This document shows positions 1 to 64,000 of a DNA stretch of 64,000 bases, in pieces (the stretch's first letter is position 1; every line of letters begins with the position of its first letter). Both the position numbers and the translations under genes were made by a program. Under the pieces are notes generated by a model. It was not told the origin of the DNA. It ran no database searches and worked only from the letters and a program-made list of their open reading frames with translations. The DNA is from Mobula hypostoma (Eukaryota). The DNA lies in the NCBI RefSeq assembly GCF_963921235.1, contig NC_086108.1, positions 88,290,001 through 88,354,000 on the forward strand, read 5' to 3'.

Positions 1-520
1 TCATCATGGCTGATCCATTTTTCCTCTCAGCTCCAGTCTCCTGCCTTCCCTCCATGTCCCTTCATGCCCTGACCAATCAAAATTCTATCAACCCCTGCCT
101 TAAATATACATAAAGGTGGCTTCCACAGCTGCCCATGGCAATGAATTCCACAGATTCACCACTCTGGCTAAAGAAATTCCTCCTCATCTCCATTCTAAAA
201 CGACGCCCCTCTATTATGAGGCTGTGTTCTCTGGCCTCATACACTCCCACCATAGGAAACATCCTCTTTACATCCACTCTATTTAACTTTCACCAGTTGA
301 TAGGTTTCAATTAGGTCACCCCTCATTCTTCTAAATTCCAGTGAATAAAGGCCCAGAGCCATTAAATGCTCTTCATAGACAAGGGGACTACAACTGCTCA
401 CAATACTCAGTGTGGTCTGCCTTTTAAAGTGTAAGCATAACATCCTTGCTTTTAAATTCTAGTCCCCTCGAAATGAATACCAACCTTGCATTTACCTTCC
501 TTACCACCGACTCAGCCTGC
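1..520 (-). mobile_element. CR1 LINE 3' fragment
   Basis: Minus ORF 77-277 (MDVKRMFPMVG...FRMEMRRNFFSQ) is the CR1 ORF2 C-terminus and matches the other CR1 copies in this window; boundaries approximate. Confidence 0.85.
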
Positions 521-1861
521 ATGTTAACACAGAACATAGCACCGGCCACAATGTTGAGCCAACCTCTTAACAATCAATCTTGCTCCATAAACTGCAGTTA
601 CACTCAGCCACTTCTCACTGAATCCTGGTTGCCCACATTTATATTTACTCCTCAATAAAAGCTACCCATAAATAATGATGAATTAGTTCTCTGCTTCTCT
701 ACCTGAACAGAATTCCTGGAAGTTCAAACAGCCATTGTCGTGATTAATCGCCTGTTATTTAGTTATGTGTTCATGCAGCAGAGGATGATGGAAATAATAG
801 TATCACTCCCTTGAGAATGCCTGATTCAGTGTCAGAGCTTGAAATGTAAAAGAAAATACACATAGAACCCTATTAATAAAAGACACAAGTATTTAACCTT
901 ATTTAAATCCATACACAAACAAATATGCATTTTCTGCAATTCTAACCCAACGAAGATCATATGTTACAATGATGTTAAATGGCGAGATCACCCAAATAAT
1001 ACATTTGTGGAGTTTTGTTTGGGATGTTGCCACTTGATTTCTTTTCCTAAGTGTTGTTTAGTTTGAAAAATTGGTTTTGATAAGGTTGGGCTGGGGGAGG
1101 GGAGGGAGTGCTGGTATCTATGTGCGAGGGCTGAGTTTAAATGGTGTTATTTTGAATCCAGTAAGAACTATACAAATCCAACATAAATTTGCTTAAGAAT
1201 GAATGTAAGTATTTAAATGCAAGATACTGCAAGTGCTGGAAATCAGAAATAAAAAACTAATGCTGAAAATGTTGAACATACCAGTGAGTGTTTAGTTAGA
1301 GGATCATTAATTACAACCAATAACGTCTGATTCATTTCTGAGATTTTTGAACTCTTTGGGCATTGATGTGAGAATTCTGAAGTTATTAAAACGAATACAT
1401 AAACCCACTATGATTTTATAAAGCAATACAGTAACCGAAAGAACTCGATTCATCTTAAGACAGTTGTGTATTCCCAGTGAAAGACCATCCCTACAGAGAC
1501 ACAATATGATTTTTCTTTTAGCTAAGGCAGATCTTTGCTGCAATGGATGAACTGAAGTGATAGCAACAATAGTCTTGCTCAGACACGACGTGTCAGGAGT
1601 AGATAAGTTACAGTGTGTGTAAAAGAATGGACTGAAAAAGTGCTGGATGAATTGATTTGTTGTATCACAAAAGAGCGGATGGGGAAATTCAGTCATCTGA
1701 AGTTTTTGCATCGGATGCTTTTGTTGGGAAATCAGAAAAACTTCCACACACGTTGAACTAATGTGGCATGTCTGATATTCTTTAATACAATGATGTAATA
1801 TAGCCACTGGAAGATGTAAACCAGGTAGTTAAGATATTCAAAATAAATGGCAGATTATTAA

Positions 1862-1925
1862 GCAACACACATCAAAGTTGCTGGTGAACTCAGCAGGCCA
1901 GGCAGCATCTCTAGGAAGAGGTACA
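1862..1925 (-). mobile_element. 64-nt PLE terminal-repeat micro-insertion
   Basis: Near-identical to the reverse complement of ~47195-47258; perfect 13-bp TSD GGCAGATTATTAA at 1849-1861 and 1926-1938. Confidence 0.85.
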
Positions 1926-2008
1926 GGCAGATTATTAACATGGAAGCAAAATACCACACAGATTGAAAGCCTGAAATAAAAAAGAAAACTAGAAATACTC
2001 AACACCAG

Positions 2009-2111
2009 AGTAACTCACACAAAGTGCTGAAGTGCCGGAGGAACACAGCAGGTCAGGCAGCATCTGTGGAGAGGAAATGAGTCGATGTTTTGGACCAAGA
2101 CCCTTGTTTCT
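2009..2111 (-). mobile_element. PLE terminal-repeat fragment
   Basis: pLTR-like sequence; perfect 15-bp TSD AATACTCAACACCAG at 1994-2008 and 2112-2126. Confidence 0.8.
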
Positions 2112-2163
2112 AATACTCAACACCAGTCTGTAGAGAACGAAGGAAAGTTTAAAATTTCACTTA

Positions 2164-2698
2164 CACAAGAGATTCTGTAGATGCTGGAAATTCAGAGTAA
2201 CACACGCAGAATACTGGAGGAGCTCAACAGGTTCAGGCAGCATCTAAAGAGGGAAATAAGCAGTCGACGTTTCGGGCCAAGAACCTTCATCGTGACTGAA
2301 AAGGAAAAGGAAAGATGCCAGAATAAGAAAGCGGGGGAGGGGACAGAGTACAAGCTGGCAATAGGTGAGACTAGGTAAGGGGGAGATGGTTGGGTGAGGA
2401 AGTGGGGATGAAGTGAGAACCTGGGAGGTGATGGGTGGAAGAGGTATAGGTCTGAAGGAGAAGGAATCTGACAGGAGAGGACAGTGGACATTGGGAGAAA
2501 TGGGAAGGAGTAGGGGCACCAGAGGGAGGTGATTGACAGGTTGAGGAGAGGAGGAGAGGTAAGAGAGGAGACAGAATAGGGAACAGAAAAGGAGAGAAGG
2601 AGGAGTATGGAGAAATTAGCGAAAGGTCTAGGCCTGAAATGCTGACTGCTTATTCCCTTCTGACCTGCAGAGTTCCTCTGGAATTTTGTGCATATTAC
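2164..2698 (-). mobile_element. PLE 3' region with an inverted terminal-repeat arm
   Basis: Minus-strand pLTR with degenerate hammerhead (2261-2298), purine-rich tract, then an inverted pLTR copy at ~2622-2700; flanks TTAAAATTTCACTTA / TTAAAATTTAATTTA (13/15) resemble a TSD. Confidence 0.75.
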
Positions 2699-2923
2699 TT
2701 AAAATTTAATTTATTCTATGACCAGCTATACTTTAGTTCTTTTTGTTTGTAGGTACTGGACTAGTATTATATTAACACTACACTACTTAACCCATGTGAC
2801 AACATGCCCAGTATATTATATGTTTAGGTGTGTTTCTGTGTTCTTGTAACAAGGTGTGTCTTAATCCTATTTGGAGTGAATTCCATTGTTTATCTAATGT
2901 CTCTTGTTACCCTTAATTTTCAG

Positions 2924-3071
2924 GTACATCATTCAACAGGGACACAAGCTGGAGATTGGAGCACCACGTCCTCCTGCTACCCTAACAAATGCGGTGTCCT
3001 GGAGGTCAGATGGTATTAAATACAGAAAGAATGAAGTGTTCATTGATCTGATTGAATCTGTCAACTTACTG
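2924..3071 (+). CDS. ap1m3: AP-1 complex mu1 subunit coding exon (equivalent to AP1M1 exon 5); upstream exons lie outside the window
   Basis: ttttcag|...ctg|gtgagc, 148 nt; YIIQQGHKLEIGAPRPPATLTNAVSWRSDGIKYRKNEVFIDLIESVNLL. The family is certain; the paralog (ap1m3 vs ap1m1/ap1m2) is inferred. Confidence 0.95.
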
Positions 3072-4052
3072 GTGAGCAGCAGTTTCTGCAGCAGTGGGAT
3101 CCCATCAAACCACTTTAAATCTCTACGTAGCTCTTATAGGGAGAGAGGAATTTGCATTAAAACACCTTGACATGAATGTTGCAATGTACTGCCCTCCTTT
3201 GGTGAGAGTTACCATTTATCTGAGATTGTGATGTCCATTTCATTTTAGTAATTGGAGGATGTTAATCCTGTTTGAGTTAAATTCTTGTTAATTCTTGTTA
3301 GTAGACCCATCGTAAGTGCATATGTTAATGACTGAGAAGCTCTATACTCTGTACATGCATAAATACATTCTAAAAATTGAAGTGCTAAGGAATTAGTCCC
3401 TTCAGCCAACATAATTAGCAAACAGGTGGAAACCAAAAAAAACATCATTGAGGCGTTATAAATACATTTTTGGGTTCAGTGACATCGGTCATGCATATAA
3501 AGACCATTACATGAATGGCCTTCAGTCTGTGTCAGCGTATAATACTGATGCAGACAAAAGACCATTCATACAATTGTGCCCATGCCAGTTCTTCAGTAGT
3601 ACTGTCTTTAATTTCACTTTCCAAATTGAATCCACATAGCCTGTATTTATTTCCTCTTTTTTATCCAATCATGTTGGAAAATTTGCCATTGTATGTACTT
3701 CCATAGCATGTTCAGTAATCTATTCCAGCATTCAATTACTCATAAATGCACAAATAAGATGCTACTGCTATTAAGAGTTTCTCCTGACTCAGTGTATCAG
3801 AATTTTCTCTTGTCAGTCAGTGCAAGTCAACTGCTGTCAGAGTTGATTTGTGTTCAATAGCATAACCCAGCATTGTGGCTTTGTGATTTAGACCAAGTAC
3901 TTTTACTTTTCACTCATGTGCTGAGTAAGGCAGAAAAATGTAGGTAGTCAGTGGGTTTGGCAAACGTAAGCAGAGCACATGCAGATCAGCACATAGTGGT
4001 CAATGTGAAGCCTTGGTGAGGTCGCTAGAGGAGGACTCTGTTTAACTCTGTC

Positions 4053-4235
4053 TAACTTTTTGCCAGGTCTGATGAAATATCATAAATTTGAAGTATCAGC
4101 TGTATTCCTTTGTTTCTGTCTCCATGCATACTGCCTCACCTGCTGAGTGTTTCATTAAGTTCATCACTGATGTCAGAAAAAAGCTTAGATATGTAAACAT
4201 GAATAGCCACGGGAAGTCTGATTCACAATTAACAC
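4053..4235 (+). repeat. Direct repeat, copy 1 (partner 6129-6312)
   Basis: ~184 nt with about 15 differences by manual alignment. Confidence 0.9.
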
Positions 4236-4404
4236 TTTTTAGAACTTCTCATTCCTTTCATAAGAAGTGTATGAAATAATAGGAAGGGTGCAGAAGAGGT
4301 TCACAAGGATCGAGGGAGAGTAGAAATGAGCAATAATCTGCTTACAGTCTGGCAGAACTGGAAGTTATTTAAGTATGTGTATATAGGTTTATGTGTGTGA
4401 TTTT

Positions 4405-4912
4405 AGAACATAGAACATTACAACACTTTACAAGCTCTTTAGCCCAAGATGCTGTGCCAACCTTTTAACCTACTCCAAGATCTAAACCTTCTCTCCTACA
4501 AAGCCCTCCATTTTTCTATCATCTATGTGTCTAAGAGTTTAATAAATGTCTTGAATATATATGCTTCTGCCATCACCTTCAGGGAGTTCTATGCACCACC
4601 AAGGCATTCTACTTACCACTACTCTCTGTATGTGAACTTTTCTCTGACTTTCCCCTGAACTTTGCTTCAATCACTTTAAATTGATGCTCTCTTGTATGCG
4701 CCATTTCCACCCTAGGGAGAAGACTCCGGATATCCACTTGATCTATAACTCCTATACACCACCATCAAGTAATCTCTCATCATACTTCACTCTAAAGAGA
4801 AAAGCCCTAGCTTATCCTCATAAGGCAGGCTCTCCAGTTCAGGTAGCATCCCAGTAAATCTCCTCTGTACCATCTCTAAAGCTTCCACATTCGTCCTATA
4901 ATGATGGGGGCC
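4405..4912 (-). mobile_element. Degenerate CR1 LINE 3' fragment
   Basis: Begins with the TAGAACA-type tail and resembles the reverse complement of CR1 3' ends elsewhere in the window. Confidence 0.7.
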
Positions 4913-4917
4913 AGGTC

Positions 4918-5137
4918 ATGTGTATAATCTTGAGTATAGATTTGTGCATTTGTGTGTATGTCCATGTGTTTTTATACTGTATGGATATGTGTCATTAAGT
5001 GTACAGCTTTTGTACGTGAGTGTGTGAGAGAGAGAGTGAGAGTGTGTGCATACGGTTAGATGTGTATAACCCTGTGGGCATGTGTTTGCAGTGTGTCCTA
5101 TTGTACATATATACACACACGTATGTACGTGTATGTG
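4918..5137. repeat. Degenerate (GT)n/(GA)n low-complexity tract
   Basis: Visible dinucleotide-rich sequence. Confidence 0.75.
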
Positions 5138-5208
5138 AATTGCCACAGAATGCTATTGATTTTCTGCGCGCTGGGTGTTGCCTGCTTCATTGTATCCTGT
5201 TTCTCCAG

Positions 5209-5335
5209 GTGAGTGCAAATGGCAATGTCCTGAAAAGTGAAATTGTTGGAAATGTAAAACTGAAGGTTATACTCTCAGGAATGCCAGAACTCCGGCTTGG
5301 ACTCAATGATAAGGTCCTGTTCGAGATCTCTGGAA
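5209..5335 (+). CDS. ap1m3: AP-1 mu1 coding exon (exon 6 equivalent)
   Basis: ctccag|...gaa|gtaagt, 127 nt; VSANGNVLKSEIVGNVKLKVILSGMPELRLGLNDKVLFEISG. Confidence 0.95.
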
Positions 5336-6128
5336 GTAAGTAGAAATGGGCATACTGACAAATGAAATAAGAGCAGGACTAGGTCACATGTTCAGCAAGT
5401 ATCTTAACTACACCTGTTTAAAAAAATATAAGAAAGGCCCTGCTTCCATTGCCCTTTCAAGAAGAGCTCCAAAGACTCATGAACATCTGGGAGAATGAAT
5501 TTTGGCTCACTCCTGTCCTTGGTGTATGTCCACTTATTTCTGAAAAATGATACTTAGTTCTTGATTCTCCCAAAGTAGGAAACATTACCTCAACAATCAC
5601 TCTACAAAAGGTTTCTTATATGTTTCAATTGTCTGTTCACTCTTAAACACACCCCCATTCTAGTTATTAATCTAGAAACCTCTGAACTTAAATAAGACAT
5701 CAGAACTGTACACACTGCTTCAGATGAAGTCTCAGCAATGCCTTATATATCTGAAACACAGCCTCCCTATTTTTTACTTGGTTCCTTTGGTAATAAATAA
5801 TAAAATTCTCTTAGCTTTCCTAATTACCCACTGCATCAGCTTACCTTGAATGAATCATGCACCCAGATGGCTCAGCATTGCGCCATCATTTAGATAAAAT
5901 GCTTCTTCTGCCAAAATTGACAATTTCATGTTTTAAAAAAAATTGCATTCCATTTACCAGAACTTTGGCTCAAAGTCCTTCCACAGAATGACACATATTC
6001 CGACATCAACAGTCATCAAAGAAAACCTGCACAAGGAAATACATTCTAAGAGCAAAAGAAAAAGTCTAGATGCTAGAAATAGAAATAAAAGCAGAAAACT
6101 ATGGAAACAATCCACAAGGGAGGTTTTG

Positions 6129-6312
6129 TAACTTTTTGCCAGGTCTGATGAAATACCATGAATTCGAAGTATCAGCTCTATTCCTTTGTTTCTCTCTCCG
6201 TGGGTACTGCCTCACCTGCTGAGTATTTCATTAAGTTCATCACAGATGTCAGAAAAAAAGCTTAGATGTGTAAACATGAATAGCAACAGGAAATCTGATT
6301 CACAATTAACAC
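6129..6312 (+). repeat. Direct repeat, copy 2 (partner 4053-4235)
   Basis: Manual alignment to 4053-4235. Confidence 0.9.
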
Positions 6313-6817
6313 AATTTTACTTGGAAATAATGTAAATGTAATTTACTTCTGGTGAGGTGATCATAGAATGGAAATGACAATGCAATTTTGAAGCATTTAT
6401 AGGAATGTGACTTCTTAAAACTTCTCTCTCTAAGCTAAGAGCAGCAAATGTTAAGTATAAGACAGATTGGTTTTTGACTTGAAATGAAACCAACGGTCAT
6501 GCGAAACAAGAAGCAAAGTAGAGTTAAGAGCAAATCAGATTGTCCATGATCTTATTGAATTAGAGAGCAGGCTCTGGTTCCCTGCTCTTTGATATGTTTT
6601 TGCATTGGAAAGTTTGCCGGCCTATTACTGAAATACTATGAGTCAGGCAGAGCCAACAATACAACTCAGCACTGAAAGGAGATTAAAGACCACACATGTT
6701 CTAGGAAAAAAATAATTGCAGCTTGTAGGTTCCCAGACACTGACCTTGTGTAATACCATCCTCATTTTCAATGACTGGGACCTTGTCAACCCTTTAGAAA
6801 ATATCACTCCCGAATCA

Positions 6818-7015
6818 ACACGCCCAACATGCTGGAGGAACCCAGCAGTTCGGGCAGCATCCGTGGAAACAATCAGTCAACGTTTCGGGCTGAGACCCTC
6901 GTCCTGAAACGTTGACTGTTCGTTTCTACGGATGCTGCCCGACCCGCTGAGTTCCTCCAGCGTGTTGTGCGTGTTGCTTTGACCCCAGCATCTGCAGAGT
7001 ATTTTGTGTTTACGA
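6818..7015. mobile_element. Fold-back (palindromic) PLE terminal-repeat insertion
   Basis: Inverted arms at ~6816-6889 and ~6903-6976; 15-bp TSD ATCACTCC(C/T)GAATCA at 6803-6817 and 7016-7030. Confidence 0.85.
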
Positions 7016-7104
7016 ATCACTCCTGAATCACCTCATTTTGCAAAGTCTTTTTTGCTCAGCTTCTTCTCTAACTGTTGGCACATTTTATTTTTTGCTTATG
7101 TTAG

Positions 7105-7247
7105 GGGACAAGTCTAAATCTGTGGAACTGGAGGATGTAAAGTTTCATCAGTGTGTGCGTCTATCCCGCTTTGAAAATGATCGAACTATATCCTTCATCC
7201 CTCCAGATGGAGAATTTGAACTCATGTCCTACCGGTTATATACACAG
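7105..7247 (+). CDS. ap1m3: AP-1 mu1 coding exon (exon 7 equivalent)
   Basis: gttag|...cag|gtacgt, 143 nt; (R)[47 protein letters not shown]. Confidence 0.96.
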
Positions 7248-7544
7248 GTACGTAACAGAGTAGCTGTACAGTAAATGTACACTCAGGTATTAGTATACTG
7301 GCAAATGTTACACTAGTCATGAAGTATACTGTACTAAGTCATTGATTCTCTGCACTGAACAAGAGAACATGGTTAATATCAAGTATTCATAAGGCAAAGG
7401 CCCTTTGCTGAACTGTGGATTATTTTCCATACCTCTGGAGCCACCTCTTAGCAGGAATAGAAGCTGATGATGAAATTCACCATTTCTCCCAAACCAACAT
7501 TGTTACCTTTGACCATCTGAGAGAAAAACATTGTTACAATGTTC

Positions 7545-7970
7545 AGGGCAGTAGGAAAGCAGCATCCGTCATCAAAGGTCCCCACCACCCAGGTCATGCT
7601 CTCTTCTCACTGCTGTCATCAGCTAGAAGGTACACAAACCTCAGGACTCGCACTACCAGGTTCAGGAGCAGTTACTACCCTTTAGCGATCAGGTCCTTGA
7701 ACAAAAGGCCTGCCCAATGATCCCACTTTAAGGACTCTTTATTTTGTTATCTCACATTCTCGTTACTTATTACTATTTATTTATATCTGCATGTGCACAG
7801 TTTGTTGTCTTCTGAACGTTACTTGATTTTCATTGTGTCCTGTATCTTGTTATAGTTACTTTTCTATAGATTTGTGGAGCAAGCCCACAGGAAAAATAAT
7901 ATCAGGGTTATATGTGGTGACATTTATGTATGTACCTCGATAATAAAATTTACTTTGAACTTTTAACTTT
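7545..7970 (+). mobile_element. Rex1/Babar-type LINE 3' fragment
   Basis: AASVIKGPHHPGHALFSLLSSARRYTNLRTRTTRFRSSYYP C-terminal motif; AATAAA and ACTTTGA-type tail. Confidence 0.75.
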
Positions 7971-8205
7971 TCTGAGGCATTAATGGGAATCATAGCTTAA
8001 TATGGCATGAAAATAGGCCTTTTGGCCCAACTCATGCATGCTGACCATCGGGCCCACAAAACAAGGCCTATTTGAGGTTTTAAGAGTTTTAAGTTCATCA
8101 AAACATTGAAACATGCAGAGGAATGCGTAGTTTTGTGTCAAATCAACTCAGAGAGGATTGTGCTGGGTAGTCTGCAGATATTGCCACGCCACCATATGCC
8201 CACAA

Positions 8206-8340
8206 ATAAGAGAAAATCTGCAGATGCTGGAAATCCAAGTAACAAACACAAAATGCTGGAGGAACTCAGCAGGCCAGGCAGCATTTCTGGAAAAGAGTAC
8301 AGTCGACATTTCGGGCCAAGACTCATCCTGCTGCAGGATG
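8206..8340 (-). mobile_element. PLE terminal-repeat insertion
   Basis: pLTR sequence; 11-bp TSD TATGCCCACAA at 8195-8205 and 8341-8351. Confidence 0.8.
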
Positions 8341-8351
8341 TATGCCCACAA

Positions 8352-8512
8352 CTCACGAAGCCTAACCATTCATCTTTGGAATGTGGAAAGAAACCCACTC
8401 AATCGCAGGGAGAACGTCTAAACTCCTTAAAGATAACAGCAGGAATTGGACTCTGATCAGTGATCACTGTGCCTGTAAAGCGATGTGCTTACTGCTACAC
8501 CACCGTGCTGCC
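8352..8512 (-). mobile_element. V-SINE-type tRNA SINE fragment
   Basis: Resembles the reverse complement of the SINE at 20888-21160. Confidence 0.6.
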
Positions 8513-8514
8513 CC

Positions 8515-9058
8515 TAATTGCCTGCATGCATCTAAACCTCTCTTGTCCATGTCTTATCAAAATGTCTTTTGAAAGTTGTTACTGTACCTGCTTCAATCCC
8601 TTCCCTTGGCAGCTTGCTTCACATGAGCACTGCCCTTTGCATGAAGATATTGCTCCTTTTAAATCTTTCGCCTCTCTCCTCAAACATATGCCCTCTGGTT
8701 TTATGTTCCCCTTCCCTGAAAAAAAATCACGTGCATTCACCCTATCTATGCCCCTTGTGATTTTATGCATCTCTATAAGATCATCTCTCAGTCTCCAATA
8801 CTCCAAGAAATAACATACTAGTCTGCCCAACATCGCCCGATGACTCAGGATCTCAGGTCTTGTCAGCATCCTCATAAATCTCCACTGCATTCTCTCCATT
8901 TTAATGATCTTTCCTATAAGAAGGCAACACAAGCTGCGTACAATTCTCCAAGTGTGATCTCACCAACATCTTGTAGAATTGTGATAGAACAGCCCAACTC
9001 CTGTACCCAGTGCTTTGACTGACAAAGAACAATGCAACAAATGCCTTCTTCACTATGT
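8515..9058 (-). mobile_element. CR1 LINE 3' fragment
   Basis: Minus ORF 8579-8932: MERMQWRFMRML...LRDDLIEMHKITRGIDRV. Confidence 0.8.
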
Positions 9059-9361
9059 CTTTCCTGCAACAATCATCTCGGGCGTGGCAAGTCCCATCAA
9101 ACCTAGTGGCAGGATAAAGCGGCCAATGCCAGTGACCCGTGCCTGCCCAACATCCCCAACTTCCCCAACTTCAAGCCTCTAATGTGTGGGCCACATTATC
9201 TCTGTGCTAGACATCAGACTCAGAGAAAGATATTGTGTTACTGAGTTTCTTCAAGGCACAGGATTTCTCATATGGCACTTCAAGGATATTCCTAAAGACT
9301 TTTTGAAAATCTCTAACTTATAGGAATCCCTGGACCATAACCAGATAAAATAGAAAAAGAG

Positions 9362-9663
9362 GAAGCTTGTATGGCACATAGCTCCGGGTTTGTTCTCCAA
9401 TTGGTTTTTTTTTCCCTTTTTTAAAAGTTATCAGGGGTTTTCTCTGTTTTAGTTAGTAGGGGTTCTTTTTTTTCTTTCTTTCCTTTTTTCCATAAAAAAA
9501 AGCTTTAATACTTTGTTTTTTGATTATTATTGATATACTGTTCAGCCTGGTCGATAGTTTAATTCTTACTCTATATATGGATATGTTATCTTGATTATTT
9601 TGATGTATTTTTCTCTGTTGTTGATTTTCAATAATAATTAATAAAAAGATTTAAAAAGAAAAG
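9362..9663 (+). mobile_element. L1-like 3' end with poly(A) signal and A-rich tail
   Basis: Perfect 15-bp TSD AAAATAGAAAAAGAG (9347-9361, 9664-9678); T-rich body; AATAAA at 9640-9645. Confidence 0.7.
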
Positions 9664-9734
9664 AAAATAGAAAAAGAGCATCTGAGATAACACCAAGAAT
9701 CCATTTAAAGTTTGTTCCACTAGACCATGTAAAG

Positions 9735-10345
9735 TTCAGCATTCAAAGCTCAAAGTAAATTTATTATCAAATTTCTTGTGGACATCCGTAGTAAATACAA
9801 AGAAACACCACAAATCAAGAGAAAAAATGCACAAAACAAGACGGACAAACAACCAATGTGCAAATGACAAGAAACTGTGCAATAACAAAAAGAAAAATAA
9901 AGCAAATAAAGTGATAATAAAAAATAAATAAATAAATAAATAATCAATAAATATTGAGAGCATGAGATGAAGAATCCCTGAAAGTGAATCCATAGGTTGT
10001 GAGAACAAATTCAGTGTTGGGATGAGTGACGTTGAGTGAGGTTATCCCCTCAGGTCAAGAGCTTGATGGTTGAGAGGTAAAAACTGTTCCTGAACCTAGT
10101 GGCATGGTTCTTGAGACTCCAGTACCTTCTTCCTGATTGCAGCGGCAAGAGGAGAGCATGGCCTGGATGGATGGTGGGGGTCCTCGATGATGGATGCTGC
10201 TTTCCTGCAGCAGCACTCCTTGTAGGTGTGCTCAATGGTGGGGAGGGCTTTACCCATGGATTGGGCTGTATCCAATATTTTTGGTAGGCTTTTCCATTCA
10301 AGGGCATTGTTTTTCCCATACCCTATAACAACACCAGACTGAACA
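9735..10345 (-). mobile_element. Rex1/Babar-type LINE 3' fragment
   Basis: Minus ORFs give LPTIEHTYKECCCRKAASIIEDPHHP and GRRYWSLKNHATRFRNSFY. Confidence 0.8.
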
Positions 10346-10577
10346 CAGAACCCTTCCCTGTTAAGCATCTTCTGCCCAGCTAGATAAGGTTATGGGAAGC
10401 AGTCATCCTTAATGGACTGTGAAGGAGAGAGAGGGAGTAACATTCAGGTTCATTACATGTTCAGAATTAGTACCACAATTGTATACCATGTATTGTATCC
10501 ATAGGTATCCTCTAACTTCCCACTAGTTTTTGTTCGATTATATGTCCTCTGTTTGGGTTTTATGTTGGCTCTTGTTA

Positions 10578-12578
10578 GCCAAAGGTGACACGACTGTGGC
10601 TAACAAGAGAATTCAAAGCCAACGTAAAAGCTAAAGAGAAGGTATATTATAGAGCAAAAATTTGTGGGAAGTTAGAGGACTGGGAACAGAAGGCAACTAA
10701 AAAAGTCATTAAAAAGGTAAAGATGGAATACGAAAGTAAGCTAACCAATAATATTAAAGGGGATATCAAAAGTTTCTACAGATACATAAAGTGTAAAAGA
10801 GAGGCGTGAGTAGATATCAGACCGCTGGAAAACGATGCTGAAGGGGTAGTAATGGGGGACAACGAAATGGTAGATGAACTGAATAAGTATTTTCCATCAG
10901 TCTTCATGGTGGAAGTTCCAGGTGTCAGGGGTCATGAAGTGTGTGAAGTTACCATAACTACAGAGAAGGTTCTTGGGAAACTGAAAGGCCTGAAGGTAGG
11001 TAAGTCACCTGGACCAGATGGTGTACACCCCAAGTTCTGAAAGAGGTGGCTGAAGAGATCGTGGAGGCATTAGTAATGATCCTCCAAGAATCACTAGATT
11101 CTGGAATGGTTCCGGAAGACTGGAAAATTGCAAATGTCACTCCACTCTTCAAGAAGGAAGAGAGGCAGAAGAAAGGAAATTATAGGCCAGTTATTCTGAC
11201 CTCAGTGATTCGGAAGATGTTGGAGTCAATTATTAAGGATGAGACCTCAGGGCATTCGGAGGCACAATGATAAAATAAGCTGACAGGCCATTTTCCTCAA
11301 GGGAAAATCTTGCCTGACAAATCTGTTGGAATTCTTTCAAGAAGTAACAAGCAAGGTAGACAAAGGAGAATCAGTTGATGTTATGTACTTGGATCTTCAG
11401 AAGGCCTTTAACAAGGTACCACACATGAGACTGCTTAACAAGCGACCTCAGAAGTAACATTCAGATTCATTACCTGGTCTTACGATATTACAGGAAAGAT
11501 TCTAGCATGGATAAAGCAGTGGCTGATTGGCAGGAGGCAAAGCATGGGAATAAAGGGAGCCTTTTCTGGCTGGCTGCCAGTGACTAGTGGTGTTCCACAG
11601 GGGTTTGTGTTGGGACTGATTCGTTTTCCATTGTATGTCAATGATTTGGCTGACAGAGTTGATGAATTTGTTACAAAGCTTGCAGATGATATGAAGATAG
11701 GTGGAAGGGCAGGTAGTTTTGAGAAAGTAGAGAGGCTACAGAAGGACTTAGACAGATTAGGAGAATGGACAAAGAAATGGCAGATGGAATACAGTGTCAG
11801 AAGGTCATGCATTTTGGTAGAAGAAATGAAAGGGTTGCCTATTTTTTAAAATGGAGAGAATATACAAAAAGCTGAGGTGGAAAAGTACTTTGGAGTGCTT
11901 GTGCAGGGCTCCCTAAAGGTTAATTTGCAGGTTGAGTCTGTGGTGAGGAAGGCAAATGCAATGTTAACATTCATTTCAAGAGGACTAGAATGTAAAAGCA
12001 AGGATGCAATGTTGAGACGTTATAAAGCATTGGAGAGGCCTCACTTGGAGTATTGTGAGCCGTTTTGGGCCTTTTATCTAAGACAGGATGTACTGAAACT
12101 GGAGAGGGTTCAAAGGAGGTTCACAAAAATGATTCCAGATTGAGTGGCTTGTCTCATGAAGAACGTTTGATGGCCCTGGGCCTGTATTTGCAGGAATTCA
12201 GAAGAAGGGTGACCTCATTGAAACCTATCAAATGGTGAAAGGCCTTGATAGGGTAGATGTGGAGAGGATGCTCTCTATGGTGGGAGAGTCTAATACTAGA
12301 GGACACTGCCTCAGAATAGAGGGGCGTTCTTTTAGAACAGAGATGAGGAGGAATTTCTTTAGCCAGGGAGTGGTGAATCTGGCAGCTTTGGAGGCCAAGG
12401 CTTGATATATATTTAAGGCAGAGGTTGATAGATTCTTGACTGGCTTGAATGGATACAGGGAGAATGCAGAAGATTGGAGCTGAGAGGAAAATTGGATCAG
12501 CCGTGACGGAATGTTGGAGCAGACTCCCTGGACCAAATGGGCTAATTCTGTTCCTATATCTTATGGTCTTATGGTCTT
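10578..12578 (+). mobile_element. CR1 LINE, 5'-truncated, degenerate ORF2 (RT)
   Basis: KSPGPDGVHP, PEDWKIANVTPLFKK, NYRPV, VTSGVPQG, KLADDMK, RPHLEYC motifs across frameshifts; (TTATGGTC)n tail. Confidence 0.93.
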
Positions 12579-13342
12579 GTAATATTACTCATAATCGTGT
12601 CCTCCAGTACATAAGGTGCTTCCATGTAGCACTCATAAATATAAACCCGGTTATAGGACACACACGTGTATCTGTACCAGGAAAACAATTTAATTAATAT
12701 GCTTTGGGTAAAGAACATATTTTGTGTGTGGCTTTTTTAAGAAATTCAGCTTGATTTGGCAATGTAAAACTAAGCTTGATGTAAAAGCAATTTTTGCGTA
12801 ATATCGACGAGATTGGGATGTTATGTATTTATTGAGATACAGTGTGAAATAGGCCCTTCCGAAAATCCCTGGACTGAATCCTTGCCTAATCACAGGACAA
12901 TTTACAATGACCAACTAACCTATGACTGAATTATCAGCCAGTACGTCTTTGGGCTGTGGGAGGAAACCCACACAGTCACAGGGAGAGCGTAAAAATGTGC
13001 ATTTTCATTTACACTAGTTATATGTTCTTCTCTCATTACTTGCTGAAGAATGAATATTTCACCTGCATGTTACCTTACATCATGCTTGACAGTGAGCAAA
13101 GAATTTTGTCAGAAGTACATGTGGTAAGATAGTTCGTACAGATACCTATGCTTTGCTTTGGAGGTAGTTCTGGCTAACTACTGAGATATCTGCACTTACA
13201 GATTGGAAGCATATTGGGTAATCCCAGTATACACGTGTGGTTTTGTTTGAAACATTTATTCATTGAACATTATTAGTGAATGTTAGTTATTATTATAAAA
13301 AAGTGACATGCACACAGTTTGTCACAATAATTTGTTTTGCAG

Positions 13343-13414
13343 GTAAAGCCCTTGATTTGGATTGAGTCAGCAATTGAGAAATATTCACACAGCAGGGTGG
13401 AGATTATGATAAAG
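13343..13414 (+). CDS. ap1m3: AP-1 mu1 coding exon (exon 8 equivalent)
   Basis: ttgcag|...aag|gtaaga, 72 nt; VKPLIWIESAIEKYSHSRVEIMIK. Confidence 0.95.
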
Positions 13415-13559
13415 GTAAGATTGACGGTAAAAACCCTGTTATGGAGGTTTACTACGTTTCCTCAAGGATTCTGGCTCCTATTGTCTGTTCTGAAGTTCAC
13501 AGAGTCGCATTGTCTAATGAGGGTGTGGGTCCATAAATCTTGTATGAAACACAGTTCGC

Positions 13560-13930
13560 AGCTTTCTGGCTCCACTCCTACCCCTTCTCCTCAACTGCTC
13601 ATTACCTCCATCTGAGGCCCCTCCTCCTTCCCTTTCTCTCATGGTCAACTCTCCTCTTCTATCAGATTCCTTCTTCTTCAGCCCTTTACCACTTCCCATC
13701 TTCTCACTTTGTTCCTCTCCCCAAACCACCCACCTTTCCCCCTCACCTGGTTTCAACTATCACTTGCCTGTTTGTACTACTTCCTACCTATACCCCCACC
13801 TTCATATTCCTGTTTCTTCCCCCTTCCTTTCCAGTCCTGATGAAGGGTGTCAGCCTGAAACCCCAACTGTTTATTCCCCTCCATAGATGCTACCTGACTT
13901 GCTGAGCTCCTGCAGCATTTTGTGTGTGTC
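13560..13930 (+). mobile_element. PLE 3' region (pyrimidine tract plus terminal repeat with degenerate hammerhead)
   Basis: CAGTC-CTGATGA-agggtgtcagcct-GAAAC at 13832-13861; same layout as 46865-47290. Confidence 0.75.
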
Positions 13931-14274
13931 TCTATTCCCAATTTTCACCCCTTCCACTTCTCCATTCCACTCCTGGGCTACAGCCTGTTGATCCTTGATC
14001 TAAATGGCCAAGCTCATCTGGTGGCTGTACAGTCCCCAGCTAAGACAGCCCAGCAAGATTTAAGAGCACAAGATGGACCAGGAGGTTATTCTTCTCCTCA
14101 GGCCTACTCTGCCATTCAGTTACGTCCCAATCACTTTCGTTACAGATATATCAGTTCATAAGATGCTGATTTAGTGAGCTTAGTGCTCCAGCCCTCCCCA
14201 AACACACTATTTATTCTAACAAACAGCACTGATCATGGAGTCCAATCCTAATCGCTCCCTGTATGAAGCCACAA

Positions 14275-16058
14275 GGGGGGAGAAGATGAAACATGAAGAT
14301 AAGCTATCCAATAATATCAAAAATAATATCAAAAGTTTTTCTCAGATCAATAAAGAGTAAATGAGAGGTGAGAGTAGAGATTGGATTGCTGGAAAATGAT
14401 GCCAGACAAGGAAATGGCAGGTCAACTGAATAAGTATTTTGCATCAGTCTTCATTGTGGAAGACGCTAGTAGTATGCTGGAAGTTCAAGGAGCAGAAATG
14501 ACTGCAGTTGCTATTACTAGGGAGATGGTACTTGGGAAACTGAAAAGTCTAAATAAGTCACTCGAACCTGATGGACTACACTCCAGTGTTCTAAATGAGG
14601 TAGCTTGAAGAGATTGTGTAGGCATTAGTAACGATCTTTCAATAATCAATAGATTCTAGCATATTTCCTGAGGACCGGAAAGTTGCAAATGTCACTTCAC
14701 TCTTCAAGAAGGGAGGGAGGCAGAGGAGAGGAAATTATAGGCCACTTAGCCTGACTTCAGTGGTTGGGAAGATGTTGGAGTCGATTATTACGGACGTGGT
14801 TTCGGGGTGCTCTGAGGCGCATAGCAAAATAGGCCAAAGTCAGCATGGTTATCTCAAGGGAAAATCTTGCCAGACAGATCGGTTGGAATTCTTTGAAGAA
14901 CTAACAAGCAGCATTGACAAAGGAGATTTGGTGGATGTTGTGCAAGGTGCCGCACGTGAGTCTGCTAAATGAGGTAAAAGCCCAGGGTATTACAGGAAAG
15001 ATACTAGAATGGATAGAGCGTTGGCTGATTGGCAGGAGGCAAAAAGTGGGAATAAGTGATCTTTTTCAGATTGACTGCCAGTCACTAGTGGTTTTCCAAA
15101 GGGGTCTGTACTGGAACCAGTTCTTTTTATGTTACACATTAACAATTTGGGTGATGAAATTGATGACTTTGTGGCAGGTAGCACTGAGGAAGCAGAGAGG
15201 TTGCAGAAGGACTTAGATTAGTAGAATGGGCAAAGAGATGGCAGATGGAATATAGTGTCGGAAGTGTATGGTCATGCACTTTGACGGAAGGAATAAAAGC
15301 ATAGACTATTTTCTAAATGGGCAGAAAATTCAAAAGTACAAGGTGGAAAGGGATTTGGTAGTCCTCGTGCAGGATTCCCAGAAGGTTAATTTGTGGGTTG
15401 AACAGGTGGCAAGGAAGGTAAATATGATGTTTGCATTCACTTCAAGAGGACTTGAAAATAAAAGCAAGGATGTAATGCTGAGTCTTTATAAGGCACTGGT
15501 GAGGCACTTGGAGTATTGTGAGCAGTTTTGGGCCTCTTATTTAAGAAAAGATGTGCTGATATTGGAGCGGGTTCAGAGGAGGTTCACGAGATTGATTCCG
15601 GAATTAAAGGGTTATCATATGAGCAGCCATTGAAGGTTCTGGGCCTGCACTCACTGGAATTTAGAACAATGAGGGGTATCTCAATGAAACCTATCAAAGG
15701 TTGAAAGGCCTAAACAGAGTGGATGTGAAGAGGATGTTTCCTTTGGTGAGGGAATCTAGGACTAGAGGGCACAGCCTCAAAATAGAGCGAAATCTATTTA
15801 GAACAGAGATGAGGAGGAATTTCTTTAGTCAGAGGGTGATGAATCTGCAGAATTCATTAACACAAGCAGTTGTGGAGGCCAGGTCATTGGGGGCAGTTAA
15901 GGCAGAGGTTGATAGATTCTTAATTAGTCAGGGCATGAGGGCTATGGGAGAAAGCAGGAGAATGGGGTTGGGAGAAAAATGGATCAGCCGTGATGAAATG
16001 GTGCAGCAGACTCGAGGGACTGAATGGCCTAATTCTGCTCCTTTGTCTTATGGTCTTA
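14275..16058 (+). mobile_element. CR1 LINE, 5'-truncated, degenerate ORF2
   Basis: QSQHGYLKGKSC, HLEYCEQFW, ERVQRRFTRLIP, EMRRNFFSQRV; TCTTATGGTCTTAT tail. Confidence 0.92.
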
Positions 16059-16994
16059 TCGCGTGCTTTCATACCATTGTGAAGAACAGTCATACCATAG
16101 GCAAATATTTAAGGCATCCCTGCCAAGGAACCTCAAAAAAAATTGGCATTAACTATTTCCTTTATGCTAAACAGCAAAATGTTCAGAGGCTTTGCTATAA
16201 ATAGTCAATACTGTCGTGTTAAGACAAGGTGTGGAGCCAGAACAAGTATGGTTGAGCAAAGGGCAAAAAAATAACTGAGTAAGCGATGGAATGTAGCACA
16301 TCTTAAAGTCAAGGTGTATCTGACAGCATCTTGTTTATCCACTCTATTTACAACAGTGGTGATTAGGGGAAGAAACAACACACTGTGATGAAATATGTGG
16401 AATTTGAAACATATTTATTTAGTGGTGAGTGTTCACCAAAAGAAAACTTCTGAGCACCTGCTGAGCCTGTTGCCATTTGGGAAAAGCACAGATGCTAGGA
16501 AAGGAGCTGAGAAATGCACGATCAGAGACAAACAACAACAGCAGAAGAGCTGAAGAGACGGGGGAACAAAAGGGCTGCACGTCTCCAGAATGACGACGAG
16601 AGGCATGAGGGTGGCAGATAAACCAGAAATGATGCCATCAAAAGTGTCCTTCGTTAAAAAAGGAGCAGCTATGTTTGCTTTGCTACGTGTTGTTCTTCAA
16701 TAAACTGAGGTTTTGTACTTCAGTTTCCAAAGCAAAGCCATACCAATAGCATTCAGGAAAATTTAATGTTCATCCTGGTCACATCAGATTGCACTACCCT
16801 TCTCTCATAGGGTGCCCCAACGGGTCACCCCATTGTCTAGTTACGAATATTACTGAGATCATTCCATTGAGCAGGTATAGCTTTGATCTCTCAAACTGAT
16901 ACATTAATTTACAATGCCTGTTCCTAATCTACTATATGGTATATTTAGTATAAATCTTTTGACTTAAATTACTGTTAATTTTGTGTGTGTGTGT

Positions 16995-17828
16995 TGTTAC
17001 AAAAATCACCCCTTGTAATAATTATCAGTGAGGCACGGAGAATCTGTATTTACTGATAAGCAACTTTTATTGTTTCAACTAAAAAGCACGTGGGTTTGCA
17101 AATTATCTACCTGTGTGCACCCTACTAGATATCCCTGACCCTCCATGAACAGTCAATGCAGAGAAAAGGTATTACCCGGGAAAGGAATCTATGCTGGCCA
17201 GGCTTTCCTCGTGGTCCCAATCTCCTCGCGTCTTTGGGGTCCTCCTTTCCGCGATGGTTGGTCTCTGGTTGCTGGAGATTCATCATCTCTACGTATTGAG
17301 AGCTCCTGAGTCTTACACTGTTCCTCATCATTTGAACTGTTGGATCTCCATCCCGTTGGCTCAAGGTCACCTGACCTACCTGGGTCACCTTCTTGCTAGT
17401 CATTGTACAGGGCTAAAACCCACATTGTTTCATGGTTCTGCCCACCCCAGCCTTGTGTATTTGTGTCGACGCTGACTGATCCAAACCAGTTAAATGAGAC
17501 AACCCAACCCAGATCGAGTCTAACGACATTACTGATTGCTTCTTTGATAGGTCTGGCATTTCACATAATCAGTAGCTACTCTTCTTGTTTCAATGATCTC
17601 AGATTTAGTCGGTCAGTACCTGAAGTTTCTTGTGTCCGCATTCAGTTGCTCTGATTAGATTGTCCCAGAGTCAAGAATTAGTTTAGAGTCCACACCCTTC
17701 ACATAACAAATAGCTACTTGTTTGAGAATAGTCTTAGGTTTAGCAGGGCATCACCTGAAGTTTCCTGTGTCCACATTCAGTTGCTCTGATTAGATTATCC
17801 AAGAGCAAGAAACAGTTCACAGTCTACA
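16995..17828 (-). mobile_element. Putative solo LTR with an internal ~135-nt tandem duplication
   Basis: TG...CA ends, minus-strand AATAAA near 17066-17071, duplication at ~17560-17694 and ~17698-17828; no clear TSD. Confidence 0.4.
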
Positions 17829-18085
17829 AAATGGGGGGAAACAAAGACAAATGGTTTGTCTGCTTCCCCTGTTCTTGATTAGACTGTAGTTTCTTATGGC
17901 CGTGTGTGTGTGTGTGTGTGTCTGTGGTGTGTGTGTTGGGGGTGGGGTGGTTTGGAATTCGGCGTGCTTTTGCCTGTAAGGATTGTTATCGGGTTTTTTT
18001 TGGAATGTGTTTATGTCACATATCTATTATATCTTCTTGTTACCTTAATTTCATAACTGAAATTGTTGTACTTCCTCAAATTCAG

Positions 18086-18244
18086 GCAAAAAGTCAATTT
18101 AAGCACCGTTCTACTGCAAACAATGTCGAGATATTTGTGCCAGTTCCTAGCGATGCTGACTCACCAAAATTCAAGACCAGTACCGGCAATGCAAAGTGGC
18201 TGCCAGAAAAGAATGTTGTTGTCTGGTCGATCAAGTCTTTCCCT
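18086..18244 (+). CDS. ap1m3: AP-1 mu1 coding exon (exon 9 equivalent)
   Basis: ttcag|...cct|gtgagt, 159 nt; AKSQFKHRSTANNVEIFVPVPSDADSPKFKTSTGNAKWLPEKNVVVWSIKSFP. Confidence 0.96.
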
Positions 18245-18953
18245 GTGAGTAATATGTGGATGGTTGAAGATAGTGCTGTCATAGTGGTTCAGCAAACCAG
18301 AACGGGTAAGGTGTCTTTATCCTGCCCTTCCGCTGTTTAAACACTGGGAAAGGTGAAGCTGCAGGAGCTTCTCAAAGGGAGGTCTACGCAACAGATTTGG
18401 TGAAAACCTTTGAACAGTTTTCTGGGATTACAACTTGACAAATTTTCCATCCAAATTACTCTAGTCCAAGTAGAATGGAGAAATTATTAAGATTGATATA
18501 TTATTTGAATTATTTGGATTATTTACTCTGGGTAGGAAAGCAGTTATTTTATTTAAGAAAATACATTTATTTCCATGTTGAATTTCATGTCCATCATGAG
18601 AAGTCGTAGAGCAATTTATACCCAATGAAGTATACCTGAAGGGTAGTCAATATAGTAGTTTAAGCAATGTGGCAGCCTGTTTGCATCCAGAATATACAAC
18701 AGTGAAATAACAACTATATTATATAAAATATTGAATAAGGGATAAATATTGAAAAGGATTCCTGTCCTCCATCAACCGGGAAATGCCCTCTTCTCGGGAA
18801 GGAGGTACAGGAGTCTGAAGACACGCACCCACCATTTTAAGAACAGCTTCTTCCCCCCTCCCCCTCATCAGATTTCTGAACGGACAAGAAATCAACCCAT
18901 GAACTCTATCTCACTATTTTTTTTTACTCTTTTTGCTCTACTTATTTAATATA

Positions 18954-20453
18954 CAGTATTCACCCTCCCACTTGGAAATATTTGTGTTATATTGCTTTAC
19001 AACATTGAATCACAGTGGATTTAATTTGGCTTTTTTTTGACACAGATCAACAGAAAAAGACTCTTTCACGTCAAAGTGAAAAGAGATCTCTACAAAGTAA
19101 TCTAAATGAATTAAAATAAAACTCAAAATAACTGATTGTATAAGTATTCACCCTCTTCAAGTCTGTATTTAGTAGGTGCACCTTTGGAGGCAATATACAG
19201 ACTTGAGTCTGTGTGGAGAGGTCTCTATCTGAACACTACAATTTTGCCCCATTCTTCTTCAGAAAACTGCTCAAGCTCTATCAGATTACATGGGGAATGT
19301 AAGTGAACAGCCATTTTCAAGTCGAGCCACAAAATCTCAATTGCATCGAGATCTGAACTCTGACTTGACCATTCCAGGACATTAACTTTATGGTTTTTTA
19401 AGCCATTCCTGTGTAGCTTTGGCTTTAAGCTTGGGGTCCTTGTCTCGCTGGGGAAAAAAACATTCTCCCAAATCGCAGTTTTCTTACAGACTGCATCAGG
19501 ATTTCCTCCAGGATTTCCCTGTATTTTGCTGCAATCATTTTATCCTCTACTTTCACAAGTCTTCTAGGGGCCTGCTGCAGTGAAGCAGCCACCACCATGC
19601 TTCATGGTAGGGATGGTGTGATTTTGATGATGTACGGTGTTTAGCTTACACCAAACGTAGCCAAGATTTCATGTGAGTTTCTTTCAACACTGGCTTTCTC
19701 TTTGCCACTCTCCCATAAAGCTGCAACTGGTGAAGCATCTGGGCAACAGTTGTTGTATGCACGGTCTCTCCCATCTCAGCTCTGAAGATTGTAACTCCTC
19801 CAGAGTTGTCATAGGTCTCTTGGTGACCTCCCTCACTAGTCCCCTTCTTGCACGGTCACTCAGTTTTTGAGGATGGCCTGCTCTAGGCAGATTTACAGCT
19901 GTGCCATATTCTTTCCACTTCTTCATGATTGTCTTAACTGTACTCCAAGGGATACTCAGTGACTTGGAAATTTTCTTGTATCCATCTCCTGGCTTGTCCT
20001 TTTTGATAACCTTTTCACAGAGTTGCTTGGAGTGTTGTTCTGTCTCCATGGTGTAGTTTTTGCCAGGAGACTGACTCAACAGCAGCTGGACCTTCCAAAT
20101 ACAGGTGTATTTTTACTACAATCAATTGAAACACCTTGTCTGCACAGGTTTTCAAAAATAGATATTCATTTAGCTAACCGTGTGACTTCTAAAACCAATT
20201 GGTTGCACCAGTGATGATTTGGTGTGTCATATTAAATGGGGGCGAATACTTTTATCAATTATTTTGTGTTTTATACTTGTAATTAATTTAGATGATTTTG
20301 TAGAGATCTGTTTTCACTTTGGCACGAGAAAATGTTTTTCTGTTGATCAGTGTCAAAAAAAAGCCAAATTAAATCCACTGCGATTCAATGTTGTAAAATA
20401 ATAAAACATGAAAACTTCTGTGGGGGGGTGGTGAATACGTTTTATAGGCACTG
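18954..20453 (-). mobile_element. Tc1/mariner DNA transposon, Passport-like IR/DR type, defective
   Basis: TA-CAGT...ACTG-TA ends; ~200-nt TIRs with repeated GTATTCACC; paired-like HTH ORF 19684-20079 (GYKKISKSLSIPWSTVKTIMKKWKEYGT...RPMTTLEELQ). It interrupts a Rex1/Babar tail (18750-18950 and 20456-20566). Confidence 0.92.
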
Positions 20454-20887
20454 TATATATAGAATAATTATTGTATTTTATAGTTTTTTGTGTATTTCAC
20501 TGTACTGCTGCCGCAAAACAACAAATTTCACAACATATGCCCGTGATATTAAACCTGATTCTGAATCTGGGCAACTGTTATATCTTAGCCAAAGAAAGAG
20601 GCTGAGCTTTTTTATTTTGACAGTTTTATTAATCGCATTGATGCATCAGCACAGATCGAGCAACCACAACTCTTAAGAGAAAACAACAATGGCTTCTGCC
20701 AGAGTTCCAGCTGTAACAAGATAATCACCAGTTGATTAATGGCCCCTGAAAGACTTGGGAAAAGTAGCAGTTATGTATTATAGAGAACTCTCCTTTCTCT
20801 CTTCACACTGGTGCCGTATTTTATATCTCCATCTGAAAGGGTAATTTAATGTCTCGTTTGAGAACCAGCACCTCCAACAATTTCCGT

Positions 20888-21160
20888 GGCATGGTGACAT
20901 AGTGGTCAGTGCAATGCTTTACAGTACCATTGATCTGGGTTCACTTCCTGATGCTGTCTGTAAGGAGTTTGTGCATTCTCCCTGTGACCGTTTGGGTTTC
21001 CTCTGGGTGCTCTGGGTTTCCTCCCACAGTCCAAATACATACTGTTTGCTAGGCTAATTGGTCAATATAAATTGTCCCATGATTAGGCCAGGGTTAATTC
21101 AGGGTTTGTTGGGCAGGTGCAGCTTGAAGGTCCTGAAGGACCAATCCTGCGCAATCTCAA
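20888..21160 (+). mobile_element. V-SINE (HE1-like) tRNA-derived SINE
   Basis: A/B-box-like head and V-domain core GGGTTTCCTCTGGGTGCTCTGGGTTTCCTCCCACAGTCCAAA. Confidence 0.8.
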
Positions 21161-21674
21161 TAACTATTGTGTTGTAAACTTCAGAAACTCTTGTGTCTCC
21201 ATTTCAGGAATGCTTTCAAGTTTAAGTGTATTGTCATTCAACCGTATACAATTATACCAGCAAATAAACAATGTTCTTTTGGACCAAGTTATACAACACA
21301 GTACATATAACTCATACACAACATATAGAGTAATATTACCATAAATTAATCACAAATAGTGTGATATTTCCCAAAGATTGATATTTAACATAAGGTGCAT
21401 TTATGACACAAGTTAAAAAGTAAACAGTATATCACTATACTGGTCAGGACAGTCTGTATGGTGCTCTTGTAAAAATTAGTCAGAATGGTGTGGTGGGGGG
21501 TGGGGGGAGAGAGATGTGGTGCTCACCTGCTTCAGTCTCCTCAATAGTACCAACACTTAAGTGGAATATGAAATCTGTACCAAACTTGCCAGCAGTGCTA
21601 CATTCTGCTTTTGTGAACACTTGGGCTTATTCCAGCATTTGTAATATTGCCCAATTTTTTTTTTGTCTTTTCAG

Positions 21675-21800
21675 GGTGGTAAGGAGTACTTGATGCGGGC
21701 ACACTTTGGTCTCCCAAGCGTTGAGGGAGAAGAGCAGGAGGGAAAGCCGCCCATTACCATCAATTTTGAAATTCCATATTTTACTGTCTCTGGAATTCAG
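21675..21800 (+). CDS. ap1m3: AP-1 mu1 coding exon (exon 10 equivalent)
   Basis: tttcag|...cag|gtcagc, 126 nt; GGKEYLMRAHFGLPSVEGEEQEGKPPITINFEIPYFTVSGIQ. Confidence 0.96.
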
Positions 21801-21961
21801 GTCAGCATTTCAGTTAAGGGAGGAAGCTGGAGTTTCCAATTTTACATTCTTTTTGTTTGTTTCCAGAAACTTACAATTTTGTTCATTTGCATTAAAATAT
21901 AGCACTTGGCTTTGAAGAAGTTCCTACAGACTGCTGACCAATCCTGTTAGATTGTAGTTAC

Positions 21962-22505
21962 CTATTTTAACTCTACTTCCACTTCCCATTCTGACATGTC
22001 TGCCCATGGCCTCCTCTGCTGCCTTGACGAAGCCAAACTCAAGTTGGAGGAGCATCACCTCATATTTCTTTTGGGTAGCCTCCAAACTGAAGGCATGAAC
22101 ATTGGCTTCTCGAACTTCTGGTAATTTCTTCCCCCCTCCCTCTTTCTTCCTTTATCCATTCCTCAATCTGGCTCCCCTCTCACCCATTCTCCTCTCCTCA
22201 CCGGCTCATCACCTCCCTCTGGTTCCCCTCCTCCATCCCTTTCTTCCATAGTTCACTGTTCTCTCCTATTCGGTTTCTTCTTCTTCTGCCCTTTACCTCT
22301 TCCAAGCATTCCCTCCCATCTTCTTACTTCAGCTCCCCCCATCACCTGATCTCACCTATCACCTGCCAACTTGTACTCCTTCCCTTCCCCCACCTCCTTA
22401 TACTGGCTTCTGCTGCCTTCTTTTCCAGTCTTTTTCAGGCCTCAGCCTGAAACATTGAGCATTTTGTGTGCGTTGCTCAAGATTTCCGGCATCTACAGAA
22501 TCTCT
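21962..22505 (+). mobile_element. PLE 3' fragment (GIY-YIG C-terminus, pyrimidine tract, deleted terminal repeat)
   Basis: Aligns by eye with 46700-47290 (HSDMSAHGLL...LEEHHLIFLLGSLQTEGMN). Confidence 0.8.
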
Positions 22506-22719
22506 TACCTAATTTTGCCTATCACCAAAAAATTCATGAAACACCATACAAATTGAAGCAAAAATAAAAATTTTAAAAATTATGTCTAATTATAGTTGCA
22601 ATTTCCTGTCATGACTCTCCCTCCCTTTCTCCAACTCTTCTTCTCTCCCTGCTTATTCTCTCACTCTCCTCCTTCACTCTTCCTCCTTTCTCTGTGTCCC
22701 ACCTTCCCCAAACTTCCTT

Positions 22720-22978
22720 CAACACACATCAAAGTTGCTGGTGAACGCAGCAGGCCAGGCAGCATCTTTTTTTTTGGAGAATAATATGTTGGACCTGGAG
22801 GCTGGTGGGGTGGTAGGTGAGGACCAGGGGAACCCTATTCCTAGTGGGGTGACGGGAAGATGGAGTGTGAGCAGATGTACGTGAAATGGGGGAGATGCGT
22901 TTGAGAGCAGAGTTGATGGTGGAGGAAGGGAAGCCCCTTTCTTTAAAAAAAGGACATCTCCCTCGTCCTGGAATGAAA
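22720..22978 (-). mobile_element. PLE internal ORF fragment fused directly to a terminal-repeat end
   Basis: Minus ORF FFKERGFPSSTINSALKRIS...RVPLVLTYHP, then an A-run, then the pLTR 3' end. Confidence 0.8.
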
Positions 22979-23134
22979 CTCCTTCCCTCTGTTTTGCTGT
23001 CCTCTCCCTCTTCCCCCACCTTTCTATACTCTAGCCCCAGCAGAGAAAAGTTAAAATGACAGTTGTAATATGAAATATCACTGGAAAATGTTTGGGAAAA
23101 TTCACTACATGCATGCTTTTTTATCGCCCACTAG

Positions 23135-23210
23135 GTCCGCTATTTGAAGATCATCGAGAAGAGCGGTTATCAAGCTCTCCCTTGGGTCCGATACATTACC
23201 CAGAGTGGAG
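23135..23210 (+). CDS. ap1m3: AP-1 mu1 coding exon (exon 11 equivalent)
   Basis: cactag|...gag|gtaagc, 76 nt; VRYLKIIEKSGYQALPWVRYITQSG (read manually; not in the ORF track). Confidence 0.96.
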
Positions 23211-23980
23211 GTAAGCAATTTGGTAAAACAGAGAAGTCCAAAGTTTGCCTTCTGTACTATGAAATTTTATGATTCTCAGAGTTAATAGTTACTATTTATT
23301 AGCTCTCAGATTTAGCTCACATCCTTTTTAATGGTTCAATGATAACTCCGGATTATTTTTTGCAAAATCTGTCAAATCTATCATCAAATTCCTAAGTGCC
23401 GGAGAAATGGCACTCCCTGAAATATTTTCTCCAATCTTGAGTACACAATGATGCAATCTTTTTTCAATGGGCATAAACCATTTGGATAATTTCCAAATTG
23501 ATAGGAATGGATTATTCTGTGGAAATAATTCTTTGAATTTATCTAATTCCTTTGTGAAAAACATATAAGAGTCTAGCTTTGTACAAGTGCATGGTTGTAA
23601 TCACCCTAAAAAGCCCAGCAAATATATGAACCTTGCACCATTAATAACTTGGGCTGCTGTTTACTTAGCAACTCTCCGAGTAAGCAGAGTGCATTAGATT
23701 ACAGAGAAATCATATCCACTCTATCCTGAAGCAAATTCATACTCACATGTTGTAAGAAGAAAAATTAGTTGATGAAAGGGAAGAGTGAATGGTGAAAGTT
23801 TTATTTACTCACCAGTAGGAGATCTGAAAGGTCGATGTTGATATAAATTTAGGTCAATATACAGATATAGGTATTTGGAAGAGAAATGGTTTAACAGGGG
23901 AGGGTTTGTGTTGAACCATATATCTGTGACTTATAGTTGCCCTGTTCCTGTTACTTAATGTGTCTTCTGTTATGTTCTAG

Positions 23981-24006
23981 ATTATCAATTGCGCACCAAC
24001 CAATAG
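23981..24006 (+). CDS. ap1m3: AP-1 mu1 terminal coding exon
   Basis: ttctag|at tat caa ttg cgc acc aac caa TAG = (D)YQLRTNQ*. Confidence 0.93.
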
Positions 24007-24454
24007 GAACACTGCTCTCCAATGGAATTCCCAAGTTTGAAGGACACAATTTAGTAAAGAAGTGGAAAATGATGGTCCTAAATCCAAGTCCACAAGGCTT
24101 CGGGACACTATTACATGGCAAAGCGTTGAAAGAGAGCTTGTACCAATCAAATAGGAAAAAGCAGCTACTACTGACATAGCATTTCTTTGTAGCAAATGAA
24201 TGAGTGTTAGGTTATCATTTCATTATTTATCCTTCCTGGTTTTGCTGCTACCTGGATATGGTCAATTGAAGGCTATGTCCAGGCTAATTGCTGTTCTCTG
24301 CTGGGATTTCTGTCTTACTTCAAACATTCTGACATGCTGCAAACATTTTCATCAGGCTGATACAGAGGGGAATCTGGTGGTATTGACCTAAGAAAGGTCC
24401 AGGAGGGCAGTGGATGAGATATGGATTATGTTTCCTTTTACTCAATCACATCAC

Positions 24455-24772
24455 ATAGTGGTTACTTTCCTGAACTAAAACCAGGGGTTAGAATATTCTT
24501 GAAATCTTACAATGGCAGCTGGGGGATTTAAGTTAAAGTCATTTAAAGAATCTGGAATTAAAAATAGATTTACAAAGACTTAAACAAAGAAGGCATCTGG
24601 TTAACTAATATCCTTCAGGGAAGAAAATCTGCCACCCTCGTTCACCTGTGACTCCTGACACAATAATATGGTTGACTCTTTAACTGCAGCCTCAGTTCAG
24701 GGGCAACTAGGGAAGGACAGTAAATGCTGGTATTACCAGCAACACCTGTAACTGATGAATTAATAAATAAAC
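24455..24772 (+). mobile_element. Old tRNA-type SINE in the 3' UTR region
   Basis: Resembles, from memory, an abundant shark/ray SINE (GAATCTGGAATTAAAA...CATCTGGTTAACTAATATCCTTCAGGGAAGAAAATCTGCC...GGTTGACTCTT...TAAATGCTGG...A-rich end). Confidence 0.6.
24762..24771 (+). terminator. Candidate poly(A) signal of the AP1M gene (overlapping AATAAA x2)
   Basis: First AATAAA found after the stop codon at 24006. Confidence 0.5.
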
Positions 24773-25884
24773 AAAAGATAAGTCTAACCCTTGCTCCTCT
24801 TTCCATCCATTCTCCCAAAGAAAGTCCAAATTGCAGGTTTCTCACCCCAGGCTCTTCACATTGACATTAACACTTTGAATTGTGCACATTGACACCATTA
24901 CAGTGTGTCTACTTCCCTGAATTCTCTCCATGTCTTCACCTTGACTAATTGTCTGAGGCAAAATAATTGGGACGTAGTTACAAATACAAAGTGGAAAAGA
25001 AGTTGAAAGCAGTAGAAGGAAAGAGTTTTTCCTCCACTGCCTGGTGATCTACAACTGCCTGATCTGGTGCTCCTCCATTTCACAAATCATTTACCATTTT
25101 AGTTCCAGCTAGAAATCATGATGTCCTATATGCCACCTTCCATCAATTTAGCCCTCTTTCAATTACCTATCAAGGTAGTACAGATGTTATTTGTTACTGA
25201 GTTTTCTACTTGGGAAAGGATTGGGAGCCCAATACTGCGCTGCTTACTGTTGGGTTTATATTGCCCATTCTGACAGAATCTGCAGGATGTCAGCCTGCCT
25301 GTGGCAGTTTGCAGGAGTAGGTTGATTGTTTGCTTTCCTCCTCAAGGTGAAGAATGTCAGAAGCCAGACATTCAGAAACCTTAGACTTCAGTGAAGCTGT
25401 CACAGCTGTCAGTGACAGGTCCATTACCCTGTCCCGTGATGTCGCTGTCAGGAAAACCAGATCAATATGTGGCCTAATCAGCAGTCCTTCAAGGGAGTAT
25501 CCAGGCCAGTAACTAGAAACGGTCTGCTTTTTATAATTCCCATACTTGAATGTGGAACCAGGATGTGCACACTGCCTCTCCCAACCTATGGGAATGATGG
25601 AGCAGACTCAATGGACTGAATGGCCTACTACTGCTCCTCTATCTTATGGTTTTACCCCACATTAAAAATCTAGGGCATTTGTCCAGTGTTTATCTCTATG
25701 TCCTCCTTCACTTCTGCACCCTTTTCTTCTTACTCCCGATCATGTACCTGGATGAAAACCAGAAGATAATCAACAAAGCTATGGACTAATTCTCTGAAAG
25801 TGTCTTTTTAGGCGAGCAAGAGCATGATTGGTTAAATGGTGTCCAGTTGTGTAACAAATGTTTATGTTTTAATTTACAACGTTT

Positions 25885-26135
25885 GTGTTTAGAGATACAA
25901 TGCAAGTCAGACCCTTACGGTGCAACGAGCCCCATCGATTTAACACATGACAATTTACAATGACCAGTTAACCTACGAACCAGTACGTTTGGACTATTGG
26001 AGGAAACCAGACCACCCGGAGGAAGTCCAATAGTCACAGGGGAAGAACTTAGAGACAGTGCTGGAATTGAACTCCAAACTCCAGAATGCCCCAAGCTGTA
26101 GTGGCGTAGCACTAACCACGACACTATTATGGCAC
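25885..26135 (-). mobile_element. V-SINE
   Basis: Reverse complement of the V core (GGAGGAAACCAGACCACCCGGAGGAA) and a tRNA-like head. Confidence 0.7.
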
Positions 26136-26254
26136 CATTTTTATGCAAGAGTAAGGTAGTTCAAATACTTTCAGATTACTTTAGCAATGAGCTGACACAG
26201 TGATTGTGAGTTCAATGCCCTCTGTATTGTAAATCCCTGAACATATAATTCCAC

Positions 26255-26497
26255 AAAGCATAGTAGCAGAATTAGGCTATTCAGCCCATCAAGTCTGCTC
26301 TGTCATTCCAATGGTTGATTTATTATTTCTCTAAACCCCATTCTTCTGCCTTCTCTCCATAACTTCTGACTAATCAATGACCTATCAACCTTTGCTTTAA
26401 ATATACCCAATGATTTGGCCTCCACAGCCCACTGAGGCAATGCATTCCACCAATTCACCACCCTTTGGCTAAAGAAATTCCTTCTCATCTCTGTTCT
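26255..26497 (-). mobile_element. CR1 3' end
   Basis: Minus ORF MRRNFFSQRVVNWWNALP. Confidence 0.8.
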
Positions 26498-27394
26498 ATA
26501 CTTATCTTTGGTAAATGGGAGTTATCATAGCTAGGTTTGATGGTTGTAAAAATATCATTGGCAAAGATCTGGAACCTGAAGCCTGAATAACAATGGTTGG
26601 AGTCTCTATTGTAATAATGCCTGGGTGCTTTGTTACCAAGGATCCTTCCACACTTTGCAATCAGTGAACTGCATGGGATGTGGTTGACTACATTGCCTCA
26701 GTCCTTTAAATGGCATGTTAACCTGATGTTGGCCCTTCCTCCACATTGTTTGACATTGTGTCCAAGCTCCCTGACAGGTATTCCAAAACACTGAACTGCT
26801 CTCAGTGCAAAGCTGCCATCTTTTTATAGCCTGGAACTTGGGTGAAACCGGCTGTCACTGAGGCAAGGCTGGGTATGGCCATACTCTCCTGAATATTAGT
26901 AAAATGTTAGACATGTTAAAAGTGGAGTTGATGCTTCTCTGGGCAAATGGTATGAGGGACCAAGGTATGTCGGTATTAGGGGTCAGCCATTTAGAACAAT
27001 CATGAAGAGAAAAAGAAATAATAACTCGGTATGGTCTAGATGGGATGAAGGGCCTGTTTGTGTGCTGTAGTGGTCTGTGGCTCTTTAATACCCCCAACAT
27101 AGGGTTTTGACCCAAAATGTCAACTGTCCTTTTGCTTCCACAGATGCTGTAGTCCTGATGTGTTTCTCCAGCAATTTTTGTTTTTTTTTGCTGCTGATTC
27201 CAGCATCTGCAGTCTCTTGTGCTCCCAATGATATGAAGGATTTCTATCACACAGAGGTTCTGTCACTGAATATAATCAAGCTGGAGATGAATATACTTTT
27301 CGAGTTTAAAAGAATCAATCAAAATTAGGTGAATGCAGAAAAGGTAGTGCTGAGGTAAAAAAAAAAATCAGCCATGATCTTAGAAGAGTGAGTT

Positions 27395-27778
27395 AAATTG
27401 AGAGGTGACTTGATAGAAGTGGACAAGATGATAAAAGGCATACACTGAGTGGACAGCCAGACTTTTTCCAAGGGTGAAAATGGCTAATATGAGACAGACT
27501 AATTTTAAGGTGATTCAAAAAGAGTATCGGGGAAGTACCAGATATACTGTAAGTTTTTTATTCTGAAAGTGGTGGGTTTGTGAAACGTGCTGCCAGGGGT
27601 GGTGATGGAGGAAGAAACATTAGGGACAGTTAGGAGATACTTAGACAGGCTCATAGATGATAAGAAAATGGAGGGATATGTAGGAGGGAAGTGTTAGATT
27701 GATCTTAGAGGAGGTTAAAAGATCGGTGCAACATATTGGGCTGAAGGGCCTGTACAGTGTTGTAATGCTCTATGTTCT
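27395..27778 (+). mobile_element. CR1 3' fragment
   Basis: LRGDLIEVDKMIKG-type coding remnant and CR1 3' UTR. Confidence 0.7.
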
Positions 27779-29803
27779 TTAAGTAGAGCTGAAAGGGTTA
27801 ATGGTGCAATTCCATGTGTTTTTTTTTGTTGTCTGAAGGTATGAGGCCCCACTCTTTCAATTCCAGGGATGCACTCATAGCTAATAATCAACTGAAGCCA
27901 GAATGGACAGCCCAAATATTACTGAGTAACTTCGGTGAGCATCCATTGTGCGAGTACAGAAAATTTAAGAATGTTCCAAGTTTTTCAATGCTGAGTTGTT
28001 GGCTCAGATACTGGAATGGGGAAGCTTCTAAAAAAAAAGTAGGTCCACCTAGACAAGAGCATCTGAGTTCAGTGGGCAGGAATGCTCACTGGAACTTGTT
28101 GTCTAGCCACTGGTTAATAAAGCTGAGTGTTTGCTGAGAAAAATCTGTCCCTTCATATTCAGAACATCCCAGCAGGACTGCAAACTTGTGTAACATTAAC
28201 TAATCAATAATTCATGCATGGAAGGATTGAGAAGATTGAACTTCCTCAGGAATAGAGTAATACAAAATGTCACGGGGGGCAGCGCGGTCAGAAACAAATA
28301 GATAGACTCTTTCAGAATTAATAGCTATAAAATTGCAGGTATGGAGAAATCTCCATTTGACTAGGTGGGGTGGATCAAGGTTGGAAGTTCTGCTTTGAGC
28401 CTTCTAGAAGCATGTTCATCATTATGTGCAATAATCTACCACACTCCTCCAGAACAGTTTCCCAAAAATGCACTGACAATAACAGTACACTTAACTTTTG
28501 ATAGATAACGAATAGATAAGGGTGTTACTCCTGCTGAGAAATATACTCAGTGTCTGGCAGAAAGCTGAAGCCATTGCCCACAGGTATCTGATGTGGCTCG
28601 GTTATTTCACTTGTCACTGTGTTCCTCACCCGTGACCAGATCAGACACTCCAATGCTGTTGCTGGACTGACATTAAGCCAAGCTGCCCCTTCATTTAGGC
28701 TTACTATCCCATGGTGTTGGTCTGAGCCACAGGAGCTGGATCCCTGGTGTCAAGGCCACCGCTTATTTCTGAATACAGGATTAACTTTATTCACCATACA
28801 CATTTACGTGTATTAGAAATTTGCTCTGTAAAGTTAGAGGTTAACGTACAGATATGGAATAAAATGTGCATAAATACCAGCATGTATTTACAATATAAAC
28901 AGCATTGTAAAACGTGGTTTAAAGTGTTTGCAGTGTAGTGCAGTAACCAATATAATAGAGGAGGGTGTGGGACTAACTGGAATGGTTGATTAGATCAGCT
29001 GTCTGGGGTAAAAAAATCTTTAAGATGGTGGGTTTTAATAGCTGTACAGCACTTTCCAGAAGGAAGCTTTCAGAAAAGGATAGGGTCCGCAATGATTTTC
29101 CTTGCCCACTTCTTTGTCCTAGACACAATATATTGGAATCAACATTATAAAAGAGGTTATCAGTCCGTTAGTGCACTGCTGTTGGTAGAAACATCTCGTT
29201 CACATTAGCAGCTGTGTTTTCCTACCTTGCAGCTGCGATCACACTTCACCAGTACCTCGTGGTTTGTGAAGGTCCTTGGGGTGATGGAAGCTGAGAAAGC
29301 TGCTATGCATGCGCTGGAGAGCTGCATCAGTTCCAAAGCAGAATAGCTACGGCTTGGAAGTATTCCGACAGCTTTGAATGGAATCATTTTAGTGTGCAAG
29401 AGGGAGGAGGGGTTACTGCTATGTGTTCTCTTAAGAACTAAAATAAACAGGTCCCCTGGAGAGTGAAGCTGCTGACATGCCTGGGCAGAGCTCAGTTATT
29501 GTTGCACATGAGCGTCAGGCAGAGGGCAAGTTGCACCACAGTAACCTGAACCTGTCAGCTTCTCATGACCTTGACCCACCTGAAACAATATTGTGTTGAG
29601 TTACATAGAATGTGCTTGCCCGAAACCAGGCCATTCGGTCCAAATTCACGCTGGTGTTGCTGCTCCATGCAAACTTCCTCCCAACCCCCTTCATCTTTAT
29701 GTTCCCTCATATTTTCATGTGCCTTTCTCTCTTCAGAGCTAATCCAATTTCTCTCTGAATGAATTACTTCAGTAGTGAGTCCCTCATTCTAACCTATGTC
29801 TGA

Positions 29804-30190
29804 TTGAAACGTATAAGATCCTAAAGGGATTGGACAGGCTAGATGCAGGAAGATTGTTCCCGATGTTGGGGAAGTCCAGAACGAGGGGTCACAGTTTGAG
29901 GATAGAGGGGAAGCCTTTTAGGACTGAGATTAGGAAAAACTTCTTCACACAGAGAGTGGTGAATCTGTGGAATTCTCTGCCACAGCAAACTGTTGAGGCC
30001 ACTTCATTGGCTATGTTTAAGAGGGAGTTAGATATGGCCCTTGTGGCTACAGGGGTCAGGGGGTTTGGAGGGAAGGCTGGGGCGGGGTTCTGAGTTGGAT
30101 GACCAGCCATGATCATAATAAATGGCGGTGCAGGCTCGAAGGGCCGAATGGCCTACTCCTGCACCTATTTTCTATGTTTCTATGTTTCTA
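29804..30190 (+). mobile_element. Young CR1 3' end
   Basis: Intact C-terminal ORF 29830-30093; (TTTCTATG)3 tail; 10-bp TSD CTATGTCTGA (29794-29803, 30188-30197). Confidence 0.9.
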
Positions 30191-30684
30191 TGTCTGAATA
30201 AAACCTCTCCCCTCTGGATTTATTAGGGACTAAGTCACTGTTGTGGTTCCCCTCAAGTGGCCTTAACCATTTATGTCTGTCCCTTCAAACTATTTACTAG
30301 TCTAAAAGACACCTGTTAATTCTTCTTCTGTCTGGGTAAAGAAGGCCTGGGCTGGGAACTTACATGTCAACAGATCCTGAGCCTTTTCAGCCATAGGCTG
30401 CAGGGTCCAAGATGACAACTACACAACCACAGCATTGTGTGGAGAGGGATTCAGATAGGTTATTTTTATAAATTACTAGAGATACTGACAGAAATCCAGA
30501 GTTTCCAGACATTGTCAATGTTTTGTTTACAGTGGAAGAGCATGAAATTTGTGTGTGTAAAAATCAATAGTTCTTAAAGTATTCTTATAATTATTTAAGA
30601 TTCTATAAATGAAGCAAATAAAATAATTCTATAAAATGCTCTGTAAGGTTTCCACACAATAGAACTTGGTTTTCTTTACACTTA

Positions 30685-31396
30685 CCAAACCTATTGAAAA
30701 TTGAAAGGTCTTGACAGAATGGAAATGGAGAGGATGCTTCCAGTAACAGGGGAGTCTAGGACCAGAGGCCACAACCTCAGAACAGAAGGGCATCCATTTA
30801 GAACAGAGAGTAATTTAGGGGAGAAACTTATTTAGGGGAGAAGTTCTTTAGCCAGAGGGTGGTGAATCTGTGGAATTCATTGCCACAGATGGCTGAGGAG
30901 GCCAACACATTGAGCATATTTAAAGTGGAGGATGATAGGTTTTTGATCAGTCAGGGTGTCAAAGGTTATGAGAAGGAGGCAGAAAAATGGGGTTGAGGTG
31001 AATAATGAACCAGCCATGACAGAGTGGCAGAGCAGACTCGATGGGGCGAATGGCATAATTCTGCTCCTATTTCTTATAGTCTTATGACTTATTCTGTGGC
31101 AACATAAATGACAAACTCAAACTAAAATGAGTGGCACAATTTTAAGGTGATTGGAAGAAGGTATGGCGGGGATGTCAGAGGTAAGTTTTTTTACACAGAG
31201 TGTAGGTATGTGGAATGTACTGATGGGGTAGTGGTAGAGGCAGATACATTAGGGACATTTAAAAGACTCTTAGATAAGACGTGGATGAGTGAAAAATGGA
31301 GAGGAAGGTCAGGTTGATCTTAGAGTAGGTTAAAAGATAAGCAGAACATTGTGGGTTGAAGACTCTGTACTGTGTTGTACTGCTCTTTGTTCTATA
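30685..31396 (+). mobile_element. Two adjacent CR1 3' fragments
   Basis: Similar to 12220-12576 and 27490-27778 respectively. Confidence 0.75.
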
Positions 31397-31939
31397 TTCA
31401 ATCTCTATCCTTGTCACACATAACAAAAAGATGATTTAAATGGCTAATACATTCTGTAAGTCTGAAGTTGTAAGAATGTGGCATTTGTGTGGTTGTCTTT
31501 TGTGTACACCTGGAGTATTTTTGGTACCACAGCAACTAAAGATTAAATTTCCATTACCTGTTGTAAAGGTTGAGAAGGAAGGTCATTAGCAAGAACATCA
31601 CTAATTTTCACATTCTGTGAACAATTTTATTCATCAGTTTTATAAAAACAAAAATGAAAATGGGAAAAAATTTCTGTCTATAGTGAAGATTAATCCAATT
31701 GAATAACGTAGTCTGTTCTTTTTCCAATTGGGATAGGAGGTGATGGTTACTGTTGTATGAGACAACAACAACAACCTAGGGTTGGGATATTAATGGTGGA
31801 GGAGGGGCTGTCCTTGAGATGACCCAACTAGAGTTGGCAAACCAAAACATAAATCAGGATTTTTCAGCATATGGTTATCTTTGTGAAAAGATCTTTTCTG
31901 AAACCGTATGATATTTGCACTTGGATACCTCTGTAGTTT

Positions 31940-32510
31940 GGTTCATATATGTCATCATATCAACACAGATTCATTTTCCCGTGGGCATAAATCAATAGAT
32001 CTATAGAATAATAGCAATAACAGGATCAATGAAAGACTGCCCAACTAGGCCATTCAACCAGAGTGCAGAAGACAGCATACTATGCAAGTACAAAAATAAA
32101 TAAATTGTATGAATAAATTAGCATCTCCTGAAGTGCATAACCAGCTCATCAGTTTTAATAACATTGAGTTAGAGGTGGTTGTTGTTACACCGCTCAGCCA
32201 GACTTTCAATCTCCTTCCGAAATGCTGATTTATAACCAACTTTGATTTGGCAACAACTTTGGTGCCACCAGCAAACATGAATAAGGCATTGGAGCTGTGC
32301 TTGGCCACACAGTCATAAGTGTAAAGAGAGTAGAGCAGGGTACTAAGTAACATAGCCTTGTGATGCAGCTGTGCTGTTGGAGATCATGGAGGAGATTTTG
32401 TTGTCAATCTAGACTGACTGAGGTGTGCAAGTGTGGAAATCCAGAATCTAATTGCACAAGGAGGTATTGAGGCCAAAGTCTTGGAACTTGTTGATCGTTT
32501 TGGTTGTTTG
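31940..32510 (-). mobile_element. Rex1/Babar LINE RT fragment
   Basis: LLSTLLYSLYTYDCVAKHSSNALFMFA (RT region) and LASIPPCAIRFWI remnants. Confidence 0.75.
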
Positions 32511-33113
32511 ATAATGAATATTTTGCTTAAAAAGATGAAACAGGAGATTATGAATGGTCTTTTACACATTTTGCAATCAATTCCCAATACAGTCTTCTAA
32601 AACAAGACATTGTATAAAAAGATAGGAACTCCTATCACAAAACTGAAGGTCAAGTGGATGTGTGTGATAAAAGGGAGGGAGTATCAATGCAGTGGGAAAT
32701 TTGCACCATATGCAAAGGTTATAGGAACATGTAATGAAAGATTAGGGGGTTAAAACATAACTTGATAAATCCAAGCAGACAACAAAGGTAAGAACAAACC
32801 TGTACTAATATTACACATTAATAGCTCATTGATTACTTTTGATGTCTTGTCAGTGAAATGAGGCAGCTAATTCCCTCACCGAGTGATCCCACAAATAGTA
32901 ATGTAATGTAGAAATCTGGCATAAATGATCTGTTGGGATAAACATTCCTTCGGTAGGACAGATTGGATATCTGTTAAACACCTTAATTAATTTTAAGCCA
33001 ACATAGCTGACATTTCTAATCACCAAACACTCTAATAAACTTCTACGGAATCAACACACATAAAATACTGAAGGAACTCAGCAGGTCAGACAACATCTAT
33101 AGAAAAGAGAAAA

Positions 33114-33151
33114 CAGTCTATGTTTCGGGCTGACGCACTTCTTCAGGACTG
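33114..33151 (-). ncRNA. Minimal hammerhead ribozyme motif, partly degenerate
   Basis: Minus strand reads cagtc-CUGAAGA-agugcgucagccc-GAAA-c-AUA-gacug: stem I and core intact, stems II and III weakened. Confidence 0.55.
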
Positions 33152-34177
33152 AAAGGAAGGGGGTTGATGCCAGAATTAAAAGGTAGGGGAGGGGAAAGAG
33201 GCTAGCTGGAAGCTGATAGGTGAAGCCAGGTGGGTGGGGAAGGTCATGGGCTGGAAAAGAAAGAATCTGATAGGAGAGGAGAGTGGAGAATGGGAAAAAA
33301 AGGACACCCGGGGGAAGTAATAGGCAGGCGAGAAGAAGTGAAAGGTCAGAGATGGAATGGAAGAAGGGGGAGGGGGAAAATATTTTTCACCAGAAGGAGA
33401 AATTGATACTCATGCCATCAGTTTGGAGGGTACCCAGATGGAATATAAGGTGTTTGCTCCTCCATCCTGAGGGTCGCCTCATCTTGACACAAGAGGAGGC
33501 CATGGATTGACACGTTGGACGGGAATGAGAATCGGTATTAAACTGTTTGACCACCGGGAATTCCCGCTTGTGGTGGATGGTGCAGAAGTGCTTGATGAAG
33601 CGATCCCCCAATTTACGACGGGTCTCACCAATGTACAGGAGGCTGCATCAGGAGCACCGCACACAATAGATGACCCCAGCAGATTTGTAGATGAAGTGTT
33701 GCCTCACCTGGAAGGACAGTTTGGGGCCCTGAATGGAGGTGAGAGAGGACAGGGATAGCACTTAGGCTGCTTGCAGGGTTAAGTGCCTGGGAGAAGGGGC
33801 AAATGTACAAGGGCATCACAGAAGCACCGATCAGTGTGGAAAGGTGGGGGTGGGGGGAGGTAAAAATATGTTTTGTGGTAGGATTCTTCTGGAGATGGCA
33901 GAGGTTGGGAGGATAATGTGTTGGATGTGGAGAATGGTAGGGTGGTAGGTAAGGACAAGAGGGAGTCTATCATTATGGCAACAGGAAGATGGGGTGAATG
34001 CAAATGTATGGGAAATGAAGGAAATGTATTGAGGGCAGCATCGATAATAAAGTGAGGGAAACCCTGTTCTTTAAAGAAGGAGGACATCTCAGATGTCCAG
34101 GAATGGAAAGCCTTGAGAATAGATGTGCAGAGGTGAAGAAGCTGAGAAAAGGGAATCCGGTGGGAAGAGGTATAGTC

Positions 34178-35005
34178 CATAAGGTCATAAGACATAGGAG
34201 CAGAATTAAGCCATTCAGCCCATCGAGTCTGCTCCACCATTTCATTATGGCTGATTCCAGATCCCATTCAACCCCACACACCTGCCCTCTCACCATATGT
34301 GATGCCCAATGAGGAATCTATCAACTTCCACTTTGAAAGTACCCACGAAAGGATCCACTGCAGTCTGTGACAGAGCATTCCGCGGATTCTTTGGCTTAAA
34401 AAATTCCTCCTTACTTCTGTTCTAAGAGGTCACCCCTCAATTTTGAGGCTGTGCTCTTTAGTTCTGGATAAATCCACCAGGGGAAATATCCCTCCACATC
34501 CACCCATTCTAGCTCTTTCAATATTCAGCAGGTTTCAATGAGATTCCCACATATCCTTCTAAATTCCAGTGTGTACAGGCCCAAAGCTGCCAAGCACTCC
34601 TCATATGTTAATCCGTTCGCTTCTGGAATCATCCTCGTGAACCTCTTCTGGACTCTCTCCAATGTCAAAACATTTTCTATGTTTCTATGTTTCTAACCTT
34701 TCTGAGATAAGGGGCTCAAAGCTGTTGACAATACTTGAAGAGCAGCCTGACTAGTGTCTTATAAAGTTTCAGCATTATTTCCTTGATTTTTTTATTCTGT
34801 TCCCTTTGAAATAAATGCCAACATTGAATTTGCCTTCTTCACCACAGACTCAACCTGTGAACTAAGCTTCTGGGAGTCTTGCATGAGGACTCCCAAGTCC
34901 TTTAGCACCTCTGATGTTTCAAATTTTCTCCCCATTTAGATAATAGTCTGCACTACTGTTCCTTTTACCAAGATGCATTATCAAATATTTCCCAACACTG
35001 TATTC
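34178..35005 (-). mobile_element. CR1 3' fragment nested in the PLE
   Basis: CATAAGGTCATAAGACATAGG tail; TATAGTC repeated at 34171-34177 and 35014-35020. Confidence 0.85.
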
Positions 35006-35393
35006 AAGATAACTATAGTCGAGATAACTATGGGAATTAGAACGTTTGTAAAAGATGTCGGTTGACAGCTTGTCTCCAGAGATGGAGACAGAGAGATCAA
35101 GAAAGGGGAGGAAGGTGTCAGAGATGGACTAAGTGAATTCAAGGGCAGAGTGAAGACAGAGGCAAAGCTGATAAAATTGACGAGCTCAGCATGTCTACAT
35201 CTATCAGCAAGGATTCCCACTAAACAGGCCATGCCACTTTCACACAGACAACCACTAGCAAAAGTATAGAAGCTTGAAGTTCCGCACCAATAGGTTCAAG
35301 AACAGGTACTTACCTTCAACCATTTGGTTCTTGAGCTAACCAGCACAACCCTAATCACTGCAGTTTATCAAAACTGACCACTACGATCACTTT

Positions 35394-36218
35394 TGTGACG
35401 GGGTCCTGAATTACCCCTATGAACTGTGCTCGATTACCCCTATGAACTGTGCTTTTGAAAAAAGAGAGAGAGATTATTTAACACTGTCATCTTGTTTTTA
35501 AAGAGAGAGAGAGGCGAAGACTGCTCACAGTATGTTTACATTTCTACAAGGACGCTGCCTGCTTGGAAATTCTTACAGACAGAGAAGGGAGGAGCTGTTT
35601 GAGTGACAGTTGGTCTTCAGCACGGGGAGATGAATAGAGTGTCAGATGATAAACTCCAGACACATGGTTTTGAACACTGAATGAGCTTTGTTGTGCCCAT
35701 ATAAAAAGTGGGTTTTGGAGGATTGATCAGGCAGATTGATCAGTGGCTCTCGCAGTGTGAACAGGGCATGACCAGTGGGGAGTTATTTGTGTGTCCAGCC
35801 CTCGTCTGGGTTGATAGCTCCACCACAGAAGGACAGTCCCCTTTTGTTGCGGTCATAGTCGGTGACTTCTAAAGGATTTCGGAGGACAATGGGAAGATCG
35901 ACGGCGTCAGCTCACCTGAAGACTCAAATCTCTCCCTCTCTCTCTCTCCATCACTACTCAACTCAATACCATGAACTGAACTGAACTTTACTCATCATCA
36001 TAAGACTGTATCTATTTACCCCTAGACTTGAAGAAGCTTGGTTTTCATATATTTCCACACTTACTTATATATAATCATTGCTAACCTGTTTGATTTATCT
36101 GCATTTACATTACTCTATTGCGTAGTTACTAATGAATATTATTAGTTAATAGCAATACTGGACTCCAAAGTGTTTTCCATTTCTGCTGGTTCTTTAACCC
36201 GTCATGGGGTACATGACA
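35394..36218 (+). mobile_element. Solo LTR (Gypsy-type)
   Basis: TGTGAC...ATGACA ends with a 4-bp TSD CTTT; splits a Rex1/Babar tail; internal 21-nt duplication ATTACCCCTATGAACTGTGCT. Orientation tentative. Confidence 0.8.
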
Positions 36219-36689
36219 CTTTGCACCAAAATGGATTTCTTTTTGTTCTAATTGTATTCCCTTTTCTTAAAACAAAGTAGAATTTGTGTTTAATTATTTT
36301 TTCTTTTGAATGCTACTTGTGTGATGCTACGTGCCTGTGATGCTGCTGCAGTAAATTTTTCATTGTACCTCACATGTTATAGAGTCATATAACACTATGG
36401 TACAGAAACAGGCCCTTCAACCTATCTAGACCGTGCCAAACAATTATTCTGCCTAGTCCCATCGACCGGCACCCAGACCATAGCACTCTATAACCCTACC
36501 TATTAAAATGTACCAAGTAAAATTTCTCTTAAATGTTGAAATCAAACCAATATCCACCATTTTCACTGGCAGTTCATTCCACACACCCTCAGAGTGAAGA
36601 AGTTCCCTTTAAACATTTCACCTTTCACACTTAACCCATAACTTCTAGTTCAAGCCTCACCCAGTTTCACTGCAATTAGTCACAGTTGT

Positions 36690-38935
36690 GTCATCTTGTT
36701 TTTAGAATGCTTCTTCTTCTTTGGGATGTATGCATCCTGCGCCTTGTGAATTGCTTCCAGAAATTCCAGCCATTGCTGCTCTGCTGTCATCCTGCCAATG
36801 TTCTATTCCAATCAATTTTTGCCAGCTCCTCTCTCATGCCTCTGTAATCCCTTTTACTCTACTGTAATACTGATCCACTTGACTTTCGCTTATCCTTCTT
36901 AAATTGCAGGGTGAATTCTGTCATATTATGATCACGTACCCCTAAGGATTCCTTTACCTTAATACATTCTGGTTCTTTGCATAGATCCCAATCCAAAATA
37001 GCAGATCCCCTAGTGGGCTCAACTACAAGCTGCTCTAGAAACCCATCCCGTAGGCATTCTTGGGATCCAGCACCAGCCTGACTTTTCCATCCTACCTGCA
37101 TATTGAAATCCCCCATGACTATCGTAACATTGCCCTTTTGACATGCATTTTCTATCTCCTGATGTAATTTGTAGACCATATCTTTACTACTGTTTTAGGG
37201 TCTATACATAACTCCCATCAGGGTCTTTTTACCCTTGTAGTTCCTTAGCTCTACCCAGAACGATTCAACACCTTCCAATCCTATGTCACCTCTTTCTGAT
37301 GATTTGATTTCATTTTTTATCAACAGAGTCCCACCACCCCTTTGCCTACCTGCCTGTCCTTTTGGCATACAATGTGTATCCTTGAACATTAAGATCCCAA
37401 CTATAATCTCCTTTTAGCCATGATTCAGTGATGGCGACATCATGCATGTCAATCTGTAACTGTGCTCCAAGTTCACTTACCTTATCCTGTGTACTGCACA
37501 CATTCAAGTATGTCACTTTCAGTCTAAAACAATGAAATTCCAGAACATGGAGCTGTCAGTCATGCCTCTTCTGCAACCAAGTCTCACTAATGACTATAGT
37601 GTTATAATTCGAGGCAGCCTACAGAGAAGAAGTCATCACCCTGACACAGTGGCGTCAAGAAAACAACCTCCCTCAATGTTGCAAAAACAAAGGAGCTGGT
37701 TGTGGACTACAGGAGAAATGGAGGCAGGCTAACACCTATAGACATCAGTGCATCTGGGGTTGAGAGGGTGAACAGCTTTAAGTTCCTCGGCATAAACATC
37801 CCTGAAGATCTCATGTGGTCTGTACGTACCGGCTGTGTGATGCAAAAAGCACAACAGCGCCTCTTTCACCCCAGACAGTTAAAGAAGTTTCGTATGGGCC
37901 CCCAAATTCTAAGAACTTTCTACAGGGGCACGATTGAGAGCATCCTGACTGGCTTTATCATTGCCTGGTATGGGAACTATACTTCCCTTAACTGCAGGAC
38001 TCTGCAGAGAGTGGTACGGACAGCCCAGCGCATCTGTAGGTGTGAACTTCCCACTATTCAGGACATTTACAAAGACTAGTGTGTAAAAAGGGCCCAAAAG
38101 ATCATTGGGGATGCGAGTCACCCCAACCACAAACTGTTCCAGCTGCTACCATCTGGGAAACAATACTGCAGCATAAAAACTAGGGCCAACAGGCTCCAGG
38201 ACAGCTTCTTCCACCAGGCCATCAGACTGAGTAATCCCTGCTGATAAAAATTGTATTTCTATGTTATATTGACTGTCCTGTTGTACATACTATTTATTAT
38301 AAATTACTATAAATTGCACATTGCACATTTAGATGGAGATATAACATAAAGATTTTTACCTCTCATGTATATGAAGGATGTAAGTAATGAAGTCAATTCA
38401 ATTCATTTCTACGTGCTGGTCCATGATCTAAGCTCATCTGTCGTTCCTACCATAATCCTTGCATTGAAAAATACACAGCTCAGAACATTAGTCCCACCAT
38501 GCTCAATCTTTCAATCCCTGACTTCGTATGTAAACTTAACAACATCTTTTCTCATAGCCACTTCACTATCTGCTCTGGTACTCTGGTTTCCATCTCACTA
38601 CAACTCTAGTTTAAACCCCCAGGTGAAGCACTAGCAAACCTTCCTACGAGGATATTAGTTCCCCTCTAGTTCAGATGCTAACCATACGTTTTATACAGGT
38701 CCCACCTTCCCTGGAAGAGAGCCCAATGATCCTAAAATTAGAAGCTCTCCCTCATGCACCATCTTCATAGCCCATAAATTGTATTATTTTCCTAGTTATG
38801 GCCTCAGTGGAATGTGGCATAAATAGCAATCCTGAGATCACAACCCTGGTGGTTCAGTCTTTAACTTAGCAGCTAACTTTCTGTACCCATGTACCTGTAA
38901 CTTATTACCCATGCATCTTTTGGTGTTGGACATGT
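36690..38935 (-). mobile_element. CR1 LINE 5' part (AP-endonuclease region) interrupted by Rex1/Babar
   Basis: GGGTLLIKNEI, VESFWVEL, GVMYRP, IVMGDFN, PTRGSAILD, RDHN motifs on -; similar sequence resumes after 38400. Confidence 0.82.
37590..38402 (+). mobile_element. Rex1/Babar LINE 3' part
   Basis: VERVNSFKFLGINI...KAQQRLF...FYRGTIESILTG..AWYGN; CAATT-type tail. Confidence 0.88.
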
Positions 38936-38980
38936 GAATGGCATGGCCAGTCCTTGTGTCAGGGCCTTGTTACTGGCGAA

Positions 38981-39228
38981 TGCTGTGTATTTAATATTTC
39001 AATAATATTTGAGTAATCTTATATATATTGTTTTGATAAAGTATTCTTGTTTGTTTAAATAATTAGTACAGGTTATATGTAAAAATATGTTAATTGCATA
39101 CATCATCATGCTAGCACATGATATGTTTGTGCCCCGCTTAAAGTAAAGAGAAAGCCAGAGCTGCAATTTTGGACTCTGCGAGTCTTTCTTTGGATTAGTT
39201 TAATATTTTGAAATTACCAAAAATATCA
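38981..39228 (+). mobile_element. Short solo LTR
   Basis: TG...CA ends with a 5-bp TSD GCGAA/GTGAA (one CpG transition); sits in an RTE-like remnant. Orientation tentative. Confidence 0.65.
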
Positions 39229-39509
39229 GTGAAGGTAGACACTGATGATGCAGTGTGTTTACATAGACTTTGGTCAACTGAAAAAAGAGGTATTTGAAGA
39301 ACAAGGCCTCAGACTTGGCACAAAACTGATAGTCTATCAAGATGCAATGGTTTCATATGCTTCAGCAACCTGGATTTCTTCCAACAAACACTTAAGGTGC
39401 ACTGGAAAGCTACCATTAACACTGGGATGAAACAATTACCTCATTTCCTACTCAGCAGTGATGCTACTGAGTTTTAGCCTTTTTAAAGTACAATATATGA
39501 AAAGCTGTG

Positions 39510-39672
39510 TGTTGGGTATCTTCCCCTTTCCTCTCCAGTCCTGATCAAGGGTCTCAGCCTGAAACATCGATTGCTTATTCCTCTCCATAGATGCTGCCTA
39601 ACCTGTAAAGTTCCTCCAGCATTTTGTATGCGTTCCTCAAGATTTTCAGCATTGGCAGAATCTCCTGTGTTT
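39510..39672 (+). mobile_element. PLE terminal repeat (degenerate hammerhead)
   Basis: CAGTC-CTGATCA-agggtctcagcct-GAAAC-ATC followed by pLTR sequence. Confidence 0.75.
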
Positions 39673-40124
39673 ATGAGATGGGCATAGCCGTGCCACATGA
39701 CACATAAAGAGGTGTACTATGTTCCACAGGATGTGACTGTGGTAAATAAACCATGTGACTACACTCTGCACTCTACCCAAACCTTCTGATCTAATTGAGA
39801 TAAAAGCTCCTAAGACTTTTGAGATGCTTAACTAGCTTCAAACTAGATATAAATCCAATTCTGCAAACTAACCAAATGAAATAATTAAAGTAGTAAACAT
39901 TAAGCTGAAGTAATTTGTTAACAAAGAATGAGTAATATAAATACCTTAACAATATAATAACAGAAATGTTAAAGTAAGTAACACCCTATGAACATATTTT
40001 TACTAGAACACTGCAACAGTTAAATATTAAATGAAGGCAATGAAGAAAGATCAGGCAGATCAAATACTAGAGGTGCTCTCGTGACAGGTGAATAGAAATC
40101 AATCCCACTCTTGAATATTTAACA

Positions 40125-40140
40125 TTTATTTCCATTTATT
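40125..40140 (-). terminator. Candidate tandem poly(A) signals for tmem125
   Basis: TTTATT at 40125-40130 and 40135-40140, about 390 nt past the stop. Confidence 0.55.
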
Positions 40141-40529
40141 TTCAGCAGCTAAACAGTACCTTTTGTTCCTGACTTGGCCAAAGCAAAGTGCGTTTGTGTT
40201 TGACATTAATTTCAGTTTGCTCCCCTGACATACCAGAAACAAAGTGCTTTGTGCGAGTGCCATTCGTGACAACTGCAGTGGTTAGTCTACAGTTATTGAT
40301 TAGCAATGGATTAATATTTTCATAAGGTGATATCAAATTTCTGCTTGTATGTTGTGCCAGATTTCCACCAGCCTACTAAAGTTTAAGATTAGACTCAAAC
40401 AAATTTGATTTTGGTATTAATTAGTTAAAAGCTTATTCCTGCTGTTATGTGTTCTGTGTCCACAAAAGCGAGACAAACTGGTCATTTCACTGTTTAAACA
40501 ATTCATTATTTTGAGCAGGAGTGCCCATC

Positions 40530-41192
40530 CTATATCAGGTTGGCTGTACTGGAAGAGACTTGTCTTTGTCTCCCCTCTGTAACAGCTGCTGGTATGACAT
40601 AAATGCTCAGTTCCGCTCTACCTGAAGTCCCAGTTACTATGTGGGGACAAAGCTTGAAGATTAAACTGTAGAGAAGGAGCAGGAGGAGAATGATAGAGCC
40701 GAACAGTGTAATAGCAACTCCTGCAATTAACATGTCACTCCAGGACCTGACTGAGAGATGAGGATCGGAATTTGCCAGGATTATCAGCACATAACCACAT
40801 ATGAGTATTACAGATCCAGCAATTAAAATAAGCAAATAATCAATTGACCCTCCACTTCTTAGCTTGTTAATTTGGGTCCGGTTCCTCATACAGTTCATAT
40901 CCTGGATTGCAGAGCTCAGCAGCTGCTTTAGGAGGATGCCTAAAGCTAGGAGGCACAGGACAGTTCCAACTCCCAGACGCCATTCACTCGATTTACTCGT
41001 GGCTGTGGACAATAAAACGATTCCTCCCAATCCAGTGGCCAGGATCAACACCACAGCCACGGAGTAACATAAGATTGAGCGCTTAAGGTCCTGGAACCAC
41101 CACAGTTCCACCTGATCCTCCAGAATGCTCTGTTGGATACGAAAAGGATTTGCTGGTGGTCGGCCAGGTGTGATCTCAGATTGCTCAGACAT
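40530..41192 (-). CDS. tmem125: Transmembrane protein 125, 220 aa, four hydrophobic segments, single coding exon
   Basis: MSEQ...LEDQVELWW...GLGGIVLLSTATSKSSEWRLGVGTVLCLLAL..LLKQLLSSAIQDMNC...LRSGG...SSSTANLI matches the TMEM125 signature. True start ATG at 41192, directly after a tttctccag acceptor. Confidence 0.95.
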   Translation of the reverse strand: MSEQSEITPGRPPANPFRIQQSILEDQVELWWFQDLKRSILCYSVAVVLILATGLGGIVLLSTATSKSSEWRLGVGTVLCLLALGILLKQLLSSAIQDMNCMRNRTQINKLRSGGSIDYLLILIAGSVILICGYVLIILANSDPHLSVRSWSDMLIAGVAITLFGSIILLLLLLYSLIFKLCPHIVTGTSGRAELSIYVIPAAVTEGRQRQVSSSTANLI

Positions 41193-43494
41193 CTGGAGAA
41201 ATTGTCCACAGTCATTCAAAAGGAAAATCAATATCTATCTAAGTCTTAGAAATATACAAGATTTTGAAAACACATATAGCAAAACTCAAAATTGTTCTAC
41301 TGATTGAATAATTATTTGACAAAAATCTTCAAAGTTGTTCAGATTAATTTAGAACCTATAGATAACAAGAGAACCGTGGTCTTAATAGATAGTCATGTCA
41401 CATCAGATCAGAGAACAGAAACTTCAGGAATTGGAAAGCAGTATTCACCACATTTTTGAACATGATTTTCATTTGAATAGACATTATAAATTCCATGTTA
41501 TGCTTTTCAGTATCACCTTTTCATTCATGTTCTTCAGTACATCCTTGATACCACAAATAAAGCAGCCTTGGATATATATGCCCGGACTTTTATTTGTCTT
41601 GGATGTTAGTAAGTTTGCAGAAGTTCACAGGAAAATCATAGGTAACATTATTCCAACCATCCATAAGTCTGAGCCTGTCTTATGAAATCACTCAGTGAAT
41701 TCAAACACACTATCTTCTCTAATTCTCTTCCTTACTCAGTTCCATAACGATGAGGTGAATTTCCCATCTCTCATAATGTGGTCAAGGAAAAGATGCACTT
41801 CTGATGATTTGCTGAGCCTGGGGCTATCTCAGAAAACAGGATAACATAAAGTTCACCGATGGATGACTATTGCTGCTTTTCTTAATGCAATCTTCAATTC
41901 AGAGCTATCTCTCTGTGTTAAATCTCGCCAGCATCCTGCTCCTTATTAGTAATGAGTTTCAGCCAATGGTGCAATTTCACACCGGATGGCTTTCTCAAGG
42001 TAAGGCTAACGTCTAATGAAGATGCAACTAAGAGGTGCAAACCTGATGTGAAAGAAGGCAGTCCTCCAGTCCACAAATAGTCCATGCGCACAGATTGTGA
42101 TGGTATTCTGCAGTTCCAAAGGGTATTTGCTGTTTACAAGCTGAGTTTGCAAACAGTGAGAATTCTCCAGGCTTTGTTTATCAGGGTGAGCTTACTGTCT
42201 CATTCCAATTACGCTGACTCCAGGTTAGACGTTTCTTCTGCTATATCACCTTGATCTTTTCCAGCCTGTCACAGGGCAAGGTGTTTAATTTCCAGATCGA
42301 TTACTGCCGTCTTAAAGCAGGTAACTGATTAGTCCAGCTCTGGTGGTGGAGTGAGTTGCTGCTTCAGACAACTATCTCGGAGAAGAAAGTAAATCCATTG
42401 TCAGTTTTCATCCTGCAGTTTGGCAGATTTTTCCAGAATCTTGTGGGTGGAGCTTGCTGTGCTGTTTTCCAGTTTCAGGTAAATCTCTTGTGAGCAAGCT
42501 TTGACTCTGCCTCCACTTTTGCTCCCAAGAAGATTCAGGTCCTACTATTGTTAGACCGTGCCTTTTGACAAGCTTTGTGTTGTGTTCAAATAATCCAGCC
42601 ACTTGGGCAGTTTGCAGACAGAATGGCTTGTACAACAAGCCAGTCAAAGTGCTTTGTTTAACTAAAACCTTCCTTGGTGCATTTATAATTTGGGTAGTTT
42701 ACTCCAGTGTTTCACCTGGAACAGTCAGCCACTTCCACTTAAGGTGGACTTCAGCAAATACAGAAAAATTTTACATGTACTAAAAGAAAATCTCTGATCC
42801 ACAGAAACATAAAAAGAAAATGCTTGTAATTTTAAATATGTGTGCCAGATCCCATAAAATATCATTAATATTAAAAATAGTAAATTAATGTCAGATAGAG
42901 TTTTCTAGTTTCCCTTGAAGAGAAAAAGAGCAAAACAGTTTTATATTAATACAAAGGCTTAACTCACTATCTGGCACTTTTTAAATATGTCTAATGAGTA
43001 TTGGGTCAGCCTTTGCCTGGATTACACACACACTTCCTTTGTTTTCTTACTGCCATGAGCTTCTCTTGCTTCATGCATTATACTTTATTTCTGGTCCCTG
43101 GTGTGTGAGTGTGGTCTTTGTTCAATGAATAGATCCTTTCTGTAGTTGTTATGCAGCTGGAAAATGGTGGAATGGTCGACTGGTGCTTCTGAAGAGCTGA
43201 AATGTCAGCTGGTGCCATCTCTCCATAGGTAACATGTCCTCTTGTCTTATAAATAATGGAGTCCTTTGGGGTATGACAATTGTCCTAATCTGAATGCCTG
43301 GCCACGTGGTGTAATGATTTAGTGGTGTGATTAGCATAATACTGCTGGTATTGTTGGAAGTTTTCTGAAAATAAAATCCCAATAATTTATCAGCTTTTTG
43401 ACAATGTCATTCGATTGAATCAAATATAGAGGCAAACCTTTCAGCCCATCAAACTAGTGGAAATGCCTTAAATGAGATAACCATTTAATTGATT

Positions 43495-43832
43495 CTATTT
43501 CTTACCCTGGCCTCTTACCTCTTTCACTCACCTACCTATCACCTCCCCCCAGGTGCCCCTTCTTCTTCCTTTTCTCCTATGGTTCACTCTCTTTTCCTAT
43601 CAGATTTCTTCTTCTCCAACCCTTTACTTTTCCTACCCACCTGGCTTCACCCATCACTTCCACCCCCACCCCCCTCAAATTTTCATTCTTCCTTTCCAAT
43701 TCCGAAGAAGGGCCTTGGCCCAGAACATCGACTGTTTGTTCACTTCCATAGACGCTGCCTGACCTGGTGAGTTCCTCCAGCATTTTGAGTGCATTGCTCT
43801 AGATTTCCAGCATCTACAGAATCTCTTGTGTT
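43495..43832 (+). mobile_element. PLE 3' region / terminal repeat
   Basis: Pyrimidine tract, decayed hammerhead and pLTR tail. Confidence 0.75.
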
Positions 43833-44044
43833 AATATATTTGGCTTCGTCACTCGTTCTGTCTTCTTTGCCTTGAAAAATGCTCCCCCTCAAGGATTTAT
43901 CTGGTCTCATTTTGAAAGATACCTTTGAATTTTCGCCTTGTAATAATCCAGAAAGAACACTCCAAATCATGTTGCATGCAACTCTCAATAACCCTCACTA
44001 AGTCTTTTGTCTTTTCTCTTTCAGTTGTCCTGAGACTTGTCCAT

Positions 44045-44590
44045 TCAAGTCAAGTCAAGTTTATTGTTATTTAACCATGTACATGTCAAACGAGGCAACA
44101 TTTCTCCGGACTGGGATGTGAAGCACAGTAGTACACATAACACACAATAACTTCGAAAAGTAAGAATTACGTCTACAAGTAAATTATGCGTAAATGAACA
44201 AAGTGCATAGATTAAATATTGTAAGGTACAGAACAGATTAACTAGTGACACATTGAATGCTATGCAGTAGGGAGTTCAGAAGCCTAATGGCCTGGGGGAA
44301 GAAGCTTTCTCCCATCCTGATTATTCTTGCCTTTATGCATCAGAGTCTCCTGCCTGATGGTAGAACGTCAGATGCTGGATAGATGGGTGGGATCTTTGAT
44401 AATACTAAGTGCCCTGCATACGCAGTACTCCTAATAAATGTCCCCGATGGATGCTAGGGAGATCCCTGTGATCCTTTCAGCCATTCTCATAGTCCTTTGT
44501 AGGGACTTCTGGTCCTATGCTCAGCTGCTTCCATACAGGATGAAGATGCAGCCTGTCCGGACACACTCAATGCTGCTTCTATAAAATGCT
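44045..44590 (-). mobile_element. Rex1/Babar 3' fragment
   Basis: (CAAGT)n tail, minus AATAAA, decayed coding remnant. Confidence 0.65.
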
Positions 44591-45460
44591 TTTTCTGAAC
44601 CAACGTGAACAACCTCAATTGCTGCCTCAGTAGAGCAACACTATAACCACTTTGGCCACTTTGCACCATGATGGACTTTTTTTTGTTCTATATGTTTTCT
44701 TCTTGTAAAAAAATGTGTATAATTTATGCATAGTTTATGTTTTTCTTGTGAATTTTGCTATGTGCCGACACAGTCATTTATAAAGATTCTTAAATTCTCT
44801 TGACTCTTCTGCAGCCAAGAGGAACCTCATATCAGGCATCAAGAGGGCCAAGGCTGCCTATGCACAAAAACATTCAGGAACACCTGACCAATAATGATCC
44901 ACTGACTTGCGTGGCTGGGTATCAAGGGCATCAAACAGTATGGCTGATTCACACCTCCGCTCACTAATCCACTCCTCCACAACCCCAGATACCATGACTT
45001 CATCATTTCTTAGCAGTCACGTTGTGCCTAGCATTACTTTATGGACATACAATTAAACGATCTCATGTATTTATATTTACTGTGTTTATTACTATTATGT
45101 TCTTCATCTTTTGTTACACTGGCTACATCAGATCCAGAGTAACAATTATTTCATTCTCTTTTACACTTGTCTAATGGAAATCTTAAAGATGAAGATGATT
45201 TTAATTTTCCTCTGTGTCTCTCTTTAACACTCCAGTTGTAAAATTAGCCTTCTTGTATTGTCCTTCCTTGATGACAGGTGAACATATATATCCAAGGTTT
45301 CTGGTATTATATACATTAAAATTATACTATTTAAGTTATATTATCTCCTCAAAACACAGCAGAGGAAAGTATGACAGCCTGTGTGCTAGTGTGTAGCTGC
45401 AGTAGCAATGTTGATGGGTTTCACCGGGCTCATGTGAGAAAGTATATAAGAGAGAATTCC

Positions 45461-45694
45461 TCAAGTAACACACATAAAAGTTGCTGGTGAACGCAGCAGG
45501 CCAGGCAGCATCTCTTGGAAGCGGTACAGTCGATGTTTCGGGCCGAGACCTTTCGTCAGGACTAAGGGTCTCGGCCCGAAATGTCGACTGTACCTCTTCT
45601 TAGAGATGCTGCCTGGCCTGCTGCGTTCACCAGCAACTTTTATGTGTGTTGCTTGAAATTCCAGCATCTGCGGATTTCCTCGTGTTTGCGTTTT
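45461..45694. mobile_element. Fold-back (palindromic) PLE terminal-repeat insertion
   Basis: 93-nt inverted arms (45461-45553, 45564-45656) with 7 mismatches and a 10-nt spacer; TSD-like TAAGAGAGAATTCC / TAAGAGAGGATTTC. Confidence 0.9.
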
Positions 45695-46189
45695 TAAGAG
45701 AGGATTTCAGATGTTTTGAAACATTCATCTGATCCTGCAGCCATCACACTTTCCCATTAACAATTATAACATAAAGATAAGTTTGTTTGACAAATCTACA
45801 TCAAAACACCTCACTGCCCAAATCACAGACACACTCTCATCCTGCACTGGCCATTTATTGCTGCTGTTTCACAGATTTGCATGTCTGCTTGTTTTATTAT
45901 AATAATGCCAGTAACTCCACACTGTCTTACATAAGCATGCACCTCACCGTTTATGTCATACTGTTAATATTCAGGCCATGCCACTCAGAGACTTTTTCTA
46001 ATCTTATTTTGTAACTGTATGAGCTGGATCATAACTATACAGTATGCGCGGTGTGTGACTACATGGACTGTGCCTTGCACCTTCACCCCAGAGGGACAAT
46101 GTTTCATTGAGCTGTATCCATGTGTGTGGTTGAATGACAATAAACTTGGGCTTGAAACATACAGTGAAGCGCATCCCTTGCATCAAATC

Positions 46190-46402
46190 AAATCGTCACA
46201 ATTGTGCTTGGCAGCCTGCAAGTGTCAGCAAAATCCCAGCATGGGCCACAATTCACTAATCCTAACCATAACTCTTTGGAATGCAGGAGGAAATTGGAGC
46301 ACCCAGAGAAAACCCACATGGTCATGGGGAGAACGTAATTGAGCCCCGATCGGTGATCGTTGGTGTTGTAAAGTGATGTGCTAACCACTATACTTCTGTG
46401 CC
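46190..46402 (-). mobile_element. V-SINE
   Basis: Reverse complement of the V core (GGAGGAAATTGGAGCACCCAGAGAAAACCCACATGGTC). Confidence 0.7.
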
Positions 46403-46552
46403 AGAACATATATGAGCAGTGCTAACATTTAATGTGACTTCAGTGTCCGAAGTAAAGTAGGAATGTTCAAATACAGAGAAGTAATGTGCTTAGATGACGT
46501 ACTGCCTGCTAATAAGATCTGAGGATTTGTTGAATGATGAGTTCTCTGCTAC

Positions 46553-47290
46553 ACCTGTGAGTCGGCTGGGGTGATATACTGCGCCTGGTGCTCCTGATGT
46601 GGCCTTCTATGTATTGGCGAAACCCGACGCAGACTGGGAGACCGCTTTGCTGAACACCTACACTCTGTCCGCCAGAGAAAGCAGGATCTCCCAGTGGCCA
46701 CACATTTTAATTCCACATCCCATTCCCATTCTGACATGTCTATCCATGGCCTCCTCTACTGTAAAGATGAAGCCACACTCAGGTTGGAGGAACAACACCT
46801 TATATTCCGTCTGGGTAGCCTCCAACCCGATGGCATGAACATCGACTTCTCTAACTTCCGCTAATGCCCCACCTCCCCCTCGTACCCCATCCGTTATTTA
46901 TTTTTATACACACATTCTTTCTCTCACTCTCCTTTTTCTCCCTCTGTCCCTCTCACTATACCCCTTGCCCATCCTCTGGGTTTCCCCCCCCCTTGTCTTT
47001 CTCCCCGGACCTCCTGTCCCATGATCCTCTCATATCCCTTTTGCCAATCAACTGTCCAGCTCTTGGCTCCATCCCTCCCCCTCCTGTCTTCTCCTATCAT
47101 TTTTGGATCTCCCCCTCCCCCTCCCACTTTCAAATCTCTTACTAATTCTTCCTTCAGTTAGTCCTGACGAAGGGTCTCGGCCTGAAACGTCGACTGTACC
47201 TCTTCCTAGAGATGCTGCCTGGCCTGCTGCGTTCACCAGCAACTTTGATGTGTGTTGCTTGAATTTCCAGCATCTGCAGAATTTCTGTTG
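46553..47290 (+). mobile_element. Young 5'-truncated Penelope-like element: GIY-YIG endonuclease, 3' region and terminal repeat
   Basis: Manual translation of 46553-46864: TCESAGVIYCAWCS*CGLLCIGETRRRLGDRFAEH...PVATHFN...LEEQHLIFRLGSLQPDGMN (one stop); 16-bp TSD TCTCTGCTACA(C/T)CTGT at 46543-46558 and 47291-47306. Confidence 0.92.
47160..47195 (+). ncRNA. Minimal type I hammerhead ribozyme (PLE-associated, dimer type)
   Basis: aguc-CUGACGA-a-gggu(cucg)gccu-GAAA-C-GUC^-gacu: stem I aguc/gacu, 4-bp stem II with tetraloop, palindromic ACGU in place of stem III, GUC cleavage triplet at 47189-47191. Confidence 0.8.
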
Positions 47291-47526
47291 TCTCTGCTAC
47301 ATCTGTTTGTTTTTGCAATCAAGTACACAGTCTAATTACACTGACTGTTCATTATGTTCGAGCCCCTGCCCCCCACTCCCGTGACATTGAAAGGTTGTGC
47401 CACATCCCACTATCTCAGTGAAAGGAACAGACTTGAGATTTGCTTGGGTTCAGGTGCTTATTTAGGTCATTATCTGGTATCCCGTGCAGTACCCTCACCA
47501 GGACCTTCTCAACGTTCTCAAAATTC

Positions 47527-47710
47527 ACAAGCAAAAGAAAATCTGCAGATGCTAGAGATCCAAGCAACACACACAAAATGCTGGAGGAACTCAGCAGGCC
47601 AGGCAGCATCTATGGCAAAGAGTACAGTTGACATTTGGGCCTGAAACATTGACTGCCCTTTTTTCTATAGATGCTGCCTGGCCTGCTGAGTTCCTCCAGC
47701 ATTTTGTGCA
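47527..47710. mobile_element. Fold-back PLE terminal-repeat insertion
   Basis: Inverted arms at ~47572-47637 and ~47640-47708; decayed TSD GTTCTCAAAATTC / GTCCCCAAATTTC (10/13). Confidence 0.8.
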
Positions 47711-47968
47711 GTCCCCAAATTTCTTCTGCTCCTGCAGCAGCGATTTTCAATGATGAAACACTGACATGCATTCGATTCTGGCCCACTGTTGATGTAAATG
47801 GTGACCATCAATCTCAAGTGCACCAAACCCTTCAGAATGCAGTTCACAAGCTTAGAAGAGTTTTATTGTGTGAGGCATATACCACATCATAAAGTCCCCA
47901 AAGCGAAAACTAATGAAAACTGACAAGGGGGAGCGGGGACTTTCAACAGGACCAGTCATAAAAGGAAA

Positions 47969-48427
47969 TGTGACAAGAAACAGAATGAATTAAAGTGTTG
48001 CAAGGAGCGAAGGAAGCGAACCCAAGTGCAGGACACAGGCACGGAGATTGAGTTTGGATGTTTACACGGGTGTAAACGCTGAACAGCAAGCAGGAGGGTT
48101 CTTGACACGGAGCCTTGACTCAGAGACTTGACACGGAGCCTTGATTCAGAGAAACGGAGTCTCATAGGTAAACCTTGAAACTGGAGCTAAACTTAGAACA
48201 AGTGGTTCTAAGCGGTTGGGAAACGTAGTTTACTCACAGGAAAAAGACCAACGATCTGGCGACTAGTGGTTGTGATGCCGGAGTTCTTATACTGCAGTTC
48301 TTGATGGAAACCAGGTGTGCTGTCATCAAAGCGAATTAGAAGCAATTGGGAAATTAACAGTCGGAACCGTGATGCAATCAACAGAAATTAGAAGCAAGAT
48401 AGGGAATAAATGATCGGGATCATGACA
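47969..48427 (-). mobile_element. Putative solo LTR
   Basis: TGTGAC...ATGACA ends, internal repeat CTTGACACGGAGCCTTGA x2, minus-strand TATA-like motif; TSD unclear. Confidence 0.45.
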
Positions 48428-51400
48428 TAAAGACTTTCTGAATTTTTCCCATCTGTAAAGAATCAAAAATTATAATCTTACCATGGACCAACCACATAGA
48501 CATGAGAAAACAAAGATACCCCACTGATCTAAAAAATGATTATTTTCAAATATACTCCAGAAAGTACTTGCACAAAATGTTGCAGTTGAAGATAATGTGT
48601 AAGCCTTACTGATTTCTTGATTTTGTGTATATACTGAATTCTAAAATTAGCTTTTGTATATTGGTAGTGAAGTAGGCCATGATAGTTTGATAATTAAACA
48701 ATTGACTGAGTTGTAAGAAATAAACACAATCAATTATATTTACATACAGAAAAATGTAACTGTAGCCCTCTCACTGGGGCTCATATGCAAAATTGGATTG
48801 ATAGATAACTCCACTAACAGCCACCTGACTCTGCAATGAGAAGGCAATATGTTATAATAATATACGTCTGGGTCGGTATGGTTTGTGTTTCAACTAAACA
48901 GGAAAGCTGGGAAGTTCTGATTAAAGGAACCTTGATATGAACCTTGATAAATACCGCCATACAGAATTACTGGTTGCCAAGAAATGACAATTCGTACACC
49001 AGAACATTTTACCAGCAGGACACACTACTTTTGCAAAATACTACTAAAATGAATTACCTCACAGCATAGCAGTAGAAATTTTAACCAGGGCATTACATTC
49101 ACTCCCCCACCAAAAATAGTTATGTCCTTTTGACTTTGGAACTTATTAAATCCATTTGGAATTTATTAGATCGTCACAGTATCCAAATGAATTTCATGAT
49201 TTCAGGGCCCACACCCCGCAATCCATTTGTAAATGGCAGTAACATATCTCATTATTGGGATAGCCATAACACTCTGTTTCCCCAGTGTGTTATATGCCAG
49301 CCTATCTGGGGGTTTCCTGACTCTCTGAGACATTCTTATCTCATCTTCAGCCTCAGGCACTCCTTGGGACTGTTCCTGTTTACTTGTGGGTGCTTCCCCT
49401 TATCCATCACTTGTATCTTCCAGCAGCTCAGGTCCCCCTGTCACCTGACTGAGCTCGGCTACATCCCCAATTACATTGGAGCCCAGTTTCCCCTCACTGA
49501 CTATCATCATGTCTGCCTGTCCACTGCTAGTCCCCCCACCCCGCTACATCTGAGTCAGAGTTGGGAGATTCAAACATCTCTTCATCAATTCTTGGAGAGT
49601 TTGCATAAGGGAAAGCATACACACTCATCCCCTGAGTCTGTACGGTATTCCAGTATTCAGTGTTTGGTTTCTTTTCAGTTCTTTCTGCTGATTGCCTTTC
49701 TGTTCTCCTCCTTCTGTGTAGAGTTCCAAGTCAGGTTCTGGACCAACACATACCTCCTGCCCTAAAGGCAAAAAGTGATTCCAATGGAGATTTTGACTGG
49801 GCCATTCCCATCTTCTGGCTTCAGCACCTATACAAGGGTCATCTCGCTTGGCGGCTGCCAGTTCCGCAGGATTCAAGGCAGGCAACAACTTCACATACCG
49901 AGTGGTCAAGTTGCAATATGTTTGTGGAAGGGTACAACCAGAAGCTCCTAAATGATCCACAGCTCTATCATGCCATAGCCTTTCCTCTGATTTCCCCACT
50001 GTGCAAAGCAGGCACATTGCATTAACACCAAAGGCAGAAACACCCTCCCACTCTCCGTCCATTTCTGGCACCTCATGGGAATGTCGGGACAATGCATCTG
50101 CATCGATGTTCCGCCTCCCTAAACAATATTTAAGGCTGAAATCATAAGCAGATAATGCCACCAACTAGTGATGATCCATGGCATCCAACTTCGCTGAGAT
50201 CAGGATATAAGTGAGTAGATTGTTGTCAGTCCTCTGCTTGAACTTGGCACTATATAGACAGTCACTTAATTTATCCACCACACCCCATTTCAATGCCAGA
50301 AAATCCAATTTGTGTATAGGGTAGTTTCGTTCAGAGGGTGACAGACTCTGGTTGATTAAAGCAACAGGTTTCAACCGTTTGCCCTGGTCCTGATATAGAA
50401 CACTGCCTAAGCCCTCACGGCTGGTGTTGGTATGCAGTACGTACAGAAACTGGGGGTTGATTCAAAGGGTGGCTTACTCTGGAATAGTCCTTCACAAATC
50501 TCCCACAGAATCTCCCATGGTACCCACAGAATCCAAGGAATGAGCAAAGGGTGCTCACGTTCTTGGTCCCTGGTCATATGGTCACCGCCTCTTTCTTGGG
50601 AAGATCTGTAGCCACTCCATCCTGAGAAACTATGTGCCCGACGTGGTTGACTGATGTCTTACAGAACTGGCACTTGTTCAGTGACAGTTTTAACCCTTCA
50701 GCTTTCAGGCAGTCCAGCACCTTCAGTTGCCTCGTCTCATGCTTCTCCAGTGTACACCCGAACACTGTGAGATCATCCAAGAACGCCATTACTCCAAGCA
50801 TAATCATGACCCCAACAGTCTTCTCCACAACACATTGGAAAGTAGCTGGTGCTCCTGACATACGCTGGGGCATTCTTTCAAACTGGAAGAATCCAGGTGG
50901 ACATATAAATGCCATATTCTCCTTATCAGCTTCATTTATGGGTATCTGATAATACCCACTCCTTTGGTCCAACACACTAAACCATTTTGCTCCACTCAGA
51001 CAGGCCAGAGCATTCTCAATCTGTAGAACAGTACTTTGGTCCAGGACTGTACATCAGTTCAATGAACAATAGTCAACAGACATTTGTACCTTCCCATTCT
51101 TCTTCCTTGCCACCACTTGCCTCAGTGATAATTCCAGCTTCCTTCAGTTTCAGCAGGTGCTGCTGAATATCTTCCACCTCTGCCGGTGCTAACTGTCAAA
51201 ACCTTTTGCTGAAAGCGGTGTCCTTCATCACCTGAATAGTGTGGAAAGCAAACCACATTGAACTTATCAGTAGAGAAGACATTTTCGAACTTTAACATCT
51301 TCTCCAATGTTCTCTTTTTTCCATCCTTCAGGTACCGAGGAGTCATGTAAGTTGATTGACTTTGCTGTTAACTTTCCTGATCCAGGAGATTGTCTCTCTG

Positions 51401-51977
51401 CCGGTTTTCTCACCGGAAAACTGGAGATTACGGTCACTGGGAAAAGGTATACCATCAGCATCCCATGTATGAAGGTGACCTCGGTCTCCAAGCTGCTCCT
51501 AACAATCACTGTCATCCTGTTTATGTGGAGGGCCAAAGGTTTCTGCAGTTCAGATCTCACCATCACCCCAGCAGATCTCTTCTTCGTGACCCTCCGGAGC
51601 ATCCACTAGGCATCAGGCATACCAGGGAATTTGGGGTTCCCTGGCACTCTAGCTACTTCCCCAGGATGTAAAAACGAAGGGTTTGGATTGCTTAGGAGGA
51701 ACTTGCACCTTCTAAAAAACAGTTTGAACATAGGGTGAATGGACAAGGTTTTCAAAAAATTATCTCCATTTCTCTCCTTGCATGCTCCCCGAGCCTTCTC
51801 ACAACGGGGGTATTTGTTCCCATAATAACTGGAAGCTTCATCTTTTTCAGCTGGATCTAGACAGACCAACTCCAATGTAGCAAGTGTCTCAGCTACTCCA
51901 ACATCTGCTTCCAAAAACTCCAGCTTCAATGCCAAGTAACCATCATCCAGGTAATCATCAGTATTAAGGCCCCAAAA

Positions 51978-52653
51978 GGGAGGAGAAGATGGCGGTGCAA
52001 CGCAGCTCGCAGCGGCCACGCCGGTGGTGATGTCTGTTATTTGTCAAGCAGGGTGCCGTGCACAATCCTGATTTGATGAAGACGGACGTGAGAGCACAGA
52101 GGAACATCTGGTGAAACTTCTGAAGTGCCTGCTTTGCTGCTGCTGCTACTGTGTGGTCCAGAATCTCCGGAGGGGAAGACCCCGAGTCCTTGGCTTTGCT
52201 TGTTGCTTGGCAGCCAAGGCGGGGTCAAAGCGCTCGGCAGAGGATGGTGCTCGGAGAGGTTGTGTCAGAGGGGCTGGTTGGAGGCTCGAAGTTTTCAGAC
52301 GGACTCAGAGTCCGCTGCGGTCGGGTGCTTCCAATGGTGCTGCATTGGCAAGTTTGCGGTGCTTGGAGATTCATGGCAGGGAGAGTTTCTCCCTTCTACC
52401 ACCTGCGTGAGATGATGAGTCTGTAGGGACTTTGAGACTTTATTTTTACCGTGCCCATGGTCTGTTCTTTGTCAAATTATGGTATTGCTTTGCACTGTTG
52501 TAACTATATGTTAGTGGTTTTATTAGTTTTAGTTTTGGTTTGTCCTGTGTTTTCTTGTGATATCATTCTGGAGGAATGTTGTATCATTTTTTAATGCATG
52601 CATTTCTAAATGACAATAAATGAGGACAGAGTGTCCTCATAATCTAATCTAAT
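51978..52653 (+). mobile_element. Non-autonomous retroposon (AAGATGGCG head, 3' stem-loop, (AATCT)n tail) inserted in Gypsy pol
   Basis: Full-length homolog at 57893-58562 on -; GAGGACAGAGTGTCCTC hairpin precedes the tail. Confidence 0.8.
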
Positions 52654-52979
52654 TTGTCGGGCACTGAGTGGCATCAATGGTAAATGCATCAAATACCAGA
52701 TGAAAAATGATCAGTAAAGTAGAGTAACCTAAGAACCTGTGTCAAGTATGGCTCTAGCATAAATACCTTCAATCCCTACAATTGATATGGATACACCTGA
52801 GCTTGGTGCCACTAAACCTTCAGGAATGGGGTCTTGCACTTTTCCTTGATACAGTGATTGCAACATGTTCTCTCTGAGACACCATGCTGTTCCCTTACTG
52901 GATCATTCCAAAGTTTGCTGACTTCCTTTTCTGTCTAAGGAAATGTTGGGTTACTTTCTGAAGGTTTTCCTGTCCTTCA

Positions 52980-54261
52980 CATTCCCGGTTGAAATGTCCA
53001 TCCTTACCATAGTTGTAACAGAAAATACTGGTCGCTTACCTTGTCAAGAGACCCTGTCAGCAGCAACCCTCTGCTTATTATGTCCGACTGGTGGGCCTGG
53101 CTTCTTATGAGACCTGTTACGCTTGGAGGCAGCACAAGCCATCATCAACCGAGATACCGCTGGTTTTTCACTACATCCTGCAAACCCCAGGGGTCGCTTC
53201 AGCAACAGAGGTTACTACTGAGGACTTTGCCCTGCTGATGGAGGCCTTCCACTCCTCCAGTGTATTTTCTTCCTTTCTTAATTTAATTCTCTGATCAGTT
53301 CAACGAATGAGGGAAGGGGAAGAATCTTATGAAATATTTGAATGCTTAAAGCAATCACATCACATGACAGTGCGCCCTTCACCACTAGCTCCATCCTTAA
53401 TTGATTTATCTCAGCCAGTTGAATGGCCCTTTTATAGCACAAGCAATGCAATTGTCTCTCTAGCCTGAAAATGTAGGCAGAAAGTTTCGCCCCTTTCTCC
53501 TGGAATGTGTGCCTAAACTTAATCATTAGCTCTGCTGGGTTGTTTGTTGTGCCAAAAACATTTTCTAATGCTTGCATGTTCTCTACGGGCTTGACCAACG
53601 GGTTTTCTGCCTTTAGAGATCTTACCACCTCAGTATCCGGACCTTGTAGACTCTCTACCAGTCGCTGTCTTTTCATAATATCTGAGCACTGCCTCTCATC
53701 TGATAACTGACCCAAGTCTCATGTTCTTCCTCCCCACTGGGGGTGGGCTTGATCCCAGAGAACATTCTCAGCCTACAATAACTTTGGTTCCCCATAGGTA
53801 CACTTTGGCATTTATCAACCAGTGATGTAATTGCCAAAGCCAGCTCAAAATTTCCATCAACCGCTGAAGGACCCATTAGACCTTTCACATTAGATAATGC
53901 CTTCCACTCACTTCACAGAGATGAGAACAACTTGCCTTTAAGATCTTCACCCTCAGCTACATGCCCCACTTCTCTAAAAATATGGACTGCCCATGGCTCC
54001 GCCTCTCCAGGTGCCCTTGTCCTATCAGGCACTGCAATTTGAATTACGTCACTACTAGTCTGGACTGACATGACATCCTTACCAGCTAATTGATCAAAAC
54101 ACCATTCAACCGGCATAACTTTCCCCAATACTTTTATAGAACTCAGCACTCTAATTAGCAGTTCATCAGGGCTTCAGATGCCCACCCCATTCAGATCAAA
54201 AGCATTTATTTGTGGATAACCTCTTTGAAACACACCAAACCTTAATCCCTGCGGCGTCCAT
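52980..54261 (-). pseudogene. PNMA-like gag remnant of the Gypsy element
   Basis: YCRLRMFSGIKPTPSGEEEHETW, KRQRLVESLQGP, ALENVFG, TFQEKGAKLSAYIFRLE, FCYNYGKDGHFNREC; broken by frameshifts. Confidence 0.85.
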
Positions 54262-55439
54262 AATAAAGTATCTTGATCACTTCCCCAACTCTAGTTTAAA
54301 CACAGGCTTAAACACATAAACTGCTTAATCAATTCTTAAACAGCATTCACACAGCATCTGGATCCCGGGTGGACCCCCACAAATGTAACTCTCTCACCAG
54401 GGCTTGTATACAAACTTGGTTAGATAACTAACTCTGCTAACAGCCACGTGACTCAGCAGTGAGAAGGCCACATTTATAAAAATATATGTCTAAGGTCGGT
54501 ATGATTTGGGGTTCAACCAAACAGGGAAGTTGGGATATTCCAATTAAAGGAACCTTGACTTGAGGGAATGTTGAGTAAACACTGCCCATACAGAATTACC
54601 GGCTGCCAAGAAATGATAAATTGTACACCAGTATAAAATTATAAAGAAAGTATACTTACCAATTTCAGCTATATCAAACAGTTATTAAGAGAAAGAAGAA
54701 AAAAGGCCCATTAAAATTTGATTGGTCTAAATATGCACATGACCTTTGGAGCTCATCTCTTCCAAAAGCTGGGTATAACCATTACTCATGACGCTGAATT
54801 CTCATCGCCAATCACTTGTAGAACTTCCCATCTTGAACTACTTCGTCTCACAAAGGACCCCTTGCAATAATGTCTACCCATCAGATTAAATCTTACGGGC
54901 GTCTTCCCAATCTTCTCCTCTCTGCATCTCCTGCCAAAAAACCATGAACCCAACCACTGTCCATCACTAATCTCTTTCTGCCCAGCTCTCTCTAGAACCT
55001 TCTCCTGATCCCGCCATCCTGATTGGCTGACACAATATTTCTAAGTAGAACAACATGGCTCCTTAACTTTAGCCGAGATCAAAACAATCTACCAGCAGGA
55101 CACACTGCTTTTACAGAAAACTACTAAAATGAAATTCCTCACAGCATAGCAGTAGAAATATCAACAAGGGCGTTCCTTATGCAAATGTTAGCTTCACACT
55201 GGATAAATTAAGACTGCAATTTTATTCCTAGACTAACAGGATTCAACACCCAATACTAGGTGCCAGACTCCTAAATCATGTACAGCTTTGTCAGCAATGC
55301 CTTCATCTGATAAATACATTACAAATGTGCACTTATCTTTCCAACTCTGCACTTCATTAAATATGTTTTATAAACCAACTTCTTTAATAAAGTAACTGAG
55401 GATCATAATATATATTTGAGTGGCTCTGGTAAGTTTGGT

Positions 55440-55865
55440 CAAAGAGTCATAGAGCACTACAGTGCAGCAACAGGCCCTTTAGCCCATCTAGTCCATGATG
55501 AACTGTTCATCTGCCTAGTCCCATTGACCCAAACCTGGGCTAATCCCTGCATAGCCCTTGTGTCCACGTACTTATCCAAACTTCCTTTAAGTGTTGATAT
55601 CAAACCTGTAACTACTGCTCCTTCTGACAGCTTGTTCCACAGTTGCATCGCCATCACCTTTTACCCTTAACCTATAACATCTAGTTCCAGTTTCACGCGA
55701 CATCAGTGGAAAAAGTGTGCTTGTATTAATCCTCTCTCTACGCCTTGTAATTTTGTATAGCTCTATCAAATCTCCTCTCATTCTCCTATACTACAGAGAA
55801 TAAAATCCTAACCTATTCAATCTTTCCCTATAACTTCAGTCCTCAAGTCCCAGCAACATCCTTTT
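55440..55865 (-). mobile_element. CR1 3' fragment
   Basis: MRGDLIELYKITR remnant. Confidence 0.8.
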
Positions 55866-56854
55866 TGGCCTGAAAATGCTTCCCATAGATGCTGTCTGAC
55901 CTGATCAGTCCCTCCAGTGTTTTGTGTGTGTTGCTTGGTACATTTGGCTGTGTAATGTAGAATTGCCACAGCAACTGCATTACAAAAACGACCATCTTTC
56001 TCAACAGACTGATTCAAGCTTCATCCCTGCCTACAGTGCAGCCTACAATTCCCACTCCCTTTACCAGAAACCTTCTCCACTCCCTTTGTGCTGATTATCA
56101 GCAATGCTGAGCAATCCTTAGATAAGAAAGGAGTCAGAGGTCAAAGTGCTAACTTCTGATAAAAGTAAGTAAGACACACGTGATGTGGGGTGAGTTGGAG
56201 AAGGCTGAGCGGTGAGCTGTATGTACATTGCTCACATGTCTATAATGCAGAAAGTCATTGAGAATATTGGCCAGAAACAGTGCAAATTGTTTTACATGTT
56301 ATAGGACTGTTGAGGAACTAGATAAAATTTACTATTTTTTCGATTTGTGTACTTTGTAAATAAGCTTTTGAGTACATTTGCTTTTGTTTCCTGCCATGGG
56401 AGCTCTCATTGCATGTGTGATTGGAGAAAGATGTATGCTTATGATAATGAAATCATTTGCAGTTCACATAGGACACATTTATTCTTGTTTGATAGATATT
56501 AGGTAATAAAGGTAATTTCAGATTATGGGTGATATGTAATTCTTTCACAACAGAGACCAGTGAAGATGAATACAGGCAACATATAGAGTGAACCTAGAAT
56601 TTGTGATAATATGATCAAAAACATTAAGAAACATTTGCTAATATGAGAACCACTTTTTAATTTTATTTACGGAGTCACTAAAAGGCTTATTCTATTTTAA
56701 ATCTGCTCCCTATTCTGATGATTATTTAGATGTACAGTCTCTGAGCCTGAAAATGTTTCAGTTTTAAAATGAAATCTTGAAGTGAAATGAAATTGAGTCA
56801 TTCAGCACAAAACCAGACCCTTCAGCCCAGCTCATCTATTCCAACCAAACCCTG

Positions 56855-57232
56855 TCCTGGTTTTCTTCTCCTCAACTGCCCATCTCCTTCCTCCAATGCC
56901 TCTCCTTCTTCTCTTTATTTCTTGATCCACTGTTCTCTCCTATTAGATTCCTTCTTATTCAGCCCTTTACCTCAATCACCTATCACATCTCACCTTCTTA
57001 TTTTTAACCCCCCCCCCCTCAGCTTCCATCCACCCACCTTCTCCCTCACTTGGTCTCACCTATCACCTGCCATCTTGTACTCTGTCCCCAACACACCTTC
57101 TGACCTCCTTTCCAGTCCCAATAAAGGATCCTAGTCCGAAACGTCGACTGTTTATTCCCCTATCTGACTTGTTGGATTCCTCCAGCATTTTTTGTGTTGT
57201 GCAAGATTTCCAGCATCTGCAGAATCTCTTGC
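56855..57232 (+). mobile_element. PLE 3' region / terminal repeat
   Basis: Pyrimidine tract, CCGAAACGTCGACTG and pLTR tail. Confidence 0.75.
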
Positions 57233-57892
57233 ATTCATTTCCTCTGACACCTCATTCCATTTACACATCACCCTGTGTGTGAAAAAATGCCTCAGAGGTT
57301 CATATTAAATCTTTTCCCCTCACCTTAAACCTATGTCCTCTATTAGGGCACAGTTACCTGCAGTCTAATTCCATATCACCATTTCCCCTAGCAAATGTGA
57401 GGTTTAAAATAAACAATTGTATCATTGCCTCTCTTTAGACTTCCAATGTTTTTAGTTTTTCACCATTTATTTTGATCCTCTTTTAGATTTTTAGTAAATT
57501 TCTAATTTTTAAATGGGGATAGAGATATGTAGGAAACTGAGGAACATCGGCCTAGATGTGCAGTTTAAATTGACACCATGGTCAGCACAGGTTTCAAAGT
57601 GTAAAATTCAAAGGCAGATTTCATATGCAGAAAATTCTGTTCCTGTACTGTCATATGTTGTATGTAAGCAAAATAAGTCATAACTAGTCATAATTTTTCC
57701 AATTTTCTCAATCTCTTTATTTTATGGTTCCATTAATGCTGTTCACAATATCACCAATTTCATTTAGAAATTAGGATACCTGATAGTTCAGTAACACAAA
57801 TTGCACTGAGGCTTCTGTTTATTTTTAGCATCACTGGACAATGCCTTGAATGTCCAGTTATAAAAGATGACCAGAGGTAACAGAAGGGATTA

Positions 57893-58562
57893 AATTAGAT
57901 TAGATTACGAGGACACGCAGTCCTCTTTTATTACCATTTAGTAATGCATGCATTAAGAAATGATACAATGTTCCTCCAAAATGATAACACAGAAACACAA
58001 AACAAACCGACAAAAACCACATAATTATAACATATAGTTACAACAGTGCAAAGCAGTACCGTAATTTGATAAAGAACAGACCATGGGCACGGTAAAAAAA
58101 AGTCTCAAAGTCTCTCGGAAGTCCCATCATCTGACGCAGACAGTAGAAGGAAGAAAAGCTCTCCCTGCCATGAGCCTCCAGCACCGCAAACTTGCCGATG
58201 CAGCACCCTGGAAGCACCCGACCACAGCCGATTCTTGAGTCCGTCCGAAAACTTCAAGCCTCCGACCAGCCCTCCAACACCGAGCACCGAGCACCATCTC
58301 TGCCGAGGGCTTCGACCCCGGCCCCGGCAACAGGCAACAGGCAAAGCCGAGGATTTGGGGCCTTCTCCTCCGGAGATTCTCAATCGCACAGTAGCAGCGG
58401 CAGTGAAGCAGGCATTTCTGAAGTTTCTCCATATGTTCCTCCATGCTTTTCATATCCGTCTCCATCAAATCAGGATTGTGCACGGTACCTACTTAACAAA
58501 TGCAATATCATTTCAGAGCGACTGCGCGCGCTGCGTCACGCCGCCATCTTCTCCTCCCCTCC
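57893..58562 (-). mobile_element. Second copy of the AAGATGGCG-headed retroposon
   Basis: Colinear reverse complement of 51978-52653. Confidence 0.8.
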
Positions 58563-58807
58563 CCTTACTTATTTGCAATTGTATTGGATTCAGTCACAGA
58601 AATGTTCATATAAATATCATGAAAGCATAATAGCAGACCCAAAATTTCAAGATTTATTACTCCAAAAGTCTTTGTAATCTAAAATTAATATGTTCATTGA
58701 TTTTTTTTTTAACTTGCCAAACATCAATAAAATTTATCATGTTGGTAAGTTCTCTGTTGATTGAAAAAAGCACATAATTACCAGTGTGAGATTTTGCCAT
58801 TGCCATC

Positions 58808-58998
58808 CAGCTCGTGTAGTGGCATCCTCACTGGACTTCAAGGAGAGTGGCCCAGGTTCGAATACAGCCGGCTCCTTGCATGCTTTCCATCCATGCTGGG
58901 TTGAATGTCGAGCGAGCAACTCGGCCTCATCAAAAAAAAACAAATGCTAAAAGAATGGCAAGTTGCCACACAATGTACCACAAGGCACAGAAAGGAAC
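58808..58998 (+). mobile_element. tRNA-headed SINE
   Basis: A-box-like GTGTAGTGG and B-box GGTTCGAATAC. Confidence 0.55.
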
Positions 58999-59371
58999 AA
59001 CAATAATCCAGCTTGTGTGCTTTATTCTTACAACTTTTAATGAGTGACAAAATAGTGGTAAGAGAAGTAAACTCTAAATTATGGAGAATTTAGTAAACCC
59101 AGTTGTGGAAAACACAAATGAACTCAAGAGAATAATCAGCATTTATTGGAACAAAACCAGAAAATTCTGAAGCTACCCAGCAAATCAAACAATATCCACA
59201 GAGAGACATACAGTTGAAGGCCAATGAACATTCAGGGACAGATAGATTTTAAGGTGCAGAGAATGGAGGGAAGAGTCCAGCTATGAGGAGTTACATGATA
59301 AAAGGGGTGATTGTGCTGGATAATGAAGTTATAGACTGAAAATGTGGAATATTAACTAAATTACTACATAG

Positions 59372-61202
59372 ATATGGAAAGATTGCAGGATTTATGAACA
59401 TTTGGAGAGGCATCATATGATTAGGAATAGTCAGCGTGGCTTTGTCAAAGGCAGGTTGTGCCTTACAGGCCTGAATGAATTTTTTGAGGATGTGACTAAA
59501 TACGTTGATGAAAGTAGAGCTGTAGATGTAGTGTATATGGATTTCAGCAAGGCATTTGATAAGATACCCCATGCAAGACTTATTGAGAAAGTAAGGAGGC
59601 ATGGGATTCAAGGGGACATTGCTTTGTGGATCCAGAACTGGCTTGCCCACAGAAGGCAGAGTGATTGTAGATGGGTCATATTCTGCACGTAGATCAGTGA
59701 CCAGTGGTGTGCTTCAGGGATCTGTTCTAGGACCCCTTCTCTTTGTGATTTTTATAACTGACCTGGATGAGGAAGTGGAGGGATGGTTTCGTAAATTTAC
59801 TGATGACTCAAAGGTTGGGGGTGTTGTGGATAATGTGGAGGGCTGTCAGAGGTTACAGCGGGACGTCAATAGGATGCAAAACTGGGCTGAGAAGTGGCAG
59901 ATGGAGTGTGAGATGGTTCATTTTGGTAGGTTAAATATGATGGCAGAATATAGTATTAATGGTAAGACTCTTGGCAATGTGGAGGATCAGCGGGATCTTG
60001 GGGTCTGCAGGCTGACAGATGGCATACAGTGTATTGGTCTTCATCAACCGTGGGACTGAGTTTAAGAGCCGAGAGGTAATGCTACAGCTATATTATGTGT
60101 TCGTTCATCGTCGACGTCGATGAGGACCTTGATACCATTATGATGGTGTCGAGACTAGCACGTGACTTGGATTTAAGTGAGGGAGAGTTGTGCAGCATCT
60201 GCCTCACTCTCTGTTCCCAATTCCCATCTAGATCCAGTGGCAAGACAGAGTCAAGACAGCTGGAGATGGGACTAGGCGCAGTGGATGACCAGGACATCTT
60301 CTGTGTCTTGTCCTGCTCTACACGTTCCACGACGCTTGCAGAAACCGCCTTCTTGACCGTTGGACCTTCCATTGGTCTCGTCTGCTCAATCCGCCGGAGT
60401 CTGTTTTCACATGCTGGGATAGGCAACTCCCTATCTCACCGAGTGTTTGAGACCCGTCGGCTACACTCACCTGGTTTAGCTGGCTTGTCGAAGTCATTAC
60501 CTGGGGTGTGGCCGCTGTCGCATGCAAACAGCTACGGAGAGCCACAGGTGAGAGCTGAGTGCCAGGTGGAGACCAAAGGTGGACGTGACATGTTCCCCCA
60601 CCAGAGGTGCTACCCCTCCCTGACACCCCATACACCCCTACAGCTATATAGGACCCACTTGGAGTACTGTACTCAGTTCTGGTTACCTCACTACAAGAAG
60701 GATGTGGAAACTATAGAAAGGGTGCAGAGGAGATTTACAAGGATGTTGCCTGGATTAGGGAGCATGCGTTTTGAGAATAGGTTGAGTGAACTCGGCCTTC
60801 TCTCCTTGAAGCGGCGGAGGATGAGAGGTGACCTGATAGAGGTGCATAAGATGATGAGAGGCATTGGTCGTGTGGATAGTCAGAGGCTTTTTCCCAGGGC
60901 TGGAATGGCTAGCACGAGAGGGCATAGTTTTAAAGTGCTTGGAAGAAGGTACAGAGGAGATGTCAGGGTAAGTTTTTTTACGCAGAGAGTGGTGAGTGCG
61001 TGGAATGGGCTGCCGGCGGCGGTAGTCGAGGCAGAAACGATGGGGTCTTTTAAGAAACTCCCAGATGGCTACATGGAGCTTAGAAAAATAGAGGGCTATG
61101 GGTAACCCTAGGTAATTTCTAAAGTAAGTATGTGTTCAGCACAGCATTGTGGGCTGAAGGGTCTGTACTCTGCTGTAGTTTTTATATGTTTTTATATTTC
61201 TA
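59372..61202 (+). mobile_element. CR1 LINE RT/3' region, interrupted at 60094-60637
   Basis: SQRGFVKGRLCLTGL, VYMDFSKAFD, VTSGVLQGSVLGP, KFTDDSK, HLEYCTQFW, MRGDLIEV. Confidence 0.93.
60094..60637 (-). mobile_element. ~545-nt non-coding retroposon (RTE-derived SINE-like, tentative) nested in CR1
   Basis: Perfect 12-bp TSD CTACAGCTATAT (60082-60093, 60638-60649); CR1 reading resumes on both sides. Family and strand are tentative. Confidence 0.7.
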
Positions 61203-61239
61203 CCTCTTAAAACAGCCAGAAATGCTGAAAATCTGAAAT

Positions 61240-64000
61240 TGTGGAGACCAGCATTAAAGCTCAGAGGGCAGAAATGTTTCTATTCAAATGTGATACTGCT
61301 CTTTGACCTTCTGATGATCTGTACTGGAATAGGAACCCAAGATCAGAGTAATGGTTATGATGTTATTCAACTTCATTACATTAGTACTGAGGGTTTTCGC
61401 AAATAAAATGGCAGAGGTGTTTTAGGTTTCATAAATGCCGAAGCAACTCATTCATTGAACACCCAAAAACTGAACTCAAAGCACACTAAAAGCCCTTTAT
61501 GCAATTACATCGTTACATCAGACCAGCCTCTTAAAATGAACCCCAAATCAACGGTGGTTGTGAATTATGTATATTTTCACCAATTACATTACCCTACACA
61601 GGTACCCCACCCCCACCCAGAAATCATTAAAACTGGCATCGTGAGCCAATCTGGAACCCAGATAAACCACCAGGTTTGGGTCCTATGTTCCAAGGGTGGA
61701 GGAACAGCAGGTGCCTCTGGCTCATCCAGAGGTGCGTTGACATGCTATTGGTCAGGATGAGACGGCAGGGGCATGGTAGCGGAATCCTCCAAATCTTGGT
61801 GGGCCTGTTTTAGGTCATTTACCAGAATACATTCAGGTTTACCCCTCCTATCTATGATAAAAGTCTTTTCTCCCCGTTCCAAAATGTGGAACAGGCCATT
61901 GTAAGTGGGCCTAAGGGGACGTTGCTGTGCATCGTGGTGGACGAAAACAAACAAGGTGAATAGGTGAACAGGAATTGACTTTACTGGCGAAGGTGAATGC
62001 TATTCAGAGGCCAACTAGGGGCTTATAGAGTTAGGAATGAAATCACCTGGCACTCATAACGGCCGTCTGTATACCAACTCAGCCACGGACGACTGCACGT
62101 CCTCTTTTGGAGAAGTTCTGAGCCCCAGTAGGACCCATGGGAGATGATAATGCCAACACTCATCAATCAGAGAAGCCCTCAGAGCAGCCTTTAAGGAGCC
62201 ATGAAACCATTCGCTTCGGCCATTGGACTACGGGTGTTGCGCTGTGGTGTGACATAGCCTAACGCCGAGGTTCTGGGCCATTGCAGCCCAGAAGTCTGAT
62301 ATTTCCCCGGTCAGAGGAAGTATCAGATGGCATGCCAAACTGAGAAACCCGGGTGCTGATGAACGTCCGAGCCACGTCTGCAGCCATCGTCGATGCCAGG
62401 GGGACGACCTCTGGCCGCCTGGTGGTATGGTCCACCATTGGTAAGGAGGAGTGTGAAACTGCTGGAAGGGGGGAAGAGAACCAACAGGTCCACATTGACC
62501 TGGTCAAACCATTGCTCAGGGACCTCAAAAGGTGCCATTGTCGACTGCAGACGAAGGTTAATTTTTGCCCACTGTCACTCCACACAGGCTGCAAAAGCCA
62601 TGCCACACAAACTTCAGTGTAGCCTGTGAGGCCTTCCGGCCATGTATGGAGTCAAAAACAATCCGCTTCCAGCCTGTGGTCACGATGGGACGAGGGTGAC
62701 GGGTTGAGACATCAAACAAGAGAGAAACCCCAGCTTCTCCAAACTTAAATGTCTGTCTGTGACTGCTGTTGAGTAAGCCTAGACCTCTGGGTCAGCAGCT
62801 TGGTCGGCTGCCATGCCAGCATAGTCACCCCCTCTGTGTACGGCCTCAATGGCTGGCTGTGAGAGGTGATCAGCACCTTCTGCAGAGATGCAATGGCTGG
62901 GAAAGTCAATGGTTGATAACCCAAACTGGCAGTTAGCAGGGTTTATAATCAACCTGTGTTGGCTTAAGGGCTCGAAAAATGTTGGGAGATGGAATACATG
63001 TTTGGATTTCAATGCACCAGTGACAAGTATGCCATCCAGGTAAACAAAAAGAAAATCTAAGTCTTTTAATACAGAGTCCATCAGCTATTGGAAAGTCTGT
63101 GCTGCATTTCAGCACAGAAACTCAAAAAGGCCAAATGAGGTTATCTCAGCTGTTTTGTGACTGTCCTCTGAGCACACTGGCACCCGATGGTAGCCCCTAA
63201 CTAAAAACTGGAAAAAAGTGACTTTCTGGCTAAATGTATTGAAATATCTTGGATGTGTGGGACCGGGTAGTGATCCGGGGCAGTGACCTTGTTAAGGTGT
63301 CGGTAATCACCACATTGTCGGCAACCACCATTGGACTTAGGGACCATATGGAAGGGTAAAGTTCAGGGGCTGTTTGATTGGCGTACAATGCCAAGTCTTT
63401 CCATGTTGGCAAACTCAGCCTTCATGGTTGCCAGTTTTGTTGGGTCCAGTCTACGCATGCAGGCATGGACTGGCGGACCAGTTGTGGGAATATGGTGCTC
63501 GACCCCTATGTTTTGTGAGTTTTGTGGAGAACGCGGACTTGGTGAGGTTTGGGAGTCCACCCAGCAGTCGAGTAAACTCACATGTGGTGGTGCATGCGCT
63601 TGACAGAGTTGTTGTGGGGAACTTACTGGAGGAGCAGCGGAATGACCCAAAGTCCTTGATATCCACACGCTGGCAGTTCCTAAGGTTGACCGACAGTCCT
63701 TGGGCAGACAGGAGATCTGCACCGAGCAGAGGTCTAGCCACTTTAGCCAGGACATAGTCCCATGTGTAACTTCGTCCACTGAAGGAGAGTGTCACCAGAC
63801 GTGTCCTGTAAGTTTGGATCCCATTGCCATTGGCGGTCTCCAGTGAGGTTTGATCACTCTTTGCCTTCTCATCAATAGATGATGCTGACAGCACACTCTC
63901 CTGAGCACCTGAGTTACAGAAGAAGCTTCGACCTGAAAGGGTGTCCGTAGTGAACAGCAGATGGCCCTGGCAGCTGGAACCCATGGTGTTCACAGACTTC
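61240..64000 (-). mobile_element. Degenerate Ty3/Gypsy element (protease, RT, integrase, PPT, 3' LTR), continuing beyond the window
   Basis: FFCNSGAQESV protease, GVEHHIPTTGPPV, FVYLDGILV, VDHTTRRPEVVPL/SSDRG integrase, LRPTYNGLFHILER; G-rich PPT at ~61603-61618. Left LTR boundary uncertain. Confidence 0.88.

Follow-up and report, generated by a model that had tools for sequence, protein, structure and literature searches.

The window studied here, the whole stretch of 64,000 nucleotides of Mobula hypostoma DNA that was analysed, contains many pieces of one terminal repeat that end at either of two points and in places are joined head to head as hairpins. By which route were such pieces inserted, and what determines where they begin and end? 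The original prediction was that RNA delimited by a hammerhead ribozyme is reverse transcribed from both strands of a staggered cut, and that the repeat spreads in this way as mini-elements.

Terminal-repeat pieces and their parent element

Using a search profile built from 65 natural copies of the terminal repeat, we counted 21 pieces in the window, in line with the predicted number of about 20. The described sequence was present, to within a few bases, at all 18 end positions listed in the prediction, which had missed three pieces with ends near 13929 (short), 27220 (long) and 55938 (short). Position 0 of all offsets given here is the predicted hammerhead cut, between 47191 and 47192. The features of the window are as follows.

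1862..1921, - strand: solo short-end copy starting at about +1..+8; target site duplication (TSD) of 13-14 bp
2009..2106, - strand: solo short-end copy of an older subfamily; TSD of 15-16 bp
2164..2700, both strands: older inverted insertion, long arm (-) of about 450 bp and short arm (+) from about 2620; TSD of 9 bp, exact
6816..7010, both strands: older inverted insertion, short (-) and long (+) arms; TSD of 15 bp with 1 mismatch
8206..8338, - strand: solo long-end copy starting at about -29; TSD of 12-13 bp
13816..13929, + strand: short-end copy with older 3' UTR upstream
22458..22505, + strand: decayed long-end fragment
22720..22978, - strand: short-end copy from +19, linked via an A run to an ORF piece (-1090..-886)
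27093..27220, + strand: decayed long-end copy
33052..34113, - strand: older short-end copy of about 1.06 kb, including the ORF end
39517..39671, + strand: older long-end copy
43684..43832, + strand: older long-end copy
45461..45698, both strands: inverted insertion, short arm (-) breaking at about -33 and long arm (+) from -21, the latter with a few additional ORF-side bases; TSD of 12 bp with 1 mismatch
46549..47290, + strand: 5'-truncated copy of 742 bp with C-terminal GIY-YIG (one stop), 3' UTR, hammerhead and long end; TSD of 15-16 bp
47140..47158, + strand: branch-point-like, polypyrimidine and CAG stretch, read from sequence, up to the 5' edge of helix I; overlaps the break pile-up at -19..-50
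47159..47196, + strand: predicted minimal type I hammerhead motif, helix I at 47159-47163 with 47192-47196, core from 47164, helix II at 47172-47183
47251..47291, + strand: short end zone (about 47251-47259), then the "tail" to the long end (about 47291)
47530..47708, both strands: older inverted insertion, long (-) and short (+, end near +55) arms; no TSD passing the test
55865..55938, + strand: decayed short-end copy
57103..57232, + strand: older long-end copy

Each of the four inverted insertions (2164-2700, 6816-7010, 45461-45698 and 47530-47708) pairs a short arm with a long arm, and in each an arm breaks in or beside stem II (at -23; -20/-19; -33/-21; and -17/-13), both as predicted. The predicted TSDs were recovered for three of them, the exception being 47530-47708; TSDs of 12-16 bp also flank the solo copies with ends at 1862, 2009, 8206 and 47290. 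The label of mini-elements suits the many short pieces but not 46549-47290 and 33052-34113, which reach the end of the GIY-YIG coding region. Moreover, the short pieces form one end of a continuum that extends to 3.5 kb, and a self-copying mini lineage, as the notion of spreading mini-elements implies, was not seen.

Judged by sequence, the window pieces are 5'-truncated versions of a terminal repeat that belongs to a Neptune-type Penelope-like element (PLE). A parent element elsewhere in the genome (L207) has an open frame of 1,043 codons in which the DKG, YIDD and GIY-YIG motifs stand in order, that is, the single ORF with reverse transcriptase (RT) and then C-terminal GIY-YIG that characterizes EN+ PLEs. 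Its RVT_1 (E 5e-5) and GIY-YIG (E 0.0025) matches both fall short of the Pfam cut-offs, while the GIY-YIG domain in L030 is at the cut-off; the L207 protein has 830 homologues, with RT domains in most of those listed. L207 consists of an inverted short arm, a partial tandem, the ORF and a long end within a 14-bp TSD. A pseudo-LTR formed by a partial tandem, an inverted 5'-truncated copy and a TSD are likewise present at L201 and L208. The family also has the optional tail of 30-40 nt running into the ORF start that is expected of an EN+ PLE. Residues 910-918 of the L207 frame form a CX4CXXC motif, an instance of the CX2-5CXXC motif in the RT-EN linker that Neptune shares with Nematis (PMC8557442). 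The profile gave 313 matches in 1,184,000 bases (11 blocks from as many contigs, together with the window), which extrapolates to roughly 900,000 pieces genome-wide. We found no description of this family in rays or sharks in the literature covered, that is, outside subscription journals and Repbase.

Two 3' ends and the pairing of long and short arms

Among 97 young arms, 50 end at +60..74, 47 at +99..103 and none in between, so that the predicted two end classes, about 35 nt apart, are separated by an empty gap. In the set of all ages, 291 of the 313 matches reach at least +45 (135 short, 138 long and 18 intermediate), and the intermediate ones are old, frayed copies. Solo copies use either end (23 short, 22 long). 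Three or four "short" arms end well within the short zone, at +19..+51, which counts against the explanation that we favour below. Since the terminal repeat continues into the ORF in tandem copies, both 3' ends are internal; the repeat-to-ORF junction has 368 exact matches in the genome versus 19,894 for the core 37-mer. The lizard Poseidon protein was reported to start in vitro at two internal sites that bound a tail of 30-40 nt (PMC11167929), and the two ends seen here are this published tail. At short ends primer and template have 2.05 letters in common on average, and at long ends 1.11, where chance gives 0.71. Such microhomology speaks for the explanation that we favour below; the in vitro starts, however, were reported not to be homologous to the target (PMC11167929), and in that respect the microhomology at the short site counts against it.

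The pairing of long with short arms holds well beyond the window, in 46 of 47 young TSD-flanked inverted insertions and, among head-to-head pairs of all ages with a TSD score of at least 9, in 25 of 26 (binomial p 8e-7). The two sets overlap, and a score of at least 9 is reached by 39 of 4000 shuffled flank pairs. The exceptions are L275, which is short+short and TSD-flanked, and one old long+long pair. The TSDs of the young pairs measure 12-18 bp (13-15 bp in 36 of 47), and TSD sequence is 30% GC, against 44% for the loci.

An ordinary MITE family, in which a DNA transposase amplified one or a few hairpins, should repeat the same junction. One junction does have 188 exact copies genome-wide, and that of the hairpin at 45461 recurs in five of its ten best matches, which were selected for likeness; the same inverted junction is also found at both L212 and L223, two separate sites, which means that such junctions can be inherited. 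The 47 pairs nevertheless fall into 42 junction classes, and even the commonest junction has its long and short roles swapped among the four cases sampled (3 versus 1). With asymmetric ends, TSDs of variable length (12-18 bp) and arms that extend up to 2 kb into the RT gene, rather than a fixed unit with symmetric ends and a fixed short TSD, a MITE origin is extremely improbable, as the original prediction had maintained.

A closer competitor is fold-back self-priming, in which a single nucleic acid strand folds onto itself at a palindrome before it is copied, and resolution of the hairpin by the endonuclease leaves the tail on one arm; it was proposed for rotifer PLEs, with an antisense template (PMC3846280). 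In its favour, the two arms are nearly identical in most short pairs, self-complementary spots (the -34/-22 quasi-palindrome and helix I, for example) are preferred as junctions, and both arms break within 20 nt of each other in 28 of 46 pairs. Diagnostic letters differ between arms at 38 of 403 comparisons, versus 37% for random pairs, and most pairs represent one haplotype; this is also expected from fold-back or later gene conversion, and counts against two separately primed cDNAs. Fold-back, however, requires the tail-bearing arm to be the template and the longer arm. Where the arms differ by at least 20 nt in their upstream reach, the short arm goes further in 12 of 46 pairs and the long arm in 6, the short arm by up to about 850 nt, with L033-L035 behaving likewise. 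Fold-back also does not account for the pairs, at least 4 of the 47, whose arms disagree at diagnostic sites outside CpG (discordant alleles occur in L257, L259, L222 and L298), nor for the equal use of both ends by solo copies. As a general route fold-back is contradicted and we give it little credence, though it may make a minority of hairpins.

The 5' breaks, the predicted hammerhead and a splice-type joint

The core letters and both helices of the hammerhead motif are present, and the helices pair in 95% of 81 cells, with covariation no better than in the control (145 of 500 shuffles). A search of Rfam with an E threshold of 1 gave three matches, all hairpin shapes and none a hammerhead, and the fold of L207 3800-4040 did not exceed that of shuffles (z -1.4). 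In the original prediction, the hammerhead cut of the RNA sets the extent of the mini-elements, and breaks are enriched at the ribozyme. Breaks are indeed non-uniform, and 8 of 96 arms break at +9..-1, a rate of 0.79 versus a background of 0.12 per 100 nt, about sixfold in windows picked after the data were seen. Both arms of L260 and of one block pair stop at +2..+7, and solo L221 begins at +1. On the other hand, 88 of 97 young arms extend upstream beyond the cut, breaks pile up mainly at a distance of 19-50 nt on its upstream side, the two 3' ends are found 60-103 nt downstream, and the repeat reads on into the ORF, none of which supports a ribozyme-delimited RNA. Helix I microhomology also accounts for the +9..-1 junction in three pairs, and four letters are shared through helix I at the +1 junctions of two; in vitro, hammerhead cleavage was dispensable (PMC11167929). 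The ribozyme cut accounts for about a tenth of arms at best, and we hold it unlikely to define the copies.

What, then, places the pile-up? Full-length copies show little of it in their upstream repeat (2 of 26 versus 38 of 86, p 0.0004), and it is therefore no plain sequence-fixed RT stop; best-score loci were excluded from the end and pairing counts, and 15 of the 20 in one such set were used in this comparison. The likeliest reason, with chances about even, is that many templates begin there. In support, jump-type tandems (L304, L306, L321, L325, L326) show two or three stops at nearly one point per insertion; against it, a promoter at -19..-50 would predict more full-length starts than 2 of 26. 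Two other readings were rejected: breaks at -31 are not a subfamily boundary in young copies, where TSDs or partner arms adjoin them, and cDNA length is not fixed, as long and short arms break in one zone.

Alternatively, a splice acceptor might block RT on unspliced or lariat RNA, at the branch point (about -46) or at AG-bound factors (-33), a proposal that replaces solely the explanation of short copy length. Motifs of the branch-like, polypyrimidine and AG kinds run up to helix I, breaks at -43..-47 are seen in nine arms, and in Drosophila virilis Penelope the 5' end of helix I is where an intron ends (PMC4209133). Two independent insertions, L203 and L333, consist of tandem 309-nt units with a GT-to-AG joint at the helix I edge that uses the acceptor exactly. 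Yet this joint occurs at just two loci, the AG is also needed for helix I pairing, the entire UTR is pyrimidine-rich and most full-length copies pass the zone. We therefore regard such a block as possible but rather doubtful.

L203 and L333 look as if copied from a back-spliced circle, which hints at probable splicing of the RNA at the ribozyme edge. The proposed 309-nt circle has its donor at +277 and its acceptor at -33, the 5' edge of the hammerhead. A combined scheme, in which a dimeric enzyme primes two cDNAs, each from its own nick and start site and sometimes on two templates, and the spliceosome instead of the ribozyme closes the circle that the PLE enzyme then copies repeatedly into retrozyme-like tandem arrays, is put forward only tentatively. 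Among the literature listed (reviews and plant papers) there was no precedent for PLE back-splicing. Tandem hammerhead units of the retrozyme kind are absent from the window and occur elsewhere as rare derivatives (L203, L333); no unit junction at 0/+1 was found among the jump-type junctions listed, and RNA delimited or circularized at the ribozyme cut does not fit the 88 of 97 arms that pass it.

Probable twin priming and comparison with known systems

The two end classes, the long-plus-short pairing, the TSDs and the parent element are direct observations; the insertion mechanism is read from finished insertions. We consider it probable that the endonuclease nicks both strands and that each nick primes its own cDNA at one of two internal sites. 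The nicks would lie about 13-15 bp apart and the start sites, on sense RNA, about 35 nt apart. When both nicks prime, one would do so at the long site and one at the short site, and the two cDNAs would be joined head to head, often through a few shared bases, to give a hairpin; single priming would leave a solo copy with either end. The template would mostly be RNA uncut by the hammerhead, and most copies would be tiny because cDNA synthesis often stops 19-50 nt upstream of the cut. The minis are probably dead ends, as they do not contain what lies downstream of the long end. The predicted retrotransposition route, with two defined start sites and both strands of a staggered cut acting as primers, is thus supported by the pairing, the TSDs and the discordance between arms; in vitro, the lizard Poseidon protein cuts and extends both strands (PMC11167929).

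The two ends, the tail of 30-40 nt (PMC11167929) and its presence on just one inverted arm (PMC3846280, PMC8557442) have been published (Frangieh 2024; Arkhipova 2013; Craig 2021), and the novelty implied by the original prediction was overstated. Outside subscription journals and Repbase, we found no report of twin priming for PLEs, though older PLE integration models may cover more of it. The headline features being known, what is useful is the mechanistic data from copies in this genome: with tens of thousands of young copies, models of the PLE integration cycle, to date addressed by a first in vitro study, become separable by counting. Twin priming is favoured over the fold-back reading in print by the near-absolute long-plus-short rule, by the stagger of 13-15 bp, by arm lengths that vary independently and by the pairs with discordant arms. 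Should the splice-type joint be real, it would offer a route from PLEs to retrozyme-like arrays that does not run through the ribozyme.

In LINE-1 twin priming, the second nick primes a second cDNA, which results in an inverted 5' part within one TSD; the second primer can anneal at various points upstream, and the inverted and direct parts cover separate stretches. In the ray element the two sites are fixed and close together, and the arms copy one stretch twice.

PAc, the Poseidon element of Anolis carolinensis (Frangieh et al. 2024, PMC11167929), resembles the ray element in its two internal RT starts bounding a 30-40 nt tail downstream of the hammerhead, in its AT-rich targets, its use of both strands and of an uncut RNA template, and its genomic ends on the start sites. 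It differs in that the ray element has a CX4CXXC linker of the Neptune/Nematis type and a GU-rich rather than AC-rich start region; a pairing rule, TSD sizes and a 5' break map, as given here, are not in the PAc text consulted.

The PLE minimal hammerheads of Cervera and De la Pena 2014 (PMC4209133) share with the predicted motif and its copies the short helix I, the extra base before helix II, the palindromic helix III, opposite-strand pairs 100-700 bp apart, a prevalence of single truncated copies and, in D. virilis, the intron end at helix I, whereas the extrapolated copy number here is far above theirs. Non-LTR retrozymes, which are non-autonomous PLE derivatives (bioRxiv 10.64898/2026.07.22.740005), resemble L203 and L333 in their short tandem arrays of hammerhead units; the unit joint of the latter is GT-AG and not the ribozyme cut, and the window pieces, unlike retrozymes, form no tandem arrays.

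The EN+ PLEs of Adineta vaga and Naiad (PMC3846280, PMC8557442) likewise show partial tandems, an inverted 5'-truncated copy, a tail often at one end and palindromes at inverted junctions, with TSDs of 8-10 bp as against the longer 13-15 bp here. Those studies explained the tail by endonuclease resolution and the inversion by self-priming; the present data favour two independently primed cDNAs.

The two 3' ends and their pairing

Signed positions are given relative to the predicted hammerhead cut (window 47191 = 0, 47192 = +1), on the natural copy L207. All 18 end positions listed in the original prediction were present. Using a profile built from 65 natural copies, we matched 21 pieces within the window; a wider sample of 1,184,000 bases, made up of the window and 11 blocks of 100-120 kb each, gave 313, which extrapolates roughly to 900,000 pieces genome-wide. 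Of 291 profile matches reaching +45, 135 ended no later than +79, 138 ended at +90 or further and 18 stopped between. Across the genome, a core 37-mer had 19,894 exact matches versus 368 for the read-through junction. The observation is real and strongly non-random.

The young-arm set came from the first 100 exact matches to the core 37-mer in genome order, giving 86 loci after removal of 4 overlapping duplicates; removal of 2 tandem or read-through loci left 97 terminal arms. Their 3' ends were bimodal, as predicted: 50 lay at +60 to +74 (short end) and 47 at +99 to +103 (long end). Once young pairs from the blocks were included, the proposed pairing of one long with one short arm held in 49 of 52 inverted pairs and in 46 of the 47 with a TSD (12-18 bp; 13-15 bp in 36 of 47). 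TSD-flanked pairs of all ages, a set overlapping the young pairs, followed it in 25 of 26 cases. An exception, L275, is short+short and counts against our own reading, twin priming. All four inverted pairs in the window had been taken as single insertions; three have a TSD, and the fourth lacks a passing one. Solo copies comprised 22 long and 23 short. Short ends shared on average 2.05 letters with the target, against 0.71 by chance (0 of 3000 simulations); long ends showed a slight excess (1.11 against 0.71, p 0.014).

Alternative origins of the inverted insertions

The pieces might be an ordinary MITE family, for which identical hairpin junctions in many copies had been named as the sign. 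The junction -34/-22 does have 188 exact copies across the genome. However, the 47 pairs fell into 42 junction classes, and at this commonest junction either arm can be the long one; a MITE family is thus rejected.

Alternatively, the inverted arms could have formed by one strand folding back on itself. Arm haplotypes are mostly alike (38 of 403 diagnostic letters differ, versus 37% in random pairs). Among 46 pairs, upstream reach agreed within 20 nt in 28, and the long arm went at least 20 nt further in 6; in 12 the short arm extended at least 20 nt further upstream, which argues against fold-back. So do four loci (L257, L259, L222 and L298) in which, within a single TSD, the two arms carry different letters at non-CpG diagnostic sites. 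Such discordant arms could equally come from two RNAs or from neighbouring units of a single heterogeneous tandem RNA. Against twin priming itself stands one inverted junction (-824/-2649) found at two sites, L212 and L223, with different right flanks, which we read as inherited from a source copy.

5' breaks and tandem arrays

In break windows picked after inspection, the 5' break rates per 100 nt at risk were:
+9 to -1: 0.79 (8/96)
-2 to -18: 0.13
-19 to -50: 1.77 (38/86; solos 14/42)
-51 to -100: 0.13
-101 to -320: 0.04
-321 to -365: 0.55 (9/41 arms), a second cluster close to the ORF stop codon (L209-L298)
upstream of -365: 0.12-0.13

Breaks are in excess at +9 to -1, but the main pile-up lies upstream, at -19 to -50. 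From this map, 88 of 97 templates reached beyond the predicted ribozyme cut site, and the idea of a ribozyme-delimited RNA is therefore not supported. Among solos within -19 to -50, long-end breaks fell mostly at -37 to -47 versus -21 to -32 for short-end breaks (n 9 and 5, p 0.005; L209-L298).

We read the pile-up as template 5' ends: cDNA synthesis would end at -19 to -50, where many RNA templates would begin. A splice-linked block instead of template 5' ends is a live rival. In full-length copies, the upstream repeat stops within -19 to -50 in only 2 of 26 (p 0.0004), a comparison of hand-entered values from 20 of 30 loci of one set and 15 of 20 of another, with jump-type and overlapping loci excluded. 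Several jump-type tandems contain two or three passes of one insertion that halt near one point, which varies among insertions (-30, -40, -43). When both breaks of a pair lay beyond -60, 3 of 10 pairs agreed within 16 nt (p 0.0003).

Two TSD-flanked loci, L203 and L333, carry arrays of a 309-nt unit in which +276 is joined to -33 without common or extra letters, at four tandem junctions in L203 and two in L333:
L333 1496-1961, tandem array, 2 junctions

This GT-to-AG joint coincides with the 5' boundary of helix I of the predicted hammerhead; in one common allele the skipped sequence starts with GT, and its final AG is preceded by polypyrimidine and branch-like sequence. The exact pattern has six matches genome-wide, at these two loci only, which differ in contig, TSD, haplotype and end (short and long, respectively). 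Most simply, a back-spliced circle would have been copied through more than one full turn; the joint may instead come from splicing within a tandem transcript, or both loci may descend from a single old deletion. The other jump junctions examined had no GT-AG. In D. virilis Penelope, an intron is noted to end at helix I (PMC4209133) and is placed 46 bp past the start site (PMC2377424).

Nine loci (L304, L306, L321, L325, L326, L319, L299, L204 and L148) are short tandems whose copy jumps from its 5' stop to a point in the ORF start and then repeats. Their landing point is most often +235 to +283, hinting that RNA 3' ends, or a site held by a protein, lie in that stretch. At window 22720-22978, an A run links a short-end piece to an internal part of the ORF, an arrangement resembling a template jump to a polyadenylated end.

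The parent element and known Penelope-like elements

Window 46549-46864 translates into the end of a GIY-YIG domain, and RT and GIY-YIG coding sequence is present in related loci. L207 is a complete copy, with an inverted short arm, a partial tandem, a 1,043-codon open frame, a long end and a 14-bp TSD. The Pfam scores of its frame are below cut-offs; its motifs are in the correct order (DKG, YIDD, CX4CXXC linker, GIY-YIG). The linker motif, following PMC8557442, points to Neptune or Nematis. Among named homologues the best match, at 72%, comes from Chiloscyllium punctatum. In tandem copies the repeat continues past both ends into the ORF, and the ends are therefore internal to the RNA. Four loci (L144, L160, L313 and L328) form a subfamily with a common 209-nt duplication near the N-terminal end of the ORF, in its proline-rich part.

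Other features of the window:
10508-10679, 63-nt inverted repeat, 81% complementary, no match to the Penelope profile
17879-18340, plus strand, adaptor complex medium subunit gene exon (PF00928)
40530-41234, minus strand, TMEM125 family coding sequence (E 2e-51)
49085-51053, minus strand, pieces of a different RT-bearing element that looks like an LTR retrotransposon (RVT_1 E 4e-22 at 50574-51053)
59595-61105, plus strand, LINE-like RT fragments (RVT_1 E 1e-5, below cut-off)

The literature searched, with subscription journals outside its scope, yielded no twin-priming model or pairing count for PLEs. PMC11167929 shows two internal start sites that delimit the tail, both strands being cut and extended without a strand difference in start site, AT-rich targets and dispensable hammerhead cleavage; inverted pLTRs with the tail on one arm appear in PMC3846280 and PMC8557442. 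Given these start sites, two-strand use and one-arm tail, the core of the finding is known in kind, and its weight rests on the counts that favour twin priming and on the splice-joint lead.

Follow-up and report, generated by a model that had tools for sequence, protein, structure and literature searches.

The fold-back at 45447-45708

Two facing copies of one repeat form a near-perfect hairpin at 45447-45708 of the window, the 64,000-nt stretch of DNA that was analysed as a whole. Sequence comparison placed the arms at 45461-45553 and 45564-45656, with 7 mismatches per 93 positions and a 10-nt loop (45554-45563), the same values as in a preliminary description of this DNA. A direct repeat (45447-45460 versus 45695-45708) matching at 12 of 14 positions flanks the hairpin, and the unit inserted between these 14-bp duplications is 234 bp long, with no host sequence between the arms. 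The chance of a 12/14 repeat at exactly these boundaries is about 4e-6; with the boundaries free to move by +-12 nt, 2 of 400 random pairs equalled it. The predicted fold of the hairpin strand has an energy of -175.8 kcal/mol (z -21.6), which none of 200 shuffles equalled; any pair of facing repeat copies would be expected to fold this strongly. The plus arm had been described as starting just past the first hammerhead box and carrying a tail of ~35 nt; both points were borne out, the tail measuring 38 nt. The features, together with the copy used as reference, are listed below.

45447-45460 (+): left copy of the 14-bp target-site duplication (TSD), 12/14 to 45695-45708; single copy in the X14 empty site
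45461-45565 (-): left arm, a 5'-truncated, tailless 3' end (pLTR part) of a Penelope-like element (PLE), 105 nt; 93% identity to 47158-47262
45528-45563 (-): minimal type I hammerhead motif carrying two changes, G10.1>A (45551) and G16.2>A (45534), from motif scan, copy comparison, folding and the consensus in PMC4209133
45532/45531 (-): putative hammerhead scissile bond, placed by consensus features in the same source
45554-45565 (no strand): central junction, an imperfect palindrome of the stem I 5' strand plus the first catalytic box, from comparison with the 47158 copy in sense and antisense
45564-45565 (no strand): 2-nt overlap at the central junction, common to both arms (comparison with the 47158 copy)
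45564-45656 (+): right arm, a 5'-truncated PLE 3' end that begins after the CUGANGA box and holds no complete ribozyme (sequence comparison)
45657-45694 (+): 38-nt PLE 'tail', on the right arm only; end set by the empty site
45695-45708 (+): right copy of the target-site duplication (12/14 repeat; empty site)
46559-47290 (+): reference copy of the same subfamily, a separate insertion with a 15/16 TSD; GIY-YIG endonuclease remnant to 46864, pyrimidine-rich 3' UTR, hammerhead 47160-47195, tail

Elsewhere in the window, a TMEM125 ORF lies at 40533-41234 on the minus strand (Pfam E 2e-51), and contigs from the dataset X9, which we guess to be RNA, cover 40400-42529 without differences. An exon of an adaptor complex medium subunit gene lies at about 18080-18270 (+; PF00928, E 2e-14). 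A decayed self-inverted stretch (10508-10679; 73%) outside the PLE family adjoins LINE-like sequence. By eye from their translations, we provisionally take 48758-55174, 62259-63791 and 19684-20112 to be LTR-retrotransposon-like remnants and a Tc1-like transposase fragment.

Identity of the repeat family

A profile built from 12 window copies gave 25 matches, which came to 21 arms in 17 insertions after three weak matches (E 0.004-0.007) were dropped and one split copy was merged. The copy closest to the hairpin in sequence, 47158-47290, lies 1.5 kb off and is 91-93% identical to its arms; it forms the 3' end of an insertion opening with an ORF remnant (~46559-46864), followed by a pyrimidine-rich UTR. 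The 107-aa remnant alone matched nothing in Pfam or the PDB, and its closest atlas clusters are GIY-YIG proteins (0.93-0.94). Among 112 candidate homologs 12 passed; the best is 94% identical and is named from the ray Mobula hypostoma, and others are from Hypanus and Leucoraja. All five homologs scanned match PF01541 GIY-YIG at E 5e-4 to 8e-3, values under the curated cut-off. The homologs P0001, P0002, P0004 and P0012 carry a YIDD motif upstream of the endonuclease, which may be the reverse transcriptase core; none of the homologs scanned matched RVT_1. Pieces of the same ORF adjoin other family ends at 21.7-22.1, 22.8-23.0 and 33.4-34.2 kb. Because the sister copy ends an insertion with a GIY-YIG remnant that has ray homologs, we assign the hairpin arms, on the strength of these sequence matches, to the pLTR 3' ends of an endonuclease-bearing (EN+) PLE; the host would accordingly be a ray. 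The family motif had no match in viral_contigs or metagenome_contigs. A young-subfamily copy at 22720-22985 (-) has an A-run that joins the ORF straight to the 3' end, without endonuclease, UTR or ribozyme.

Empty site and single insertion

The site was compared with short-read contigs of three relatives, X5, X10 and X14, all from species other than the window's own; these and X9 were chosen from 24 sequencing runs, none of them on record as RNA. In X14, one 524-nt contig corresponds to 45144-45446 (letters 1-303) followed by 45695-45914 (letters 304-524), and thereby skips 248 nt, exactly the 234-nt element plus one 14-nt duplication. The empty orthologous site, which the preliminary description had proposed to look for, is thus found in X14, where the 14-bp pair formerly called TSD-like occurs as a single copy; there was therefore one insertion, with a real TSD, and the empty-site boundary fixes the right end of the tail at 45694. 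In X10, the alignment of a 455-nt contig ends at 45446 with 148 letters over, and a difference at 45785, found at equal depth (7.65) and 57 letters from a contig end, places the leftover letters at 45695-45842. We infer from these two tables, by depth and end position and with the second piece not among the matches listed, that the X10 site is empty too. In X5 (about 1-2% diverged), contigs enter the left arm (45135-45489) and exit the tail (45668-45853); these junction contigs hold 29 and 27 element letters, just below the 31-letter bridging rule, and the hairpin centre is unbridged.

At one position both arms carry a T, while the three other copies of the subfamily in the window all read G. 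This shared variant and the X14 empty site support the earlier proposal of a single retrotransposition event, and no relative with one arm, the sign of two insertions named there, came to light: X14 and X10 lack both arms, and X5 has both junctions. The flanks differ from X10 by 3.6-4.3%. Since the site is empty in X10 (and X14) and the junctions are present in X5, the insertion dates after the split from the organism of X10 and probably before the split from that of X5.

Two independent insertions, head to head by chance, might be entertained in so dense a family (21 arms in 64 kb) and with arms that are 7.5% different. However, a single TSD surrounds both arms, no host DNA separates them, they share the variant described above, and the same pattern is seen four times with one tail each. 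The empty site, which lacks both arms, largely refutes this reading, and we give it next to no credence. An assembly artefact from a chimeric fold-back read is, together with a MITE or foldback DNA transposon, just as implausible. Near-perfect palindromes are a known artefact of long reads, and the contigs used for comparison come from other species; yet the arms differ at 7 sites, and the short-read contigs of X5 show both junctions. A MITE or foldback transposon is contradicted by the 38-nt tail, which lies outside an inverted repeat that is not terminal at the right, and by the sequence itself, which comes from the 3' end of an RT/GIY-YIG element.

The summed contig depth at 45480 was 3.9e6 in X5, 1.3e6 in X10 and 330 in X14, versus about 10 on unique DNA, and over the subfamily-specific part of the arms (45480 and 45635) it was about 4e6, 1.3-1.6e6 and 330-3700, respectively; these sums give an order of magnitude only and no copy number. 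They are consistent with a lineage-specific burst of the PLE subfamily, of the order of 1e5 copies, after the split from the organism of X14.

Fold-backs across the window

Head-to-head pairs account for four of the 17 family insertions (2155-2705, 6811-7016, the hairpin at 45447-45708, and 47524-47708), and tail-to-tail pairs for none. Every one of the four has one full-tailed and one tailless arm; the short arm at 47636 stops some 10 nt before the other tailless ends. The three fold-backs other than the hairpin belong to older subfamilies. For TSDs, the flanking direct repeat of each of the 17 intervals was scored against 400 random pairs. Six intervals had repeats with p <= 0.007: three fold-backs (12/14 at the hairpin, 14/15 at 6.8 kb and 9/9 at 2.15-2.7 kb) and three single copies (13/13, 11/11 and 15/16), giving a TSD range of 9-16 bp. 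In the other 11 of the 17 intervals tested, including the fold-back at 47524-47708 (p about 0.24), no significant flanking repeat was found. Arm starts on the profile, which are ends of local alignments and good to within a few bases, fall at positions 26-45, in the 5' half of the hammerhead, in 11 of 21 arms; 8 arms reach the UTR and 2 start later. The junction of the 47.6-kb fold-back is a 4-nt palindrome in stem II. The head-to-head, one-tailed fold-back is an ordinary, routine product of PLE insertion, and as a single locus the hairpin is ordinary as well.

Two further copies bear on the ends of insertions. A tailless copy bounded by the 13/13 TSD (1860-1926, -) has its 5' end ~2 nt downstream of the putative cut site, and is the only window copy that could stem from cleaved RNA. 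A 17-nt palindrome with perfect arms (8324-8340) separates the 11/11 TSD of a single tailed copy from the 5' end of that copy, and is possibly a very short snap-back.

The hammerhead motif

A motif scan detected a minus-strand hammerhead core that has the two boxes, at about 45565-45528, as well as two other cores in the window, both in the same PLE family. Rfam gave no match at gathering in the whole window, and its six sub-threshold matches within 45300-45900 include no hammerhead. Compared with the 47158 copy, the left arm carries G10.1>A (45551) and G16.2>A (45534); besides the boxes, Cervera and de la Pena (2014; PMC4209133) name four features, of which G10.1 and G16.2 are two. The G10.1-C11.1 pair that closes stem II is absent in the left arm, with A at 10.1 and a pair probability of 0, and so is the palindromic 15.2-16.2 pair for a dimeric stem III, with C-A in place of C-G. 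By folding, stems I and II have probabilities of 0.01-0.10 in the left-arm motif alone, as against 0.87-0.99 in the 47158 motif alone; inside the whole insertion the probability is 0.00, and forcing the stems costs about 39 kcal/mol.

From these base changes and predicted folds, the left-arm ribozyme is probably dead through mutation. The earlier reading of a nearly complete minus-strand hammerhead stands as regards the core and its two boxes, but two consensus positions are changed, and AUC, which comparison with the 47158 copy identifies as a decayed GUC (G16.2>A), is ruled out as the natural cleavage triplet. Sequestration by the antisense arm, also proposed there, agrees with the stem probabilities in the whole insertion, but the arm alone already scarcely forms the stems, so that in the folding model sequestration would be true on paper and incidental. 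It carries little weight because the motif barely folds alone, because hammerheads of the minimal PLE type depend on a partner and are inefficient at cleavage (PMC4209133), and because the geometry is routine. Both arms extend across the scissile position; therefore the template RNA that was copied was uncleaved there.

In long copies, a pyrimidine tract plus CAG, resembling a splice acceptor, stands just before stem I (47141-47160, +; 13811-13835, +; 33150-33175, -; 39514-39540, +). The left arm of the hairpin begins directly after that CAG, within the 2-nt ambiguity, and the intron end of Penelope in D. virilis maps to the same spot before stem I according to PMC4209133.

How the fold-back may have formed

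The hairpin very probably arose when a Penelope-like retrotransposon of a ray, one that carries an endonuclease, inserted once and left two 5'-truncated 3' ends head to head. In the mechanism that we propose, the GIY-YIG endonuclease would nick both target strands 14 bp apart, and each nick would prime reverse transcription, from the distal start site for the tailed arm and from the proximal one for the tailless arm. Once 105-135 nt had been copied, both cDNAs would halt within the 5' half of the hammerhead, and they would join at its imperfect palindrome, either by annealing of their ends or by snap-back of one of them, followed by fill-in; the insertion would have decayed neutrally since. 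We infer the priming at both nicks. Frangieh et al. (2024; PMC11167929) describe a PLE protein that, in vitro, cuts both target strands and extends them; reverse transcription of this Anolis PLE begins at two sites that delimit the tail, and uncleaved RNA is its main substrate. The uncleaved template at the hairpin locus agrees with this last point. Our literature search, with subscription papers and figures outside its range, found no paper stating two-nick priming for PLE inversions, and gave no lead on Penelope twin priming, hairpin siRNA or chondrichthyans among the matches listed.

The second arm of the same insertion may instead have arisen by self-priming, that is, by snap-back of the cDNA or antisense template at the palindrome, with a template jump for the tail. 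This route touches the mechanism step only and overlaps with our explanation as to the identity of the element; we regard it as a serious contender that falls short of even chances. The junction is what a top-strand fold-back ending at 45565 would give, a variant common to both arms is missing from the three other copies, and Arkhipova et al. (2013; PMC3846280) explain head-to-head PLE junctions by self-priming on an antisense template. On the other hand, the 38-nt tail of the right arm is not obtainable by copying the tailless left arm, and the predicted snap-back hairpin is weak, at about -2 kcal/mol or less.

Going beyond this locus, we tentatively suggest, while holding it somewhat doubtful, that the hammerhead acts in ray PLEs as a stop-and-join site at the DNA level, where two nick-primed cDNAs, one per start site and therefore with exactly one tail between them, halt in the 5' half of the ribozyme and are joined via its palindromes, so that about a quarter of insertions become short fold-backs. 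If so, the copies, perhaps 1e5 per genome, and the empty sites of sister species would allow a direct statistical test of two-nick priming versus self-priming, and thousands of latent dsRNA hairpins directed against the PLE family would lie in ray genomes.

Function and fate

A functional silencer, a transcribed hairpin maintained by selection that either gives rise to endo-siRNA directed at the family or keeps the ribozyme locked, appears very unlikely. A transcript is predicted to fold very stably and to lose the ribozyme stems, small RNAs target PLEs in rotifer and fly (PMC3846280), and the hairpin lies ~4.2 kb upstream of the minus-strand TMEM125 ORF. However, the arms have diverged at 7 positions, mutation seems to have disabled the ribozyme already, the same 64 kb holds three further fold-backs, and the insertion is missing from two related species. 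Because it is one of four fold-backs in 64 kb, the hairpin is no special source of siRNA or cruciforms, and its 10-nt spacer and mismatches would work against the extrusion of a cruciform. Rfam miRNA matches in the hairpin region score far under gathering (46.6 versus 100 and 43.9 versus 82). None of the X9 contigs listed lies over the unique flanks of the hairpin, which has no bearing on expression either way.

The 7 differences between the arms compare with roughly 4 expected from the divergence of the X10 flanks, an excess that is within chance over so short a stretch; 2 of the 7 are CpG changes. Together with the lack of the insertion in two relatives and the many similar structures, these differences suggest neutral decay.

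Comparison with known systems

In L1 twin priming, two primers at a staggered cut give an inversion that is joined by microhomology within one TSD. The hairpin is alike in its microhomology join and single TSD and, in the mechanism proposed here, in its two primers. In L1 inversions, however, the 3' end is not duplicated, whereas here both arms are the 3' end, which accounts for the hairpin form. Non-LTR retrozymes (bioRxiv 10.64898/2026.07.22.740005) share with the insertion that they are short, non-coding and PLE-derived with a type I hammerhead, but their units stand in tandem, head to tail, and include two or more complete ribozymes, while the hairpin is inverted and has at most one. A retrozyme is ruled out, since an inverted pair with one motif takes the place of complete hammerheads arranged head to tail.

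Minimal hammerheads in pLTRs, and in Schistosoma pairs of motifs on opposite strands 100-700 bp apart, are described in PMC4209133. The left-arm motif resembles the minimal type I PLE hammerheads in its extra nucleotide after A9, 4-bp stem II, missing loop III and 4-bp stem I, and differs from them in lacking G10.1 and the palindromic 15.2-16.2 pair; the right arm lacks the first catalytic box. For Poseidon of Anolis, the two internal start sites, the cutting and extension of both strands and the uncleaved template all fit the hairpin (PMC11167929, available part). The Anolis ORF starts inside the hammerhead, where the window copies show no start codon, and the inverted arm is not modelled in that part of the account.

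The closest systems are the complex insertions of EN+ PLEs. PMC3846280 describes adjacent inverted pLTRs with a 31-bp tail on one of them, TSDs of 8-10 bp, an empty site and, where copies meet head to head, palindromes; Craig et al. (2021; PMC8557442) call an inverted 5'-truncated copy plus a one-sided 30-40-bp tail typical of PLEs, and PMC8969392 lists the same insertion features for curators. The locus shares the following traits with them: a C-terminal GIY-YIG endonuclease in the parent element, seen in the ORF remnant of the 91-93% identical copy; a hammerhead in the pLTR, all three motif matches in the window belonging to this family; an inverted 5'-truncated copy arranged head to head, as in three more of the 17 insertions; a 30-40-nt tail at a single end, here 38 nt on the right arm; an enclosing short TSD that is single in the empty site; and a palindrome or microhomology at the inverted junction. 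The copies differ from those examples in being about 105 and 131 nt long and in consisting of the 3' part of the pLTR alone, which gives the look of a small hairpin, and the TSD is 14 bp compared with 8-10 bp in the rotifer examples of PMC3846280.

The hairpin is thus a clean example, verified by an empty site, of an inverted PLE insertion that has already been described. The single locus matters little in itself; it adds a data point on inverted PLE ends, with one TSD, one tail, an uncleaved template and a junction inside the ribozyme palindrome. Counting such units throughout ray genomes could discriminate between competing accounts of how PLEs integrate, and could reveal whether small-RNA silencing draws on fold-backs.

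Follow-up and report, generated by a model that had tools for sequence, protein, structure and literature searches.

The window, by which is meant the whole 64,000-nucleotide stretch of Mobula hypostoma DNA analyzed here, carries exons of host genes and many pieces of mobile elements. One exon of the host gene AP1M3 (AP-1 complex subunit mu-3) is 98% identical to AP-1 mu from Mobula birostris. A second host feature is a coding exon of the TMEM125 family, on the opposite strand. As the AP1M3 exons end at 23221 and TMEM125 lies on the minus strand, no sense-strand host gene was found over the copy studied here among the host-gene exons in the window; non-coding or distant transcripts may still cross it. 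This placement, in turn, means that the copy is either intergenic or antisense to a 5' intron of TMEM125.

Several unrelated elements have left remnants in the same DNA. Pfam recognizes a PNMA/gag-like piece, two reverse transcriptase (RT) fragments, and the helix-turn-helix (HTH) of a Tc1/Sleeping Beauty-type transposase, at 53281-53718 (-), 50577-51053 (-), 59595-60056 (+), and 19687-20112 (-). Another repeat family is represented by 10720-12572 and 14283-16059 (+), which are about 72% identical over 1.9 kb and have many shorter relatives in the window.

Table 1. Features of the locus and its surroundings, in positions of the window.
Feature	Position	Strand	Remarks
AP1M3, seven exons	2922-23221	+	
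TMEM125-family coding exon	40533-41234	-	coding near 40533-41192; acceptor-like site just before ATG
Left TSD copy	46543-46558	+	11 nt exact at 46543-46553; family contigs diverge before 46552
5'-truncated Penelope-like insertion	46559-47290	+	about 730 nt; one hammerhead; no reverse transcriptase part
C-terminal GIY-YIG endonuclease remnant	46559-46864	+	in-frame stop at 46595-97; CIG replaces YIG at 46610-18
Pyrimidine-rich 3' untranslated part (UTR) of the pseudo-LTR	46865-47159	+	80% C+T over 46865-47157
Candidate 3' splice site, read from the sequence	47140-47161	+	branch-point-like heptamer at 47140-46, short pyrimidine tract, two AG (47156-57, 47160-61) abutting stem I
Stem I, 5' strand	47160-47163	+	
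Core C3-U4-G5-A6-N7-G8-A9 (N7 = C) and extra A at 47171	47164-47171	+	core proper 47164-70
Stem II (G·U, G-C, G-C, U·G), loop CUCG	47172-47183	+	arms 47172-75 with 47180-83; pair 10.1-11.1 is G·U (47172/47183)
G12-A13-A14-A15.1, palindromic ACGU, GUC triplet	47184-47191	+	GAAA 47184-87, ACGU 47187-90, GUC 47189-91
Stem I, 3' strand	47192-47195	+	
Downstream pseudo-LTR end, predicted hairpin	47196-47290	+	99 nt of element past the predicted cut
Right TSD copy	47291-47306	+	

The element that carries the motif had been described, from its letters only, as a young, TSD-flanked Penelope-like copy with a minimal hammerhead, and that description is supported; the hammerhead lies in the 3' end repeat. 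The TSD is real: beyond the exact core, 15 of 16 positions agree when the repeat is extended, and a match this good was equalled in one of 2000 random locus pairs. The last few bases of the TSD also fit the element, which makes the 5' junction ambiguous, between about 46552 and 46559. Judged by its sequence, the copy is young but decaying. Out of 189 variant rows, the 40 that were listed include at least eight sites at which it differs from about 90% or more of the family depth in sequencing run X1.

The hammerhead does lie downstream of a GIY-YIG endonuclease, 295 nt 3' of the endonuclease stop and within the pseudo-LTR of the insertion. What lies upstream of it, however, is a broken fragment, with its stop codon and its YIG-to-CIG change. 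Copies of the family end at their 3' sides in two classes, near 47257-62 or near 47290, as seen in window copies and in loose contig ends behind 47257 and 47291. Since these classes are about 30 nt apart, the last roughly 30 nt correspond to the optional "tail" known for Penelope elements, where it measures 30-40 bp (PMC8557442, PMC3846280; these and the other papers named here are cited from the portions of them that were accessible). One reading frame remains open through the ribozyme and the tail (47100-47290, +). In a tandem form, the element's ORF may begin with this frame.

The 88 amino acids that follow the in-frame stop identify the relatives of this element. Among 112 candidates, 12 were longer relatives. 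The nearest, an RT-endonuclease protein from Mobula hypostoma itself, is 94% identical to the 88-residue remnant, and others come from Hypanus and Leucoraja. The endonuclease fragment of the studied copy has no Pfam match of its own. Its nearest relative carries a YIDD motif and a weak match to the Pfam GIY-YIG model (E 5e-4, below the curated cut-off); in all, five relatives have such weak matches, likewise below the cut-off, and the relatives bear YIDD-type RT motifs.

Five of the six relatives scanned also carry a CX4CxxC linker, as does an older copy in the window near 33750. The studied copy was truncated downstream of this point, and both linker and RT lie outside it. In the accessible text of Craig et al. 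(2021, PMC8557442), a CX2-5CxxC linker between RT and endonuclease is absent from Penelope/Poseidon elements and present in Neptune and Nematis. Thus, by the linker, the ray family is likely of the Neptune/Nematis type. With those elements (PMC8557442) it shares the C-terminal GIY-YIG endonuclease, the zinc-finger-like linker (in its relatives), 5' truncation, inverted partners, and the optional 30-40 bp tail. A Poseidon-type family had been considered, and was dropped once the relatives showed the linker. Apparent relatives in DNA from outside the window were also discarded. These were viral contigs (two weak matches of 18-21 amino acids), nine metagenome loci, and three loci in prokaryote genomes; none of the 14 aligns to the element by blastn (E 0.01), and they were therefore set aside as chance.

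The motif itself is a minimal type-I hammerhead of 36 bases (47160-47195, +) with every core part in place. Each letter of the CUGACGA and GAAA core and of the GUC triplet was found where the earlier note had placed it, as were the paired strands of stem I (aguc/gacu), stem II with its CUCG loop, and the palindrome ACGU as the only stem III. The GUC triplet ends at 47191, and the cut is accordingly predicted after that base; this position, too, agrees with the standard hammerhead numbering shown in PMC4209133. The additional base that separates position 9 from 10.1, A47171, is typical of Penelope minimal hammerheads, and the register that it implies is backed by folding.

The word "intact," which the same note applied to the motif, fits all but one feature. 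The 11 core positions checked are all correct, and the triplet and both stems are present, but the closing pair of stem II is G·U instead of the usual G-C. Cervera and De la Pena (2014, PMC4209133) call G10.1-C11.1 highly conserved. Yet a hand count of the examples in their Fig. S3 gives G·U at this pair in 8 of 56. For these reasons the motif is best called complete but not optimal.

How exceptional such a motif is was judged with a full descriptor, which demands the cores, three pairs in each of stems I and II, and the 15.2-16.2 pair. It matches once in the 64-kb window, at 47160-47195, and in none of 200 dinucleotide shuffles; thus, no second complete hammerhead was found in the window by this descriptor. 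A looser pattern of the core parts gives four matches in the window, whereas 100 shuffles average 0.2. Each of the six related motifs that the earlier note gives for this DNA exists, with coordinates right within 1 nt, and each has suffered damage to its core, triplet, 15.2-16.2 pair, or stem II. Further copies of the family, missing from that list, lie at 2115(-), 2612(+), 6882(+)/6910(-), 8336(-), 27090(+), 43698(+), and 45554(+), and as a pair at 47532-47708.

The hammerhead models of Rfam match nowhere in the window at E values up to 5, where six Rfam matches of any kind appear. Those to mir-789 and psbJ are hairpin artefacts, scoring below the gathering threshold and sitting on long palindromic insertions. 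The covariation analysis that the earlier note had proposed was run on eight window copies, which are decayed genomic copies and not subfamily majorities; it finds one double-sided change, a number reached by 287 of 500 shuffles. In the same eight copies, 93% of cells pair, against 14-43% with the partners slid, a control that favors a structure derived from these very sequences.

Whether the G·U pair arose by decay of this one copy or was inherited can be asked of the family as a whole. Family depth was taken from four of 24 sequencing runs (X1, X3, X9, and X20), all in the form of contigs, with X1, X3, and X9 devoid of flank coverage; being contigs, they cannot show RNA ends, and no position where many molecules start or stop was reported from them. 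In summed contig depth, which is not copy number and in which read placement favors the reference letter, T at 47183 makes up about 74% in X1, 62% in X3, 54% in X9, and 23% in X20, and C the remaining 26, 38, 46, and 77%. At the CpG site 46595, C holds 90% of depth in X1, and T about 10% or less in X1 and X3. Private CpG decay was thus rejected as the main reading of T47183, which is the depth majority in X1 and X3, unlike T at the CpG site. T47183 is likely, on these sequence data, a lineage variant carried by a source element.

In classic hammerheads, G·U at 10.1-11.1 lowers activity. The accessible portions of PMC11300833 and PMC544870 hold no data on G·U at this pair. As G·U is present in published examples and predominates by depth in two runs, this motif may equal its parent in competence.

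The depth of run X20 has a pattern of its own. Summed depth is about 2.07 million over the end of the endonuclease (46802-33) and over the ribozyme (47154-85), and 2.8 thousand in the intervening UTR (46898-929), about 700-fold lower. Contigs in all four runs have loose ends before 47160. The X20 pattern offers indirect support for constraint at the level of the family. It does not isolate the catalytic core, of course, since the downstream tail is also well covered.

Predicted folding gives a mixed picture. By nearest-neighbor energies, which leave out the tertiary core and protein, the stem II register as drawn has pair probabilities of 0.86-0.95 in the 36-mer, and the alternative register 0.02. 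The monomer, however, is predicted to prefer a rod of -10.0 kcal/mol over the hammerhead shape at -6.0 kcal/mol. In this inactive rod, G5-A6-C7-G8 is paired with the cleavage site. With 30 nt or more of flank, the probabilities of stems I and II drop to 0.05 or less, and the 36-mer as a whole folds no better than its shuffles (z = -0.37). The ACGU duplex alone is worth -1.7 kcal/mol, which leaves the motif without a stable stem III.

A double hammerhead is topologically possible and nested, at -9.5 kcal/mol, or -14.7 kcal/mol with G-C at 10.1-11.1. The minimum for two strands is nevertheless an inactive duplex of -28.3 kcal/mol, in which the pairing probability of ACGU is 0.000. With N7 = U, or with G-C placed at 10.1-11.1, the prediction still yields the inactive rod; these energies therefore describe the family, and do not single out the studied copy. 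Cutting by this copy is doubtful all the same, as it is solo, has G·U where G-C usually closes stem II, is predicted to prefer the rod, and belongs to an insertion that runs on past the cut. Pairing in trans with copies outside the window is possible.

Minimal hammerheads in the end repeats (pseudo-LTRs) of Penelope elements were described in 2014 by Cervera and De la Pena (PMC4209133), with the consensus NNN CUGANGAH G...C GAAAN palindrome NUH NNN, which 47160-47195 matches. The ray motif shares with theirs CUGANGA followed by one extra base, GAAA, a palindromic 15.2-16.2 with no loop III, a short stem I, and U-rich sequence upstream. It shares as well the single 3' motif in 5'-truncated copies and the dispersal of single copies by the thousands. 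It differs in its short stem II of 4 bp, where a G·U closing pair replaces the consensus G-C. Fig. S3 of that paper, in its accessible form, contains no cartilaginous fish species. Thus, the motif passes the sequence tests for Penelope-like minimal hammerheads, in an arrangement that is already known.

What such motifs do is less simple than the earlier note assumed when it took as established that they cleave as dimers. Activity of dimers and trimers is indeed published. In the schistosome case, however, it was low, and the monomer was inactive (Cervera and De la Pena 2014, PMC4209133); dimer cleavage is also attributed to Lunse et al. 2017, as cited in PMC6765202. The hammerhead of the Poseidon element PAc from Anolis carolinensis was inactive unless the element's protein was present (Frangieh et al. 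2024, PMC11167929). According to the accessible part of that report, catalytic mutants inserted normally in vitro, and cutting by the hammerhead was thus dispensable for insertion there; RNA-seq ends at the cut were not found, and uncut RNA was the dominant substrate for insertion. The ray element resembles PAc in having its hammerhead in a pseudo-LTR, in a template uncut at the hammerhead, and in the two classes of insertion ends, 70-100 nt downstream of the cut, that give the tail (PMC11167929). The CX2-5CxxC linker of the ray family, missing in Penelope/Poseidon, sets the two apart.

A type-I hammerhead of Penelope origin is also found in the non-LTR retrozymes (Li, Clavereau and Pollet 2026, bioRxiv 10.64898/2026.07.22.740005), and hammerhead retrozymes were reported in the sole cartilaginous fish sampled in that preprint. 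In retrozymes, non-coding units follow one another in tandem and every unit has its hammerhead, whereas the studied copy is solo and has a coding remnant. Its nearest family copies are separate insertions, not tandem units. No literature on hammerheads of ray Penelope elements was found by a search that lay outside most subscription journals and Repbase; the family may already be catalogued in Repbase or in supplements on bioRxiv.

The 5' ends of short copies bear on a different possible role. The window holds 20 tail-bearing segments of the family, of which seven are long. Of the other 13, which are short, ten begin within 47158-47195 (38 nt, family numbering), and none begins at 47192. With breakpoints read by hand from local alignments of copies 70-98% identical, and against a uniform null that ignores the rise of truncation toward the 3' end, this clustering has a binomial p of 8e-8 to 5e-4, depending on the range; with palindromes counted once, 7 of 10 ends fall in the motif (p 2e-5 to 0.009).

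The closest 5' end to the predicted cut belongs to an insertion of about 65 nt (1849-1938, minus strand; segment 1860-1926). It is 98.5% identical to the studied copy, has a 13-nt TSD, and starts 2-3 nt past the cut. There are also three head-to-head palindromic mini-insertions, each built from two family ends, at 45447-45702, 6803-7023, and 47532-47708. All three join inside the hammerhead, with the 30-nt tail on one arm and not on the other. Two of the three have 8-nt flanking repeats, and 45447-45702 forms, on folding, a nearly perfect hairpin with about 97 bp.

The best explanation, with a probability of roughly 0.85, is that a Penelope-like copy, truncated at its 5' end and broken in its protein, carries at this locus a complete minimal type-I hammerhead in its 3' end repeat, and that here the motif is likely an uncut passenger, not a working ribozyme. 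Element sequence extends for 99 nt beyond the predicted cut; this means that the template RNA was uncut, or rejoined, there. By analogy with Anolis Poseidon, the element's protein would nick its target and begin copying internally, about 99 nt 3' of the cut, with uncleaved (or rejoined) RNA as template. Reverse transcription would then pass the hammerhead and stop inside the endonuclease gene. In a full tandem element, to follow the literature on the family, two motifs would pair via ACGU and exchange their stem I strands, giving a double hammerhead that would cut slowly, likely with assistance from protein. At the studied locus the motif is single, has no known transcript on the sense strand, is predicted to fold as the inactive rod, and would travel as a passenger.

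A strong form of the earlier note's inference would make this copy an active ribozyme, cutting after 47191 within the cell on meeting a second copy. The parts that such activity needs are intact, a nested double hammerhead can be drawn, and schistosome dimers and trimers do cut at a low level. But this is the sole complete copy in the window, two strands would rather form the inactive duplex with ACGU unpaired, and the G·U pair costs about 5 kcal/mol relative to G-C in the double-hammerhead fold. Moreover, the Anolis motif needed its protein and left no detected RNA ends at its cut (PMC11167929, as accessible), and the insertion here reads through the cut site. Activity in this strong form is therefore improbable. 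An engineered tandem dimer has about an even chance of cutting weakly in vitro; that RNA from this locus is cut to a meaningful extent in vivo is unlikely.

Still further from the passenger reading lie two extremes. Chance resemblance to a hammerhead would account for the silence of Rfam and for covariation not above shuffles in eight copies, and has next to no probability in view of the empty shuffles of the full descriptor, a position and layout that fit the published Penelope consensus (PMC4209133), and pairing that drops when partners are slid. Adoption by the host, as a regulatory ribozyme for a neighbor such as TMEM125, is very improbable. The copy, as the one complete motif in the window, does lie upstream of the TMEM125 coding exon, at a distance of about 6 kb, and the TMEM125 ATG directly follows its acceptor-like site, so that an upstream intron may span the copy. 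The motif would, however, be antisense to the TMEM125 transcript, and the copy is young; its youth alone explains the integrity of the motif. A structural role at the level of the family is a more tentative matter, and can be true together with the passenger explanation. Here, the near-palindromic rod would stall or redirect the element's RT, setting the 5' ends of miniature and head-to-head copies, with cleavage secondary. The ends clustered in the motif but absent from 47192, the palindromes joined within it, each with one tailed and one untailed arm, and the Anolis protein, which nicks both strands and extends them from two start sites (PMC11167929, as accessible), all speak for this role. 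It is nonetheless rather unlikely as judged now: numbers are small, breakpoints were hand-read against a uniform null, the 36-mer folds no better than shuffles, and Penelope elements are already known to have inverted truncated partners and palindromes at junctions (PMC8557442, PMC3846280).

To our knowledge, all canonical Penelope-like elements are described as having hammerheads, and a single copy therefore matters little. The family is of some use in asking what role these hammerheads play should insertion not require cleavage. It is very abundant and young, has two stem II variants that occur naturally, and shows insertion ends gathered in the motif; such a family would let cutting be tested against a structural role across the genome.

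The sequence just upstream of stem I resembles a 3' splice site, and in Penelope of Drosophila virilis an intron ends at helix I (PMC4209133, as accessible). The family letter at 47146 gives TACTAAC in the majority of X1 and X3 depth, and at 47145 most of the X20 and X9 depth carries another letter. Of six older copies examined, five retain a pyrimidine tract whose final CAG lies at the start of stem I. Elsewhere, the element has one weak donor-like site. AG occurs once in the UTR against 2.6 expected, a depletion that is not significant (P 0.24), and GT..AG ends are found at none of the 15 contig joints listed, of 142. The splice-site idea is thus unsupported.

These ideas can be combined. 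In the combined view, the ray hammerhead would be a switchable rod, mostly "off," that stops or redirects RT and abuts a splice-like site, so that splicing would rewrite stem I, in the manner of the intron of Drosophila Penelope; the youngest lineage would have spread with G10.1·U11.1 and C7, both favoring the off fold. A stop or redirection of RT at the rod would explain why miniature and head-to-head copies begin inside the motif and not at the cut. The combination as a whole is unlikely.

One further insertion, at 22719-22984 (-) in the last AP1M3 intron, departs from all of these. It is a young chimera, made of a Penelope RT-thumb coding piece, nine A, and a 48-nt family end, and it skips endonuclease, UTR, and ribozyme. 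From its sequence, it looks like the product of a template jump onto prematurely polyadenylated RNA.
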